A DNA stretch of 64,000 bases from Cyanobacteria bacterium P01_D01_bin.1 (GCA_039111275.1 JBCCOH010000003.1:27066-91065); one strand, 5' to 3'. Positions 1 through 64,000 are shown, counted from the stretch's first letter. A program made the numbers and translations. Notes: generated by a model from the sequence alone, not told the origin.

Positions 1-65
1 TCGACTATACAGTTCAAGCGTTCTACAATGAACGCTCTCCGCTAGCGTACTGAGCTTCTCAAGTC

Positions 66-1331
66 ATGGCAAAATTTCTGCATATTTCTGATATTCATCT
101 CGGTTTTGATCGCTACGACAGCAAGCCGCGAACATTAGATTTTTTCTATGCGCTCAAGGATGTTTTAGAGAAGTATGCAGTTGCAGAGCAAGTCGATTTT
201 GTCATCATCGGTGGCGATTTGTTCGAGCATCGCAATATTAAGCCTGCAATCTTGAATCAGGCGCAGCTGTGCTTTCAGATTCTACGCGAAGCGAATATTC
301 CGGTGCTGGCGATTGAAGGCAATCACGACAATGCGCCGTATGGAACGAAGTCGAGCTGGCTGCGCTATCTGTCTGACTGGGGACTGCTGAAACTGTTGGA
401 ACCTGGTGATGTTAATTCGGGTGAGCCTTTTTATTCTCCTTGGGACGAGGATAGTCAGCGGGGTGGATATATTGACCTAGACTGCGGTGTGCGGGTGCTG
501 GGTTCTAGCTGGTATGGGGCAGCAGCGCCAAGGGCAATTGAGCAGATTGCGGCGGCAATGGGTGAGTTGCCGAAGGCTCAAGGGTCATCCATTTTGCTAT
601 TTCATCATGGGCTAGAAGGACAGATTGCTCGGTATTCCGGGGCTTTGCGCTATTCGGAGGTGCTGCCGCTGAAGAAAGCAGGAGTGGATTATCTAGCGCT
701 AGGTCATATTCACAAGAACTATTCGGAGGATGACTGGATTTTTAATCCAGGGTCGATCGAGGCGAATAATGTGGAGGAGAGCCAGTTTGAGCGGGGGGCG
801 TATTTGGTTGAGATCGATGAGAAAGGCACGATCGAGGCGGAGCTGAAGACGGATTATCAGCAGAGGCCGATTGTGCGGCTGCAACAAAAGCTGCGGAGTC
901 AAGATGCAATTGAATCGGTGGGGGAAGGCGCGATCGCCCTCATCCAATCAGCTATCAAATCCAAGAAAATCATCCCTGACCAGCAGCCAATCGTAGAGCT
1001 GCGTATCACTGGCACCGTCGGCTTTGATCGCTTAGAACTAGACATCCGTCAGCTCCAAAAGCAGCTCCAAGAGCTCTGTAACGCTTTGATATTTCTACTG
1101 CGATACGACGTCGAAGAAGACGGCTACAGCTCGCATATTTCAGAAGAAGCTAGTCGGCTAGAAGTAGAGCAGGAAGTTTTCACAGACCTGTTATCGGCCA
1201 ACGCACGCTACAAAAAGCAGGCTGAAAAGTTAGCGCACGGTTTGATCGATTTGAAAACTCGTCAGATGGATGGTGAGAGTGAGGAGAGTTTGTATGGGCT
1301 GGTGGAGACTATCCTGGATGTGGGGGACTAG
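66..1331 (+). CDS. sbcD: SbcD/Mre11-family DNA repair exonuclease (metallophosphoesterase)
   Basis: Phosphoesterase motifs DIHLG, GGDLFE, GNHD, HHG and GHIH in the expected order. Confidence 0.88.
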   Translation: MAKFLHISDIHLGFDRYDSKPRTLDFFYALKDVLEKYAVAEQVDFVIIGGDLFEHRNIKPAILNQAQLCFQILREANIPVLAIEGNHDNAPYGTKSSWLRYLSDWGLLKLLEPGDVNSGEPFYSPWDEDSQRGGYIDLDCGVRVLGSSWYGAAAPRAIEQIAAAMGELPKAQGSSILLFHHGLEGQIARYSGALRYSEVLPLKKAGVDYLALGHIHKNYSEDDWIFNPGSIEANNVEESQFERGAYLVEIDEKGTIEAELKTDYQQRPIVRLQQKLRSQDAIESVGEGAIALIQSAIKSKKIIPDQQPIVELRITGTVGFDRLELDIRQLQKQLQELCNALIFLLRYDVEEDGYSSHISEEASRLEVEQEVFTDLLSANARYKKQAEKLAHGLIDLKTRQMDGESEESLYGLVETILDVGD

Positions 1332-1446
1332 TCGAGGGTGACTTTCGTGGAGGAGAGAGGAAGTAGGGAATAGGGGGATAGGGGAGGTTATATCTTGTAG
1401 GGGGTTGCGTACCCTAGGGTTAGAGTCGCTATCTGCAAAGCCCTTT

Positions 1447-3819
1447 ATGACAACTTCTGCAATCGATCTCGAGAAGGTATTCAAGGCGGGTGTCGCTGCT
1501 TATAGAGAGGGTGACTACGAGCAGGCGATCGCACTACTCAATCGGCTAACTCGATTAGGCAGCCGAACCTATTGGCTAAAGGCAAGTATGGGTTTGGTGC
1601 AAGTTTATACAGCTCAGCAGCGATGGGCTGATGCTAGAGCGCAGTGCCAGGAGATTTTGCAAAAGACCTCTATGCCAGCACCCCAAACATGGGCAGAGAC
1701 GACTTTGCTCAGTATTGATCGTCAAGTGGCTGAAGCAACCGCCGCTGCTTCTGATAGCGCTACGAACAAAGATCAAAGTGGGTTTCGGCCTATTGAACCT
1801 GATTCGCAAGTCATCAGACCAAACTCTCAGGCAATAAAGAGATCTATCAGTCACTTTCGGACTGTTGATCCATTGTCAGAGCCTCGTAGTGTTTCAAAAG
1901 AGCCCAATGCCCTGGCGGCTCCTGATGAGATATCTGAATTGCAGGTGTCTATGTTTCACTACACCTATCTCAACGATGAGGCTGAACGAACAGCTATCGG
2001 AACCAAGTCTACGACTGAACCGGGTACTGCGAATGAAAGCTATCTATGGACCTATGGTGATCGCCTGCCACGGGGGCGATCGCTAGGACGAGCCAGACAA
2101 GGGGCAATAAGAATAGCTCAGCTAGGAAGTGCGATCGCCATCTACTTTCTTCTACGCCTTTTGATCCACCGCCTCGTTGCCCTCGTCAACAGCTGCCTAG
2201 CTTTCCTAGATAGAATCTTGCCGTTCTGGATCCATGCGCTACCTGGCGTCTTCAGAGACGTTACCTGGCCACTGTTGATAGTCTTACTCGCGATTACAAT
2301 TGCCTCTCCTTGGCTGTGGGATTTGATTCTTCGTCTTTTTGCCGATCGCCAGAAGTTCTCTATTAGTCAGCTACGTGCTCACTCCCCAGAATCTGCCAGC
2401 GTAATTAGTCGCTACTGCCGTGGTCGCCGATGGAGCTTACCCACTCTGTGGACGCTACCGACTGACATCCCGCTGCTTTTTTCCTACGGCTGGCTACCTC
2501 GCAATGCCAGATTAATAGTTTCAAAAGGACTGCTATCTGAACTAAGAGAAGATGAAATAGCTGCTCTATGTGCTTACGAGCTATCTCACTGGAGCAGCTG
2601 GCATTGGCCTTTGCTCTCCATTCACGGCTTGTTTCTTCAGATACTGCATCAAACCTATTGGCAGCTAGTCCTGTGGGGAAATATGCAAAAGCCACCACTG
2701 AAATGGACGGCGGGAATAGCGGCTAATTTTAGCTATGGGCTTTTTTGGCTAGTTCGGCTGCCAGGGCTATGGGTAGCTAGGGTGCGGACTTATTATGGCG
2801 ATCGCACCGCTACCGAAATCACCGGTAATCCCAATGCCTTGATTCGAGGACTCGCCAAACTTTCTTTTGGCCTAGCTGCAAGCGTAGAGCGACAGGGATA
2901 CACTCCAAATTGGGTTGAGAGTTTGGGTCTGCTAATGCCTGTGCAAGCCGACCTTGCTAGACAAAGCCTCTACGGTCATTGGCCTCTATCAGAACTATTT
3001 GCGTGGGATAGTAAGAACCCCCTGCGAAACTGGATGGATTTTTTGGATTCGCACCCACCCTTGGGCGATCGGCTGTGTGCGATCGCAGCCTATGCTAAAC
3101 ACTGGAAGCTTACACCCGAAATTGCATTCGCCACATCCTCTCGAATAAAAGGCGGCCTATCAAAGCAGAACTGGCAGCGGCTGCTCCGCCAGGGAACGCC
3201 ATACCTGGGGCTGGTGATAGGGGCAACAATTGGAACGGCGCTGTGGGGGATAGGGGCGATCGCCTCCCTGGTAGAGTGGCCTGTATTCGACTGGATGCAT
3301 AGAGATATTGGCCTTTTTCAGTGCTGCCTGCTGTTGGGTGTCGGTATTGGCAGCCTCTTGCGAATCAACTGTTTCTTTCCTGATTTATCTTTATCTATGT
3401 CACTTTCCGATGCGCTGCCCGAATGGGTTTGCCATCCTGGGCTTTTACCGGTGGACGGTCTGCCGACAAAGCTCACAGGGACTATTCTTGGCAGACCGGG
3501 CATCGCTAATTGGCTAGGCCAAGATTTGTATTTGCGATCGCCCTTTGGTCTTGTCAAGCTGCATTTCTTTTCCATCACCGGACCGTTAGGTAACCTGCTT
3601 AATCGATCAAAAACGCCTCGCATGCTTCAGGGCGAATCAGTCCAAGTCTTAGGATGGTTTCGCCGAGGGGCTCAGCCCTGGCTTGACGTTGACAAGATCC
3701 GACTTGGCAATGGCAGGTTGCTGACAGCAGGTCATCCGCTCTATTCGCTCATGATTGCTGCAGTAGCCACCGGACTGGGTTTGTGGCTATTGCTGAAAAG
3801 TACTGGCCACACAGGATGA
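1447..3819 (+). CDS. M48/HtpX-like membrane peptidase homolog with N-terminal TPR-like helices; zinc motif degenerate
   Basis: N-terminal TPR-like segment (AGVAAYREGDYEQAIALL), several TM segments, HtpX-like segments LIVSKGLL..L.EDEIAAL..YELSH, ITGNPNALIRGLAKL and SHPPLGDRL. ATG at 1447 preferred over TTG at 1405. Confidence 0.75.
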   Translation: MTTSAIDLEKVFKAGVAAYREGDYEQAIALLNRLTRLGSRTYWLKASMGLVQVYTAQQRWADARAQCQEILQKTSMPAPQTWAETTLLSIDRQVAEATAAASDSATNKDQSGFRPIEPDSQVIRPNSQAIKRSISHFRTVDPLSEPRSVSKEPNALAAPDEISELQVSMFHYTYLNDEAERTAIGTKSTTEPGTANESYLWTYGDRLPRGRSLGRARQGAIRIAQLGSAIAIYFLLRLLIHRLVALVNSCLAFLDRILPFWIHALPGVFRDVTWPLLIVLLAITIASPWLWDLILRLFADRQKFSISQLRAHSPESASVISRYCRGRRWSLPTLWTLPTDIPLLFSYGWLPRNARLIVSKGLLSELREDEIAALCAYELSHWSSWHWPLLSIHGLFLQILHQTYWQLVLWGNMQKPPLKWTAGIAANFSYGLFWLVRLPGLWVARVRTYYGDRTATEITGNPNALIRGLAKLSFGLAASVERQGYTPNWVESLGLLMPVQADLARQSLYGHWPLSELFAWDSKNPLRNWMDFLDSHPPLGDRLCAIAAYAKHWKLTPEIAFATSSRIKGGLSKQNWQRLLRQGTPYLGLVIGATIGTALWGIGAIASLVEWPVFDWMHRDIGLFQCCLLLGVGIGSLLRINCFFPDLSLSMSLSDALPEWVCHPGLLPVDGLPTKLTGTILGRPGIANWLGQDLYLRSPFGLVKLHFFSITGPLGNLLNRSKTPRMLQGESVQVLGWFRRGAQPWLDVDKIRLGNGRLLTAGHPLYSLMIAAVATGLGLWLLLKSTGHTG

Positions 3820-4000
3820 TGTACCTGAAAATTTGAGGATCAACAGCGAAAGCTACACCCAATCAACATGAAGAAATATTGCAGGCACTAGGCAAAGAGT
3901 GCTACATTCTTTCGCAAGAACTTGTTTTGTCTATCGTTTGGACAGCTTAGTAACCTGTAAGTTAACAATCTACAGAAAGTTTGCACATCTAGCGTTAGGC

Positions 4001-4062
4001 GCGGGTTCTCCTACTCTCAACACAGCATCTGGGCCAGTCGCTTCATAGCGGCTGGCCTTTTA
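4001..4062 (+). ncRNA. candidate small RNA (CU-rich segment plus intrinsic terminator)
   Basis: TAGCGT (-10-like) at 3990-3995, then GTTCTCCTACTCTCAA, then a 10-bp hairpin GGCCAGTCGC/GCGGCTGGCC (4032-4057) and a T-run. It lies about 200 nt from the upstream stop codon with no ORF to terminate. Confidence 0.4.
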
Positions 4063-4591
4063 TTGTTTGGCCTAATCACGCTCTGCTAGTTGCGTCGATC
4101 ACTTGGTTGAGCACCTGACATCGTGATATTTTAGGAATGGCAGAGTGAGAAACTAGCCGTGTAGCTTGCATGCTGGCTCTGCTGTTCAAAACAGTTATTT
4201 GAGAGCAAGAATAAGCAGCGAAATTTTACGCCGAGTCCAATCAAAAGCAAAACTTTGGCAAGTTCTGTCTGATCGTAACGGCGTTATCGCGTAGATGGAG
4301 GTAAGTTCCTCTGTGTGGCGCTCAAACGATTTATGTAGGCTGATCGCAGCGGCTAAGGCTTGTAAAAGTTTCTAAGCCTTTTTAGGAACTTTGAGTCGCC
4401 TGATAGAAGAAGTTGCCGCTCTTCAATAGAAAACGTCGCGTTCAAAACACGGTCTTCAAAGACACGGTGTTCAAAAGTTTTTCCATATTCTAGTGGGCTA
4501 GGCATTTTTTGTATGCCGCTTGTAGGCAAGCAACAAAGGCTTATTCCCTATGGGTTTTAAGAAAGTTAGAAAGAATTAGAGGTTATCTCAC

Positions 4592-5035
4592 ATGTCAGTT
4601 CGTTTGTACTTTGGCAATCTGCCACGGAATCTTGAGCGTGAAGAATTTGAGGCTATTTTCACTGAAGATAACGACAACCTAGTTTCGGTTAAGTTGATTT
4701 CAGATCGCAAAACTGGTAAGTGTCGAGGATTTGGCTTTGTGACTGCTAAAGACGACGAGACAGCAGACGCCCTAGTCGAGAAGTACAACGGCTTTACTCT
4801 ACAAGATGCCACCTTGAAGGTAGAGAAAGCGATGCCTCGAACTGAAAAAGAGACTGAGGCTCCTCGCAGTGAGAGTGGTGGCCAACGCCGCAGCAAGAAG
4901 AGCGGTGGCAAACGTGGTGGTAACAACGTTGTTGTCGCAGAAAGTCAAACTGCTGATGCTGGCCCAGATCCTCGATGGGCACAAGATCTCGCCAAGCTAA
5001 AAGAAATGTTGGCAGCCCAGACAACTGCCTCTTAG
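4592..5035 (+). CDS. RRM-type RNA-binding protein (cyanobacterial Rbp3-like class)
   Basis: RNP2 LYFGNL, RNP1 RGFGFV, and a C-terminal PDPRWAQDLAKLKEML tail typical of the longer Rbp class. Confidence 0.88.
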   Translation: MSVRLYFGNLPRNLEREEFEAIFTEDNDNLVSVKLISDRKTGKCRGFGFVTAKDDETADALVEKYNGFTLQDATLKVEKAMPRTEKETEAPRSESGGQRRSKKSGGKRGGNNVVVAESQTADAGPDPRWAQDLAKLKEMLAAQTTAS

Positions 5036-5083
5036 TAATCGCGTCGTAATCACGTTACAGGTAGATTTATCTGCTGGGGTTAG

Positions 5084-5142
5084 ACCATCACTAGAAAAAC
5101 AGCCTTACGATACGAGATCTGTTTTTCTAGTGATGGTTTTTT
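5084..5142. terminator. hairpin between convergent rbp and crtB
   Basis: Perfect 19-bp inverted repeat ACCATCACTAGAAAAACAG (5084-5102) / CTGTTTTTCTAGTGATGGT (5119-5137), followed by a T-run. Confidence 0.8.
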
Positions 5143-5181
5143 ATTGCTACAGCAGTTTCTAGCGGTGATACTGGATGCTAT

Positions 5182-6117
5182 CTACGAAACCTGCGCTCTG
5201 ACAAGTGCCTGCGGCAAATAGAGAAACTTACGCGCTTTGGGGACGTACGCCCGGCGGTTGAAGACATCGTAATCGTTCTCGACAATGACATCTAGAATCT
5301 TTCTGTATAGCATTAGTGCTGTCCAAACTGGCCAACGTGCATCTGGATGCAACCGACTGATTCCAGCTTCTGCTTCTCGGTAGTACTTAAGTGCTCTTTG
5401 GATTTGGAACCGCATCAGTGCCCGCCAGCGGTCGTCTATCACGCCTTTCATCAGCTCTTCTTCTGTGTAGTCAAATAGCTCTAGATCCTCTAGCGGCAGA
5501 TATATTCGTCCTCTTCTAGCGTCTTCACCTACGTCTCTAAGGATGTTGGTGAGCTGGTTCGCAATTCCCAACGAGATCGCCTCAGGAATCGGAGGTGTTG
5601 CTGGGTTCGAACGCATCCAAGGAGAGGCGTTGACCTCAGTATCCATTCCCATCACTACTGTCGACATGAGCCCGACCGTGCCTGCTACCCGATAGCAGTA
5701 CAGCTTGAGTTCTTCAAAAGTTTTGTAGCGAGAGCGGTGCAGGTCCATTCTCTGCCCAGATATCATGTCTCTAAACGGCTGGATGTCTAGCTCGTAGCGC
5801 TCTAGCGTATCGACCATCGCTACGTCTAAGTTATCTTTTGGGCTACCAGAGAACAGATTTTCTAGCGTAGATTCCCAATGGTCTAGCGTACTTTCTGTTG
5901 TGAACTTTGCTTGGGGGCCGTCTACTAATTCGTCGGTTCGACGACACCAGACGTAAATCGCCCAAATCGCTCTCCGCTTGGCTTCTGGCATGAGTAGCGT
6001 GCCCATGTAGAACGTCTTGGAGCACTCTGCCGTAATTTGACGACACTGTTCGTAGGACTCTTGGATCGATACAAACTTGGGCGGAAGGGTCGTTGAAGGA
6101 TGGGTCAGTTGCAGCAT
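5182..6117 (-). CDS. crtB: phytoene synthase
   Basis: CSKTFY, RRTDELVD, YCYRVAGTVG and NQLTNILRDVGED..RGRIYLP motifs. ATG at 6117 (MLQL) preferred over 6186. Confidence 0.95.
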   Translation of the reverse strand: MLQLTHPSTTLPPKFVSIQESYEQCRQITAECSKTFYMGTLLMPEAKRRAIWAIYVWCRRTDELVDGPQAKFTTESTLDHWESTLENLFSGSPKDNLDVAMVDTLERYELDIQPFRDMISGQRMDLHRSRYKTFEELKLYCYRVAGTVGLMSTVVMGMDTEVNASPWMRSNPATPPIPEAISLGIANQLTNILRDVGEDARRGRIYLPLEDLELFDYTEEELMKGVIDDRWRALMRFQIQRALKYYREAEAGISRLHPDARWPVWTALMLYRKILDVIVENDYDVFNRRAYVPKARKFLYLPQALVRAQVS

Positions 6118-6505
6118 CAATGCCTCAAACTGGAAAAATGAACAATAGTCGTCGGACGAGTCAGCCAAAGCGCCCTGTGATCGCATACAACCAGCAGAAA
6201 ATCGTCGTTTCCTTGCGTGGCTAAGCGATGCGTAATTTCCTTATTATATGTTTCAAAGCGTTACATTTTGAGGCGGACCTCAATTTCTCTCGTATCAAGC
6301 GCGACTTCAGCTACCGCCAGATAACCGCCAGATAAAAGACAAACTAACCCTTCATCCTTTGCGCCCTGGGCAGTTTGCTTGGCCATCTATCCAATCTATC
6401 CATTACCTTTTATTCTCTTTTCTCATAGAATTTCTTCGAGATTTGTTGGTTGTCTAGCGTTTGTAGCGAGCTATCATAAAAGCCTTTCAAAGCAGCTAAA
6501 GGAGA

Positions 6506-7792
6506 TTGATGAGACAGTCTAACGTGGACTTTTTGCAGCAGAGCGACCCAGAGCTGGCCGCCATTATTGATAGAGAACTCAATCGACAGCAAACCCATCT
6601 AGAGCTGATCGCTAGTGAGAACTTTACCTCTCCAGCAGTGATGGCAGCCCAAGGCTCTGTACTGACCAATAAGTACGCCGAAGGACTGCCGAACAAGCGC
6701 TACTACGGCGGCTGCGAATTTGTTGACCAGGCAGAGCATCTGGCGATTGAGCGGGTGAAGGCACTATTTGGCGCGGCTCATGCAAATGTGCAGCCTCACT
6801 CTGGGGCGCAGGCAAACTTCGCGGTGTTCCTTGCGTTGCTAAAGCCAGGCGATACAATTCTGGGAATGGATTTATCTCATGGTGGCCATCTGACTCATGG
6901 TTCGCCAGTGAACTACTCGGGCAAGTGGTTTAACGTTGTGCAGTACGGAGTGAACCGCGAAAGCGAGCAGCTCGATTTTGACGAAATTCGTCAGATAGCA
7001 GTCGAGCACCAGCCTAAGCTGATTATCTGTGGGTATTCGGCGTATCCTCGAACGATTCATTTTGAGAAGTTTCGGGCGATCGCAGACGAAGTCGGTGCAT
7101 ATCTGATGGCAGATATTGCTCATATTGCTGGATTAGTGGCAACGGGTCATCATCCTAATCCCTTACCTCACTGTGATGTAGTCACCACGACGACTCACAA
7201 AACCCTGCGTGGTCCTCGGGGCGGGTTGATCATGACTCGTGACGCTGAGCTGGGTAAAAAGTTTGACAAGGCCGTTTTCCCAGGTAGCCAGGGTGGACCG
7301 CTAGAGCATATCGTCGCGGCCAAGGCAGTTGCTTTCGGTGAGGCGCTAAAGCCCGAATTTGAAACTTACTGCGCACAGGTAATCAAGAACGCCCAGGCGT
7401 TAGCCGCTCAACTTCAAGAGAGAGGAATTAAGGTCGTCTCCGATGGCACAGACAACCACCTAGTGCTAGTAGATCTTCGCTCTATTGGGATGACAGGCAA
7501 GATTGCAGATGCTCTGGTGAGTGAAGTTCACATCACTGCTAATAAAAATACGGTGCCTTTTGATCCAGAATCTCCTTTTGTTACTAGTGGTCTGCGTCTA
7601 GGCACACCAGCGATGACCACCAGAGGAATGGGTGAAACGGAATTTATGGAGATTGCCAATATCATTGCCGATCGGTTGCTGAGTCCAGAAGATAGTGGTG
7701 TGGAATCAGACTGTAAGCAGCGGGTAGGTGCTTTGTGTGATCGCTTCCCGCTGTATCCGCATCTGCGATCGCCAGAGCCAGCACTTGTATAG
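6506..7792 (+). CDS. glyA: serine hydroxymethyltransferase
   Basis: [22 protein letters not shown] and the PLP-lysine motif [13 protein letters not shown]. Confidence 0.98.
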
Positions 7793-7823
7793 GCGCTGTA
7801 AACGCTGCTAGCCATCACTATCG

Positions 7824-7860
7824 AAACCCCAGGCATCTTCTAAGATACCTGGGGTTTTGT
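7824..7860 (+). terminator. intrinsic terminator after glyA
   Basis: AAACCCCAGG...CCTGGGGTTT stem followed by TTTGT, about 30 nt after the glyA stop. Confidence 0.75.
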
Positions 7861-8183
7861 ATGGGAAAATCTACGCAGTTACCGGAAATGAGCACTCGTC
7901 AGCAGATTCAACGAAGATATCTTGCAGCGCCAACTTTACACTGTCTAGACAAATCGCTAGACAAGGCGAATTTGATGTTATTCATGCTTTAGATAGTAGG
8001 CAAAGGCTATACTGTCGCCGAACGGTGATAAATTTACAGAAATTGATGTTATTTGTGCTTAATTTTGCTGCGCGCAACTGCTCCGTCAGTCCGGCTGTCA
8101 GCTTTTTCTCAGCGCGTATAGTCTCAAGCCTGTATTTCTAAAGCATTTATTTCTACATTGCCCACCCTATCTCACCCTTTCCG

Positions 8184-9242
8184 ATGGCGTTTCCGTTTTA
8201 CCATCTGTTTGCTTTTATTCTCTCCGCTATCGTTGTCCTATGTTTGACGCCGCTAGTCAGAAAGGCAGGTCTTGCCAGCGGTAGGGTCGACATGCCCGGT
8301 ACTAGGAAAGTTCACAGCCAGCCGATGGTTCGTCTGGGTGGGGTCTCTATCTTTATCGGGGTGCTGGTGGCGCTGCTGTCAGTATGGGCAGCGGGTGGCT
8401 TTTTGGGTAGCGATGGTGAACCGCTAGAGCGCGTTGCAGAGTATTCGGTTTGGGGCGTTACGCTAGGCGGTCTTGCCTTTTTCTTGATTGGCTTGATCGA
8501 TGACCTGTTTGGCCTGTCGCCTGTTAGCCGTTTGATTATGCAGTCAGCAGTCGCCTCAGTCGCCTGGTGGGTAGGTGTAGATATCCGCTTTTTGACCATT
8601 CCTTTCGTCGGTATCACTCAGCTGCCAGCCTGGTTGAGTTTACTCGTCACAATCTTTTGGCTGGTGGGTATGGCAAATGCTATCAACTGGATTGACGGCC
8701 TCGATGGTCTAGCGGCAGGCGTCTCTGGGATTGCAGCGGCGGTGATGGTGGTTGTTAGTCTATACATGGGTCAACCTGCGGCAGCCCTGATTGCGGCAGC
8801 ATTAGCAGGCGGATCGGTGGCCTTTTTGCGCTACAACTTCAACCCCGCTCAGATCTTCATGGGTGATGGCGGCGCTTATTTTATTGGCTTTACCTTGGCC
8901 GGCGTGGGTGTGATTGGTCTGGTGAAAGGGGTTACGACTGTTGCAGTGCTGCTGCCTTCGTTAACATTGGCAGTGCCGATTTTGGATATGTCTGCGGTGA
9001 TTTTGCTGCGGCTGCGACAGGGACTATCGCCTTTTGTGGCGGATAAGCGCCATCTGCATCACCGTTTGCTCAACGCCGGATTCTCTCATCGGTTTACGGT
9101 GATGTTTATCTACGTGCTAGCGCTGTGGGTGGGCAGTCTGGCGATGGCTTTTTCTGGTCTAAGAGCCGGTATCCCGTTTGTTTGTGCATCGACCGCGCTT
9201 CTGAGCTTCACGGGTTGGAAGGCTGTACATCTGGCTAAGTAG
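8184..9242 (+). CDS. MraY/WecA family polyprenyl-phosphate HexNAc-1-phosphate transferase
   Basis: Polytopic membrane protein with KVH..PMVRLGG, DD, NAINWIDGLDGLA, IFMGDGG and DKRHLHHRL. Confidence 0.92.
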   Translation: MAFPFYHLFAFILSAIVVLCLTPLVRKAGLASGRVDMPGTRKVHSQPMVRLGGVSIFIGVLVALLSVWAAGGFLGSDGEPLERVAEYSVWGVTLGGLAFFLIGLIDDLFGLSPVSRLIMQSAVASVAWWVGVDIRFLTIPFVGITQLPAWLSLLVTIFWLVGMANAINWIDGLDGLAAGVSGIAAAVMVVVSLYMGQPAAALIAAALAGGSVAFLRYNFNPAQIFMGDGGAYFIGFTLAGVGVIGLVKGVTTVAVLLPSLTLAVPILDMSAVILLRLRQGLSPFVADKRHLHHRLLNAGFSHRFTVMFIYVLALWVGSLAMAFSGLRAGIPFVCASTALLSFTGWKAVHLAK

Positions 9243-9270
9243 GTGTCGGCATTAGGCTCAGTAGGGATGC

Positions 9271-10860
9271 TCAGTAGGGATAGGGATAGGGCCGAAGAAG
9301 GTTTTCGGCTTTGTATAGGTAGAAGGTTTCGGAGGTTTCGCCGCCGCGCTGAGTGGCGATTTGTGTCAGCGGGGTGATAGCTGCGAAGTAGGGCGCGATC
9401 ACCTCAACTTCCTCTATGCGAGACGCTCTATCTAAGCTGATAAACAATGCATTCTCACCGATCCACTGCTGCGGCTCGAACCAGAAAGCATGACCGCGTG
9501 GATCGCTTGTGAAGCTACTCACCGGCAAATTGATATCTTCCGGTAGGGATAGCGCCACATATCCGCTTAGCCAGTACTTGGATGTAATCACAAAGCCAAC
9601 AGTCCCAACAGCCGCTCGAAATTCGTCGGACTGCTCAAAACGCTGGCGCAGCTGCATCGTATCTATCAATTCTGTTGACGGGTCTGATTCGATCGGAATG
9701 ATGCCACCTAGAAGAGCGCGATCACCTGACTTTTGCAGCGTGCCCAGTGTGATGTGAGTCAGCGTGAACATGAGTAGAATGCCTATTGTCCATGCCGAGC
9801 CGCTTAGCCAACGGCGGACTCTTCTGACTGGCCAGCTAGCGGTGGCATACCCCAGCAAAATAGCTAGACTCCACAGTCCAGGTGCTGGCCAAGCCGGAAA
9901 GGTATGAGTCGAGCCACCAACTAACGTGAAGCCAAGGGCTGTAGGCAGCCCACTCCAAAGGAGAAAGTTGATTTTGCTCGCAGTTTGCTGATCACGGGCA
10001 TTCAATTTGCTCGATGGTCTGCGAATCAGCTGACTAAGTGAGGCTTTTGCGCTCGTCCACCATAGCGGTAGCGCGATACTGGGAAACAGGTAGCCGAACT
10101 GAGCCAGGATGACACCTACTAGTGAACTCAGCGAGTAGCTATTGCTGCGATCACCGTACTCGGCAAAGCGATCGCCTAGCTGAAAGTGAAACGAAATCCA
10201 GTCGTGAGTGGCGTTCCAATACAGCAGCGGCAGTAGCGCTAATCCAAATATCAGCAATCCCCACCCAAACCATCTAGATTGGAATACGATTCTGTATGAT
10301 TTGTTCGCCAGGCAAAAGCCCGCAACGCTAAACGCAAGCACAAAGCCGTGATATTTACTCAGGCAGGCCAGTCCAATAGCCAGAGAAATTGCAGCTATCC
10401 GAGCCGTTGGGCGATACCTCTCTAATTGTCCTGACGCTCTAGCCGAAAAGAATTCGCGCACGCAAAGATAGAGCGTCATGCTCCAGAAGAAGATGAGCGC
10501 ATTGTCCGGTGCAGCGAGGATGCCGAAGCTGAGGAAGAAAAGCGGCGTGATTGAGGCGATCGCACAACTAATCAACCCTGCGCGAGCCCCAAACAGCCAC
10601 TTCCCACTGGCATAGAGTAGCCATAGACTGGCTGTGAACAGTACGAGCGCACCTAGTCGCAAGGTGAAAGGCGTCGCTGTTCCTGTTAACCATATTCCTG
10701 TGCCTGTAGTAACGGCCACGGCTAGCGGATGGTCAAAGTAGCTCCAGTCTAGAGTCTGCGTGTAGAGAAAGTAGTAGGCTTCATCAAAGCCCACCGGCAA
10801 AAAGTAGGCAATAATGCTGCGAAAGAGCAAACCGCCAATCAAGAGCTGCCACAAAATCAT
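9271..10860 (-). CDS. GT39/ArnT-like membrane glycosyltransferase (GT-C fold)
   Basis: DEAYY, YFDHP, APDNALIFFW and LACLSKY motifs with multiple TM helices. ATG at 10860 avoids overlap with cinA. Confidence 0.85.
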   Translation of the reverse strand: MILWQLLIGGLLFRSIIAYFLPVGFDEAYYFLYTQTLDWSYFDHPLAVAVTTGTGIWLTGTATPFTLRLGALVLFTASLWLLYASGKWLFGARAGLISCAIASITPLFFLSFGILAAPDNALIFFWSMTLYLCVREFFSARASGQLERYRPTARIAAISLAIGLACLSKYHGFVLAFSVAGFCLANKSYRIVFQSRWFGWGLLIFGLALLPLLYWNATHDWISFHFQLGDRFAEYGDRSNSYSLSSLVGVILAQFGYLFPSIALPLWWTSAKASLSQLIRRPSSKLNARDQQTASKINFLLWSGLPTALGFTLVGGSTHTFPAWPAPGLWSLAILLGYATASWPVRRVRRWLSGSAWTIGILLMFTLTHITLGTLQKSGDRALLGGIIPIESDPSTELIDTMQLRQRFEQSDEFRAAVGTVGFVITSKYWLSGYVALSLPEDINLPVSSFTSDPRGHAFWFEPQQWIGENALFISLDRASRIEEVEVIAPYFAAITPLTQIATQRGGETSETFYLYKAENLLRPYPYPY

Positions 10861-10888
10861 TTTTCGATAACAATTTTCGACAAAAATC

Positions 10889-12142
10889 ATGAACAAAAGC
10901 GCTGAGATTATTTGTGTAGGAACAGAGCTATTGCTTGGCGATATCTTGAATAGCAACGTTCAATATTTAGCTCAGCAGCTAGCGAGTTTGGGCATCGCCC
11001 ATCACTATCAGACCGTCGTCGGCGACAATCCAACTCGAATCAAACAGGCTGTGGCAATTGCTTGCGATCGCGCCCGCCTAATTATTCTGACAGGGGGTCT
11101 AGGTCCCACCCCAGACGATCTCACCCTAGCTGCTCTTGCTGACTTCTTTTCTACTCCCCTGGTAGAACGCCCAGAAATCGTCGCTGACCTCGAAGAAAAG
11201 TTTGCCAAACGGGGGCAAACGCTTAGCCAAACCAGTCGCAGACAGGCACTGCTACCAGAGCGCACAGAAATTTTGCCTAATCCTGTTGGCTCTGCGCCCG
11301 GCGTCATCTGGATGCCGAGGCCAGGACTGACGATCATGACCTTTCCTGGCGTTCCTTGGGAGATGAAAGCAATGTGGACAGCGACCGCAGTTCCTTATCT
11401 GTATGCAACCCACTGGGCAAGCGGCGTGATCCACAGCCGAACTCTGAATTTTTGGGGCATTGGTGAATCGACTTTGTCACAAAAGGTGGCGGATTTCCTT
11501 GCCTTGGATAATCCAACAGTGGCCCCTTATGCATTAGGAGGCAAAGTGATCTTACGAATTTCGGCTAGCGCGGAGTCGGTAGCGGCTGCGAACCAGCTGA
11601 TTGATCCTGTGGCCACGGAGATCCGTGAACTCACTGGGGATGCTTGCTACGGGCAAGATGACGAGACGCTGGCAGATGTGGTGGGGATGCTACTGAGGAC
11701 GCGATCGCAAACCCTAAGTGTCGCCGAATCTTGCACGGGTGGCAGTTTAGGCGGTCTCATTACCGCAGTTCCGGGTAGCTCCAGCTATTTTTGGGGCGGT
11801 GTCATCTCTTATGACAACCGGGTAAAGCAGCAGGTGCTAGGCGTAGATGCAGCACTGCTTGCTCGCTGCGGTGCGGTGAGTGCGGAAGTGGCAGCAGCAA
11901 TGGCTTCGGGAGTACGTGATCGCCTAGAAACAGACTGGGCACTTAGCATCACTGGGATTGCCGGACCGGGCGGCGGCAGCAATGAAAAACCAGTCGGCCT
12001 AGTCTATATCGGCCTGGCCTCAAAGGGTGGGATCAAAACAGAGAAGCATTTGTTCGGCCAAGCAGCCTCGCGTGATCGCCTCCGTCAGCAAAGCGCGCTT
12101 AGTGCGTTAGATCTTTTACGAATGGAACTGCTGAGCCAGTAG
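10889..12142 (+). CDS. cinA: competence/damage-inducible protein A (MoCF-like domain plus PncC domain)
   Basis: AEIICVGTELLLG, GGLGPTPDD, SVAESCTGG and SITGIAGPGG. Confidence 0.95.
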   Translation: MNKSAEIICVGTELLLGDILNSNVQYLAQQLASLGIAHHYQTVVGDNPTRIKQAVAIACDRARLIILTGGLGPTPDDLTLAALADFFSTPLVERPEIVADLEEKFAKRGQTLSQTSRRQALLPERTEILPNPVGSAPGVIWMPRPGLTIMTFPGVPWEMKAMWTATAVPYLYATHWASGVIHSRTLNFWGIGESTLSQKVADFLALDNPTVAPYALGGKVILRISASAESVAAANQLIDPVATEIRELTGDACYGQDDETLADVVGMLLRTRSQTLSVAESCTGGSLGGLITAVPGSSSYFWGGVISYDNRVKQQVLGVDAALLARCGAVSAEVAAAMASGVRDRLETDWALSITGIAGPGGGSNEKPVGLVYIGLASKGGIKTEKHLFGQAASRDRLRQQSALSALDLLRMELLSQ

Positions 12143-12518
12143 GCTGAGTTAGCAGGCGGTTTGAAGCTGGTTTTGTGCAGACTGTCTGTTTCAAAAGTTC
12201 AAAAGGTAGATAAAAGTATGCAAATTGAAAGCAGACAGAGCAATCATCTGCTTTGGCTACGGTGGTACTAGTGAATCTTACTTCTAAAGAAATAAGGGAA
12301 ATTATGTAAATCACCCCATTGGTCTTCTTGATCATTGCTCAGGATTGGTTATCATAAGTACACAGATGAGGGCGATCCCGTCGCTGTTTCACTAGATGTG
12401 GTGGTTGGCAAGCGGTTGGCGTCAGTGTCTGTCTCCATAGATTTGTGACCAAGGTAAGTGTGTGCCGGGGTTACAGGCCACGGAGCTGCTGAGAAGATGA
12501 GAGGGAGCAATCTAGCTC

Positions 12519-12659
12519 ATGGATTACATAGATCAGGCACTTGATAAGCTCAGAGAATGGGTAGATAAAGTTATCGATGCCTTGTTTGGCCCTCAGGCAC
12601 AGCCTGAGCATGAGCCGATTCCAATCCCAGTAGATGATCGCAGATCCAGACGGCGCTAG
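12519..12659 (+). CDS. 46-aa small protein MDYIDQALDKLREWVDKVIDALFGPQAQPEHEPIPIPVDDRRSRRR (below the ORF-track cutoff)
   Basis: ATG with GAGGGAG about 11 nt upstream, an amphipathic helix, a PIPIPV motif and an Arg-rich tail. Resembles small proteins I recall from other cyanobacteria (not verified). Confidence 0.7.
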   Translation: MDYIDQALDKLREWVDKVIDALFGPQAQPEHEPIPIPVDDRRSRRR

Positions 12660-12819
12660 TCTGTCTCGAAGTGCAGACTCTACGTTTCTAAATATTTCTA
12701 ATGCCGAGTATTTAGTGCTGAATATTCAGTGCAAAGTATCAAGAGTACAAAGTGTCAAGCGCTCAGCATTCAGCGCTGAGTATTAGGCATAAAGTATCAA
12801 GTGCTAAGTAAAGTATCAA

Positions 12820-13302
12820 GTGCTGAATATTCTGATATTGAACGGTCCCAACATAAACATGCTGGGAAAGCGAGAGCCCGAGATTTATGGTTCTCAGACG
12901 CTTGAAGATATTAACTGCGAACTAAAGGAGGTTGCGGAGGCTTTGGAAGTAACCCTAACCTTTTTTCAATCGAATCATGAAGGTGCCTTGGTGGACACGA
13001 TTCAGGCTGCGCTGAACGTTCACCAAGGCATTTTGATTAATCCAGGTGCTTACACTCACACAAGCGTGGCAATTCGTGATGCCATTGCCGCTGTTGCCCT
13101 GCCCACGGTCGAGGTCCACCTCAGCAATATTCACCAGCGCGAAGCCTTTCGCCATCATTCGTACATTGCGCCAGTTGCCATCGGTCAGATTAGTGGCTTT
13201 GGCGCAGACAGCTATCGTCTGGGTTTAGAAGGTCTAGCTAGACATCTGCAAGCAAAGACATCTGCAAGCAAAACAATAAGGCCAAGTAATAAGGCAAAGT
13301 GA
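12820..13302 (+). CDS. aroQ: type II 3-dehydroquinate dehydratase
   Basis: [27 protein letters not shown] and EVHLSN. Confidence 0.97.
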
Positions 13303-13321
13303 CAGCCAGAAGTAAGACATC

Positions 13322-13927
13322 ATGATTGCTGCTAGTCCGGCTCAGGCCAAAATCAAGTTTCTAAAAACGCCAACCTCTCAGGCATGGCTGGATCAGGCGA
13401 TCGCAAATACAGATACCATTTTGCTAGACCATGCCCAGTGCGAACGCAAGGCGGCAGGTACGGCGATTCAGATGATGTCGCGCTATCCATCGAGTGTGGA
13501 ACTAGTGCGCGAACTGACGGCGATCGCGCAAGAAGAACTCAGTCATTACGACCAAGTCAACAACTGGCTAGAAAAACGCGGCATTCCCTTACAACCTGTC
13601 TCGCCGCCCCCCTATGGCGCAGGTCTAAAGAAATGCGTTCGCCGACAAGAGCCTGATCGCATGCTAGATTTGCTGCTGGTGTCTGCCTTGATTGAGGCTC
13701 GCAGTCACGAGCGGCTAGGTCTTTTAGGCAAGCATTGCCCTGACCCACAGCTAGCGAAATTTTACCGATCGCTGATGGCATCGGAGGCGAGGCACTACGG
13801 CAGCTACTGGCTTTTGGCGACGACTTACTTTCATGCTGATCTGGTGAATGAAAGATTAGCTGAGCTAGCTGAGGCAGAAAGCGAGATTCTTAGTACGCTG
13901 TATTCTGAACCGCGAATTCATAGCTAG
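13322..13927 (+). CDS. miaE: tRNA ms2io6A hydroxylase (di-iron)
   Basis: DHAQCERKAA, EELSHY, EARSHER and SEARHYG. Confidence 0.93.
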   Translation: MIAASPAQAKIKFLKTPTSQAWLDQAIANTDTILLDHAQCERKAAGTAIQMMSRYPSSVELVRELTAIAQEELSHYDQVNNWLEKRGIPLQPVSPPPYGAGLKKCVRRQEPDRMLDLLLVSALIEARSHERLGLLGKHCPDPQLAKFYRSLMASEARHYGSYWLLATTYFHADLVNERLAELAEAESEILSTLYSEPRIHS

Positions 13928-13948
13928 CGAAGAAATGCGGGTGGGGAA

Positions 13949-14488
13949 GTGCGATTGGGGAAGTGCAGATGGAGAAGTGCTGGTGGAGAAGTGCTGGTGG
14001 ATATAAAGTTTAAGGACTTTTGGATTCGAGATTGGCAGGTGGGTGATCGCGACGAGGCGGTCCATGTCGTCAAGACTGTCCTCGAAGAATATGGTCTGGG
14101 CTGGGAAGTCAGCTGTAGCGGCTGCAGTGACCAGGACGCGGTGGAAGTCGAAAAGTACTATCAACGCTCGGGCGGTGAATTTTGGGTGGTGGAACGCGAC
14201 CACAAAATCATCGGCACGGGCGGCTACTACCCAATCGAGCGCAGCCAAAAAGCCGCTGAAATCCGCAAAATGTACCTGCTTCCTGATGCTAGAGGCTACG
14301 GATTAGGACGATTTTTGTTAACGCAGCTAGAGCAAGCGGCTGCTAAAAAAGGCTTTCTAGAAATCTGGGTAGAGACCGCTACCGTGCTTGATGCAGCCGT
14401 TCGACTATATGAGCGAAACGGATATCAGCCGACCAGCGGCACAGAGACTGAACGCTGCGACAAGGTCTATCGAAAGCGAATTTCGTAG
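13949..14488 (+). CDS. GNAT family N-acetyltransferase
   Basis: AEIRKMYLLPDARGYGLGRFLL (acetyl-CoA motif A) and AVRLYERNGY. The true start is probably the GTG near 13998, because the 5' part is a tandem repeat. Confidence 0.88.
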   Translation: MRLGKCRWRSAGGEVLVDIKFKDFWIRDWQVGDRDEAVHVVKTVLEEYGLGWEVSCSGCSDQDAVEVEKYYQRSGGEFWVVERDHKIIGTGGYYPIERSQKAAEIRKMYLLPDARGYGLGRFLLTQLEQAAAKKGFLEIWVETATVLDAAVRLYERNGYQPTSGTETERCDKVYRKRIS

Positions 14489-14553
14489 AATTTGCTGTCT
14501 TATTCTGCTATATGGTGTGAAAAACCTATTGAAGCTAGGGACAGACAGGAGCT

Positions 14554-16017
14554 ATGAGTTCGATTAATGCCTCTCCTACGAAGAATTTCTTTGTAGATAT
14601 GCTCACTAGAGACATCGATTTAAAAGATGCCATTCTAGATTTGCTAGATAACTGCATAGATGGCATTCAACGAGTAACGAGAGGAAAAGAACCCACAGAC
14701 AGACCGTATGAAGGCTTCTGGGCAAACATTCAGCTGTCTAATTCTTCTTTTTTGATTGAGGATAACTGTGGCGGTATCCCGCTAGAAGTGGCTGAGCGCT
14801 ATGCCTTTCGGATGGGCAAGCCGAAGGATATCAATGATGATGACGACATTTTCACTATCGGCACCTACGGTATTGGCATGAAGCGAGCCATTTTCAAAAT
14901 GGGGCGCTCTGCTGAGGTGTTTTCCCAGACTGATGCCGACGCTTTTAAGGTGTTGATTCGACCAGACTGGTTGGTGAGTGATGACAGCTGGGATCTACCT
15001 GTAGAGACGACCGACCATGCGGATGAAGAGGCTGGAACCTCGATTGAGATTCTAGAACTGCGAGATGAGGCGGCGCGGCAGCTGGGGGATGAGTCTTTTT
15101 GGAATGAGCTAGCCAGCGAGATTGAGGGGCTGTATAGCTATATTTTGGCGAAGGGCTTCGAGATTGTGGTGAACGGTGAGCAGATTGAGCCAAGGCCGAT
15201 TGTGTTGCAGTGGGAAGGGCTCAGTAAGCTAAAGAGTCGGGATAAGGAGGCGATCGCACCCTACCTATACGAAGCTACTAGGGCCGACGTCGATATCAAG
15301 CTAGCCGTTGGGCTCCGCCGCAAGCTGCCCACTGCCAAAGAAGTCGATAGAGCCTCCGAGCGCAAACGCACCAAGAGAGACGATGCGGGCTGGACCATCG
15401 TTTGCAATGACCGCGTCGTGGTTGCGAACGACAAAACCATCTTGACCGGCTGGGGCGAAACTGGCATTCCTCGCTATCATCCGCAGTTCATCTCCATTTC
15501 GGGCATTGTCGAATTCAAAAGCAAAGATGCCAGGCAGCTGCCGATTACGACGACTAAGCGAGGTATCGATGCATCGTCCGAGCTGTACCTGTATGTAAAA
15601 GAGCGGATGCGGGAGGGATTGAGACTCTTCACCACTCATACCAACAAATGGAAGCAGGTGGCAAAAGCCAAAGCAGAAGAGCAGTCTAAGCCCAAAAAAG
15701 CGCGGACTAAGCTAGAAACGCCCGCTGCTATGTTCGATCAAGTCAAGGCTATAGATGAGAATCCGACCTCGTCGAATGCGCCGAAGATTTGGAAATCAGT
15801 AAAGTCCGATCAGTTTGAAGTAGAGCGGCGATACATTCCAAATCTGCCCTCGCCCCCGGTCGTAGATCAGACCAAAAGAATCAGCTTCTCCAAGCCGATT
15901 GAAGATATTCGCACAATTGGAGAATTCTTGCTCGGCGATCCAGACTGTTCTCCTGCGGCGGTAGGCGAAGCCTGTTTTCAGACAATATTGGATCAGGCGA
16001 TGGAAGAAGAGATCTGA
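14554..16017 (+). CDS. GHKL (HATPase_c_3 / MORC-MutL-like) ATPase with S5-like second domain
   Basis: N-box DAILDLLDNCIDG, G1 IEDNCGGI, G2 IGTYGIGMKRA, GTSIEI, then AGWTIVCNDRVV and LPITTTKRG. AGGAG RBS upstream. Confidence 0.82.
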   Translation: MSSINASPTKNFFVDMLTRDIDLKDAILDLLDNCIDGIQRVTRGKEPTDRPYEGFWANIQLSNSSFLIEDNCGGIPLEVAERYAFRMGKPKDINDDDDIFTIGTYGIGMKRAIFKMGRSAEVFSQTDADAFKVLIRPDWLVSDDSWDLPVETTDHADEEAGTSIEILELRDEAARQLGDESFWNELASEIEGLYSYILAKGFEIVVNGEQIEPRPIVLQWEGLSKLKSRDKEAIAPYLYEATRADVDIKLAVGLRRKLPTAKEVDRASERKRTKRDDAGWTIVCNDRVVVANDKTILTGWGETGIPRYHPQFISISGIVEFKSKDARQLPITTTKRGIDASSELYLYVKERMREGLRLFTTHTNKWKQVAKAKAEEQSKPKKARTKLETPAAMFDQVKAIDENPTSSNAPKIWKSVKSDQFEVERRYIPNLPSPPVVDQTKRISFSKPIEDIRTIGEFLLGDPDCSPAAVGEACFQTILDQAMEEEI

Positions 16018-18344
16018 GAAAGCGCTGTGATCACAGGACTCATCTCGGCATCTTGCAAATTATCAGGTTTGCTCCAGGTAAAGGGAGCCTGCTTGGCGGC
16101 GGATATCCACAGCAGCTTTTTCGCTCTAGTCATAGCGACATAGAGTAGGCGAAATTCTTCAGCCCGCTCGAGATTAGTGGCTTGTTGCCAAGCGTCTTCG
16201 ATGTTGGGAATGGGCGCGGGCTTGCGGTCTTGGGTGTAGACGGCGTGAGTGTGCGCGCGCAGCTGGGCGCGGGCCACTTCGTCGAGGGAGAAATTGCCAA
16301 GGAACTGCATTTGAGGCGGAACCCAGGATTCGCCAGGAAGGTTGCGCTTGTGCAGGAACGGCAAGCAAACAATGTCCCAGTCGAGTCCTTTGGCCTTATG
16401 CATGGTCATGATTGTCAGCTGACCAGGACGAGCGTACTGCGATTCGGTGTTTTCGGCTTCGACAGCGCGAAACCTTTCGCTACTAAGCAGTTCTTGGAGC
16501 GCTTCTAGCATGGCAGTGAGGGTGCTGTCCTCCAAAGTCTGCTGTGCGATACGGGCGGCGAGCTTGTCGGCGGTGGCAAGCTCGCTCTGGTTGTATTGCA
16601 GCGTTAAGCCCAGGAAAGGAATCAGGTGGTAGGCGGGCAATTCGAGCCTCGCACGAATCAAGGCGGCGCAGTATCGGCGAGCTTGGCGGGCGGCAGCGTC
16701 GGTGGGGGGTTCGTCGAGTGGGCCAGGGTAGAGAAACTGCTCTGGGTTGGTGGCGAGGGGGTTGAGGTCTTGCGTAGGAATGAGCTGACGAGAGACGAAG
16801 ACGCGCAGGGCCGCTTTGATATTGTCTGGCGAGTGAGGGCGTTCGATGAATTGCAGCAGAGTGAGCATTTCGCTAGGGACGTGGCTTTTGCGATCGCGCT
16901 CCCCCACATCATAAATTTCAATCCCCGTTTCACCAAAGTCGAACCCTAGCCGCTTGGGATCTTCTAAAATTTCGCGAATAAACTTGCCCTGTCGGCTTTC
17001 ACGCACCAGCACAGCAAGACTGATCGTTTCATCTTCGGCGTAGGCAGCAGCGGCACGTTTGGCTAGCCGTTTTACCGAGTCGATCACTGTCTGCGGTCGG
17101 ACAATCTCAAGACCGCCACCGATTTGAGGCGGGTTGGCATTGGGCTGCGGATCGTTCGGACCCACAGGTAGGATCTCCTGATTGCGGAAAGGATTGCCTG
17201 GACTGTTGCGGTTGACCCATTGTAGGGTGAAGTTAGCGGCGTTCATGATGCGATCGCAGCTTCTTCCTGCCTGTTCAATCGTCGCCAGTTTTCCCCCTGC
17301 TTCACCTCGCTCGCAGGCGTCACAAAACTGATTAAAGAAGACTGGATCAGCCGGTGTAAATGTCGAATTGATCGCCTGATTCGGATCGCCTACGCGAACT
17401 AAATTCAAGGGACTTGTCCGATCTTCTGGATCGCCTGCCAATATTTCTAGAAGCTGAGTTTGCAAAGGAGACGAGTCCTGCGCTTCATCCTCAAAAATAG
17501 CAAACACTCGGCTCTGCCACAGCTTACGAACATCTGGCTCTGCCAGCGTCTTTAGCGCCGCTAGAATCATATCGTCATAATCGATTAGCCCTTGCGCGGT
17601 CAGCAGTGCCTGATAGTGCGCATAGAGTCCAGCGGCAATCACCACGACCGCATAGTCGCTTGCCCCCTCCTCGAACCCAAATGTTAGTCCCTGCGCAATC
17701 TCCATCAGCGCATCGGGCAGCAGCCCAGAGCTTTTCGCCTCATGGATCACGGTGTAGGCAAGCGCAGGTAGGACTTCGGTCCGCAGTACGGTCATGCGTC
17801 TAAGCCGTTCCGCCTCTTCGCCATCAAAGCCTTGCCCTTCAATTAGCTGCTGATACATCGATGGATGGCCTTCTATCCACCGTTCGACGGCCATCCGAAT
17901 CAGCCGATGGCTTTGGGTCGGCGAAACCAGTGTAGTGCCTTCCGAATCCAGACTAGAAAGATTGATGCCCGAAATCTCGGAGTGGCGAGTGGCAATGTTC
18001 AATGCCAGTCCATGCAGGGTGTGAACAACGAAGCTGTTTTGTGGCAGCGAGAGATCTTTGAGGTGCTGGCGGACTTTTGCCTTTAGGTTGGCAGCGGCGG
18101 ATCGAGTAAAGGTGACAAGGACGAGCTGCTTGCGGGCGTGGAGCTGATGATTGGAAATTGCGATCGCCGCCCCTGCTGCCATCCCGGTTGATTTGCCCGA
18201 ACCGGGCACTGCTGAGACTGCCAGCGGACCCGATTGCCACGTAGCGAGTGCTCTTTGTCCGGGGCGCAAACTGTCTTCTAGCGACTGAATTTGCTGCTCT
18301 CTTGCTGCTGCTATTTCGGATGGACTAGACAGTACGGCAACCAT
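15993..18344 (-). CDS. UvrD/Rep/PcrA-family SF1 helicase
   Basis: Walker A AVPGSGKS, LVTFTRSAA, DEAQD, VGDPNQAI, TMHKAKGLDWD and RLLYVAMTRAK. Confidence 0.92.
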   Translation of the reverse strand: MVAVLSSPSEIAAAREQQIQSLEDSLRPGQRALATWQSGPLAVSAVPGSGKSTGMAAGAAIAISNHQLHARKQLVLVTFTRSAAANLKAKVRQHLKDLSLPQNSFVVHTLHGLALNIATRHSEISGINLSSLDSEGTTLVSPTQSHRLIRMAVERWIEGHPSMYQQLIEGQGFDGEEAERLRRMTVLRTEVLPALAYTVIHEAKSSGLLPDALMEIAQGLTFGFEEGASDYAVVVIAAGLYAHYQALLTAQGLIDYDDMILAALKTLAEPDVRKLWQSRVFAIFEDEAQDSSPLQTQLLEILAGDPEDRTSPLNLVRVGDPNQAINSTFTPADPVFFNQFCDACERGEAGGKLATIEQAGRSCDRIMNAANFTLQWVNRNSPGNPFRNQEILPVGPNDPQPNANPPQIGGGLEIVRPQTVIDSVKRLAKRAAAAYAEDETISLAVLVRESRQGKFIREILEDPKRLGFDFGETGIEIYDVGERDRKSHVPSEMLTLLQFIERPHSPDNIKAALRVFVSRQLIPTQDLNPLATNPEQFLYPGPLDEPPTDAAARQARRYCAALIRARLELPAYHLIPFLGLTLQYNQSELATADKLAARIAQQTLEDSTLTAMLEALQELLSSERFRAVEAENTESQYARPGQLTIMTMHKAKGLDWDIVCLPFLHKRNLPGESWVPPQMQFLGNFSLDEVARAQLRAHTHAVYTQDRKPAPIPNIEDAWQQATNLERAEEFRLLYVAMTRAKKLLWISAAKQAPFTWSKPDNLQDAEMSPVITALSQISSSIA

Positions 18345-18714
18345 AGATCGAAATGGTACAAATGAACGTCTGATAGAAATTTTAGTGGATTCCCATGCTT
18401 TCTATGAGCAAAACTGAGCTGCCACCTGCCGAGTTGGGAAAACTCTATCTTTACAATCTTGTTTAGTAGAGCCGCTGCTGTGTTAGCCGCTTGCTGGGCA
18501 CTCAGCGGTTTTTCACTGCATATGGGTCGATAGATAGCCTAGTTTTTTCGATGAAGTATCAGTGCTGCTCACCCCTACTTTGGACTTACAGGTACAGCCA
18601 TTCGCTAAAGTGCCTAGAATGGAAGCGTGTTGATAGATTATTGTCAAGGTTTCTGGTGGCGAAAGTATTGGCGGCGGAAGTATTGGCGGCAAGTGTCGGG
18701 GGACAAACGCAACT

Positions 18715-21180
18715 GTGATTCAGGAATTTGGACTATCCATCACTGCAGTAGGTGACGATCAATACTGGGTCCGCACCGAAAGGGTTGCCAAAGGTGTGCA
18801 ACTGGCAGAAGAAAAGGTGCAATGGCCAGTAGCAGACTGGCTCGAGCAGGCTAAGTCACTGATGCACGATCCGCTGTTAGGTCTGCTAAAAGGACAGCAG
18901 AATCGCGTCGTGGCTACCCGTCCTGATGGCAGTTCCTCTGTGAGGTCGGCGGACGATACAAACCTGATAACACTAGTTCATCTGGGCAAAACGCTGCACA
19001 ACGAGCTATTTAGAGGTCAGCTTCGTGATAGCTGGGTCGCCGCTCAAGGGGTCGCTCATCACCGACAAGATCTGCTGCGTTTGCGCATCGGTATCAAAGA
19101 TAGCCGTCTTCAGCAGCTACCTTGGGAAGCCCTCCATGCAGGTACTAGACCCCTAGCTACCGGCACCGACGTTATCTTCTCTCGCTACATTCTAAATCGC
19201 CATCAGGTTCATTCCAATCCAGCAGTGCAATCTAGTGCTGCGGGTCAGGTACTGCGAATTCTGATGGTCATCGCCGCACCTAATGATCAAGAGCGTCTAG
19301 AGCTCAAGCAAGAGGTCCATCATCTACAGCTAGAACTTCACCCTCGAATGGTTGAGGCGAGCGATTCATCTGTAGATGTCCAGTTGAAGATATTAGAGCA
19401 GCCAGGACGCGCAGAATTAACTCAAGAACTAGAGCGGGGCAATTATCAAGCGCTGCACTATGCGGGTCACAGCAACCTAGGGAATGCAGGCGGCGATCTG
19501 TATTTAGTTAGCCGTCAGACTGGCTTGACCGAGCGGCTGAGCGGTGAGGATTTAGCAGGTTTGCTGGTAAACAATGGTGTCAAGCTAGCTGTGTTTAATT
19601 CCTGTCGAGGCGGCTATAGTTCTGGCTCTGATGAAGGCTGGCAGGAACGCAATCTAGCCCAGGCGCTGGTCAATCGAGGCATGCCTGCTGTAATCGCGAT
19701 GACCGAGCGTATTCCTGATCATGTGGCGATTACGTTCACTCAGCTGCTATACCGCAACCTAAAGAAAGGTCTGGCGATTGACCTGAGTTTGAACAGAACG
19801 CGGCAGGGGCTAATTTCGGCCTATGGTTCTCATCAGTTCTATTGGGTGCTGCCTACGCTCTACATGCATCCTTTGTTTGACGGCTATCTGGTCAAAACCA
19901 AGGCTGAATTAGAGAATACTCGCCTGCTCGATACGATTGCCGACCCGTTTGGTGATATGTTCTCTGACCTGGGGCTGCCGGATATGGATCTGTCTATCCG
20001 TACGGCTCAAAAAGTGCCGACGACACAGAGTGTGGCGATCGCAATGCGTTCAACTTCCCCCACAGAGCCTATGGATGTCTCTGATTCAGGTACTTCAGAT
20101 ATAACAGCTTCTGATAGAAGGAGTCAGCATGACATAGAAGAGCCATTAACAGCTTTATCAAACGAGACTGTGGTCAAAGAAGTCTCTACGTCTACAGTTG
20201 CTAAGGGACTAGAAGACAGTAATAACCCAAGTGCTCTTGCAAGTAGAAAAAAATCTACTGGCTTTTATATGGAGCCGACGGCTGATTCTTCGACCGCTTC
20301 TGTGACGGCGTCAGCTGAAGGTCTCACTAATTCGCCTCAGAGCGAATTACCCAAGCTAGTTGGCGAGCGATTGTCTCGTAGCCACACGCTGCATACAAAA
20401 ATCTTGACGGTTCCAGGCGCTATTACACTTGGACTGATCGCTTTGTCTGGGATAACAGCAGTGACTTGGCTCAACAGAAGTCAGCCCAGGTCAGCTCCTG
20501 TTGAGAACGTTAGCGGACTGAGTTTGCCAACCCGAGTAGATCTTGCTTTTCAGCAGGATGATCTAGATGAAGCGACAGTAGCTATAAAGGCTTTGATTGA
20601 TAATAATCAATTCTCTGACGCGATCACAGCGCTACAGTCAGCTAACCAAACGCAGCAGCAAGATGCAATCATTGCGTTTCTAAAAGGACGGGCGCAGTGG
20701 GGACTAGTCAAGCAAAATAACAGCGAATATTCTGTCGACGATGTCAGACGTTCTTGGGTAACCGCTTTGGAGAGCGAGTCTGACTGGATGGAGATTACCA
20801 TGGCGCTGGGCTTTGCTCAATATGCGTCAGGCTTAGACCAGGCAGCGTTAGACTCTTGGCAGCGGGCGCTCGAACTTGCCGATAGGCAGTCAACAGATAA
20901 AGGGGCTTATTTCTCCGACCAGACTTTTGGAGAGTATGCACTCAATGCTCAGGCTGGGGTTGCGATCGCCGCGCTATCGCTAGCTGATATTGAAACCGAC
21001 CCAGCGGAAAAAGAGCTGCTGCTCAAACAGGCTGCGTCTGCCTATCGAGCAGTCATTACCGAAGCGCCTGCTGAGTTTAATGCCAACACGCTAGGCGCGA
21101 ACTGGCTATGGATAGAGGGTGCGATCGCCGATTGGGAAGCTGCCAAAGCGACGCTTAGTGACACTATCGAGATTGAATAG
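18715..21180 (+). CDS. hetF: HetF-like CHAT-domain (caspase-like) protease with a single TM and C-terminal TPR-like region
   Basis: N-terminus QEFGLSITAVG...VRTERVAKGVQLAEEKVQWPVADWL matches the HetF N-terminus as I recall it. CHAT dyad LHYAGHS / VFNSC, a Ser/Thr-rich linker, and a TM near residues 568-590. Confidence 0.8.
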   Translation: MIQEFGLSITAVGDDQYWVRTERVAKGVQLAEEKVQWPVADWLEQAKSLMHDPLLGLLKGQQNRVVATRPDGSSSVRSADDTNLITLVHLGKTLHNELFRGQLRDSWVAAQGVAHHRQDLLRLRIGIKDSRLQQLPWEALHAGTRPLATGTDVIFSRYILNRHQVHSNPAVQSSAAGQVLRILMVIAAPNDQERLELKQEVHHLQLELHPRMVEASDSSVDVQLKILEQPGRAELTQELERGNYQALHYAGHSNLGNAGGDLYLVSRQTGLTERLSGEDLAGLLVNNGVKLAVFNSCRGGYSSGSDEGWQERNLAQALVNRGMPAVIAMTERIPDHVAITFTQLLYRNLKKGLAIDLSLNRTRQGLISAYGSHQFYWVLPTLYMHPLFDGYLVKTKAELENTRLLDTIADPFGDMFSDLGLPDMDLSIRTAQKVPTTQSVAIAMRSTSPTEPMDVSDSGTSDITASDRRSQHDIEEPLTALSNETVVKEVSTSTVAKGLEDSNNPSALASRKKSTGFYMEPTADSSTASVTASAEGLTNSPQSELPKLVGERLSRSHTLHTKILTVPGAITLGLIALSGITAVTWLNRSQPRSAPVENVSGLSLPTRVDLAFQQDDLDEATVAIKALIDNNQFSDAITALQSANQTQQQDAIIAFLKGRAQWGLVKQNNSEYSVDDVRRSWVTALESESDWMEITMALGFAQYASGLDQAALDSWQRALELADRQSTDKGAYFSDQTFGEYALNAQAGVAIAALSLADIETDPAEKELLLKQAASAYRAVITEAPAEFNANTLGANWLWIEGAIADWEAAKATLSDTIEIE

Positions 21181-21200
21181 TGTCACTATTCTGGTGATTC

Positions 21201-21377
21201 CTACAGCGCCCGACCTTCTGGCACGTATGACATTATCCAGCAGCGCTCAATATGACGTAGCTTGCTCTGCCGCCAAAACTTCACAGGATTGATGATCACG
21301 GTGTGATTGGCTTGTCCGATGGGCTGGCTCAGATACTGCCAGATTGGGAATTTAGCATTGGGATTAGCAGGTGTCAT
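21201..21377 (-). CDS. 58-aa small protein MTPANPNAKFPIWQYLSQPIGQANHTVIINPVKFWRQSKLRHIERCWIMSYVPEGRAL (below the ORF-track cutoff)
   Basis: Open frame from ATG (21377) to TAG (21201). FP.WQYL.QP ... NP..F ... ERCW pattern recalled from conserved cyanobacterial small proteins (not verified). Confidence 0.65.
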   Translation of the reverse strand: MTPANPNAKFPIWQYLSQPIGQANHTVIINPVKFWRQSKLRHIERCWIMSYVPEGRAL

Positions 21378-21725
21378 AGCAGAATTAGAGACGTAATTGC
21401 TGATAAGGAGTGCGTAAAACTACATGAAGCTAATGTGACGCTTCACCTACTAATAATTGGCAGCTGATGCCTATTTTTCACTCCGTACAACTACTTCACT
21501 TGATGCTCTAACGCTTGATACTCTAAAGACTGTTTGCTTCTTTGCTCTCATTTCCTTTCCCGCCAGGCATTGGTCTGCGCTGTCAGTCTCCTTTTCCTGA
21601 GCAGTTTTTTACAGACTGGAGACATAGACTCGTTTCGCGCCTGCGACATGATCTTTAGCAGATAGACTAAAGCAGGTCACTCCGAAGACAACATCGATCG
21701 TTTTCCTCTAAACGCTTTAGTTACT

Positions 21726-23159
21726 ATGACTGCTTCAGCGCATCGTTCTTCTGTCAGCACTTCGCACACCCTCCCTTTCTTAGAAGGTTTTGCTGATAGG
21801 GAGGCCGTCGACTGGCAGCAATTTGCTCAGTTGCTCAGCCCAATCGAGACATTGGTGACGCCTGCTCAGGTGAGTAAGCTATCGAAGGACTACTACTATT
21901 TCAGCCCTATCCTGGCAAAGCAACTAAGAGATAGCGTCGGCGATCTGGTGGTGCGGCCAAAGAATGAAGCCGAGATATTGAAAGTTGCCAAGGTCTGTGT
22001 AGATGCCAAAGTGCCGCTGACCATACGGGGAGCTGGCACTGGCAACTACGGCCAGTCAATACCGTTGGCAGGAGGTGTCATTCTAGATCTAAGCTCGATG
22101 AACGCTATCAAGTGGATAGAGCCTGGTAAAGCCTGTGTAGAACCAGGCGCTAAGCTAGCGGCCATCGACAGAGCAGCGCGTCCACAGGGCTGGGAGATTC
22201 GAATGACGCCTTCTACCTATCGGACTGCAACGATTGGTGGGTTTGTCGGTGGCGGCAGCGGTGGTATCGGCTCAGTGATGTACGGTCAGCTAGCGGATCG
22301 GGGCAATGTCCAAGCCGTTCGAGTCGTCACGATGGAAAATACCCCAAGCGTCATCGAACTACGCGGCGACGCCGTTCAAAAGGTTAATCATGCCTATGGT
22401 ACAAATGGCATCATTACCGAACTAGAAATTCCACTTGGGCCTGCCTATCCCTGGGCTGAGGTGATTGTTAGCTTCGATGAATTTATGAGCGCGGCCCGGT
22501 TTGGTCAGGCGCTAGGCGACGCTGATGGCATTATCAAGAAGCTAATTAGCGTTCATGCTTGGCCAATTCCTAGCTACTTCAATGCGCTAAAAGACTTTCT
22601 CCCGGATGGAAAAGCGGCTGCACTGCTGATCGTTTCAGAAGCAGACCTAGAGGCGCTCAGGGAACTAGCGGCAGATTGGGGTGGACAGGTGACCTATCAG
22701 AAGAATGCTCAAAAGAATGTGGCAGCGGCGAGTAAGGGAGCTGCGATCACAGAATTCACCTGGAACCATACAACGCTACACGCTCGCAATGTAGACGAGA
22801 ATTTGACCTATCTACAAACGGTTTTTCCCTACGATCCAGACCTAGCGCTTTTGCAGCACATGCACGAGCATTTTGGTGACGAGGTGATTATGCATTTGGA
22901 GTATGTGCGATCACAAGGAAGAATCCTCCCTGCCGCCCTACAGCTCGTTCGCTACACTACCCCAGAGCGCTTGGCTGAAATCATCCGCTACCACGAAGAA
23001 AAAGGAGCCTTTATCGCCAATCCGCACACCTACGTGCTCGAAGACGGCGGGCGCAAAACCATCGATGAAAATCAGCTCAGGTTTAAAGAGAAAATCGATC
23101 CATACGGACTGCTCAATCCTGGAAAAATGCGCGGTTGGATAGAGCGACACTCGGTTTAA
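21726..23159 (+). CDS. FAD-binding oxidoreductase (FAD_binding_4, GlcD-like)
   Basis: DLVVRP..EAEI, RGAGTGNYGQ, VEPGA, ATIGGFVGGG and C-terminal K..IDPYGLLNPGK. Confidence 0.88.
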   Translation: MTASAHRSSVSTSHTLPFLEGFADREAVDWQQFAQLLSPIETLVTPAQVSKLSKDYYYFSPILAKQLRDSVGDLVVRPKNEAEILKVAKVCVDAKVPLTIRGAGTGNYGQSIPLAGGVILDLSSMNAIKWIEPGKACVEPGAKLAAIDRAARPQGWEIRMTPSTYRTATIGGFVGGGSGGIGSVMYGQLADRGNVQAVRVVTMENTPSVIELRGDAVQKVNHAYGTNGIITELEIPLGPAYPWAEVIVSFDEFMSAARFGQALGDADGIIKKLISVHAWPIPSYFNALKDFLPDGKAAALLIVSEADLEALRELAADWGGQVTYQKNAQKNVAAASKGAAITEFTWNHTTLHARNVDENLTYLQTVFPYDPDLALLQHMHEHFGDEVIMHLEYVRSQGRILPAALQLVRYTTPERLAEIIRYHEEKGAFIANPHTYVLEDGGRKTIDENQLRFKEKIDPYGLLNPGKMRGWIERHSV

Positions 23160-23446
23160 CCGCTCTTCAATAGCTGTTTAATTCAGTAATTTTGTGACAC
23201 ATTTCCTAATCTTACTGTGCCTCCAAAGTTGCGACTTTACTAACTAGAAATGGCTTGTTTTGGGTATCTATTAGCTATAGCTTTCGCACTCTAATTGCTA
23301 CACCTCAAAAGGCTAGAAACTCCGACCATATCGAGCGTCATACAAAGCATCCTATAAACAAAGCGAATAGCAATACACGAGTGCATTCGCGCATTGCTAT
23401 ATGTATCTGGGCATCTTAGAACGTGAGCGTTTAAAGTTGCTTTTGC

Positions 23447-24193
23447 ATGTATGATTTGACTCAGCTGAGTTTGCAAGATATTACTGAAATTGGGGTTGCG
23501 CTTCGCACTCTTGGTAAAGAAGCAGACAGTCTAGAACTTGTAGCCGATCGCTGTGTTCAGCATCTCTATTACAGCCTATTAGATCCAGTTACTAACAAGC
23601 CTGCATGTGTGCTTGTTCGCTTCTTTAGGACAGTTCCCTACACCTTACTGCCACCAAGTTTACAGACTTCTGTGCAAACGGCGATCGCCCAACCTCCAGA
23701 ACTAATCCCAGCCGACTTGAAATGTCTGACGCTGTTAGGAACTGTCGGAGATAGACCGGAATGGTGCGATCGCATAGCTTCTGTAGGCCATCAAGTGATT
23801 CCACTAGCAAGCGAGCAATCTGTTAGCCAAATTCCGATGATCTCACAGCTGATCAAAGCCTTTGACCTAGAGATCAGTTGCGTTTTGTCGCCAGCGCCCA
23901 ATCTGCTGATGGCATTGGAACGCAAGACCTGCAACGTTTTCCATGTCCCTATAGCGACCGACAGCGAGTTTATTCCATCCCAAGAGCAGTTCGTCAAACC
24001 CTATGGAATTAAATCAGTTGTGGGCTTTGGTGGCATGCTGGCTTCTGGCGACTTATTCTCCACTATTCTGTTTTCAAAAGTCGAGATCTCAGAACCTACA
24101 GCGCATTTATTTAAGACGCTGCCACTCAATATAAAAATGTCCCTTTCAGCTCTCAATCGCAGTCAGCTTTTTAGTCAGACTGTAGCTGTCTAA
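23447..24193 (+). CDS. uncharacterised protein, C-terminal half GAF-like
   Basis: 248-aa ORF with native codon style. FVKPYGIKSVVGFGGML..GDLFSTILFS resembles the GAF core strands. It lies 37 nt upstream of a histidine kinase. Confidence 0.7.
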   Translation: MYDLTQLSLQDITEIGVALRTLGKEADSLELVADRCVQHLYYSLLDPVTNKPACVLVRFFRTVPYTLLPPSLQTSVQTAIAQPPELIPADLKCLTLLGTVGDRPEWCDRIASVGHQVIPLASEQSVSQIPMISQLIKAFDLEISCVLSPAPNLLMALERKTCNVFHVPIATDSEFIPSQEQFVKPYGIKSVVGFGGMLASGDLFSTILFSKVEISEPTAHLFKTLPLNIKMSLSALNRSQLFSQTVAV

Positions 24194-24230
24194 AACTCAA
24201 TATTTCTATATAAATTGGGAACGTTTCGCT

Positions 24231-25724
24231 GTGGCTCCTTCGATACAAAAAACAGAAGAGAATAGGACAGTTACTCAACCGCATGAAGAGATTGCTCAGC
24301 TACGAGATCAGGTGATTACGCTAGAAGAACTGCTGCTTATCTATGAGCAGTCTGCTACCGAAAGAGAAAGCTATCTACAGGATGTTCTTCGTAAGTCAGA
24401 AGAAAAAGCGCTACAGCTACAGCATTCTCGCTCTACGCTGCAAACGGTTAAGGCAATTCTCGATAGTATGAGCGATGCTGTTGTTGTTATAGACGGTGAC
24501 GGCCATACGCTGTTTAGCAATCCAGCTGCAGCAGAGCTGCTAGAAACCAAACTGCTAGAGCGTAATCTTGCCAGCAGTTTTCCAGACAGTAACCTTCAAG
24601 ACAGTAGCCTTATTAGGCAATTTTCTTCTTGCGAGCAAGCAGCTATTGGGACTTCTGCTTCAAAGGCGATCTCTCTAAGAGCAGCCATCCTAGGAAAATC
24701 TGTCGATAATTTGGAAATACATTTAGAGGAGCAGAGCCGCTGGCTGAGTATCAATGCTAGACCGCTTGAGTCTGAAGGAAAATCGGCTGGTGCAGTCGCT
24801 GTCTTTAGGGATGCGACTTTGGCTAAAGAGAGTGCGCAGACGCTTCGCCGCTCGAATGAAGAATTTCGTCAGCAGTCAAAAGTTTTAGCCGATACGCTAG
24901 CAGAGCTAAAGCAGACGCAGGCAATGCTGATTCATGAAGAGAAGATGTCGAGTCTAGGCCAGACCGTTGCCGGAATCGCACACGAAATTAACAATCCCCT
25001 TAGCTTCATTCATGGAAATTTGGAGCTAATGAAGCATGTCTTTCAGGAGCTGCTAGGACTAATTGATTTGTTTCGGCGAACCTATCCTGGTTCTACGCCA
25101 GCAATTGACCAGGCGATCGAGGAAATTGATTTAGGGTTTATCAGCAAAGACGTTCCTAGCATGATGGCTTCTATGTCGTTAGGGGTTGGGCGGATTAGAG
25201 AGATTGTGCGATCGCTACGTGTGTTTTCCCATCTAGACGAATCAGCAGTAAAAGCGGTTGATATTCATGCGGGTATCGATAGCGCCTGCATGGTGGTGAA
25301 AGCACAGCTAGATGAGCAGACGAGTGGAAACGTGATCGTGATTCGCAAAGACTACGGCAGCTTGCCACTAATAGAATGTCATGCCAGCCAGATCAATCAG
25401 GTTGTCGTACATTTGCTCGCAAACGCTATCTACGCACTTCGTTCTTCAGATAAACAGTTGAGTCCTCCAGAGATTACGATCTGTACCGAGACCCGCGAAG
25501 GAAAGATTTTTATCCGTATCTCTGACAACGGCATTGGTATTCCCAAATCGATTCAGTCCAAGATCTTCGATCCGTTCTTTACGACTAAACCTGTTGGCAA
25601 AGGCACTGGCTTAGGCCTCTGCGTCTGCCATCAGATTGTTGTAGGGATTCATCAGGGTGCGATCGCCTGCACTTCTCAAGAGGGCATCGGCACCGAGTTT
25701 GAGATCACGCTGCCCTACACCTAA
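24231..25724 (+). CDS. cytoplasmic PAS-domain sensor histidine kinase (NtrB-like)
   Basis: PAS start ILDSMSDAVVVIDG..LFSNPAA; H-box AHEINNP; N, G1 DNGIG, F DPFFTTK and G2 GKGTGLGL boxes; no TM. Confidence 0.93.
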   Translation: MAPSIQKTEENRTVTQPHEEIAQLRDQVITLEELLLIYEQSATERESYLQDVLRKSEEKALQLQHSRSTLQTVKAILDSMSDAVVVIDGDGHTLFSNPAAAELLETKLLERNLASSFPDSNLQDSSLIRQFSSCEQAAIGTSASKAISLRAAILGKSVDNLEIHLEEQSRWLSINARPLESEGKSAGAVAVFRDATLAKESAQTLRRSNEEFRQQSKVLADTLAELKQTQAMLIHEEKMSSLGQTVAGIAHEINNPLSFIHGNLELMKHVFQELLGLIDLFRRTYPGSTPAIDQAIEEIDLGFISKDVPSMMASMSLGVGRIREIVRSLRVFSHLDESAVKAVDIHAGIDSACMVVKAQLDEQTSGNVIVIRKDYGSLPLIECHASQINQVVVHLLANAIYALRSSDKQLSPPEITICTETREGKIFIRISDNGIGIPKSIQSKIFDPFFTTKPVGKGTGLGLCVCHQIVVGIHQGAIACTSQEGIGTEFEITLPYT

Positions 25725-25810
25725 AATAAAAGCTACGGATACACTGCTCTCAAGCAAGTCTTACTGGCAGGGAACATCTGATAGTGAAAGCATTATTCTC
25801 TGACAATTCG

Positions 25811-26236
25811 ATGGGCGCAGTTTTCTCCGATATCACGCTCACCAACGCAATAGACGAAGGCATGGTAAGTCGAGGCGTGTTGGCACCAAAGCATCTACGT
25901 CAGCACACAGAAGCCGCCTTAGTCGATACTAAATCTGTTCACCTAGTGATCTCTGAGCAGATAGCTCAAGACCTCGGCCTACGAATTCTAGGACAGCAGG
26001 GCGTCGAACATGCCGATGGCCGAAGGGAAGCAGTCGGCGTTACCGAGGCCATCTTAATCGAATGCGAAGGTCGCCAGACAACTGATGAGGCACTCGTGAC
26101 CGGCAACGGAATTCTAATTGGTCAGGTAATTTTGGAAAAGCTAGATTTGCAGGTCGACTGCCGACAGCAAAGGCTCATTCCCAACCCAAAGCATCCTGAG
26201 TATCCGCTGAGCTATATTCTGACAGTATTCAACTGA
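25811..26236 (+). CDS. clan AA aspartic protease-like protein (AF_0612 type)
   Basis: MG.V...ITLTNAID, ALVDT, V.HADGR.E, EALV.G..ILIGQVILE.LDL.VD. ATG at 25811. Confidence 0.8.
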   Translation: MGAVFSDITLTNAIDEGMVSRGVLAPKHLRQHTEAALVDTKSVHLVISEQIAQDLGLRILGQQGVEHADGRREAVGVTEAILIECEGRQTTDEALVTGNGILIGQVILEKLDLQVDCRQQRLIPNPKHPEYPLSYILTVFN

Positions 26237-26252
26237 GCGCTGGGACGACGTA

Positions 26253-26843
26253 CTAAGATAGCAACTCGTCAACTGCAACGCTAAAGCCCGGCAGTACAAT
26301 CTGAGTTTTAGCAATCTCACCAGACTTAAAAATTTGATCGCGATCGGCAGTCACCACCACTACTCGCTGGCTATTGGGAAAGACGATCCAAACTTCCTCC
26401 CCGCCGGACGCTAGATACTCATCAGCTTTCGCATAGACCTCTTCAGCTAGATCTGTGGGCGAAACAACCTCTGCACACAGCGGAAAGCTCTGTGGCAACA
26501 CCTTGAGTCCGCCATATTGTTCTAGTAAATCTTGTGTCAGATAGGCTACATCTGGCTTACGCCCCTGTTCTCTAGTTTGACAAGGCACCTCTGTGTACAC
26601 TTCGCCACCTAACTGTTGCGTCATTTGGTAAATAGCCCAGACGGTACTTAGCCTCCGTTGAATCTTGCTATGAGCGAGTGTCATCCCATCCTCTGTCGCG
26701 CTATTTTTCTCGATTAGCCGACCGTTTACCCACTCCGTTCCCTCCACAGGATTTTCTAGCCACTCTTCTAAGGAGTTTGGCTGTAGTGAAAGTTGATCAG
26801 ATTGCTGAATAACTGGAGCTGGTCTTCGAGTAGTTGTAACCAT
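26253..26843 (-). CDS. Uma2 family (DUF820) putative endonuclease
   Basis: TEWVNGRL, RKPDVAY, AEVVSPTD, K..EYL..G.EEVWIV and LPGF. Confidence 0.9.
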   Translation of the reverse strand: MVTTTRRPAPVIQQSDQLSLQPNSLEEWLENPVEGTEWVNGRLIEKNSATEDGMTLAHSKIQRRLSTVWAIYQMTQQLGGEVYTEVPCQTREQGRKPDVAYLTQDLLEQYGGLKVLPQSFPLCAEVVSPTDLAEEVYAKADEYLASGGEEVWIVFPNSQRVVVVTADRDQIFKSGEIAKTQIVLPGFSVAVDELLS

Positions 26844-26895
26844 ATCCTGATTGCCACTTGCTGCTCGTATCTAGTATAAGTTCTAGTTTTAGATT

Positions 26896-27966
26896 CTAGT
26901 TCTTCAGGAAAGTAACTAGCTGCTCTAGCTTGTCCCAAGCTGCGCCGCTTTGAATAATCTCTTGAGCTTGACTGATACCGTCTGCGCAAGCTGCCTCAAA
27001 GTTATCACCCTTAGCTAGCCCACCGACTTCCAGAGCGAGTGCCGCGTTTAGCGCTACGGCATCTGTCTGTGCCTGTGTTCCTTTGCCTTGCAGTACATTG
27101 CGTAAGATGGTGGTGTTCTCTTCTAGCTCACCACCTTTCAATGCTGATAGCGGTGCAGGTGTTAAGCCGAAGGCTTCAGGAGTCAGCACTTCCTGGGTAA
27201 CTTTGCCATCACTGATGACTGAAACGTCTGTGGGTTTGCCTAAGCCTGCTTCGTCTAGAGTCTCTCTACCGTGCAAGACCATCGCTTGTTGCATGCCGAG
27301 CTGCTTGAGCGCTTCAGCCATCGGTTCGATCACTGCAGGATGATAGACACCGATGATTTGGCCTGTGGGCCGTAGCGGGTTGACTAGTGGACCAAGCAAG
27401 TTGAAGACTGTACGGATTTTGAGCTCGCCGCGTAAAGGCGCGACAGCTTTCATCGCCGGGTGCCAGCCCCTGGCAAAGAGAAAAGTGACGCCGACTTCCT
27501 TGAGCGCCGCTTTGGACTTTTCAATAGGAGCAGCAAGGTCAATGCCTAAGCCTTCGAGCACGTCCGCTGAGCCGACTTTGCTGGAGGCGGAGCGATTGCC
27601 GTGTTTGGCGACGGGAATGCCAGCAGCGGCGGCGACAAATGTGACAGCGGTAGAGATATTAAAGGTAGAAGATCCGTCTCCGCCGGTGCCACAGGTGTCG
27701 ATGCGAGGTGAGGGCAAGTCTGGGTCTACGAGCATACCGCCGAGGGATTGACCTTGCAGAACGCGGGCCATGCCGGCTAGCTCGTCTCCGGTGACACCTT
27801 TGCTTTGGATAGCGGTGAGGATGGCACTAGAGAGAATCGGAGAGAGGCTTTCGGTGAGCCAGCTATCCATTAGGGCTTCGGCCTGTGCCTGGGTGAGCGA
27901 TCGCTTTTCGATCAGCTGCTGCAATAGCTGTGGACCGTTGAACTCGACGTGCTTTGTAGTGACCAT
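26896..27966 (-). CDS. trpD: anthranilate phosphoribosyltransferase
   Basis: [34 protein letters not shown] and LDE. Confidence 0.97.
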
Positions 27967-28037
27967 CTGGGGGGTAATGATGTGTTGAAGAAGTGCTTCG
28001 ATTATCGGACGTTGGGCCCTCGTTGCTCAAGTCAGGT

Positions 28038-29888
28038 TTATTGGCCTAACATTTGCAGTTTGTACAAGCTGGCGTAGAGTCCGTTCTGCTGTAGTAGCTC
28101 GTCATGACTGCCTTGTTCAATCAGCTGACCTTGCTTAAGGACTAGAATGCGATCCACATTGCGGATCGTCGATAGACGGTGGGCAATGATGATAGCGGTA
28201 CGATCTTCTAGCAGCTTGTCTAGCGCGGATTGAATAGTTGCCTCCGTGCCAACGTCTAAGTTAGCCGTAGCTTCGTCTAAGACCAAAATGCCGGGATTGC
28301 GGATGGCGGCGCGGGCAAAGGCGAGTAGCTGCTTTTGTCCACCAGATAGGTTGGTGCCGCGTTCACGCACTGCTGTGCTGTATCCCTGCGGTAGGGCTTC
28401 GATAAATGGGGAGACGTTCGTTCGTTCGGCGGCGCGCTGGACTTGTTCAAAGCTGTAGTCTTCGCCGAGGGTAATGTTACGGGTGACATCGCCTGAAAAG
28501 AGAAAGCCGTCTTGGAGGATGATGGCCATGCGATCGCGCAGATCATGCTGCGCAATGTCCCGAATATCCACGTTATCTAATAAGATCTGCCCGTCAGTGA
28601 CTTCGTATAGACGACAAAGCAGACGAATAATTGAGCTTTTACCTGCACCGGTTGGCCCCACTAGGGCTACTTTTTCGCCTGGTTTGATAATGAAATCAAG
28701 ATCTTTTAGTACGTAGTCATCTGCTTTATAGCCAAAAGAGACATGGTTAAATCGAATCTCACCGGGAATGACAACGTCGCTGTTCTTCAGGGTCTGAGCA
28801 GGCAGTTCAACCGGATTTTGGGCGTCGCGTATGGCAATCGGCTCGCTCATAATATCGTTCAATCGCTCTACAGCGGTAAAGCCTGCCTGGATGGCAGTGA
28901 ACTTATCGGCGAACTGTCTGAGTGGATCGAATAGCTTTTGGGCAAAGAGGATAAAGGCGGTCAGGGTGCCGATCTCGATGACGCTGCCAGTGACTAGGTA
29001 GCCACCCAGGGCAAGGACACCTGCGATCGCAGCCAAGGCCACCCACTCCAAAGTCGCCGACACCGCCGAGTCATAGAAAATCGTCGTATCAATCGCATCC
29101 ACATAGCGCTGATTAATCGTGCGAAACAGCTCGCTATTAAATCGCTCGCGGCGAAATAGCTGCACTACATTGATACCGCTGATGTTCTCTTGCAGGTTAG
29201 AGTTCAAAGCTGAGAGCTCTTCTCTCGCGATGTAGTTGGCCTTCCGGTACTGCTGCTGAAAATAGATGATCAGTGTGGTGATTGGTAGCAGCATAGCGAT
29301 CAGCATCAGCCCTAGCCGCCATTCCTGCTGAAGCATCGTCCCCATCAGCACCAGGATTAAAAATAGATCGCTGATAATGCCAATCGCTCCAGTTGCAAAG
29401 ACATCGCCGAGCGCATTGACATCGCTGGTTAGGCGGGTAATCAATCGACCCACAGGCGTACGATCGAAGAAACCCATCGATAGGTTGGTAACGTGCTCAA
29501 ATAAGTCGCTACGGACAGAAGCGGTAATTCTTTCTCCCACTCTCTGAATCTGGTAGCTCTGCCAACCGTCGAAGCAGAGGCGAATTGCGATCGCCACCAG
29601 CAGTCCAACGATGATCCAGTTGAGCCCTGTGCGTAGGCTCATTGTCGAAAAAACATCCCAGGCCGCATCCTCTTGCTTGATCAGCGAAATTGCCTGGCCA
29701 ATCAAAACTGGCTGTAGCGCCTGGGCCAGCGACAGCGGTACCAAGAGCAGCAGCGGCAAGATTAGCTGTGAGCGATTTTCTGTGATGTAGGGCAGCAGTC
29801 GTAGGAATAGCCGCCAGTCTCCCTTTGCGGTGCGCTCTTCTCCAAATTTGACACCTGATTTAGATCCGTTTGTAGAAGCAGATGCCAT
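28038..29888 (-). CDS. ABC exporter, fused TMD-NBD (MsbA/MdlB-like)
   Basis: Six-TM domain, Walker A GPTGAGKS, LSGGQKQ, ILVLDEAT and IAHRLST. Confidence 0.95.
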   Translation of the reverse strand: MASASTNGSKSGVKFGEERTAKGDWRLFLRLLPYITENRSQLILPLLLLVPLSLAQALQPVLIGQAISLIKQEDAAWDVFSTMSLRTGLNWIIVGLLVAIAIRLCFDGWQSYQIQRVGERITASVRSDLFEHVTNLSMGFFDRTPVGRLITRLTSDVNALGDVFATGAIGIISDLFLILVLMGTMLQQEWRLGLMLIAMLLPITTLIIYFQQQYRKANYIAREELSALNSNLQENISGINVVQLFRRERFNSELFRTINQRYVDAIDTTIFYDSAVSATLEWVALAAIAGVLALGGYLVTGSVIEIGTLTAFILFAQKLFDPLRQFADKFTAIQAGFTAVERLNDIMSEPIAIRDAQNPVELPAQTLKNSDVVIPGEIRFNHVSFGYKADDYVLKDLDFIIKPGEKVALVGPTGAGKSSIIRLLCRLYEVTDGQILLDNVDIRDIAQHDLRDRMAIILQDGFLFSGDVTRNITLGEDYSFEQVQRAAERTNVSPFIEALPQGYSTAVRERGTNLSGGQKQLLAFARAAIRNPGILVLDEATANLDVGTEATIQSALDKLLEDRTAIIIAHRLSTIRNVDRILVLKQGQLIEQGSHDELLQQNGLYASLYKLQMLGQ

Positions 29889-29934
29889 GAAATACTCTCG
29901 AAAAATTGAATAAAGTGAGGCTAGATTAATCGGT

Positions 29935-30585
29935 TTAGGCAGTAACGCCCGGTATGGTCGCTCCTCTTAACTGCTCAACGATCGTACCTAGACCGTCTTG
30001 GTTTAAACGGTAGCTCAGAGGATGTGCGATCAGCCGCGCTGTGCTGTGGTAGAGCGTTTCTAGTTCTACGAGATTGTTTTCCTTTAGCGTGCGTCCCGTA
30101 GAGACCAAATCGACAATCGCTTCAGACATACCAGTAATTGGGCCTAGCTCTACTGAACCCGATAGCGGCACTATCTCTACCGCCAGATCTAAAGACTGAA
30201 AATATTGACGAGCACTATTAACAAAAGTAGAAGCCACCCGGCAATGAGGCGGTAGATCTACCGCCGATTGATAGCCACTATCAGCCGAAACCGCGACCGA
30301 CAGATGGCAACTGCCAAATCCTAAGTCCGCAATCTGAGCTACTCGAGGCCGACGCTCTCTGAGTACGTCGTAACCTACAATGCCAATCTGCGCCTGACCG
30401 TACTCCACATATACAGGCACATCCTTCGCTCTTACCAGTAGCCCTCTAGCCTGACCGCCGCTGTCCATTAGCTGTAGCTGCCGAGTTCCTGTCTCTAGAA
30501 AACCGCTAAAATCCAAGCCTGCGGTCTTCAACAGTTGAATACTCTCCTTTAGAAGAGAGCCTTTGGGTAGCGCAACGGTGATCAT
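29935..30585 (-). CDS. hisG: ATP phosphoribosyltransferase, short form
   Basis: [29 protein letters not shown] and [12 protein letters not shown]; no C-terminal regulatory domain. ATG at 30585. Confidence 0.95.
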
Positions 30586-30878
30586 AGATAGGCAATCAAT
30601 AAGATGAGCCAGCACTAGAGCTGAAAAAAGCGAACAATAATATAAGTGGAGCAGTGTAAAGAACGCTGTCTGCAAGTGCTATCAGTGAGCAAAATCACAT
30701 TCAAACTCGATAGTTCTGCGTATACATGTAATCAGAGTTCCTGAAACGCACATTAATCCAATAAATTCCGATGTTACACAGACAGTATTGAATTAGCTCC
30801 GCATATAAGTAGATGAATTGGAAATAGCTTGAGTAGAAACAGCTCGAGCGGAAATAGCTTAATCTGTAGTGTCCAACT

Positions 30879-32132
30879 TTAGTCTAGGGCAGATCCGACA
30901 GCGGCGGCAGCGGCTTCTATGGCGATCGCCACATGGGTCCAATGTGTCCCGCCCTGACAATACACCACATAGGGCTCTCGCAGCGGTCCATCCGCCGACA
31001 GCTCAGACGTACTGCCGTCTATAAACGACCCACCTGCCATCACTAGTCGATCTTCATATCCCGGCATTTTAGATGGCACCGGGCTGACATAGGACTCAAT
31101 CGGAGAGTACTTTTGGACCGCCTGGCAAAAATCAATCAGCTTCTGCTGAGTTCCCAGCTTGATCGCCTGAATCACTTCGCGCTGTGGCGCAGCGGCGGGC
31201 GGCTGTACCTCATAGCCTAACGCTGCAAATGTCTTGGCAATGAGATAGTTTCCCTTCATCGCTTCTCCCACCATCTGCGGCGCTAGGAATAGCCCTTGAT
31301 ACATCAGACGGCCTTCTCCTAGGGTGGCTCCGCCGCTAGTCCCGATACCTGGAGCGGTCAATCGACAGGCCGCTGCCTCTACTAGTTCAGCTTTGCCTGC
31401 AATATAGCCGCCAGTTGTAGTAATGGTGCCGCCTGGATTTTTGATCAGTGAACCTGCTATCAGGTCCGCACCAACTTCTGTAGGCTCTTGCAGCTCGGTG
31501 AATTCTCCGTAGCAGTTATCCACAAAACAAATTGTATTAATGTTTTGTTGCTTAACTAAATGTATAATTTTATGAATATTATGAATGCTAAGGCTAGGAC
31601 GCCAGCTGTAGCCGCAAGAGCGCTGAATTAGAACAAGCTTTGTTTTTTCATTGATTGAAGCAGCAACTTTGTCAAAATCTATTTCACCCGCCTGAGTTAG
31701 CGACAGTTCCCGGTAGCAGACGCCGAATTCTTTAAGAGAGCCTTGACCGCTTCCCCGCGTGCCAATGACTTCTTCTAAAGTGTCATAGGGTGCTCCTGCG
31801 ATCGCAAGCATCTCATCCCCTGGTCTGAGAACGCCAAATAGCGCACAGGTGATCGCATGCGTACCAGAGACAAACTGGACTCTGACTGCTGCTGATTGTG
31901 CGCCTACTACCTGGGCAAACACCCGATCGAGCGTATCTCTGCCTAAATCGTCATGACCGTAGCCTGACACGCTGGCAAAGTGATGAGCGCCCACTCGGTT
32001 TGCTCTAAACGCTGCTAGCACTTTTGCCAAGTTCTGCTTGACCTGTGTGTCAATCCTGTGGAATGCCTGTAGCGAGGCTGGCTCTGACTGTAGCGTTAAT
32101 AAGTTTGAGGCGAGTAGTTGAGAGTCATCCAA
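30879..32132 (-). CDS. methionine gamma-lyase family (aluminium-resistance type) PLP enzyme
   Basis: SGYGHDDLGRD, FVSGTHAI, QRSCGYSWRP, FVDNCYGEF and GSLIKNPGG. Confidence 0.9.
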   Translation of the reverse strand: MDDSQLLASNLLTLQSEPASLQAFHRIDTQVKQNLAKVLAAFRANRVGAHHFASVSGYGHDDLGRDTLDRVFAQVVGAQSAAVRVQFVSGTHAITCALFGVLRPGDEMLAIAGAPYDTLEEVIGTRGSGQGSLKEFGVCYRELSLTQAGEIDFDKVAASINEKTKLVLIQRSCGYSWRPSLSIHNIHKIIHLVKQQNINTICFVDNCYGEFTELQEPTEVGADLIAGSLIKNPGGTITTTGGYIAGKAELVEAAACRLTAPGIGTSGGATLGEGRLMYQGLFLAPQMVGEAMKGNYLIAKTFAALGYEVQPPAAAPQREVIQAIKLGTQQKLIDFCQAVQKYSPIESYVSPVPSKMPGYEDRLVMAGGSFIDGSTSELSADGPLREPYVVYCQGGTHWTHVAIAIEAAAAAVGSALD

Positions 32133-32182
32133 GTGATTTTAGTCCCAGTGATTCATCCACGTTGTTCTTCATTTTGTTCTAA

Positions 32183-32995
32183 ATGACTATTGCAAGCTCT
32201 TCTGACCGTCCTCTCAACTGGCCTATCATCCTCTTTATGGTGGCCATCCATATAGGCGCTCTGTTTGCGCTACTGCCGTCTAACTTTAGCTGGAGTGCGG
32301 TTGGTGTAGCCTTTCTACTTTACTTTATTACCGGCTGCCTCGGAATTACGCTAGGGTGGCACCGGCTCATTGCCCACCGCAGCTTTAGAGTGCCTCAGTG
32401 GCTAGAGTATTTTTTCCTTTTCTGTGGTTCGCTCTCTTGTCAAAGTGGCGCGATTGAGTGGATTGGCCTACACCGTCATCACCATGCCTTCTCCGACCAG
32501 GAAGCCGACCATCACAACTCCGGTCGGGGCTTCTGGTGGAGTCATATGGGTTGGCTATTACACGATGTTCCAGCCAAGTCCGAGATTCGCAGGTTTACAA
32601 AAGATATCAACACAGACCCGGTTTATATCCTGGTTGACAAGTACTTCCTGGTTTTACAGGTTGCCCTAGGGGCGCTGCTTTACGCGCTTGGCGGCTGGTC
32701 TTTTGTGGTTTGGGGCATCTTTGTTCGACTGGTTGTGGTCTACCACTTCACCTGGTTTGTCAATAGCGCCACGCACAAGTTTGGCTATCGCACTTACGAG
32801 TCTGGCGATCGCTCGACTAACTGCTGGTGGGTGGCACTTTGCACATTTGGCGAAGGTTGGCACAACAACCACCATGCCTACCAATATTCTGCTCGTCACG
32901 GTCTCCAGTGGTGGGAAATCGATGTGACCTGGATAATTATTCGTGGCCTACAGGCAGTCGGTTTAGCTGACAAAGTTAAGCTCGCTAAGCCGTAG
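32183..32995 (+). CDS. desC: delta-9 acyl-lipid desaturase
   Basis: His boxes HRLIAH, HRHHH and HNNHH; FGEGWHNNHHA. Confidence 0.93.
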   Translation: MTIASSSDRPLNWPIILFMVAIHIGALFALLPSNFSWSAVGVAFLLYFITGCLGITLGWHRLIAHRSFRVPQWLEYFFLFCGSLSCQSGAIEWIGLHRHHHAFSDQEADHHNSGRGFWWSHMGWLLHDVPAKSEIRRFTKDINTDPVYILVDKYFLVLQVALGALLYALGGWSFVVWGIFVRLVVVYHFTWFVNSATHKFGYRTYESGDRSTNCWWVALCTFGEGWHNNHHAYQYSARHGLQWWEIDVTWIIIRGLQAVGLADKVKLAKP

Positions 32996-33026
32996 GAATA
33001 GTGACTCGGCAGGTTGGCTGTTGCGG

Positions 33027-34244
33027 CTACCTGCCGGGAAAAATTTGCTGGCGTGCGCTCATCATATGCATGCCGATTAATCCGCCAGTGACGCCTTTTC
33101 GGTTGGAGATGCCGAGCGCAATTTCACCTGGATGCTCTGTGTTGCGAACGAACTGAGGTGAGGTATTGATATACAGGGCTGTGCTGCGGCACTGAGCGGT
33201 GAACAGTCGACTGTCAGCATAGTCTGTAGTTGCAATGCTATCGGCATGGCCGCTCGTGTGAGTGTTGATCCATTCAAGCGCCTCGCTGATGTTCTTAGCC
33301 GGGCAAAAAGCCACCGTTTTTCTGAGGTAGGCAGACCCCCAATCTAGGGGGGCTGCAACTGGCAGGTCATGGATTTGTGCGATAGCTGCCTCTGCTTTTA
33401 GCTCGAACCCTTCCTCTTTCAACCGAGCCCACAGCAGGGTTATTGCTGTCGCGCTGTGAGATTCGTGAAATACTACCTTCTCGATACGATTGATTGCATC
33501 TGGTGTACCCTTGTGACTGCTGATAATCATGTGATAGACCTGGTCGACTGTTCCAGTGGCTGACCAGTAGAGGTAGCAGTTCCCCATCCTAGATGGGGCG
33601 ACTGGAACGGTTGCTGTCTCGACGACCTGTTCTACCAGGCTAGGCCGACCGTGCGGAATGATTAGATCAATGCTAGAGCACTGAGCCATCTCTAGTCGAG
33701 AGATGGCTGCTGGTTCGACCGGAAGGATCAGCGTTTCGGACAGACCTGCTGCGACGAGACCACTTTGCAAGAGCTGGGCAATCATCTGGTCCGTACGGCT
33801 GGCCTCGCTGCCACCTCTCAAGACTACGGCGTTGCCCGTACGGATACAGAGTCCTGCCGCGATCGCCGCCAAATCAGGCAGCGCCTCATAGATAAAGCCG
33901 ACAATCCCCAAAGGTCGAACCTGTCCATAGCTTCTACAGCCAACAAAGCCTGTAGAAGTAGCCGGGGCTGCGCCCATATCTGCTAGGCGATGACAAATAT
34001 TAGCCGCCGTTCTGACCCGATCGGGAGTGAGCTTTAGCCATTCTGCGACCAGCTCGGGCACTGCCATATCTCGGCTAATCTCTAAATCTAGAGTGTTAGC
34101 TTCTAAGATATCGTCTAACCCTTTGTCTATGGCGTTGCCCATGGCGCTTAGCGCTCTAGAACACTGTTCATTAGAACCCAGCTGCTCTGTAGCATGCCGA
34201 ACAGCCATGAGCGCTGATGTCAGATCAAAAGAAGACTGATTCAT
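33027..34244 (-). CDS. gamma-glutamyl phosphate reductase (ProA) paralog, catalytic Cys absent
   Basis: PLGIVGFIYEA, GNAVVLRGGSEA, DLIIPHG and HTSGHADSI. AINRIE stands where ProA has C-N-x-x-E. Confidence 0.85.
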   Translation of the reverse strand: MNQSSFDLTSALMAVRHATEQLGSNEQCSRALSAMGNAIDKGLDDILEANTLDLEISRDMAVPELVAEWLKLTPDRVRTAANICHRLADMGAAPATSTGFVGCRSYGQVRPLGIVGFIYEALPDLAAIAAGLCIRTGNAVVLRGGSEASRTDQMIAQLLQSGLVAAGLSETLILPVEPAAISRLEMAQCSSIDLIIPHGRPSLVEQVVETATVPVAPSRMGNCYLYWSATGTVDQVYHMIISSHKGTPDAINRIEKVVFHESHSATAITLLWARLKEEGFELKAEAAIAQIHDLPVAAPLDWGSAYLRKTVAFCPAKNISEALEWINTHTSGHADSIATTDYADSRLFTAQCRSTALYINTSPQFVRNTEHPGEIALGISNRKGVTGGLIGMHMMSARQQIFPGR

Positions 34245-34248
34245 TAAG

Positions 34249-34653
34249 CTAGCGTCGCAACACCAACCAAAACATTACTACCAAAGCCAGCAGGATTAAA
34301 GCGCCCTTGAACAGAAGTGATAGCCCTGTCCATGACAGCAGCGTCCAGCACATCCAAAACAAAGCCGGTAGCAGCAGTACCCTAGCCCAAACAGCCAGAC
34401 CAGTGACCATCGTTTTGAACAGACTGCTTTTGAGAACCCACTGTTTACCGGTCCATTGCCAAACCTGCTGTCGTGGGTAGGGCGTTGTTAGTTTTTCGAT
34501 AGTGTTGGGCTCAGGGCGTAGCTCAAAAATTTGCTTGCAGCGATCGCACCCCCAAGCTTCGGTTAGCGTAATTGGCACTAACGAACCCTGTCTGCAAGAA
34601 GGGCAGGGATAGACTTGATTGAGATCTAGCAGCTGTGTCTCTTTGGAATGCAC
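34249..34653 (-). CDS. hypothetical membrane protein with N-terminal CxxC...CxxC zinc ribbon
   Basis: YPCPSCRQG...WGCDRCKQIF followed by two hydrophobic helices; ends 4 nt before the proA-paralog start. Confidence 0.8.
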   Translation of the reverse strand: MHSKETQLLDLNQVYPCPSCRQGSLVPITLTEAWGCDRCKQIFELRPEPNTIEKLTTPYPRQQVWQWTGKQWVLKSSLFKTMVTGLAVWARVLLLPALFWMCWTLLSWTGLSLLFKGALILLALVVMFWLVLRR

Positions 34654-34861
34654 TAGCAGTCTTACCAGATGAGAGTTGTGTAGGAGTTGGACGGCATATT
34701 GGACGGCATAGAGGTGAGATGCAGCGTGCCCACAATCTTTCTAAAGCTTCTTTCTAAAACTAGCTTCTTTCCAAAACTGTAAATGCAAAAGCAAATCAGA
34801 ATGAGTGTCGTAGACCACAACTCCCTCAATTACTGATTCTAGCTTGACTACTGATTTAATA

Positions 34862-34933
34862 AGCGGGTGAAGAGATTCGAACTCTCGACATCAACCTTGG
34901 CAAGGTTGCGCTCTACCACTGAGCTACACCCGC
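34862..34933 (-). tRNA. tRNA-Gly (anticodon GCC), CCA not encoded
   Basis: Reverse complement GCGGGTGTAGCTCAGTGGTAGAGCGCAACCTTGCCAAGGTTGATGTCGAGAGTTCGAATCTCTTCACCCGCT: 7-bp acceptor stem, D-loop GG, CAACC/GGTTG anticodon stem around GCC, and a TTCGAAT T-loop. Confidence 0.97.
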
Positions 34934-34956
34934 AATTGCCTTTTTAGACTTTTCCT

Positions 34957-34985
34957 AATCTCTCAAATTAGAGCACATTTGTCAA
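34957..34985 (-). promoter_or_regulatory. putative sigma70-type promoter of tRNA-Gly
   Basis: Perfect TTGACA (34985-34980), a 17-nt spacer, and a weak -10 GAGATT. Confidence 0.4.
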
Positions 34986-35030
34986 TGAAGAGCTTATCTT
35001 TCTAGCTAGTGAGTTCTGTCCCGTATAGCT

Positions 35031-35582
35031 CTAGCTAATTTCTGTCGCAGTGGGTAGTGCCGCTGACTGTCCACCTGCCAGCATCCCATTCGTCGACGGA
35101 TGCCCGCTTTTGACCTGCGTCATCAGGCTGGCCATTTCTAGAGCGCTCATGGCATAGCTCCAACCCAAGTTGCTTTTGATGCCTGCCCGTTCTAGAGCCT
35201 GCTGCATCGTGTCTGTTGTCAACACGCCAAAAACAACCGGTACCCCAGTTTGAAAGCTAGTCGCGGCAACACCTTTGGCTACCTCAGCCGCAACGTAGTC
35301 AAAGTGTGGCGTGCTGCCCCGAATAACCGCTCCGATACAAATGATGGCATCATATCTACCGCCAATTGCCAGCTGTCTAGCTAGTGGCGGAATCTCAAAG
35401 CATCCGGGTGCCCAAATATAGTCTACCTGAGTGCCATTCGGGTCGACGTTGACGCCATGCCGCTTCAGGCAGTCCTGGGCCCCTGCTAGCAGCTTGGTAG
35501 TGACAAGGTCGTTGAACCTGCCAATTACGAAGGCATACTTCATCGTGCCTGACTGTGTGAAATTGCCTTCGAAAACTGCCAT
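35031..35582 (-). CDS. ribH: 6,7-dimethyl-8-ribityllumazine synthase
   Basis: [28 protein letters not shown] and [16 protein letters not shown]. Confidence 0.97.
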
Positions 35583-35669
35583 ATAATTTCAGAGATGGAA
35601 AATGTGGAAGTGCTGTTTAGCACAAATGGATCATCACAAACAGACAAGCGCAAACGGAAAGGTCACCGA

Positions 35670-35745
35670 CCGATTCAATCAAACTGATTCAATCAAACCG
35701 CTTCAATTAAACCGATTCAATCAAACCGATTCAGTCAAATCGATT
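35670..35745. repeat. 14-bp tandem repeat (CCGATTCAATCAAA) x5 plus partial
   Basis: Units start at 35670, 35684, 35698, 35712 and 35726 with 0-2 mismatches and no spacers; the array abuts the psbZ stop. Confidence 0.9.
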
Positions 35746-35932
35746 AAACAACGAGGTAGTTTAATCCGCCAACTAGAACAACCAAGACGCCCCATACAAT
35801 AGAGCCTAGGAAAATTAGACGCTTGGACTGATCCCAGTTGCTCGGTGATGCGTACGCCACTGGTACGCCGACGATCATGACAAAAGACCAAAGCACCAAA
35901 ACGAACAGAGCTAACTGGAAGATAATAGACAT
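35744..35932 (-). CDS. psbZ: photosystem II protein Z
   Basis: 62 aa with two TM: [23 protein letters not shown]...K..I..G...W. Confidence 0.95.
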
Positions 35933-36049
35933 GATCTTTGTACTCTCAAAACACTATTTGATCGGGATCGGCAGAACTTTTTGCTGATGATCCTACATAG
36001 CTAAGCTATCAAAAATTAGGACGCTTGCAAAAGTCCCTACGGGAAAAAT

Positions 36050-37516
36050 ATGACTTCGGATATGCCTTTGGCAGAGTTAGACAGGCGACAGTTGGGTACT
36101 GACTCTCAATCAGACGAGTTAGATGGGTCAGACGAGCTGTACCAGCAGCTCGCAGGGAGGGTGCCAGAGGTTTGGCCTGTACTGATGCTGATCGCAAAGG
36201 CCGCTGAGCAAAGAGGGTGGTCGCTCTACATTGTAGGTGGCGCTGTTCGAGATTTGCTCTTGGGTATGCTAGGCGACACACGCCCCTTGACCGACATTGA
36301 TCTGGTGGTAGAGGGTTGTCAAACTGAGAGTGCAACAACCATAGAAGGTGCTGGCGTAGTCCTGGCAGAAGCGATTCGAACCGAATATACACAAGTAGAG
36401 GTGCAGGTGCATGGCCAGTTTCAGACGGCGGTACTGACGTGGCAGTCTTGGCAGATCGATATCGCTACGGCTAGGACAGAGTATTATCCTTATCCAGCAG
36501 CGAATCCTGAAGTAGAGTCCAGCGACATTCGTCGGGATCTCTATCGGCGCGATTTTACCGTCAATGCGATCGCGCTAAGACTCACAGACCAGCTAATGGG
36601 CCAGCTAACGGGCACTAGTCCAGGTCAGCTCATCGACCTATTTGGCGGATGGTCGGATCTGCGGCAGTGCCTCGTGAGAGTGCTGCACGAGAACAGCTTT
36701 ATCGACGATCCTACTCGCATCTTTCGGGGGGTACGGTTTGCGGTGCGCTTGGGCTTTGACCTTGAGGCGCAGACAGAGCAGTTGATTCGGACGGCTGTAA
36801 ATAGCGGAGTGTACGACAAATCTCGCACTCAGCATGAGAAAGTCCCGGCTCTGCAGTCTCGACTACGAGCGGAGTTGAAGTATCTGTTCGAGGAAGCAGG
36901 GTGGGAAAAATCCTTGGTTCAGCTAGGTAATTTGGGAGCGCTAGTGTGTATCGACTCGCAGTTAGCAATCACGTCCGATCTATTGCGACAGCTACGGCGA
37001 ATGGATCGATGGCTACGCAAATTTGATGCAGGCCAGCCTCGCTGGCTACTGTTGTTAGAACTATTACTCGCTCAGCTAGAGGTCGATAGAGCCAGCCAAT
37101 CTGCCCAGACGCTAAATCTGGGTAGCCAAAGTCAGTATCGCCTGCGTCATATTCACGCTTGGGAGTCTCATCTAGAGGTGCATCTAGGATTTCGATTAGG
37201 CAAATTAAGTGGCCAGTCACAGCTAGTTATTCGGCCTAGCCAGGTGTTCGAGCTGTTGCGATCGCATTCACGTGCCGAACTGCTACTGATGGCTGCCCGC
37301 CATCCGCGCACAATCGGTCCATTCATCTGGCAATACATCACCCGCCTTGCTGATGTTCCTACTTTGATTAACGGTGCTACTCTAAAGCGACTTGGCTATC
37401 CGCCTGGTCCGCGCTTTAAAGAGATCTTGACAGATATTCATCGACAGCAGCTAGACGGTAAACTTGCCACGGCAGATTCCGCAGAGCAGTATGTCCTTAC
37501 TTATCACCCTCAATAG
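36050..37516 (+). CDS. class II tRNA nucleotidyltransferase (CCA/A-adding type) without DHH/CBS domains
   Basis: VGGAVRDLL, DIDLVV, DIATARTEYY, DLYRRDFTVNA, SFIDDPTRIFR.VRFA and G..L..LGYPPGP.F. Confidence 0.9.
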   Translation: MTSDMPLAELDRRQLGTDSQSDELDGSDELYQQLAGRVPEVWPVLMLIAKAAEQRGWSLYIVGGAVRDLLLGMLGDTRPLTDIDLVVEGCQTESATTIEGAGVVLAEAIRTEYTQVEVQVHGQFQTAVLTWQSWQIDIATARTEYYPYPAANPEVESSDIRRDLYRRDFTVNAIALRLTDQLMGQLTGTSPGQLIDLFGGWSDLRQCLVRVLHENSFIDDPTRIFRGVRFAVRLGFDLEAQTEQLIRTAVNSGVYDKSRTQHEKVPALQSRLRAELKYLFEEAGWEKSLVQLGNLGALVCIDSQLAITSDLLRQLRRMDRWLRKFDAGQPRWLLLLELLLAQLEVDRASQSAQTLNLGSQSQYRLRHIHAWESHLEVHLGFRLGKLSGQSQLVIRPSQVFELLRSHSRAELLLMAARHPRTIGPFIWQYITRLADVPTLINGATLKRLGYPPGPRFKEILTDIHRQQLDGKLATADSAEQYVLTYHPQ

Positions 37517-37648
37517 AATCATTCACGATCGAATCACTCTTAACCGAATCCCTTTCTTAGACTCAATCACAGCTCCTGATTAACTAGCGTCACAATATAC
37601 AGCACCTCTAGGTGTCACTCAACATGCAACTCAACTGGTGGCATTTTT

Positions 37649-38206
37649 ATGTCCATATCGCCTTTTAAGTCCGATAGCAAACCGCGATCGCAGCAAAAAC
37701 TAGTCAAGAAGAAGTCAGACGACCAGCCCTTAACGTTCTCACAAGCGCTAACCATCACCGCAGGAATGGCCGGACTGATTGGACTAGTCAGCGGTGCTTT
37801 TATTCGCTTCTCTTTGACTCATTCATCGAATGCTCGTTTCCTAAGTCCGCTGCAAACATTTCCGGCCTTATCGAACTGGACACCCGATACCCTAGCCGAT
37901 CCTCCAAACTCAGAGGCAGATAGCCTGAGTTCATCGACCGAAGGCGATGATAGCCTCGAACTAAGGCAAGGTAGCACCGACTATCCCAAGAGCTTTGACG
38001 AGTTTGCCGATAGATCCGACGCTTTCTATCAAACTACTCAAGACCCTTTAGAAGCCCTTCGCAGCGGTCCGCTACTGCGTGAGTCTGGAAGATTTGGACC
38101 GGGCGGCACAGATGCGATCCTCCCAGAGCTAGAAGATCCTGCCTTCGAACCTTATTTCGATCCAGATGTGGAAACCGATGCAGAGGCTGAACGTTCCTAC
38201 CAGTAG
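37649..38206 (+). CDS. hypothetical protein with one TM
   Basis: 185-aa ORF with a hydrophobic segment (ALTITAGMAGLIGLVSGAF) and an acidic low-complexity C-terminus. Confidence 0.65.
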   Translation: MSISPFKSDSKPRSQQKLVKKKSDDQPLTFSQALTITAGMAGLIGLVSGAFIRFSLTHSSNARFLSPLQTFPALSNWTPDTLADPPNSEADSLSSSTEGDDSLELRQGSTDYPKSFDEFADRSDAFYQTTQDPLEALRSGPLLRESGRFGPGGTDAILPELEDPAFEPYFDPDVETDAEAERSYQ

Positions 38207-38331
38207 CTGCTAATAGCGAAATACTATCGGTGGCGCTGCTATCCTCTAAAAGGCTGATTTTGCATCCTTTGGTCTGCGAGAACGCCTCAAGGATGTTTAT
38301 AATTGCTAAGTAGAAATGACAACCCATTTAT

Positions 38332-38679
38332 TTGAGTGAATCAATGCTGCAAGCTTTTTTTGTAGGACGTGCGCTGGCAGCGGCTGTGAGTGAAAGAGCC
38401 GAACACTTGGTCAGTGACGGTCTTAGCAAATTGGGAAAATTTGACGCAGAGCAGCGTGAGTATTTTCGTCAGTTTACTGAAGAGGTCATGACTAGAGCCG
38501 AGCAGGAGCAGGCCGCAGCAGGTGCTACCCATCCAGATGGTGTAGCCGTTCCTGTGATGCCTAATTCTGGAGCGCCTGCCTCCGGTAGTGGCGTTGAAGA
38601 TCTGCAAGCGACAATCGACAACCTGAGAGCTGAGATTGCGCAAGCGAGAGCTGCTATTCAGCAGTACCGCCAAACTTAA
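38332..38679 (+). CDS. conserved cyanobacterial coiled-coil protein (DUF6825-like)
   Basis: QAFFVGRALA...GLSKLGKFDAEQRE..RQFTEEV..RA and DLQATIDNLRAEIA. Confidence 0.8.
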   Translation: MSESMLQAFFVGRALAAAVSERAEHLVSDGLSKLGKFDAEQREYFRQFTEEVMTRAEQEQAAAGATHPDGVAVPVMPNSGAPASGSGVEDLQATIDNLRAEIAQARAAIQQYRQT

Positions 38680-38913
38680 GTTTTTTGAAACTAGGTCTTT
38701 CGAACTGACTTTTTTTAGCGTATTTGTTAGATTAAGCTTGCAAACTATTAAGACCGCAGACCAGACTTCAATATTAGGCTCTAGCGTCTGGCGTTGTTTG
38801 ATGTAGCAGGGCAAGGAAGGTTTGCTGATCTTTGCTTTGAACCGAGAGCTTTGAACTGAAAGCTTTAAACTTAAAACATTACTTCTAAATTCTTTTTAGC
38901 CCAGGCAAACTGA

Positions 38914-41022
38914 GTGACTGCTGTTCCAAGAGAAAGTGAACCCCATCAGACGGTAGATCCGCAACCAGTCTCTCCGCCTGTTGCTGAGGATCATGCGCAT
39001 TCCAATGCTAACGGCTCTGTGCAGATTCACATAGACGGCGCCGACGAGTACGCCGAGGAGCACGCCGAGGAGCGCACTCAAGGTACGCGTCACGCAGTGC
39101 CTGCTAGAGTTCCTGCCAACGGTCATGCTGGCGATGGGATCTCGGGTATTCCAGCTTCGGATATTCCAGCTTCAGAGGCGATCGCATCCCAGCAGTCAGT
39201 GGTTGAGTCTGTCCCAGTTCGTGACGCTCCACAGGCTCATCACCAGCCTTCTATTTCAGTAGGAGCATCTTCTGCAAAGAGAGAGCTTTCTCCAAAAGCG
39301 CCTTCTGAGCCTGTCAATGGCAGTGCCCCAGCTTATATCCGCAGTACCTACAAAGACGGTGACTACCGTTGGAATAAAGGCACCTACTCACGCCCTCAAC
39401 GATTCATTGACATCTGGTCTTTTGTCCTAAAGCTGTTATCAAAGCGCTGGCTCTATGGCAAAGCTTGGTCATACGGCGGAGAAATTACACCCGAGAAACA
39501 GACCAAACGCCGTCAGGATATGGCGGTCTGGATTCGAGAAACTTGCCTGAGCCTAGGTCCGACTTTTATCAAAATCGGCCAGCTGTTTTCGACTAGAGCC
39601 GACCTATTTCCCATCGAGTACGTCGAAGAGCTTTCTAAGCTACAAGATCGGGTACCTGCCTTCAGCTACGAGAAGGTAAAAAGCACAATAGAAGACGACT
39701 TTGGCCGTCCTCTATCTGAACTGTATCAAAGCTTTGAGCCTGTTCCTATTGCCGCTGCTAGCTTAGGTCAGGTTCACTGTGCGCAGCTCCATTCTGGGGA
39801 AGAGGTCGTTGTCAAAATTCAGCGTCCAGGGCTGTCACGGCTCTTTGCAATTGACCTTTCTATCTTGAAGGGAATTGCGCAGTACTTTCAAAACCACAAG
39901 GAGTGGGGCCGTGGCCGCGACTGGATGGGCATTTACGCCGAGTGCTGTCGTCTGTTGTGGCTAGAGATCGATTTCCTACACGAAGGCCGAAACGGCGATA
40001 AGTTCCGCCGCAACTTTCGGGGCGTCGACTGGGTAAAGGTGCCACGCATTTACTGGCGATACACTTCGCCTAGAGTGCTGACGATGGAGTACATGCCAGG
40101 AATCAAGATCAGCCACTACGAGGCGCTTGAGTCTGCAGGGCTAGATCGCAAGCGCTTAGCTAAGCTAGGCGCTGAGGCGTATCTACGTCAGCTGTTGACG
40201 GACGGCTTTTTTCACGCGGACCCTCACCCTGGCAACATTGCGGTCGATACAGATGGCTCGCTGATCTTTTACGATTTTGGCATGATGGGCCAAATTCAGG
40301 CGGTCACTAGGACTCGGCTGATGGATACGTTTGTCGGGATTGCTCAGCGGGATGCTGGACTGGTGATGAAATCGCTGGTGGAACTAGGCGCTCTCGCTCA
40401 GATCGATGATATGGGTCCGGTGCGGCGCTCGATCCAGTACATCCTAGACAACATGATGGATAAGCCGTTCGAGGAGCAGTCGGTAACCGCAATCAGCGAC
40501 GATCTCTACGCAGTTGCTTACGATCAGCCTTTTCGCTTCCCGGCGACGTTTACGTTTGTGATGCGGGCTTTCTCTACCCTAGAAGGCGTAGGCAAAGGGC
40601 TCGATCCAGAGTTTAACTTTATGGAGGCCGCTAAACCATACGCGACAGAACTTATGACAAATGGTACGCCAGGTGAGCCAAATGGCCTTTTGGGTGAAAT
40701 TAGTCGGCAGGCTGCGCAGGTCGGTAGCTCGGCGCTAAGCTTGCCAAGGCGTATAGAAGATACGCTAGATCGCCTGGATCGCGGCGATATTAGGGTGCGA
40801 GTGCGTTCTATTGAGAGCGATCGCATTCTCCGGCGCAGCAGTGATTTGTCTTTGGCTTTGAGCTACACGCTGCTAGTGGGTGCGTTTACTCTGTCGGCGA
40901 CGCTGCTACTGGTTTTTGATTTCATTGTGGCTGCGGCTATTCTGGGTGCGATCGCCGCTGTTTCTGGCATTGCGTTGATTCGTCTGCTTGCACGGATTGC
41001 GAAAGCTGACAGAATGCCCTAG
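38914..41022 (+). CDS. AarF/ABC1/UbiB atypical kinase
   Basis: LGPTFIKIGQ, PIAAASLGQVH, VVVKIQRPG, FFHADPHPGN and DFGM. Confidence 0.95.
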   Translation: MTAVPRESEPHQTVDPQPVSPPVAEDHAHSNANGSVQIHIDGADEYAEEHAEERTQGTRHAVPARVPANGHAGDGISGIPASDIPASEAIASQQSVVESVPVRDAPQAHHQPSISVGASSAKRELSPKAPSEPVNGSAPAYIRSTYKDGDYRWNKGTYSRPQRFIDIWSFVLKLLSKRWLYGKAWSYGGEITPEKQTKRRQDMAVWIRETCLSLGPTFIKIGQLFSTRADLFPIEYVEELSKLQDRVPAFSYEKVKSTIEDDFGRPLSELYQSFEPVPIAAASLGQVHCAQLHSGEEVVVKIQRPGLSRLFAIDLSILKGIAQYFQNHKEWGRGRDWMGIYAECCRLLWLEIDFLHEGRNGDKFRRNFRGVDWVKVPRIYWRYTSPRVLTMEYMPGIKISHYEALESAGLDRKRLAKLGAEAYLRQLLTDGFFHADPHPGNIAVDTDGSLIFYDFGMMGQIQAVTRTRLMDTFVGIAQRDAGLVMKSLVELGALAQIDDMGPVRRSIQYILDNMMDKPFEEQSVTAISDDLYAVAYDQPFRFPATFTFVMRAFSTLEGVGKGLDPEFNFMEAAKPYATELMTNGTPGEPNGLLGEISRQAAQVGSSALSLPRRIEDTLDRLDRGDIRVRVRSIESDRILRRSSDLSLALSYTLLVGAFTLSATLLLVFDFIVAAAILGAIAAVSGIALIRLLARIAKADRMP

Positions 41023-41104
41023 ATTCGCATCTATAGCATTGGTCGCTTGGCTGAGGTCCAGCTCGCAGGCTAGAAGCCTTATATGACAGCAGGCCAAGTG
41101 ACTC

Positions 41105-41132
41105 GCGTTTCTCTAGTGCGTTAGAGAAACGC
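41105..41132. other. 11-bp intergenic hairpin without a U-tract (possible RNA stability or processing element)
   Basis: GCGTTTCTCTA-gtgcgt-TAGAGAAACGC between the ABC1 kinase and the PP2C gene. Confidence 0.55.
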
Positions 41133-41175
41133 TACATAAAGATTCGGTCTTGCAACAGATAGCTTTTCGCCGCTT

Positions 41176-41973
41176 ATGAACGATTCCCCCAATGGGTTTA
41201 GCTTTGCTGGACTGACGGATGTTGGCCTACAGCGTACAGCCAATCAGGACAGCTATTACATCTCAGCGCAAGGCGATCTGTTTATCGTGGCTGATGGTAT
41301 GGGGGGACATGTCGGCGGGCAAGAGGCCAGTCGTCTCTCGACCGCTACGATTCAGGACTATTTGGCAACTCACAGAGAAAGCGATGTTGCCTCACCTGAT
41401 CTGTTGCGGCAGGCTATAGTGGCTGCTAATGTGGCGGTGATAGCCGATCAGGATCGGCATCCAGAACGCGCTGATATGGGCACGACCGTCGTAGTCGTTA
41501 TGCTACGCAATCAGCAGCTTTGGTGCGCTCATATTGGTGATTCACGGCTGTATCTGCTTAGAGAAAATCAGTTGGTTCAGATCACAAAAGATCACACCTG
41601 GGTGGCACAGGCGATGCTGTCGGGCGAGCTGACCGAAGAGGCACTATCGACTCATCCCTGGCGACATGTTCTTTCTCAATGCGTAGGTCGTGAGGATTTG
41701 GCTACGGTCCCGACCCAGCAGCTGAATGTAGAGCCAGGCGACCGGCTCTTGCTGTGCAGTGATGGTCTCACCGAAGAGCTCTCTGACGAGGCGATCGCGA
41801 CTTGTTTACAGTCAGCATCTACCTGCGAAGCGGCCACCGCTGAGCTGATTGCAGCTGCCAAGGCTCAGGGAGGACGCGACAATATTACGGCCATAGTCAT
41901 CACTCTGCCAGCTTCCGCAGCAGCGCTGCCCACTACAGATTCTTTAGAAGATTCTTTAGAAGACCTGTCTTGA
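41176..41973 (+). CDS. PP2C/PPM Ser/Thr phosphatase (PphA-like)
   Basis: TDVG..R..NQD, VADGMGGH, MGTT, HIGDSRLY, LLCSDGL and GGRDNIT. Confidence 0.95.
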   Translation: MNDSPNGFSFAGLTDVGLQRTANQDSYYISAQGDLFIVADGMGGHVGGQEASRLSTATIQDYLATHRESDVASPDLLRQAIVAANVAVIADQDRHPERADMGTTVVVVMLRNQQLWCAHIGDSRLYLLRENQLVQITKDHTWVAQAMLSGELTEEALSTHPWRHVLSQCVGREDLATVPTQQLNVEPGDRLLLCSDGLTEELSDEAIATCLQSASTCEAATAELIAAAKAQGGRDNITAIVITLPASAAALPTTDSLEDSLEDLS

Positions 41974-42179
41974 AAGATCTGCCTTATCCGTCTTACCTTA
42001 TCTGTCTTAATAGAGAGATAAGTTCATTCAATACAAGGTTTGAGCAGGATGGGGTTTATTCTGAGAAGGAATGATGTTCGAAAGTACCTTTCCCCAGACT
42101 TCTGCCCGGAATTCTCTCTAGACTTCCACTGAACATCTCATTCAAGACGTTTATAAAGACAGTTTATCGGTGCGGTTTT

Positions 42180-43055
42180 ATGTTCAAGCGTGCGCTCATT
42201 TGTACTGATTTTTCGGATAGTCTTCAGCGCTTTGCTGATTTTGTACCGGATTTGGCAAAAGGCGGCATCACTCATCTTGTGTTCTTTCACAATGTGCCGC
42301 TGATGACGTCTAGAGAAATTCCCTGTGTGGACGAAGAGCGGGTGAGTGCGGCTCGCGAGCGGCTCGCGGTCGCTCAATCTGCCGTACCAGAGGGATCAAC
42401 GGTAGAAATTGAAGTGGCCTCAGGCCGGGCTTCGGACAACATTATACGGGCGGTCAAGGACCACCAGCCAGACATCATTTTTTCTGGAATGCCAACCCGC
42501 TCAGTCCTGAACGAACGACTGTTTGGCAGCACGACTATGGCGTTAGCCGAAAAAACCAACATTCCTCTGCTGATTTTGCGTCCGCAGCTAATATCTACCT
42601 ACCGTGAAAGCGAGCTGGCTCAGCGCTGTCAGAATATGTTTGATTATCTTCTAGTGCCATATGACGGTAGCGAGAGCGCAGCTAAGATCATCAACGAGAT
42701 CAAAACTAGAATCCAGGCTGACCCAAAGTGCGCTTTAGAAACGTGTCTACTAAGCTGGGTGATAGATGGTGGCGGACGGCTATCTAGCAGCAATCTAGCC
42801 GAGGAAGCACAGGCGAAGCTAGATGCAGCGGCGAAGGAGCTAGAAGGGCTAGGCAGCCGGATTGAGACTGAAGTACGTGAGGGCGATCCGGTCGAGGAGA
42901 TTTTGAAGTCGGGTGAGATGCACGATATCAGCGCGATCGCAGTCTGCACGGGTAAAAGCAAAGGACTCTTGAAGCTAACTGTGCCTAGCTTTACTAGTGC
43001 TATGCTGCGAGCCTCCTGGCATCCGATTATTCACTTTCCCCGCTATGAGGGGTAG
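42180..43055 (+). CDS. tandem-domain universal stress protein
   Basis: Two USP repeats: LICTDFS...FGSTT..LA and LLVPYDGS...GDPVEEI. Confidence 0.88.
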   Translation: MFKRALICTDFSDSLQRFADFVPDLAKGGITHLVFFHNVPLMTSREIPCVDEERVSAARERLAVAQSAVPEGSTVEIEVASGRASDNIIRAVKDHQPDIIFSGMPTRSVLNERLFGSTTMALAEKTNIPLLILRPQLISTYRESELAQRCQNMFDYLLVPYDGSESAAKIINEIKTRIQADPKCALETCLLSWVIDGGGRLSSSNLAEEAQAKLDAAAKELEGLGSRIETEVREGDPVEEILKSGEMHDISAIAVCTGKSKGLLKLTVPSFTSAMLRASWHPIIHFPRYEG

Positions 43056-43114
43056 TGGCGGCTTTGGCGCAGAAGGGTGAAAGGCGTAGAGATAAAGGCG
43101 TAGAAATGGGCAGG

Positions 43115-44887
43115 CTACTTTAGGAATCCTAGAGAGGCATCCATTGCCGGTTGATTTTCTGAGTGCATGGCTTCGAAGTTCATTGTGATCTTCGGCTTGA
43201 GGTTATTGTCTAGCTCGCGCTTTAGTAGAGCTTTGCTTTCTTTGGGGCTGCCTATGGCAGGAGCGTGGCGTGCGCTGGTCGCCCACTCCTGTAATAGCTT
43301 GAGCTGGGTGGTAGCAACGTTGAGCGTTTTAACCCGAGAGCAGCGGTGGGGAGCTTCTTTTGTGAAGAAGAGAATCTGATACTGTCGGGCCTGGGTGAGT
43401 TGCCACAAAATGGCTTGTGAGGTCGTGTTTTTGAGATCTAGATAGCATGGCATCCAGCGGGGGCCATCATTCCTGTTGTAGAAGGCGGTAAGCCAGAGCA
43501 CCATAGGATAAGGCCGCATTGTACACATGAAGTTGTTGTAACGGGTGTTGCGAACTCGTTTTTCGATTTCGGCATCTGGCATCATCGCCCATAGAGTAGG
43601 CGTGGTCTCGCTCGACTGAGTGACTAGCCGAGGAAAGACGACCTGCGCAATCGGCATCTCAACGGGCCACTTCTGCGCTCGGTAGAACTGCTCTTTGGCT
43701 GCTGAGACCCCAGAAGATGGGCTATTGGCAGATGATTCGTCTGAAGAATGCAGCTGGGATTCTTCTGCTTGATCTTTTGGTGCATTGTTGGCTACCGCTT
43801 TGGGCTGCTTTAGCTCTTGTTCTGGTGATTGGTTTGCTGCTGGTGATAGTGCGTCTGCTGGTGATAGCGCATCTGCTTTTGGTGAGGTGACCTCAGCCTC
43901 AGATAGTGCTGTGGCAATGTTGGCTCTGGTGGGTGCTACAGGGCTGAGCTCTTTGGCAACGGGAAATTTAGAAAGCGTAGTGCTGATTCTTTGAGAAATT
44001 TGGAAGCCGGAGCCGAAGCGTTTTTCTAGGGGCGCGATCGCCTCGATAATGTCGCTTACTGTCAGCGGCCTTTCCTCTCGCTGTTTTGCGAGACAGGCCA
44101 TCACCACGTCGTTTAGATCCTTCGGCACTTTGTACGCTTTGGTCAAAGAGGAGGGTTCCTCTAGCCTGTGCGCTTTGTACCAGCTGCCAAAGGTGTTGTT
44201 GGCAGGCTTGACCGGTAACCTGCTAGAGAGCATCTGATACATCATCACGCCCAGACTGTAGATATCTGAGCGACTGTCTAGCTCCCTACCTTCCATCTGC
44301 TCTGGAGAGGCATAGGCCAATGTCCCCATGAACGTGCTGGTCTGCTCGCTGCCTTCTTGTAGCAGCTTGGCGATGCCAAAGTCTAAAATTTTGACTAGCT
44401 CGCCCACTGACGGGTCGACAGTAACCAAGATATTGCTCGGCTTGATGTCGCGATGAATAATAGGCACGACTTTGCCATCTACTACGATGCCTTTGTGTGC
44501 TGTTTTTAGGCCGAGGAGCACCTGACGGATTAGCCCCAAAAAGCGAGGCACTGGTAAAGGCTTTCGCTGGACCATTTGACCAACGTTGTCACCTTTGAGA
44601 TACTCCATCACGTAGAAGGGAACGTCGTCTTCGTTGACGCCATAGTCCGTGACTCTAACGACGTGAATGCTTTTTTGCCCCAGCTGCGCGCAGGTCATCG
44701 CCTCTCGCAGAAATCGCTTGCGCATGTTCTCGTTGAGCAGCGTCTGCGATAGAAATTTGACGGCAACCGGGACACCGCCCAGCAGCGAATCGCTCGCCAG
44801 GTAGACCCTCCCCATCGACCCTTGGCCAATAGTTTCTATCAGTTCGTAGCGATCACAGACTTTGCGTCCGATATTGAGATCTGTCAT
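43115..44887 (-). CDS. Hanks-type Ser/Thr kinase (Pkn2 family, possibly SpkA-like) with uncharacterised C-terminal domain
   Basis: IGQGSMGRVY, VAVKFL, HRDIKPSN, DFG, GTLAYASPE and DIYSLG; no TM. Confidence 0.93.
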   Translation of the reverse strand: MTDLNIGRKVCDRYELIETIGQGSMGRVYLASDSLLGGVPVAVKFLSQTLLNENMRKRFLREAMTCAQLGQKSIHVVRVTDYGVNEDDVPFYVMEYLKGDNVGQMVQRKPLPVPRFLGLIRQVLLGLKTAHKGIVVDGKVVPIIHRDIKPSNILVTVDPSVGELVKILDFGIAKLLQEGSEQTSTFMGTLAYASPEQMEGRELDSRSDIYSLGVMMYQMLSSRLPVKPANNTFGSWYKAHRLEEPSSLTKAYKVPKDLNDVVMACLAKQREERPLTVSDIIEAIAPLEKRFGSGFQISQRISTTLSKFPVAKELSPVAPTRANIATALSEAEVTSPKADALSPADALSPAANQSPEQELKQPKAVANNAPKDQAEESQLHSSDESSANSPSSGVSAAKEQFYRAQKWPVEMPIAQVVFPRLVTQSSETTPTLWAMMPDAEIEKRVRNTRYNNFMCTMRPYPMVLWLTAFYNRNDGPRWMPCYLDLKNTTSQAILWQLTQARQYQILFFTKEAPHRCSRVKTLNVATTQLKLLQEWATSARHAPAIGSPKESKALLKRELDNNLKPKITMNFEAMHSENQPAMDASLGFLK

Positions 44888-44911
44888 TTGAAATCTGTCA
44901 TTTGGAATCTA

Positions 44912-45373
44912 TCATGACGACTGGCGGATAAGTTCTGCCTCCATGGTGCTGCTAAGGTAGTGCCCGGACATCACGCCGGTTGAAAAGTAGTATCTATCTG
45001 GGCCGATCTGCCTTAGCGTCTCAAATCCGGTACGGCGCTGCTTATCGCTAGTGGCCCAGTAGCGCTGCACGATTGATTCTGGCGCTATCCAGCCCTCACC
45101 TTCTGCCTGGCCCAGCTCGCTGTGCTGCATCACAAAGGTATACTGCCGATCTCGAATCGTAATTCGTCCGCGAGATTGCACCACGATATCGGCAGGCGGC
45201 GCTTCTAGAAAATCGGTTTCAAGAAAGGAGATTTTGGTCGCCACCATGAAGCAGTCTGCCTGTTTCCAAGCGACCAGGATTTTGCCTTTGACAGGAATAG
45301 GCAAGGTTTCTCTTGTTAGCCAGGTTCCCTGCAATTTCCACCGACCCGGCTCGAGTAAAAAGCTGTGAGACAC
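44912..45373 (-). CDS. conserved hypothetical protein (predicted beta-rich)
   Basis: 153-aa ORF directly upstream of and co-oriented with the kinase; native codon style. Confidence 0.72.
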   Translation of the reverse strand: MSHSFLLEPGRWKLQGTWLTRETLPIPVKGKILVAWKQADCFMVATKISFLETDFLEAPPADIVVQSRGRITIRDRQYTFVMQHSELGQAEGEGWIAPESIVQRYWATSDKQRRTGFETLRQIGPDRYYFSTGVMSGHYLSSTMEAELIRQSS

Positions 45374-45450
45374 AGCGCAATTCCTTTCATTGGGTTAATA
45401 AACCACTGACTAAATGCCAGTAGTCTAGGATGCCCAGCCGGATTGTCAGA

Positions 45451-46614
45451 TCAAGGTGTCCAGATCTCGCCGAGTAGGCAGGGTCTATCAGCACCCGTAA
45501 CGCTAGGCAAATTGCTAGGAACGCCGTACCAGCGCCAGTAGGCTAACACTGCAAATGCGATCGCCTCTTTATAATTCGCGTCTATTTGCTTGTTATCAGT
45601 TGGCTGTACGCTGCACTCTGGCAGGCGCTGCCGTAGACAATTCATCAGGTACTTATTTTGGCTACCACCGCCACCGATGAGCACTTCTTTTGGCAGATTC
45701 GGCAGGAATTGGCGATAGCTCAGTTCAATTGTCGCAGCGGTAAAATCAGTCAGCGTCGATAGAAAGTCCTCAGGACTCAATCCTCGTGCGTCTGCGGCTT
45801 GCCAGCAGTGCTCTGCGTACTCTACGCCAAACAGCTCACGGCCTGTAGACTTGGGGGGCGATGTCTGAAAAAAGGGCTGTGCCAGCCACCGGTCGATTAG
45901 AGGCTGATTAGGTATTCCCGTTGCGGCCCAGTCTCCGTTTTCGTCATAAGACTTTTGTCCTTTAGAGAATGTGGTAATCGCCCAGTCAATCAGGGCATTC
46001 CCTGGACCTGTATCCCAACCTTGTACCTTGTCTAAAACGGTAGGCGCGGCTTTCGCATCTGTCTTAGCATTCAAATTCCAAGCGGGTAGATACGTTACGT
46101 TCCCGATGCCGCCGATGTTTTGGACCGCTATGTCGATGTCTGGCTGAGCGAGCAGACAGGCATCGATGATAGGGACGAGCGGTGCCCCCTGCCCACCCAA
46201 GGCGATATCGGCTACGCGAAAGTTACTGACGGTGGTGCATCCTGTCGTACGAGCAATCAGATCACCGCGTCCGAGCTGCTGCGTGTAGCCGAGCTGATTT
46301 GCGCTCGGCGGGCGGTGATAGAGGGTTTGACCATGAGAGCCAATTAGGTCGACAGTTGCCAGATCTATTTCTAACGCCTGGGTGGCCTGGACGAAGTGGT
46401 AGGCGATCTCATCATCCAGCTCGGCCAGTTCTGCGAAGGCAATAGGCTGATTGTCACACAGAGAGAGAATGCGTGATCGCACCTCTTCAGAATAAGGATA
46501 CACAACACCTTTAATTAGCTTGGCGCTGATCGCATAGCCTTCCCCCGTCACGTCGACTAACGCCGCGTCGATGCCATCCACCGACGTGCCGCTCATCAGC
46601 CCAATAATTCTCAT
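45451..46614 (-). CDS. anmK: anhydro-N-acetylmuramic acid kinase
   Basis: GLMSGTS.DGID, GSHGQT, D.A.GGQGAPL, NIGGIGN, DTGPGN and KEAIAFA. Confidence 0.96.
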   Translation of the reverse strand: MRIIGLMSGTSVDGIDAALVDVTGEGYAISAKLIKGVVYPYSEEVRSRILSLCDNQPIAFAELAELDDEIAYHFVQATQALEIDLATVDLIGSHGQTLYHRPPSANQLGYTQQLGRGDLIARTTGCTTVSNFRVADIALGGQGAPLVPIIDACLLAQPDIDIAVQNIGGIGNVTYLPAWNLNAKTDAKAAPTVLDKVQGWDTGPGNALIDWAITTFSKGQKSYDENGDWAATGIPNQPLIDRWLAQPFFQTSPPKSTGRELFGVEYAEHCWQAADARGLSPEDFLSTLTDFTAATIELSYRQFLPNLPKEVLIGGGGSQNKYLMNCLRQRLPECSVQPTDNKQIDANYKEAIAFAVLAYWRWYGVPSNLPSVTGADRPCLLGEIWTP

Positions 46615-46637
46615 ACTCTTTTGTCTCGTGATCGCCT

Positions 46638-47354
46638 TTACATGGGCAGCTTGTCGATTCCCGAATTGTCCCCAATCACCACCATCAGGCTCCCCCCCCG
46701 CAGCCGCGTCACCGGACTGGGGTTAATCGTAAACTTATCGTGGTCGTCTTCTTTGGCATCCTCTTTGCTAATTGCCATCAGCGTCAAACCATAGTGATTG
46801 CGCAGGTCCACTTCCATAATGGTTTTACCATCAAAGCTCTGAGGTACCACAACTTCGACAATGCTGTGGTCCGGGTCGAGTTCAAATCGGTCCAATATGC
46901 CAGGACGCGTTAGCGATCGAGCCAATTCGCAGCCCATCTCATGCTCTGGAAAAACCACGTGGTCTGCGCCCACTCTAATCAGCAGCTTGCCGTGAATTTC
47001 AGAAGATGCCTTTGCCACGACGTTCGGCACACCTGCTTCTTTGACGTTGAGCGTCGTGATAATACTCTCTTGAACATAGTTACCAATTGCCACAATCACC
47101 GTATCAAAATCGGGAATCCCTGCTTCTACTAAGGCTGAAGGCTGAGTGGAATCAAGCTGAACTGCGTGAGCTGCGATCTGATCGGTGAGCACCTGAGCGA
47201 CCCTACTCTCATTCGAGTCAATGCCCATGACTTCATAGCCCATGCCATGTAGCGTCAGGCAAACAGCTCTGCCAAAGCGTCCGAGCCCAATTACTGCAAA
47301 CTGTCGATTGGTTGCTCTTAGATTCCTGAAAAACTTAAGGGACGAAATATTCAC
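46638..47354 (-). CDS. TrkA/KtrA potassium uptake regulatory subunit
   Basis: RCK_N GLGRFG Rossmann motif, VVFPEHEMG and an RCK_C domain. Confidence 0.92.
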   Translation of the reverse strand: MNISSLKFFRNLRATNRQFAVIGLGRFGRAVCLTLHGMGYEVMGIDSNESRVAQVLTDQIAAHAVQLDSTQPSALVEAGIPDFDTVIVAIGNYVQESIITTLNVKEAGVPNVVAKASSEIHGKLLIRVGADHVVFPEHEMGCELARSLTRPGILDRFELDPDHSIVEVVVPQSFDGKTIMEVDLRNHYGLTLMAISKEDAKEDDHDKFTINPSPVTRLRGGSLMVVIGDNSGIDKLPM

Positions 47355-47510
47355 AAAATTCGGCTACAACAGAACGAAGAGTATTCCATGCATTCTACTG
47401 GTTTATCCTACTGGGCCAGCTATTTCTAATAGGGCGCCCCGCACTCCTTTGCGCAATCCATTTCTTTCTTTGATAGGCTAGCTAGATGCTGCCTAGGGAT
47501 AAGTACGGAC

Positions 47511-48674
47511 GTGGATATTCAGATTGGTCGTGGTAAAACAGCGCGTCGCGCATACGGTATTGATGAAATTGCCTTGGTACCTGGGGGAAGAACCCTAGAT
47601 CCGCAGTTAGCTGATACCAGCTGGCAAATTGGCGACATTACTAGAGAGATCCCAATTATTGCTAGTGCGATGGACGGCGTTGTCGATGTCAAAATGGCCG
47701 TCGAACTCTCTCAGTTAGGGGCGATGGGTGTGCTTAATCTAGAGGGTATTCAGACCAGATACGATGACCCTAATCCCATTCTCGATCGGATTGCTTCTGT
47801 TGGAAAAACAGAGTTTGTTCCGCTAATGCAAGAGCTGTATGCTCAACCTGTACGCGCCGATCTAATCGAAAAACGCATCCGAGAAATTAAGTCACAGCAA
47901 GGCATTGCTGCAGTTAGCCTGACACCCGCGGGTGCAGTCAAGTTTGGTAAGACTGCTGCTGAGGCAGGCGTGGACCTTGTCTTTGTACAGGCGACGGTGG
48001 TCTCGACTGAACATCTGTCCCCAGAAGCAATAACGCCACTCGATCTTGCTAGTTTCTGCGAGGAAATGCCGATACCAGTGCTATTGGGCAACTGCGTCAC
48101 TTATGAAGTCACTCTCAAACTAATGAAGGCGGGCGCTGCGGGTATTCTGGTGGGCATTGGACCTGGCGCAGCCTGTACTTCTAGAGGGGTCTTGGGGGTG
48201 GGCGTGCCGCAGGCAACCGCTGTCGCCGACTGCGCAGCCGCTAGAGATGACTATCAGAAAGAATCGGGTCGCTACGTACCAGTCATCGCTGATGGTGGTC
48301 TGGTCACTGGGGGGGATATCTGCAAGTGCATTGCCTGTGGCGCAGATGGCGTGATGATCGGATCTCCGTTCGCGCGGGCCCAAGAGGCGCCTGGTCGCGG
48401 ATTTCACTGGGGGATGGCAACCCCAAGCCCGGTTCTGCCACGAGGCACGCGGATCGAGGTGGGTACAACAGGCTCTTTGAAGCAAATTCTGCGCGGACCT
48501 GCTCAGCTAGATGATGGAACACATAACTTTTTAGGTGCATTGCAAACTAGCATGGGCACGCTGGGCGCAAAGAACATCAAAGAGATGCAGTCTGTAGAAG
48601 TAGTGATTGCCCCTTCTTTGCTGACCGAGGGCAAGGTCTATCAAAAAGCGCAGCAGTTGGGCATGGGTAAGTAA
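47511..48674 (+). CDS. guaB: GuaB3-type IMP dehydrogenase-related protein
   Basis: IPIIASAMD, GIGPGAACTSR and VIADGG; no CBS pair. Confidence 0.92.
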   Translation: MDIQIGRGKTARRAYGIDEIALVPGGRTLDPQLADTSWQIGDITREIPIIASAMDGVVDVKMAVELSQLGAMGVLNLEGIQTRYDDPNPILDRIASVGKTEFVPLMQELYAQPVRADLIEKRIREIKSQQGIAAVSLTPAGAVKFGKTAAEAGVDLVFVQATVVSTEHLSPEAITPLDLASFCEEMPIPVLLGNCVTYEVTLKLMKAGAAGILVGIGPGAACTSRGVLGVGVPQATAVADCAAARDDYQKESGRYVPVIADGGLVTGGDICKCIACGADGVMIGSPFARAQEAPGRGFHWGMATPSPVLPRGTRIEVGTTGSLKQILRGPAQLDDGTHNFLGALQTSMGTLGAKNIKEMQSVEVVIAPSLLTEGKVYQKAQQLGMGK

Positions 48675-48897
48675 TATCGACTAGGTAGATATCGGCTCAG
48701 TAGGATATTGGCTCAGTAGATATCAGCAGGTAGCGTCAGTATGTTCAGTATGCAGGTGTGCTTTTGAAAGTGAGAACCTCTCTATAAACTGTGAGAAATT
48801 ACGCATAAATATGACCTAGGGGTGAGGTAATTTGGGTAAGTTTTAAGACTTGTCTCCGATATTGCCCAACGTCAGTGGCAAATCCGTAAGAGTCTCC

Positions 48898-48903
48898 TAC
48901 AAT
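48898..48903 (+). promoter_or_regulatory. -10 element of Yfr1
   Basis: TACAAT 7-9 nt upstream of the Yfr1 5' hairpin. Confidence 0.6.
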
Positions 48904-48910
48904 TAAAAGG

Positions 48911-48983
48911 AAGCGGAGACGCAAGTTTCCGTTCACTCCTCACACCACACACCGCTCAGGCCCTAAGGTCTGAGCGGTTTCTT
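48911..48983 (+). ncRNA. yfr1: Yfr1 small RNA
   Basis: 5' hairpin GCGGAGAC-GCAA-GTTTCCG, the conserved ACTCCTCACAC (48935-48945), and terminator CCGCTCAG...CTGAGCGG-TTT; canonical guaB-trxA location. Confidence 0.92.
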
Positions 48984-49155
48984 GTGTTTGGTACAAAAAT
49001 ATGCATTGAGCGTTTTGGCGCGGCCCTTATACAGCCAATCCTCTATGCAATCCGTAAGAAATCGCAATCCGTAAGAAATCTGTAGTAGTCGAGGAAAAGG
49101 GACAGGTTTTGGCTATGGTAATATCAGATTACATGAGTGACTAAGGATTTTTAGA

Positions 49156-49476
49156 ATGTCAGCCGCACAGGTCACAGATTCGACATTTAAGCAAGAAGTT
49201 TTGGAAAATGAGGCCCCTGTACTAGTGGACTTTTGGGCCCCTTGGTGCGGTCCTTGCCGAATGGTGGCACCCGTTGTCGATGAAATTTCTGAACAGTATG
49301 ATGGGCAGGTTAAAGTTGTGAAGGTGAACACGGATGAAAATCCTAGTGTTGCTAGCCAGTACGGCATTCGCAGCATCCCAACGCTGATGATCTTCAAGGG
49401 TGGTCAGCGGGTAGATATGGTAGTTGGTGCGGTTCCAAAAACAACGCTAGCCAATACGCTAGAAAAGTATCTTTAG
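49156..49476 (+). CDS. trxA: thioredoxin (m-type)
   Basis: WAPWCGPC and GIRSIPTL. Confidence 0.98.
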
Positions 49477-49638
49477 GATTCACTAGCTAGAATTCGCTAG
49501 TTAGAATCCACTAGTTAGAGTTTTAGGCACGAGTGAATTTTCCATCTTTGAGGTTCTAGCTTTTGCTAGGGCCTCTTTTTGATTGGAGACTCTTGTGAAT
49601 TTGAATTACTATACGTTTCCTCTCTTTATTGTTAATCG

Positions 49639-50733
49639 ATGACTAATTCTTTGCATAAGTTTGGCGATGCTTTTTCGAGGCGACAACAGCCCAATCAAAC
49701 GCTGCGTGCGGACGTTCTAGATGTCTTGGACCAGCTGCCGGAGCTAGAAAACGGAGGGTTGATAGAAGAGATCTTTGAGACGCTAGTACGGATGGCGCAG
49801 CAGAAGGCGGAACGGCTGGACTGGAAGATTTTGAGCCGTTCGCTGCTGGACATGGAGGCAGGATTTCAGGCATTTTATCCCTACAGGCACACGCGCAAGG
49901 TGACGGTCTTTGGCTCGGCCAGAACGCCTAGCGATCGCCCAGAGTATCAGATGGCAGTTGAATTTGCCCGTCGGATCACTCAGGAGGGCTTTATGGTGAT
50001 GACCGGAGCGGGCGGCGGCATTATGCAGGCAGGCAATGAGGGAGCCGGGCGCGATCGCTCTTTTGGCCTAAATATCCAGCTTCCTTTTGAGCAAGGCGCA
50101 AACCCAGCTATCACTGGCGATGACAAGCTGGTGGACTTCAGGTATTTCTTTACTCGCAAGCTGTTCTTTTTGAAAGAAAGTGATGCGATTGCCCTGTTCC
50201 CGGGCGGCTTTGGGACCCAAGACGAAGCCTTCGAATCGCTCACGCTAATCCAAACAGGCAAATCCGCTCCCCTACCCTTAGTGCTAATCGATAGACCCGG
50301 GGGGGACTATTGGAAAAGCTGGGACTATTATCTGCGCAACCGACTGTTAGATCGGGGCCTAATTAGTCCTGACGATACTAGCCTCTATCATTTGACTGAC
50401 AGCATTGACGATGCGATCGACTCAATCGAAGACTTCTACCGGATGTATCACTCCAGCCGATACGTGGATGGTCAGCTCGTGATTCGGCTCAAAGCGCCCT
50501 TATGCGCTGGCGGCATTGACCAGCTAAACGCTGAATTTCATGACATCCTCGTCAAGGGAACCATCCGCGAAGTCTCAGCCTTTCCGGTAGAGCAAGAGGA
50601 TGAAACGGCATCGCTGCCACGGCTGGCACTGTATTTCAACCAGCGTGACCAGGGCCGCCTTCACCAGATGATTCGCTATCTAGGCAAGCTAAGCGTCGCC
50701 TGTGACGCGGTGCAGCATCCTGAGCAAAAGTAG
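49639..50733 (+). CDS. LOG family nucleotide-binding / phosphoribohydrolase
   Basis: VTVFGSAR, TGAGGGIM, FFTRK and PGGFGTQDE. Confidence 0.9.
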   Translation: MTNSLHKFGDAFSRRQQPNQTLRADVLDVLDQLPELENGGLIEEIFETLVRMAQQKAERLDWKILSRSLLDMEAGFQAFYPYRHTRKVTVFGSARTPSDRPEYQMAVEFARRITQEGFMVMTGAGGGIMQAGNEGAGRDRSFGLNIQLPFEQGANPAITGDDKLVDFRYFFTRKLFFLKESDAIALFPGGFGTQDEAFESLTLIQTGKSAPLPLVLIDRPGGDYWKSWDYYLRNRLLDRGLISPDDTSLYHLTDSIDDAIDSIEDFYRMYHSSRYVDGQLVIRLKAPLCAGGIDQLNAEFHDILVKGTIREVSAFPVEQEDETASLPRLALYFNQRDQGRLHQMIRYLGKLSVACDAVQHPEQK

Positions 50734-50789
50734 ATTGTGGTAGGGCGGAGGCTATATGAGGCTATAGGATTAAGCTTACAGAACCGAGT

Positions 50790-52286
50790 CTAGAGACCCT
50801 GCTGTAGGTGGAGCAGAATGCCTCTGGCGATCGCGACCGACATTCGCTCGCGCCAAGCTGGATTGGCTAGATTCGGCGCGTCTTCTGCGCCCGTGACAAA
50901 CCCGGTTTCAACCAAGATAGCGGGCATAGAGGTATTGCGAATCACGTAGAAGCGAGCGCTGCGAACCCGGCGATCACGCATTCCCATTTCTGCTAGCACG
51001 CTGGCATGGACCGTGTTGGCCAATCTCTGACCAGCTGCTGAGGCATAGAACGTTTCTAGACCGTTCACGTCAGGGCGACTCATGCTAATGGCATTGGCGT
51101 GAATGCTGACAAAAATAGTCGCGTTTGCCCGTTCAGCAATTTGTACCCGTGGGGCGAGATCTAGCTCGTAGTCGCTATCTCTGGTGAGGACGACATTGAC
51201 GCCTTGTGATCGCAAGAGAGCAGCCACCTGTGGCGTCACATCGTTGACAACCTGCTTTTCTTGTAGGCCACCGATTCCAACCGCGCCTGGATCGCGGCCG
51301 CCATGGCCTGGATCTAGGACGACGGTAAAGCGCCCGTTTGGAACTGTTGGCAGCGCATTCGGATCGACCTGTTCTGCTTGCCGGTTGGCCGTTGCTAGCG
51401 TCGAGGCATAAGCCTCGGTAGTGCCTGCCGGGTTGCCGTTGTCTGGCACGCTGGTGATGGCCACATCTTTTGGCAGCACGGTGATACCACCTTCATGCGC
51501 GGCAATATCCCAGTCGGGACTATCCTCGCCGAGTGCCAAGGTGATTCTGGCCCTTGCTGGCTGTGTTGAGGTCTGCTCGACCTGCCACTGGTCAATACTG
51601 TAGCGATCAACTGGCAGACGCCCCGCTGTCAGTCCTAGCGACACGGCTGCTTGGTCTAGTTCTAATGCGATGTAGTTTTGTCCACTCTCACTGAAGCGAT
51701 TGACTTCTACCTGCGCTGTTTCGCCAGCGGTGCGAATAAAGAAGCCATCTACTGTCGCGACAATGCCCTGAATACGAGTACGCGCCCCCTGAACCGGACG
51801 GTTGCTGACTGTATTACTTCTAGCTTCTAGATTAGGCGCTTCTGAACTGGACGGTTCTGAATTGGGCGTGGCTTGTGAGTTATTGAGCGCCAGGTTCGTC
51901 GCTTCTGGTAGCTGCACCGTCCACCGACGCGAGCTTTGACCGCGGACCTGGACCTGACTCGGGTTGACGGTGTATCCAGGTTCGTATTCTACGACTAGTC
52001 GAGCAGTCTCGGCATCTAGCCGAATAGTGCGAACTTCTTTGATCGCAGGGCCTGCTATCGTTTGGTTCTGCGCTGCTTCGAGCGTAGTTCCCGGCAGGTC
52101 AATCACCAGCCGAGTTGGGTTGGACAGCAGCTGAGCAGTCGGCTGAATGTCGTCGTCGGTGGTGAAGGTTAGCTGATTTGCTTGCGAACTAAATTGCCAG
52201 GACTGCAGCCTAGCTGCTTCTGAGGGTAGGGCTATAAGTAGTGCCCCCATCAGAGACAGCCCAGGTAGTAGACGATTCAATCGCAC
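50790..52286 (-). CDS. amiC: N-acetylmuramoyl-L-alanine amidase (AMIN plus Amidase_3)
   Basis: Signal peptide, AMIN (NPTRLVIDLPG), VVLDPGHGG, SIHANA and ILVETGF. Confidence 0.92.
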   Translation of the reverse strand: MRLNRLLPGLSLMGALLIALPSEAARLQSWQFSSQANQLTFTTDDDIQPTAQLLSNPTRLVIDLPGTTLEAAQNQTIAGPAIKEVRTIRLDAETARLVVEYEPGYTVNPSQVQVRGQSSRRWTVQLPEATNLALNNSQATPNSEPSSSEAPNLEARSNTVSNRPVQGARTRIQGIVATVDGFFIRTAGETAQVEVNRFSESGQNYIALELDQAAVSLGLTAGRLPVDRYSIDQWQVEQTSTQPARARITLALGEDSPDWDIAAHEGGITVLPKDVAITSVPDNGNPAGTTEAYASTLATANRQAEQVDPNALPTVPNGRFTVVLDPGHGGRDPGAVGIGGLQEKQVVNDVTPQVAALLRSQGVNVVLTRDSDYELDLAPRVQIAERANATIFVSIHANAISMSRPDVNGLETFYASAAGQRLANTVHASVLAEMGMRDRRVRSARFYVIRNTSMPAILVETGFVTGAEDAPNLANPAWRERMSVAIARGILLHLQQGL

Positions 52287-52731
52287 AGTCTAGATCCTCG
52301 ATACCGGATAAATTCACTAAAGGTGTTTTTATGGGTTTAGCCAGCGAGCGCCGCGAATGCCGCGTTCACAGGACTGAACCGTAGAAAGAAGCGCTCAAAG
52401 CTATAGATACTGTGAAGGTTTGTTGGCACTTTGTAAATCTAAGCCCCTCGATCTCTACATCTAGTTCTGTAGGTTTCAGGTCTTAAACTGCCCGGTTCAT
52501 GGATTCACACAACAACTTAATCTGTTTTATAAGTAATTCTTCTAGGCTTTTTCTAAGTGTTTCTCGCTAGGAGCGATGTAGCACTTTTGTATCCTACTGC
52601 GTAGTTCAACGGACAAAATTAGCCGTGTACAAAGATTGCGATAATCTTCAAGCTTTGCTTTAAGTTCTGCTTTCAAACTACCCTCGCGCTTTCAAACTCC
52701 GCTGCCTGAACGTCTACAGGCCCAAGTTATT

Positions 52732-54108
52732 TTACAGAGAGGATTTAACGGGTAGTTTCGCTTGAATGAGGACGTCATCAGGGAGCGATTTGGGGACTGC
52801 CGCTGTTAGGATTTCATGGCCAGTTTCAGTGACCAGCACGTCGTCTTCTATACGAATACCAATGCCTTTCCAGCGATCCTCAATCTGAGGCTGCGGATAT
52901 TTTTCTTCTTTGCCTTCCTCTTTTGGCTCGTTGTCGGGTTCGTAGTCTGGCGGAATGTAGATGCCGGGTTCTACGGTGACGATATTACCGGGGACAAATG
53001 GCTTCCAGGTTTTGTCAGGATTGCGTAGGATGCCTGCGTCATGTACATCTAGACCTAGGAAATGTCCCGTCCCATGCATGAAGAAGGCTTTGTGCTTTTT
53101 AGCCTCAATTAGCTCATCGACATTGCCTTCTAGTAAGCCGAGTTCGACTAGTCCTGCTGTGATGGTCTTGGTAGCGGCATCGTGGAAGGCATTGAAAGGT
53201 AGGCCCGGTTGAACCTGCTCGATAGCGGCAAGCTGCGCTTCTAGAACGAGATCGTAGAGAATTTTCTGCTCTTGGGAGATGCGATCGCCCACCGGAAACG
53301 TTCGAGTAATATCCGCGTTGTAATAGTCATAGGCGCAGCCTGCGTCAATTAGCAGCAGATCGCCTTCTTTGAGCACCTGATTATTCTCGACATAGTGCAA
53401 AATGCAGGCGTTCTCACCACTGGCCACAATCGACGGATAGGCCGGACCTAGTGCGCCGCGCTTGCGAAAGACGTTTTCAATCGTAGCTTGCACTTCGTAT
53501 TCGTAGACGCCAGGGCGCGCCATGTCTTTGGCGACCTGATGGGCTTCTGCGCTGATGGCGATCGCCTGTCGAATCTTCTCAACCTCAGCGGGTGTCTTTA
53601 TCCGGCGAAACTGCTGCATTAATAGCTTCGAATCGGCGATCGCTGCTGGGCCTTTCCCCTTTTTGGTCATCTTTCTTAGCAGGTTCTGCCACAGACGGAC
53701 GATGCGATTGTTGAAAGCCTGGTCGTTGCCAAAGTGGTAGTAAAGCTGGGGCGCTGGTTGAACATACTCGATTAGCTTTTCATCTAGGTCTGCAATCGAG
53801 TAGGCTTCGTCAGCGCCGTATTTTTCTTTGGCTGCCTCTACACCAGTACGAAGGCCGCTCCAGGTCTCAGCTTCTTTGTCTTTGGGCCTGACAAAGAGGA
53901 CGAACTTGTGCTTTTCGTGAGCGGGAGTGAGTAGGGCAACTGCATCAGGCTCATTAAAACCCGTGAGGTAGAAGAAGTCACTGTCTTGCCGGAACAAATG
54001 ATCGACATCGTTGTGCATGACAGCAGTCGGCGCACTACAAAAAATAGCTGTGCTCTGACCAATTGCCTCAAGCACAGCCTGCCGCCGCTGATAATACTCA
54101 CTCTGCAT
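52732..54108 (-). CDS. pepP: Xaa-Pro aminopeptidase P
   Basis: FRQDSDFFYLTG, LIDAG, DITRTFP, HGTGH.LGLDVHD, TVEPGIY and GIRIEDD. ATG at 54108 preferred. Confidence 0.95.
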   Translation of the reverse strand: MQSEYYQRRQAVLEAIGQSTAIFCSAPTAVMHNDVDHLFRQDSDFFYLTGFNEPDAVALLTPAHEKHKFVLFVRPKDKEAETWSGLRTGVEAAKEKYGADEAYSIADLDEKLIEYVQPAPQLYYHFGNDQAFNNRIVRLWQNLLRKMTKKGKGPAAIADSKLLMQQFRRIKTPAEVEKIRQAIAISAEAHQVAKDMARPGVYEYEVQATIENVFRKRGALGPAYPSIVASGENACILHYVENNQVLKEGDLLLIDAGCAYDYYNADITRTFPVGDRISQEQKILYDLVLEAQLAAIEQVQPGLPFNAFHDAATKTITAGLVELGLLEGNVDELIEAKKHKAFFMHGTGHFLGLDVHDAGILRNPDKTWKPFVPGNIVTVEPGIYIPPDYEPDNEPKEEGKEEKYPQPQIEDRWKGIGIRIEDDVLVTETGHEILTAAVPKSLPDDVLIQAKLPVKSSL

Positions 54109-54188
54109 AGATTCGTGACGCTCTACTTTTAGACGTTCTTCTAGACGTTCTTTGAAAGGATTACGCAAGCTAACCTGCTATCCAAACT

Positions 54189-54968
54189 CTAAAAAGCATA
54201 GCTCAAAACCTCGATCCGCATGCCGCTGCTAGGTAGAGCACTAGGGGTAATAGAGAACGTGTTGTCGCCTCTTGTCACAGGTACATCTGACATCAGCGCA
54301 ATGAAATCTTCTACCCCGACCAAATCGCAGGCATCATCCGCCGCTTGAGTGCGGTAGTGAGTTGGAATAATGATCTTGGGATTGAGCGAATCTACTGCTG
54401 CAACTGCCTCTTCTGGTCCGTAGGCTTTTGGCCCCCCACCAACTGGTAACAGCAGCACATCCGGGCGACCCAGCAAAATCTTGTCTTCGATCGCAATTGG
54501 CGCAGCGGCTCCACCCAAATGCACTACGTTAACGCCTGCTTGATTCCATGCCCAAGCGACATTAGTGCCGAAACGCCGTCCGCCCATTCGGTCGTGCGGC
54601 ATGCTGATGCCTTGCACTTCTAGCGTACCGACTGAATAGTCTCCTGGTTCTTCTATCAGCAGCGTATCGTTGTAGTCATCAGTCACAAAGCCCTCATCAA
54701 ACATCAGGCTACTAATTAGGACGACATCGGTGCTTACTTCGGGTTCGGTATATCCGGCTGTGCAGCCAATTGCCTTGAATGGATTGACCAGAACCCGCTT
54801 GCCGCCACCTGCAAACAAAAAAGCAGTATGGCCCAGCGCTGTAATCGTAAGGGGGCCGATCTGAGTCGTCTGAGCTTGACTAGTCTGATACCTCGAAGCT
54901 ATCCCCAGTCCAACGGTCCCCAAGAATCCCGCGCTTGCGTACTTTAGAAGGTCTCGCCGATTCATCAT
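54189..54968 (-). CDS. Tat-exported metallo-beta-lactamase-fold protein
   Basis: N-terminal NRRDLLK..(hydrophobic) twin-Arg signal; LGHTAF, VVHLG, DVLLLPVGG and IIPTHY. Confidence 0.82.
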   Translation of the reverse strand: MMNRRDLLKYASAGFLGTVGLGIASRYQTSQAQTTQIGPLTITALGHTAFLFAGGGKRVLVNPFKAIGCTAGYTEPEVSTDVVLISSLMFDEGFVTDDYNDTLLIEEPGDYSVGTLEVQGISMPHDRMGGRRFGTNVAWAWNQAGVNVVHLGGAAAPIAIEDKILLGRPDVLLLPVGGGPKAYGPEEAVAAVDSLNPKIIIPTHYRTQAADDACDLVGVEDFIALMSDVPVTRGDNTFSITPSALPSSGMRIEVLSYAF

Positions 54969-55076
54969 TATCCTTTTTCAATTTCCAAGACTATCTTCAA
55001 TCCTGCCGCATGTTGTGACTAAGCACACAGAACAGCTAGGACAGTTTGTAAGAGTGGGCAAACAAGAACAGCGCCG

Positions 55077-55667
55077 CTAGCCAACGTCTTTTAAGAAGTT
55101 TCTAAGTAGATCTTTGCCCGATTCTGTCAGAACGCTTTCCGGATGAAACTGCACCCCCTGAATGTGAGGGTAGTCGCGGTGGCGAACACCCATGATAGTG
55201 CCGTCTTCTACCCAAGCCGTGACTTCTAGAACATCGGGGCAGGTGGCTGGGTCAATCACGAGACTATGGTAGCGAGTTGCAATCAGCGGATCTGATAATC
55301 CCGCAAAGACGCCCTTATTGTTGTGCCGAACCGGAGAGGTTTTGCCGTGCATCAGCTCCGTTGCACCGATCACATCGCCGCCGTAGACCTGGCCAATACT
55401 CTGGTGACCTAAGCACACACCTAGGATCGGTAGCTGGGGTCCGAGTTGCTCAATGATTTGCAATGAAATGCCCGCATCGTTTGGCGTGCCCGGGCCGGGA
55501 GAGATGACAATGCCATCTGGCTGCTTGGCGACAATTTCTTCTAGGGTGATTTGGTCATTGCGAAAAACTTCTATCTCGTTAGCAACTGCCAAAGTGTGGC
55601 CTAGCTCACCTAGGTACTGGACCAGGTTGTAGGTAAAGCTGTCGTAGTTGTCGATAACGAGAATCAT
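55077..55667 (-). CDS. trpG: anthranilate synthase / ADC synthase component II (glutamine amidotransferase)
   Basis: [23 protein letters not shown] and QFHPES. ATG at 55667. Confidence 0.93.
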
Positions 55668-55683
55668 GGCAGCAAACTTCAAA

Positions 55684-56328
55684 CTAGATCGACAGTATAG
55701 AAGAAATGAAAGGACTTAGAATAGCCCAAAGCGGCGGGGCAAAAATCAGCATAGCGATCAGCAGTGCCACGATTGCTGCCATCAAAACGGCGCCAGCAGC
55801 GCAGTCTTTGGCGATTTTGGCAAGGTCGTGATAGGCCTGTCCGACGGTTAGATCAACCAGCGATTCTAGGGCTGTATTGAGGATTTCCATCACCAAGACA
55901 GCACCGATCGTCAGGCAGATGATGGCAATTTCTAGGTTGCTGACTTTGAAGAGCCAGCAGAGGACCATGGCGAGAGAGCCAACGGCTGTGTGAATTCTAA
56001 AGTTGCGCTGAGTTTGGAACGCGTAGCTGATACCTGCCCAGGCGTATCGAAAGCTGGAGAAGAGATTGGGGGCTACCTGCCAAGATTGCGATCGCTTTTC
56101 TTCTACTAGCTCTTCTTCTAGCTCTACTGCTTCTAGCTGATCCTCTTTATCTACTTGCGCTATCTCTTTTTCTACCGTTGGCGCTAGCTTGAGACCGTCT
56201 TTCTCCTCGAGACTTGGCTTGCTGTCTACTTCTACGCTGCCTATCTGCGCCTCTATTTTCGTACCGGCCTTCGGGCTAGGTGGCAATACCTCTGCTGAGC
56301 GAGAGACCTGACTATCACTTGAGAACAT
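55684..56328 (-). CDS. dgkA: prokaryotic diacylglycerol kinase with acidic N-terminal extension
   Basis: [25 protein letters not shown] and [12 protein letters not shown]. Confidence 0.92.
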
Positions 56329-56508
56329 AGTTCGCTAGGCACTTAGCTTTGTATGACGATGGTTGTAGCTTTTGAGTAGGCTGCAAGCTAACTGCAAATG
56401 GTCATAGTCTCTGACCTGTAGCTACTGGCCTGTAGTTGCTGCTCTGTAGTTATAGAACTTAATCAATACCTACATCAAGATGCTTTGGCCTGGGTTAGAC
56501 AATCGCGC

Positions 56509-57021
56509 TCAAGATATCAGGTTCAGCAGTTGGGTTTGCTGACTAAGCATTCGTGTCAAGCTGCTCTGATCTGGATGATCCCAGCCTAGTAGGTGCAGCA
56601 GCCCGTGGGCCGAGAGCCAGGCCAGTTCTTTTTCTAGAGAATGCTGACTCTCTAGTGCCTGACGGGCTGCGGTCTCGGCAGAGATGATTATGTCGCCTAG
56701 GTAGACAGGCTGCGTTTGATAAATGCTGTCTGCTTGAGGTAGCTCTGTTTCTAGCGCGGCGAAAGAGAGCACGTCGGTGGGTTTATTCTGTTGACGAAAG
56801 TCGGCGTTGAGCTGTTGAATTTCGGCGTCGGTGGTCAAGCGTAAGCTGAGCTCGTAGGCGTTAAGTGGTGAGAGCTGCGGATTTAGTTCGGTGAGCCAGG
56901 TTTGAAACCAAGTTTCGTATTGGGCGATCGCAACTCCAGTTTTTGCGATCACCCCAGACAAAGCACTACCGTCTACAAAAGTTTCGACCTGCACAGCCTG
57001 AGCCGTCTTGCCTGCTGCCAT
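56509..57021 (-). CDS. ybeY: rRNA maturation endoribonuclease
   Basis: LNADFR..NKPTDVLSF, LGDIIIS and HGLLHLLGWDH. Confidence 0.96.
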   Translation of the reverse strand: MAAGKTAQAVQVETFVDGSALSGVIAKTGVAIAQYETWFQTWLTELNPQLSPLNAYELSLRLTTDAEIQQLNADFRQQNKPTDVLSFAALETELPQADSIYQTQPVYLGDIIISAETAARQALESQHSLEKELAWLSAHGLLHLLGWDHPDQSSLTRMLSQQTQLLNLIS

Positions 57022-57072
57022 CTATCTACTCTTTGCCATCTACTGTCTTTACCCTCTACTGTCTAGTCGTCC

Positions 57073-57279
57073 CTAGCGCGTTAGGTAAGCCAGCCCAATT
57101 AAAAGTCCTAATAATCCTACAAAAGAAAGAAAGAAGTGATAGAGCGACTTGCCTCCTTTTTTGACCATGTTGCGCATCGCTAGCTTGACAAAACTAGGCG
57201 CTGGCTCGTTAAGTGAGGCGGAAGACTGGCTAGCGGATGGCTCTGAAACAGTCGCTGTGGCTGATTTGTCTGTACTCAT
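57073..57279 (-). CDS. DUF3285-type small membrane protein
   Basis: PSFVKLAMRNMV.KG..SL.HF.L...GLLG.LIGLAYLTR, located between prfB and ybeY. Confidence 0.88.
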   Translation of the reverse strand: MSTDKSATATVSEPSASQSSASLNEPAPSFVKLAMRNMVKKGGKSLYHFFLSFVGLLGLLIGLAYLTR

Positions 57280-57370
57280 GATGCTGATTGCTGGATTTAT
57301 CCTCCAGCTTAATAGTTTTTGGGCGGCTTCGATTGGAACGGCAAGCTATTAAGGACTGTCAGAAAGTGCG

Positions 57371-58496
57371 CTAAACGACGCTCTCTTCTAGCATCTGGTT
57401 TTCTTGCCGCAAATACGCCTGGATGAAGGCTTCTAGATCGCCGTTCATCACATCGTCGACAGCGGTGGTCTCTATGCTAGTGCGCAGATCTTTGACCATC
57501 TGGTAAGGGTGAAAGACGTAGTTGCGAATCTGATTGCCCCAGGCCGCTTCTACCATGTCACCGCGAATGTCAGCGATCGCCTGCGTCCGCTGCTCTTGGG
57601 CGATGACAAGTAGCTTAGAGGTAAGCAGGGCCATCGCTTTTTCCTTGTTTTGGAGCTGCGATCGCTCCTGTGTACAGCGCACCGAAATTCCCGTCGGCAA
57701 ATGCGTAATCCGCACTGCCGTTTCCACCTTGTTCACGTTCTGGCCACCTGCCCCGCCAGAGCGCGACGTCTTCACCTCTAGATCCTTATCAGGAATATCT
57801 AGCTCTACTTTTTCGTTGAGAATTGGCATCACTTCAACGCCCGCAAAGCTCGTCTGCCGCTTACCGTTGGCATTAAAAGGTGAAATCCTCACCAGTCTGT
57901 GAGTGCCTTTCTCTCCTTTCAGGTAGCCATAGGCATAGCGACCATGGATCTCCATCGTGGCAGACTTAAGTCCGGCCTCATCACCATCTGACTTCTCAAT
58001 CAGCTTGAAAGTATATCCATTTTGCTCGCTCCATCGGGTGTACATCCGCAGCAGCATCTCTGCCCAGTCTTGAGCATCGGTGCCACCCGCCCCTGCATTA
58101 ATAGATAGGACCGCGCCCTCTTTGTCATAGGGCGCAGAGAGCAACTGCTGAAGCTCCCACTGATCTAGCTCTTTGCTAAGTCTTGTAACGGTGGATTCGG
58201 CCTCTGAAAGTAGTGATTCGTCCTGTTCAAGCTCTAGCAGTTCTAGAATCGCAGCGGAGTCTCCTAGGCTAGTTGACCAGCCCTCTACCTGGTCGAGGTT
58301 TGACTTGTAGTCGTTGAGTTCTTGAAGATGCTTTTGGGCGCTCTCTTGCTCGTCCCAAAAGTCTGGCTGAGCGGATAGCTGCTCTAGGTCTTGAATCTTC
58401 GCGGTCAGCGCAGGGATGTCAAAGGTATTCCTGAGCTTTGCCCAGGCGATCAGAGAGCGTTTCTAACTCTCGCTTCAGCGTAACGGTATCAAACAT
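57371..58496 (-). CDS. prfB: peptide chain release factor 2, programmed +1 frameshift after codon 25
   Basis: ATG at 58496, [32 protein letters not shown] at 58424-58418. The +1 frame from 58420 (DIPAL...) is open to 57371 and contains SPF and GGQ. Confidence 0.96.
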
Positions 58497-58586
58497 GTTT
58501 ACGAGGTCAATAGAGTCGAGGTCTTATTCTTGCTCTTTGCCTCTATGAAAATACGACAGGAGCAAGAATAAGACGGTCTCGGTAGT

Positions 58587-59315
58587 TTAGTCTCTACCGT
58601 TGATAGCGATCAACAGTCGAAGGATAAAGACGAACAGGTTGATATATGTCAGGTACATCGACAGCGCTGCGGGTATCGCCTGGTCATCGCTATATGTGCG
58701 CGGTAGAACGAAAAAGTCAACAACCGCCGCGCCGACAAATAGTAAAACGCCAATAGCCGAGATAGCAATCTCTAGGAAGTTAGGTGCATAGACCCCAAAG
58801 AAGCTAAAGACAAACTGACCGACGATCACAACTAGCAAAGCCATGATGCCAAGTTGAACTGTCTTGGTTAGCGCCATGCCGTCCTCTTCGGATAGGTTGG
58901 AGCCAATCGGACGAGCGGCAATAAAGGTGAGTCCGCAGGCTAACGCTGCAAATCCCACCCCCTGAATGCCAACGCCGCTACTCTGTAGGGCTACGGAGAC
59001 TAACCCACTGAGGGTATAGCCAGAGAGCAGGCTATAGGTGGCAAGCAGCGGCAGTGCGACGCCATTATTGCCTTTCATCGCGACGCTGCGAGCGACGAAG
59101 AATAAAGCTAGCTCAGCGATAATAGCGACAAAGAAAGTCGGCATGAACAAACCAGGGTTTGTTCTAAGCACATTGAGTCCGCCGAAAGTTCCGGCAGCTG
59201 TCAAGATTAGACCACCGCCAACGTAAGGCAGTGCGTTCGCGATCACGTTAGGGCCGACTATCGATTGGCTTTTGGCCGAACGGATAGCCTCGCGGAAGTT
59301 GCTGGTGTTGCTCAT
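58587..59315 (-). CDS. Bax inhibitor-1/YccA family membrane protein
   Basis: About seven TM helices and C-terminal AALSMYLTYINLF..ILRLL. Confidence 0.9.
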   Translation of the reverse strand: MSNTSNFREAIRSAKSQSIVGPNVIANALPYVGGGLILTAAGTFGGLNVLRTNPGLFMPTFFVAIIAELALFFVARSVAMKGNNGVALPLLATYSLLSGYTLSGLVSVALQSSGVGIQGVGFAALACGLTFIAARPIGSNLSEEDGMALTKTVQLGIMALLVVIVGQFVFSFFGVYAPNFLEIAISAIGVLLFVGAAVVDFFVLPRTYSDDQAIPAALSMYLTYINLFVFILRLLIAINGRD

Positions 59316-59785
59316 AAGGAGGTTTTCAGTTCCTACATATCTACATATAAGAGTGTACTGAATTCCTCAAAATCTGACGATTACGGATTCCTTCCTAACA
59401 GTTTGAAAGGCTTTTTATTGAACGGCATTTGGTAATCACCACAGCTAGGAGCTGTTCAAAAAAAGGCACTATTTCCGTATAAATCCGGGGTAGAAAATGT
59501 GCGTTTCTAAAGACATTGGGAAGATGTCCAGGATGTTGTACACGAAGTGAAACATTAGCGTAATTATTCGTAGGTCTTTTTGCGAAAGCCTGAACCTGTT
59601 GTCCATCAATGAACTGAGCATTTCTGAAGAGCCTACTCATCGAGGGTTTTGCGTGTATCTGCCTACGGTTTAATTTGACGGTTTACACGACTACCGTGTT
59701 TCAACGATGGTTTGAAATGAGCCGCTTCCCGAGAATGAATTTAATTCACGCAATCTGCTTCGACGCAGTTATTACTGCATTTAAT

Positions 59786-60577
59786 ATGGCTTCTTCTAAA
59801 TCTGCACAACTTCGATCTCGCGGTATGGAATTGCTTATGCAATACAAAGTGGATCGTTCGGTTAAGCTTCGCAATCAGTTGGTCAGACTTAATGCTGGCC
59901 TAGTTCGTAAAATTGCTCATAGGGTCAGCCATCAGTGCGCTGAACCCTATGAAGATCTTGAGCAAATTGGCTATATTGGCTTGATTCGTTCGATCGAGCG
60001 CTTCGATCCAGGTCAAGGCTGCGCGTTCAGTTCCTTTGCGGTGCCCTATATTCGCGGTGAAATGCTTCACTTCTTGCGCGATCGCGGCACTACAGTCAAA
60101 ATTCCCCGTCGCTGGCAAGATCTGCAAAAAGAGGGTCAAAAGCGTCAGGCAGACCTGATTCGCCAGTACGGGCGTCAGCCGTCTGATATCGAGATGGCTG
60201 CAGCGTTAGAAGTGTCCGTTCAAGAGTGGCGTCAGGTCAAGCTCGCAAACAAGAACCGGATGCCGCTGAGCCTAGATGCCACAGTTTGTCACCAGATTGA
60301 CTCGAGTATCACCCTCGGCGATACGCTGCCCGACGTTCACTATCAACTGTTGCAGATATTAGAAGAGGACCGCCAGCAAATCCAGAGAGCAATGGCACAG
60401 CTAGAAGAGAAGACTCGCTCTGCTATTGAGTTTGTCTTCTTTAAGGGACTATCTCGAAAGGAAGTGGCCGAGCGCATTGGCGTCAGCCCGATGACGGTGA
60501 CCCGTCGCATTCAGCGGGGCGTAGAGCAGATGATTGCCTATCTACAGCCACAGCAGGATTTGCAGACTGACCCTTAG
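59786..60577 (+). CDS. sigF: group 3 RNA polymerase sigma factor SigF
   Basis: RNQLVRLNAGLVRKIAHR, DLEQIGYIGLI..IERFDP.QG..FSSFA.PYIRGE, and region 4 SRKEVAERIGVSPMTVTR. ATG at 59786 preferred over 59675. Confidence 0.9.
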   Translation: MASSKSAQLRSRGMELLMQYKVDRSVKLRNQLVRLNAGLVRKIAHRVSHQCAEPYEDLEQIGYIGLIRSIERFDPGQGCAFSSFAVPYIRGEMLHFLRDRGTTVKIPRRWQDLQKEGQKRQADLIRQYGRQPSDIEMAAALEVSVQEWRQVKLANKNRMPLSLDATVCHQIDSSITLGDTLPDVHYQLLQILEEDRQQIQRAMAQLEEKTRSAIEFVFFKGLSRKEVAERIGVSPMTVTRRIQRGVEQMIAYLQPQQDLQTDP

Positions 60578-60684
60578 ACTGGAAAAAGTGTTGGTGGGCA
60601 CACGTTATCTCCTGCGCTTGCCTGCGTTTATATGACTACCCGTCCTTGCTAACCGTATAGAAGTTGATCTCCTAAGTAAACAAT

Positions 60685-60722
60685 ATCGATGTAGTCAGTA
60701 ACTGGCTACATCGATTTTTTTG
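60685..60722 (+). terminator. intrinsic terminator after sigF
   Basis: 14-bp stem ATCGATGTAGTCAG / CTGGCTACATCGAT (one G-U pair), 3-nt loop, T-run. Confidence 0.85.
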
Positions 60723-60778
60723 TTGCTAGGAGCACAAAGCTAGACGAGCACATATTAAGCTTTGAAGGTGAGCGGCAG

Positions 60779-62383
60779 ATGGCTAAGGAGTTGGCTATGG
60801 GCGGAGTCGAGGCTGTATTAGGATCGCATCAGGAAGAACGGAATTCGAGTGATGGTGTGGAAGGTCGCGATCACTTCCACGAATTACAGACTCAGCTAGC
60901 CGATCGTTGGCAGTCGATTGACGCGTTCGACAGGCGACCTCGGCAGATTCTGGTCGTGCCTTCACTGAGCCTGGACCAGGCCGAACTTAGGAAGGTAAAA
61001 GGCGTTCACTACTATGAGGAGCGGCTGCTGTTTGCGCTGATCCGCCTGCGCAACCCCGAGACTCGGCTGATCTATGTGACTTCTCAGCCTTTGCATCCGA
61101 GTATTGTCGATTATTATCTGGAGCTGCTGCCGGGTATCCCCAGTTCGCATGCGCGCGATCGCCTCGACCTCTTCTCTACCTACGATTCCTCTCTACGACC
61201 GCTCACCCAGAAGATCCTGGATCGCCCTCGTCTGATTCGCCGTATTAAGGACAAGCTGCACCACGACCAGGCGTATATGACTTGCTACAACTCCACTGAG
61301 TGTGAGCGGGAACTGGCGCTAAGGCTGGATTTACCGCTGCTGGCAGTCGATCCAGATTTGCTCTACTGGGGAACGAAAGGGGGCAGTCGTCAGATTTTCA
61401 CTGAGTGTGGAATTCCGTTGCCAGATGGCAGTGAGCTGACCCATAGCGTGAGTACGCTGGCAGAAGATGCAGCGGCGCTTTGGGAACGTCACCCTGAGCT
61501 AGAACGGATTGTGATCAAGCTAAATGAAGGATTCTCAGGGGAGGGAAATGCGCTGTTTGGTTTGACAGATCTAGCGGCGGTGGCTCCTGGCAAGGCAAGT
61601 CATGAGGAGCGGGCGGCGGCGATTGAGGCGGCTTGGCCTAGCTTGGGGTTTCAGTGTGATAGCGAGGACTGGCCTTCTTTTGCTCAGAAGATTAGGGAGC
61701 TGGGTGCGATCGCCGAAGCATTCATCGAAGGCGAAGAAAAATATTCACCCAGTGTCCAAGGCCGGGTCACTCCAAAAGGCGAAGTCGAAGTTCTCTCCAC
61801 GCACGATCAGGTACTTGGTGGCCCTGATGGTCAGATCTTCCTCGGCTGCACGTTCCCTGCCGACGACGCCTACCGGATGGCGCTTCAGGAGATGGGCCGC
61901 AAAGTCGGTGAAAACCTAGCCGCAAAAGGCGCGCTCGAACGCTACAGCGTGGACTTCATCGCTGTTCATCAGCCTGACAACAAAATGCAACCCTGGGACA
62001 TCCAAGCAATTGAAATTAACCTACGCAAAGGCGGCACGACTCACCCATTCATGGCGCTAAAGCTATTGACTAACGGCACCTACGACTCATCCGACGGCAA
62101 ATTCTACACTAAAAACGGCCAAGCCAAGTACTACCGAGCCTCAGACAACTTACAAAAAGACGCCTACAAAGGTCTTTTGCCCAATGACCTGATGGATATC
62201 ATCATGGGCGAGCAGCTACACTTCAGCTCGATTGACGGAGAAGGCGTCGTCTTTCACCTGATGGGTTGCCTTAGCGAACATGGAAAGCTAGGACTAACCT
62301 GCATTGGCAATACCCCGCAGGTCGCTGGCGAAATCTATGAACAGGTAGTCGCCGCTATTGACAGAGCGACCCAAGAGATATGA
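60779..62383 (+). CDS. PGM1-related ATP-grasp peptide-ligase-like protein
   Basis: Pre-ATP-grasp region (HYYEERLL, WGTKGGSRQIF), ATP-grasp motifs VIKLNEGFSGEGN, EAFIEG, SPSVQG, YSVDFI and IEINLRKGGTTHP. Confidence 0.8.
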   Translation: MAKELAMGGVEAVLGSHQEERNSSDGVEGRDHFHELQTQLADRWQSIDAFDRRPRQILVVPSLSLDQAELRKVKGVHYYEERLLFALIRLRNPETRLIYVTSQPLHPSIVDYYLELLPGIPSSHARDRLDLFSTYDSSLRPLTQKILDRPRLIRRIKDKLHHDQAYMTCYNSTECERELALRLDLPLLAVDPDLLYWGTKGGSRQIFTECGIPLPDGSELTHSVSTLAEDAAALWERHPELERIVIKLNEGFSGEGNALFGLTDLAAVAPGKASHEERAAAIEAAWPSLGFQCDSEDWPSFAQKIRELGAIAEAFIEGEEKYSPSVQGRVTPKGEVEVLSTHDQVLGGPDGQIFLGCTFPADDAYRMALQEMGRKVGENLAAKGALERYSVDFIAVHQPDNKMQPWDIQAIEINLRKGGTTHPFMALKLLTNGTYDSSDGKFYTKNGQAKYYRASDNLQKDAYKGLLPNDLMDIIMGEQLHFSSIDGEGVVFHLMGCLSEHGKLGLTCIGNTPQVAGEIYEQVVAAIDRATQEI

Positions 62384-62408
62384 AGCCTGAAACTTTCATA
62401 GAGCTGCT

Positions 62409-62834
62409 GTAACTACTCAGGTTAAGTAATTCCTGAGAGAAATAAGAGTTGTGAACTAGTAAGGATAAAGTTAGAACAGGCTCCCAAACATAGCAACTAT
62501 CTTGAGTGAGCAACGGCCAAACCCAAGCATCAGCCGCGAGGCGATGAAGGCAGCCTACTCGACCGACTCGATTTGCATGACACGGCTGTTCTGGCCTTCA
62601 TGCTCGACTTTCGTGTGCCGTTCGACAACAATCAGGCAGAGCACGATGTGCGTATGATGAAGCTCAAGCAGAAGATTGCCGGATGCTTTCGCACGGCAAC
62701 AGGCGCAAAACAGTTCTGTTGTATTCGTGGCTATGTCTTTTCTTTGAGGAAGCAGCAAAGGCGCTACTCGATGCGCTCAGCAGCGCCTTTGCTGGTAGTC
62801 CTATCTCTCCTGCTATCTGTATCTGAGTAGTTGC
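62409..62834 (+). mobile_element. internally deleted IS66-family element (426 bp) with transposase C-terminal remnant
   Basis: Left IR GTAACTACTCAG (62409-62420) and right IR CTGAGTAGTTGC (62823-62834). Remnant LLDRL..H..AVLAFMLDFRVPFDNNQAEHDVRMMKLKQKIAGCFR..GA..FC.IRGY..SLRKQ, frameshifted near 62759 into ALLDALSSAFAG-TGA inside the right IR. Confidence 0.85.
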
Positions 62835-62871
62835 GAAATAGCATCACAAGTATTCCCTAAGGACAAGACAC

Positions 62872-63756
62872 ATGGTAAACGCACTCTGGAAGCTTTTTTT
62901 TGTTGTTTTCGGCTTGATTGCGGCAGCGGGGATTGTTGGCGTTCTTTTCGGATTGATCAATACCGGCTGGCAGGAGTACAGTCGCGGCAGGGGTGGATAT
63001 CTTTACTTCGTGGCGGCTGCAGCAATTTTGTTTGGCCTCTATAAGTTTGCGCGCAGCATATTGTCTGGAATTGCTCAGGATAGAGCTCGTAACATCAAAC
63101 ATCAAACGGCGATGCGGACATATTACAACCCCGTTTTGAACGCGCTTACTGAGCAAGGTCTCATTTCAGATTCTGAAAAAACGCGCACCCTGAAACGGTT
63201 GCAAGCGCAGAAAGTGACGGGTCAGTCTTTTTATGCTGTGTTGAGTTCGCTGCTCTACACAGCCGATGATGGTTACGATCAGGTTTTGAAAAAGCCGCTC
63301 GATACAATTGCAAAGCGGATGTACGTCGTCGTCGCAGATAGAGATCGTCCGATAGAGCGAATTCCGAATTCAATCGCACTAAAGCCTGATGGCGTGCGTC
63401 CTCAACAGATGCCGCGCTTGATCAAAGCCTTTGCGTCCTACTCAAATGGGAAGTTCAATCCAACTGGCGTCGAATACGGACACGAAGGATTGAAGATGAC
63501 TCTCGAAGACGGCTTGCTGTTTGAAGTAGATAGCAGATCCACGCTAGGAAATCTCGACCCCAAACTCATTAGGACAATCTTTGGACTATATCACGCGCGA
63601 ACTGATGAAACAGTTTACGTTTATGACCAGATGATTCGCGCATTCGCACCCCTTATGCCGGAGCAGGTTCAGGCATTGAATAATGAAATTGGAGAGGAGG
63701 CTTTTGTGCCTTATATGAGAGAACGCATGGAGCTACGCCGCAATAACGGCGCTTAG
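62872..63756 (+). CDS. hypothetical protein, two N-terminal TM helices
   Basis: 294-aa ORF with AAGGA upstream and two hydrophobic segments; no recognisable domain. Confidence 0.7.
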   Translation: MVNALWKLFFVVFGLIAAAGIVGVLFGLINTGWQEYSRGRGGYLYFVAAAAILFGLYKFARSILSGIAQDRARNIKHQTAMRTYYNPVLNALTEQGLISDSEKTRTLKRLQAQKVTGQSFYAVLSSLLYTADDGYDQVLKKPLDTIAKRMYVVVADRDRPIERIPNSIALKPDGVRPQQMPRLIKAFASYSNGKFNPTGVEYGHEGLKMTLEDGLLFEVDSRSTLGNLDPKLIRTIFGLYHARTDETVYVYDQMIRAFAPLMPEQVQALNNEIGEEAFVPYMRERMELRRNNGA

Positions 63757-64000
63757 CTCCGGGCCAGAGGCAAAAGCATACCGAGTAAGTGCGCATGGAA
63801 AGGAAGCGATCGCTCCACGCTATCTAGCAGAAGCTCCCTAGCCGGCAGTAAAGACGTTTATACGCAGGGTCCTACTGTACTCCAAACGTTTCCTTCCGCA
63901 TCTACCCTAGTTTTTCTCATGGCTGTTAGCTTTCTACCGCGTTGTTACAGAGATAGTAGCCAAAAATTAAGTTTTTGAAGAAAACGCTTAGCTACACACC

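Follow-up and report, generated by a model that had tools for sequence, protein, structure and literature searches.

The window analysed here is a stretch of 64,000 nt, and among its genes are those for an SbcD-like metallophosphoesterase, a GHKL ATPase, a UvrD-like helicase and a PGM1-like ATP-grasp protein. It also carries 60 copies, against 1.6 expected, of GCGATCGC, the abundant cyanobacterial palindrome known as HIP1 (Table 1). Genome-wide this octamer is the most frequent of all, with 4,768 copies in 5.33 Mb (0.89 per kb, a spacing of ~1.1 kb), and the copies that lie inside genes occupy all frames. In comparison with relatives at 77% nucleotide identity, HIP1 is kept at 261 of 317 and at 234 of 298 sites (79-82%), where ~12% would be expected. 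A mobile or repeated element carrying HIP1 was rejected, the flanks being dissimilar between copies; no repeat family is involved, because all 4,743 of the 128-nt site contexts are unique, and four upstream 30-mers recur. One C5-methyltransferase gene is present in this genome (C31:19934-21010). It is of the DmtC type, has full-length orthologues, 49-55% identical, in nine other cyanobacteria, and its CGATCG specificity is assigned by orthology alone.

On each strand, GC skew is positive 5' of HIP1 and negative 3' of it, both at the 60 sites of the window and at 4,522 sites genome-wide. The size of this flip can be expressed as D, the value of (G-C) upstream minus (G-C) downstream in 100-nt flanks on each side of the site. 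Mean D in the window is +10.2, compared with 0.03 (sd 1.38, maximum 5.6) in 5,000 control sets of random positions, and D is above zero at 78.6% of HIP1 sites genome-wide versus 48% of random positions. At 11-45 nt from the sites of the window, skew is +0.139 upstream and -0.103 downstream. Across the whole window (1..64000) this results in a sawtooth, with GC skew negative right after one HIP1 and positive right before the next. The initial annotation had described such a change from a G-rich 5' flank to a C-rich 3' flank from hand counts, and the description is confirmed here; the counts themselves reproduce in 40-nt flanks at sites 930, 2131, 15250 and 16890, and also at 11701, which had been given as a weak case. 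A switch from G/T-ending to C/A-ending codons within the PGM1-like open reading frame had also been described. It is seen at site 61706, where the ratio of G+T to C+A at third codon positions is 31 : 3 in the preceding 100 nt and 8 : 26 in the following 100 nt, and the imbalance lasts 300-600 nt. Site 16890, in a minus-strand gene, has the same sign as sites in plus-strand genes.

Table 1. HIP1 sites of the 64,000-nt window, with D in 100-nt flanks and, for selected sites, G:C counts in the 40 nt before and after the site.
Feature	Position	D	G:C, 40 nt	Gene or remark
HIP1	930..937	+26	17:6 then 2:14	SbcD-like metallophosphoesterase gene (66-1328, +; Pfam Metallophos)
HIP1	1525..1532	0		
HIP1	2076..2083	+11		
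HIP1	2131..2138	+24	12:7 then 4:15	
HIP1	2798..2805	+19		
HIP1	3079..3086	+7		
HIP1	3256..3263	0		
HIP1	3534..3541	+14		
HIP1	7076..7083	+3		
HIP1	7765..7772	+14		
HIP1	10168..10175	+8		
HIP1	10556..10563	+17		
HIP1	11064..11071	+6		
HIP1	11701..11708	+10	17:7 then 11:10	weak case of the initial annotation
HIP1	13397..13404	-7		
HIP1	13520..13527	+18		
HIP1	15250..15257	+28	17:4 then 8:13	GHKL-ATPase gene (14554-16014, +)
HIP1	16890..16897	+35	13:7 then 2:16	UvrD-like helicase gene (15996-18344, minus)
HIP1	17250..17257	+23		
HIP1	18160..18167	+25		
HIP1	20035..20042	+4		
HIP1	20962..20969	+3		
HIP1	21121..21128	+4		
HIP1	23681..23688	-19		next site 85 nt away, flanks overlap
HIP1	23766..23773	+1		
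HIP1	25208..25215	+4		
HIP1	25659..25666	+3		
HIP1	27897..27904	-3		
HIP1	28530..28537	+19		
HIP1	29023..29030	+25		
HIP1	29587..29594	+5		
HIP1	30922..30929	+29		
HIP1	31798..31805	-5		
HIP1	32805..32812	0		
HIP1	33859..33866	+2		
HIP1	34540..34547	0		
HIP1	36566..36573	-5		
HIP1	37258..37265	+18		
HIP1	37684..37691	-9		
HIP1	39178..39185	+8		
HIP1	40817..40824	+5		
HIP1	40948..40955	+5		
HIP1	41791..41798	+12		
HIP1	42933..42940	+28		
HIP1	44034..44041	+21		
HIP1	45557..45564	+5		
HIP1	49931..49938	-14		next site 120 nt away, flanks overlap
HIP1	50051..50058	+22		
HIP1	50827..50834	+16		
HIP1	53281..53288	+13		
HIP1	53558..53565	+8		
HIP1	53636..53643	-7		
HIP1	56088..56095	+28		
HIP1	56924..56931	+39		
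HIP1	57573..57580	-3		
HIP1	57658..57665	+16		
HIP1	60078..60085	+3		
HIP1	61155..61162	+12		PGM1-like ATP-grasp gene (60779-62380, +; Pfam PGM1_C, ATP-grasp)
HIP1	61706..61713	+20		PGM1-like ATP-grasp gene (same gene)
HIP1	63806..63813	+19		

Published work on HIP1 has reported extensions of the motif by 1-2 nt, its conservation, a periodicity in its spacing, an influence on transformation and associations with methyltransferases (Elhai 2015, PMC4390886; Xu et al. 2018, PMC5861425; Kamoku and Nielsen 2024, bioRxiv 10.1101/2024.09.10.611283; Rodriguez-Cruz et al. 2026, PMC13756078). Flank skew at HIP1 is not reported in any of these papers, in which the word "skew" is missing or used otherwise, and no description of a G-to-C flip at HIP1 was found in the searchable literature. 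The flip is apparently an undescribed imprint.

The signal decays smoothly with distance. Genome-wide (n=4,522), skew upstream/downstream of HIP1 is +0.40/-0.40 at 1-3 nt, +0.16/-0.15 at 21-30 nt, +0.08/-0.08 at 51-75 nt, +0.05/-0.05 at 101-150 nt, +0.026/-0.026 at 201-300 nt and about +0.017/-0.014 at 401-600 nt. After deconvolution, the ln-odds of G:C amount to +0.97 at 11-20 nt, 0.39 at 81-100 nt, 0.15 at 281-400 nt and 0.055 at 801-1100 nt, and are 0 beyond 2.3 kb, so that the effect of HIP1 reaches ~2 kb. Both flanks are shifted equally, by ~±5 G-C per 100 nt each, and the per-site variance does not exceed that of random positions. Where another HIP1 lies in between, 70-80% of the effect of the more distant site is screened off: a second HIP1 past the nearest adds just 0.03-0.09, whereas a nearest site equally far away adds 0.19-0.27, and at a fixed distance from HIP1 the bias rises with the length of the inter-site gap. 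Neither a polar k-mer nor a helical periodicity was found in the flanks of HIP1, for which a per-base model has an R2 of 0.91-0.95.

The effect is specific to the full motif. CGATCG is the sole one of the 64 palindromic hexamers to have it, and GCGATCGC is the sole palindromic octamer among those with at least about 100 copies. In this genome, no flank skew accompanies CGATCG without the outer G/C and no flip accompanies GATC outside HIP1; such flank skew is likewise missing at GGATCC, GGTACC, GGCGCC and GGGCCC, all with G-rich left halves. Genes on the plus strand, genes on the minus strand and intergenic DNA all have the same antisymmetric profile, and at four-fold sites HIP1 distance accounts for 14,046 units of deviance versus 932 for gene strand. 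The independence from gene strand claimed at the outset is therefore borne out by equal profiles in genes of either orientation, and transcription-associated asymmetry was rejected because the sign does not track gene orientation. Four outcomes had been set beforehand as speaking against the flip; all were looked for and none was seen. Averaged over 4,522 sites, the skew is antisymmetric and centred on HIP1; it extends to ~2 kb and is not limited to a few flanking bases; with control octamers, CGATCG lacking the flanking G/C and random positions run alongside, it is confined to GCGATCGC; and it is kept at synonymous positions, being strongest at four-fold sites and present at intergenic ones.

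The flip also depends on the presence and age of HIP1. Sites common to relatives have D of ~12, and sites private to this genome D of 5.4-9.0, where the relative without HIP1 has D of 1.1-3.3; positions here aligned to HIP1 private to a relative have D of 5.6-7.9. The flip tracks lineage-specific HIP1 presence and is larger at conserved sites. It is present in several cyanobacterial families and lacking in some HIP1-rich lineages: Synechococcus elongatus PCC 11801 has no flip, although its genome carries 2.7 HIP1 per kb. DmtC presence is no predictor of the flip: the DmtC-type CGATCG m5C methyltransferase is missing from genomes G047, G017 and G038, all of which have it. It had been suggested that the flip could explain the irregular genome-scale GC skew of cyanobacteria. 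This looks unlikely, because an antisymmetric profile should sum to ~0 between sites.

On the strand of the 5' flank, bases are ordered G > A≈T > C. At four-fold sites 11-30 nt from HIP1, G goes from 0.27 to 0.40 and C from 0.26 to 0.17 while A and T stay level (sense genes: A 0.221, T 0.215; antisense genes: A 0.211, T 0.213). Two-fold sites show a rise of about 1.6-fold in the odds of G:A and of about 1.45-1.75-fold in those of T:C, together with a gain of purines, and C is depleted near HIP1 in every site class. The initial annotation had also claimed an excess of T over A in the 5' flank; this part of the claim holds over all positions (TA skew ~+0.04) and at two-fold sites, and fails at four-fold sites (~0). 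Divergence at four-fold sites, measured against two relatives, does not change with distance to shared HIP1 and shows no rise near the sites (excess identity 0.29-0.31 near HIP1, 0.30-0.32 far), at a divergence near saturation (four-fold identity ~0.49) where a 10-15% rate change near HIP1 could escape detection.

These data divide the explanation that was first offered, namely nicking and resection at HIP1 followed by C-to-T deamination. The 5'-to-3' geometry is supported, since removal of the other strand from HIP1 predicts the gain of G and loss of C found in the flank 5' of HIP1 on each strand. Deamination as the main driver is not supported: a single-strand deamination skew (G>C plus T>A) was rejected, because T is not raised at four-fold sites as C falls, and synonymous divergence is not raised near HIP1.

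Taken from base composition, the pattern suggests that the flip is the imprint of a one-directional DNA repair or recombination step beginning at HIP1. We give an even chance to a fuller form of this reading, in which HIP1 would anchor a recurrent strand-polar DNA transaction with 5'-to-3' strand replacement and template-favouring mismatch resolution. A nick or end at HIP1 would start the process and, on each strand, the stretch leading 5'-to-3' away from HIP1 would be excised or replaced, in heavy-tailed tracts that would reach ~2 kb and usually end before the next HIP1. The complementary strand, its 3' end pointing at HIP1, would act as template, so that mismatches in the tract, arising by replication error or when a genome copy pairs in heteroduplex with another copy or with DNA from outside, would go to the template strand's base. 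This preference would be the source of the bias. Because G-containing mispairs (G.T, G.A, G.G) would be made and recognised far more often than C.A, C.T and C.C, the favoured strand would gain G from A, T and C and lose C to T, A and G, with A and T level and the overall substitution rate nearly constant. Repetition over evolutionary time would then produce the G-rich 5' flank, the C-rich 3' flank and the sawtooth. Polymerases make G:T errors most often and C:C errors least often, and G:G is corrected best and C:C barely (PMC3167615), so the observed base hierarchy is what a preferential retention of the mispairs of one strand would give, with the proviso that these mispair frequencies come from E. 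coli and general polymerase studies and may not hold for cyanobacteria. The flank bias could be either mutational or fixation-type in kind.

A purely mutational route, with a break or nick at HIP1, 5'-to-3' resection and deamination or other damage on the exposed 3' tail, is unlikely. It would give the observed polarity, its lengths are similar to the 1-2 kb reach, C is depleted in every site class, and the 2-kb flanks of human hotspots show C>N and A>N, including C>G and A>G, on the single-stranded tail (PMC7615360). However, the loss of C at four-fold sites near HIP1 is made up by G, with T staying level, synonymous divergence near the sites is not raised, and free resection would not predict the 70-80% screening by an intervening HIP1. 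To our knowledge, C>G is rare in bacteria, which are without Rev1.

A shade more doubtful is selection or molecular drive, according to which a protein acting at HIP1 would benefit from much G and little C on the strand that has its 3' end at HIP1. RecA or DprA loading, DNA uptake and a Chi-like reader are candidates, and spread would occur by preferential transmission via transformation or conversion between genome copies. The order G > A≈T > C, with equal odds shifts in the two-fold and four-fold classes, fits such a fixation-type bias, and HIP1 is conserved (79-82% at 77% nucleotide identity). Methylated HIP1 increases transformation and recombination in PCC 7002, where it was compared to Chi, and HIP1 abundance correlates with transfer machinery. 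The smooth span of the effect over 1-2 kb, with neither motif nor helical periodicity, would nevertheless leave a tiny per-base contribution to binding; the naturally competent S. elongatus has dense HIP1 and no flip, and screening by the next HIP1 is not predicted.

It is very improbable that HIP1 is a preferred point of fork convergence, pausing or Okazaki-fragment boundary and the flip a miniature terminus skew switch. Replication GC skew also shows G > C on one strand and a sharp sign change at a defined point, the sign at HIP1 (G-rich to C-rich) is of the terminus type, and the HIP1 spacing of ~1.1 kb is close to the size of Okazaki fragments. Against this, both flanks are shifted equally and the variance is not above that of random positions, so that the mixture of single-flank shifts expected from a fixed fork direction is not seen, and the T>A component normal for replication-type skew is missing at four-fold sites. 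The scale is ~1 kb, not megabases, with thousands of switches that are all of the + to - (terminus) type, and we know of no mechanism by which fork events would be positioned at a palindrome once per kilobase. An actual origin/terminus switch was rejected, as it expects one or two switches per replicon, domains of hundreds of kb and a dependence on fork direction, whereas both flanks shift equally at HIP1.

Reverse causality, in which HIP1 arises or survives at a pre-existing switch or the flip is a by-product of codon or amino-acid context, has hardly any probability left and is largely refuted: G exceeds C in the motif's left half (GCGA) and C exceeds G in its right half (TCGC), and positions aligned to relative-only HIP1 keep a sizeable D, but the four palindromes with G-rich left halves have no flank skew, D is lower in the relative's orthologous flanks without HIP1 than here or at shared sites, the signal is independent of gene strand, strongest at four-fold sites and found in intergenic DNA, and S. 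elongatus has dense HIP1 without it.

A strand-polar transaction at HIP1 would share features with several known systems. In the MutH/GATC system of E. coli, a short methylated palindrome also serves as the entry nick (putative at HIP1), the nearest site is used, and excision extends over 1-2 kb, similar to the reach at HIP1; unlike in E. coli, MutH is missing here and non-HIP1 GATC has no flip in this genome. Excision in E. coli mismatch repair runs both ways, and we know of no flank skew associated with it. Chi sites and DNA uptake sequences, to both of which HIP1 has been likened, are short words that occur in excess and are recognised by the machinery of recombination or uptake, but they are asymmetric and orientation-biased whereas HIP1 is a palindrome; no kb-scale flank skew is known to us around them. 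Human meiotic break hotspots have strand-asymmetric mutagenesis in their flanks (Hinch et al. 2023, PMC7615360), with a mirror-image asymmetry about the site, a reach of 1-2 kb, and C lost and G gained on the strand with its 3' end towards the site, as at HIP1. They belong to eukaryotic meiosis, with PRDM9 and SPO11 and with a mutagenesis ascribed to single-strand damage plus translesion synthesis (PMC7615360), and they are read as mutations, whereas the HIP1 flip is read as equilibrium composition, with divergence not raised and T not accumulating.

Elhai (2015, PMC4390886) independently proposed a G-m5C-directed mismatch repair in which a MutH analogue nicks at HIP1 with ~1 kb reach, HIP1 density saturating near one per kb. 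Excision from a HIP1 nick fits both the reach found here, at most about 2 kb, and the predominance of the nearest site. That hypothesis predicts no footprint or polarity, whereas the flip requires essentially one-way excision, and the flip also occurs in genomes without the DmtC m5C methyltransferase. A search for repair genes returned no HIP1-specific nuclease. MutH (PF02976) is missing in 7/7 genomes searched, and has been reported missing from all cyanobacteria (PMC5101192); Vsr (PF03852) is missing in 16/16 cyanobacterial genomes including this one, and the control for each search matches E. coli. For this genome, the absence of MutH speaks against methyl-directed mismatch repair as in E. 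coli, and that of Vsr against very-short-patch repair at m5C sites. It encodes MutL (with a MutL_C domain) and two RecJ 5'-3' exonucleases, both of which occur also in genomes without the flip; recC is reportedly restricted to marine picocyanobacteria (PMC5101192).

The function of HIP1 has been an open question for 30 years, and the flip is an imprint that bears on it. Tentatively, and with the chances somewhat against it, HIP1 may be the entry signal of an undescribed cyanobacterial system for nick-directed, one-way (5'-to-3') strand replacement and mismatch correction. If this is true, iterated palindromes of other phyla for which skewed flanks have been noted may function likewise, and HIP1 would be a counterpart in function of MutH/GATC, with a putative HIP1-reading nickase, and the sawtooth would be its evolutionary footprint.

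The genome that contains the window is a 5.33-Mb draft in 228 contigs with 50.6% G+C, and its nearest public relatives are Phormidesmis-like cyanobacterial MAGs. HIP1 (highly iterated palindrome 1), a motif known since the mid-1990s, reaches a density of about one per gene in most cyanobacteria. Its sequence, GCGATCGC, is found 60 times in the window, compared with 1.6 copies expected, and 4,768 times genome-wide (0.89 per kb), and is by far the most frequent octamer of the genome. Since several other GC-rich palindromes are strongly avoided genome-wide (observed/expected: AGGCCT 0.09, CCCGGG 0.18, CCGCGG 0.19, GCCGGC 0.19, CTCGAG 0.27), restriction systems, present or past, are suggested. Base composition flips at HIP1, each strand being rich in G and poor in C 5' of the site and the reverse 3' of it. 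This was first proposed from hand counts at single sites, which are closely reproduced here, and the flip is real. In the PGM1-like ORF, for example, third codon positions hold 31 G+T and 3 C+A in the 100 nt before the site at 61706, and 8 and 26 after it. With D denoting the (G-C) count of the upstream 100-nt flank less that of the downstream one, the mean over the 60 window sites is +10.2, compared with a mean of 0.03 (sd 1.38, maximum 5.6) for 5,000 random position sets. Averaged around 4,522 genomic HIP1 sites, GC skew is antisymmetric, with values of ±0.40 at 1-3 nt, ±0.16 at 21-30, ±0.08 at 51-75, ±0.05 at 101-150, ±0.026 at 201-300 and about ±0.015 at 401-600 nt, and from one HIP1 to the next it follows a sawtooth, drawn out further the longer the gap. 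D is positive at 78.6% of HIP1 sites versus 48% of random positions; the entire site distribution is shifted, so the flip is not confined to a subset.

Among 64 palindromic hexamers, a flip is seen only at the HIP1 core CGATCG (+0.081/-0.077 at 11-100 nt), with flank skew at the remaining ones within about ±0.025, and among palindromic octamers present in about 100 copies or more it is seen at HIP1 only (+0.102/-0.097). CGATCG without the outer G and C has no flip (+0.007/-0.007, n=683), nor is there flank skew at GATC outside HIP1. A passive composition effect of the G-rich left half-site is ruled out by the control palindromes, and a repeat family as the source is ruled out because every site context is unique. 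An effect limited to one flank per site is also rejected, since both flanks shift equally; the variance of the flank shifts at HIP1 is at most that at random positions. The flank asymmetry of 2- to 4-mers is explained per base (R2 0.91-0.95; 0.33 log2 units per net G and 0.09 per net T), no Chi-like or KOPS-like word emerged among these k-mers, and a search for helical periodicity in the flanks found only the 3-nt codon period. Genome-wide, the base directly preceding HIP1 (-1) is T in 36% of cases, G in 36%, A in 13% and C in 16%, mirrored at +1; the preference here is for keto over amino bases, whereas more distant positions are biased in G/C only.

The profile is identical in plus-strand genes, minus-strand genes and intergenic DNA, in agreement with the proposed independence of gene orientation, and the flip peaks at synonymous positions. 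At four-fold degenerate sites of a gene set made by crude calls of our own (4,357 genes, 86% coding), the antisymmetric skew is about 0.59 at 1-10 nt, 0.41 at 11-30, 0.29 at 31-60, 0.20 at 61-100, 0.14 at 101-200, 0.085 at 201-400 and 0.06 at 401-800 nt. If each flank is read on the strand that places it 5' of HIP1, four-fold sites gain G (about 0.27 to 0.40) and lose C (about 0.26 to 0.17), with A and T level, while at two-fold sites A changes to G (odds up about 1.6-fold) and C to T (odds up 1.45-1.75-fold). The hierarchy on this strand is G > A≈T > C. The shift has the same sign at the first two codon positions, where it reaches 15-20% of its four-fold strength and thus slightly affects proteins. 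For the choice of G or C at four-fold sites, distance to HIP1 accounts for 15 times as much deviance as gene orientation, and the HIP1 flip is the main determinant of synonymous G-versus-C choice in this genome.

To estimate the reach of a single site, the choice between G and C was modelled by logistic regression over 407,497 four-fold sites. The contribution per HIP1, in ln-odds, is +0.97 at 11-20 nt, 0.72 at 31-45, 0.39 at 81-100, 0.27 at 141-200, 0.15 at 281-400, about 0.09 at 401-800, 0.055 at 801-1100 nt and 0.03 at 1.1-2.3 kb, and zero beyond; the decay is heavy-tailed and not exponential. A model using the nearest site on each side beats an additive model in fit. A second HIP1 beyond the nearest adds 0.03-0.09, versus 0.19-0.27 for a nearest site at equal distance, and this holds where the effect is well below saturation too; at a fixed distance the bias rises with the length of the inter-HIP1 gap.

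Cause and consequence can be separated by comparison with relatives, for which two same-genus genomes, each represented by 400 kb, were aligned to this genome (about 77% identity). HIP1 positions, such as 930, 16890 and 61706 in the window, are conserved at 82% and 79% in the two genomes, versus about 12% expected for an octamer. D is about 12 at sites common to this genome and a relative; at sites exclusive to this genome it is 5.4 and 9.0, and in the relative, without HIP1 there, 1.1 and 3.3. These values indicate that the skew follows the site and grows with its age, rather than preceding it. Four-fold divergence is flat with distance to shared HIP1 sites, near-saturation limiting precision to roughly ±10%, which argues that the process at HIP1 is not strongly mutagenic. 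The closest genomes, at 72-77% identity, are too distant for polarised substitutions, and an exact-protein look-up for further contigs of this population found no others. The variants GTGATCGC and GCGATCAC occur 544 times each genome-wide, with 284 and 248 copies, respectively, lying more than 400 nt from any HIP1, against 71-83 copies of other transition variants, GCAATCGC and GCGATTGC among them. The first two are the expected deamination products of 5-methylcytosine and outnumber other one-off transitions 3-4 times, an excess that fits such deamination at HIP1 position 2; the flank flip is kept nearly in full at both.

The initial annotation had proposed nicking or breakage at HIP1 followed by 5'-to-3' resection, with deamination of the strand thus exposed as the chemical cause. 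The observation is confirmed and this geometry is supported, but the chemical cause is not. The changing strand is the one whose 3' end points at HIP1, as would follow if the opposite strand were removed 5'-to-3' starting at the site. Deamination of the exposed single strand would, however, raise T at unconstrained sites, and T is level at four-fold sites; it would raise divergence, and none is raised near HIP1; and it would ignore intervening HIP1, which do matter. Re-copying of the removed strand, with mismatches in the tract settled in favour of the template strand, fits the pattern better, as judged entirely from composition. The favoured strand would gain G from A, T and C and lose C to T, A and G, and such polar resolution would leave A and T balanced and the total rate about unchanged. 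Similar G:A and T:C shifts and a larger G:C shift are predicted, matching the observed odds shifts of about 1.6, 1.5 and 2.3, respectively. Polymerases err most often by G:T and least often by C:C, and in mismatch correction G:G is handled best and C:C is essentially uncorrected (PMC3167615). The mismatches could be replication errors, or heteroduplexes between genome copies or from transformation. A nearest-site rule and a reach of 1-2 kb also characterize nick-directed excision in E. coli, and both match Elhai's 2015 proposal (PMC4390886), in which HIP1 serves as the nick signal of mismatch repair.

Beyond this genome, samples of 100-500 kb per genome were compared. The two same-genus genomes show a flip just as strong, and several further families one of about half the strength. 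In G020, a genome from another family (38% GC, 279 sites), it is 0.087 at 11-100 nt, versus a control sd of 0.0115. Synechococcus elongatus PCC 11801 (G053; L001-L005, L115-L122) has the densest HIP1 among the sampled genomes, 2.7 per kb, and no flip at 720 sites (+0.010/+0.003 at 11-50 nt, se 0.008). In family f19, three high-GC genomes (G043, G046 and G055; L047-L048, L123-L130; about 0.7 HIP1 per kb; 70% G+C in G043, sampled for composition) have no flip past the first 2 nt at 116 sites, with a strong G/C preference at the two motif-adjoining bases only (GGCGATCGCC type). Because the flip is absent from HIP1-rich S. elongatus and from f19, HIP1 abundance and the flank process are separable. 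The distal flip is not significant on the plasmids alpha of Nostoc PCC 7120 (65 sites), pAQ7 of PCC 7002 (67) and pSYSM of PCC 6803 (32), for which counts are small and which may be young.

Several enzymes were considered as determinants of the flip. The flip-bearing genomes G029, G005, G008 and G020 each encode a methyltransferase of the DmtC type (CGATCG m5C), and neither a DmtC-like C5-methyltransferase nor a PF01555 N4/N6 methyltransferase is found in S. elongatus PCC 11801. DmtC is rejected as the determinant because three further genomes (G047, G017, G038) have the flip without it, and on this evidence the flip is not attributable to CGATCG methylation. According to Elhai, S. elongatus is without a CGATCG methyltransferase and its DNA is cut by PvuI. 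The two DmtC-like genes in the table may be pseudogenes or interrupted genes. An N4/N6 methyltransferase of about 320 aa, 63-67% identical among four distant flip-bearing cyanobacteria, occurs in G047, G017, G038 and this genome, is absent from S. elongatus PCC 11801 and may target GGCC; it is rejected since its distribution is not complementary to that of DmtC. Vsr and MutH, absent from every genome tested, and MutL and RecJ, present in every one, offer no contrast. For the pair of ATPase and helicase genes in the window, no link with HIP1 was found.

Coordinates of the window and of the genes discussed
Feature	Genome or contig	Coordinates	Strand	Remark
Window	this genome, C3	27066-91065		
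GHKL ATPase gene, stand-alone (HATPase_c_3)	window	14554-16014	+	converges with the helicase gene, 19-nt overlap
UvrD-like helicase gene	window	15996-18344	-	
DmtC-like gene	genome G002, C39	21068-22408		apparently split in two
DmtC-like gene	genome G041, C1	1642940-1644265		in-frame TAA
N4/N6 methyltransferase	genome G000, C132	2910-3824		further sequences L156, L157, L162

No mention of a flank skew was found in the available text of the main HIP1 papers or by full-text searching, and the flip appears to be undescribed. In print, the closest parallel comes from human meiotic break hotspots, around which mutagenesis within about 2 kb is strand-asymmetric in mirror image, C>N changes falling on the single-stranded tail (PMC7615360). 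The flip is the first quantitative footprint of events at HIP1, and it tells in which direction they run (away from the site, 5' to 3' on each strand), how far they reach (about 2 kb at most), that the nearest site dominates and which base signature they leave. HIP1 abundance and the flank process, formerly conflated, are now told apart by S. elongatus, whose contrast with flip-bearing genomes provides a natural basis for a comparative-genomic search for the responsible enzyme. The model of HIP1-directed mismatch repair or recombination, speculative as it is, leads to specific experiments and makes the function of HIP1 directly testable. In this genome, the flip shapes codon usage and, slightly, proteins.
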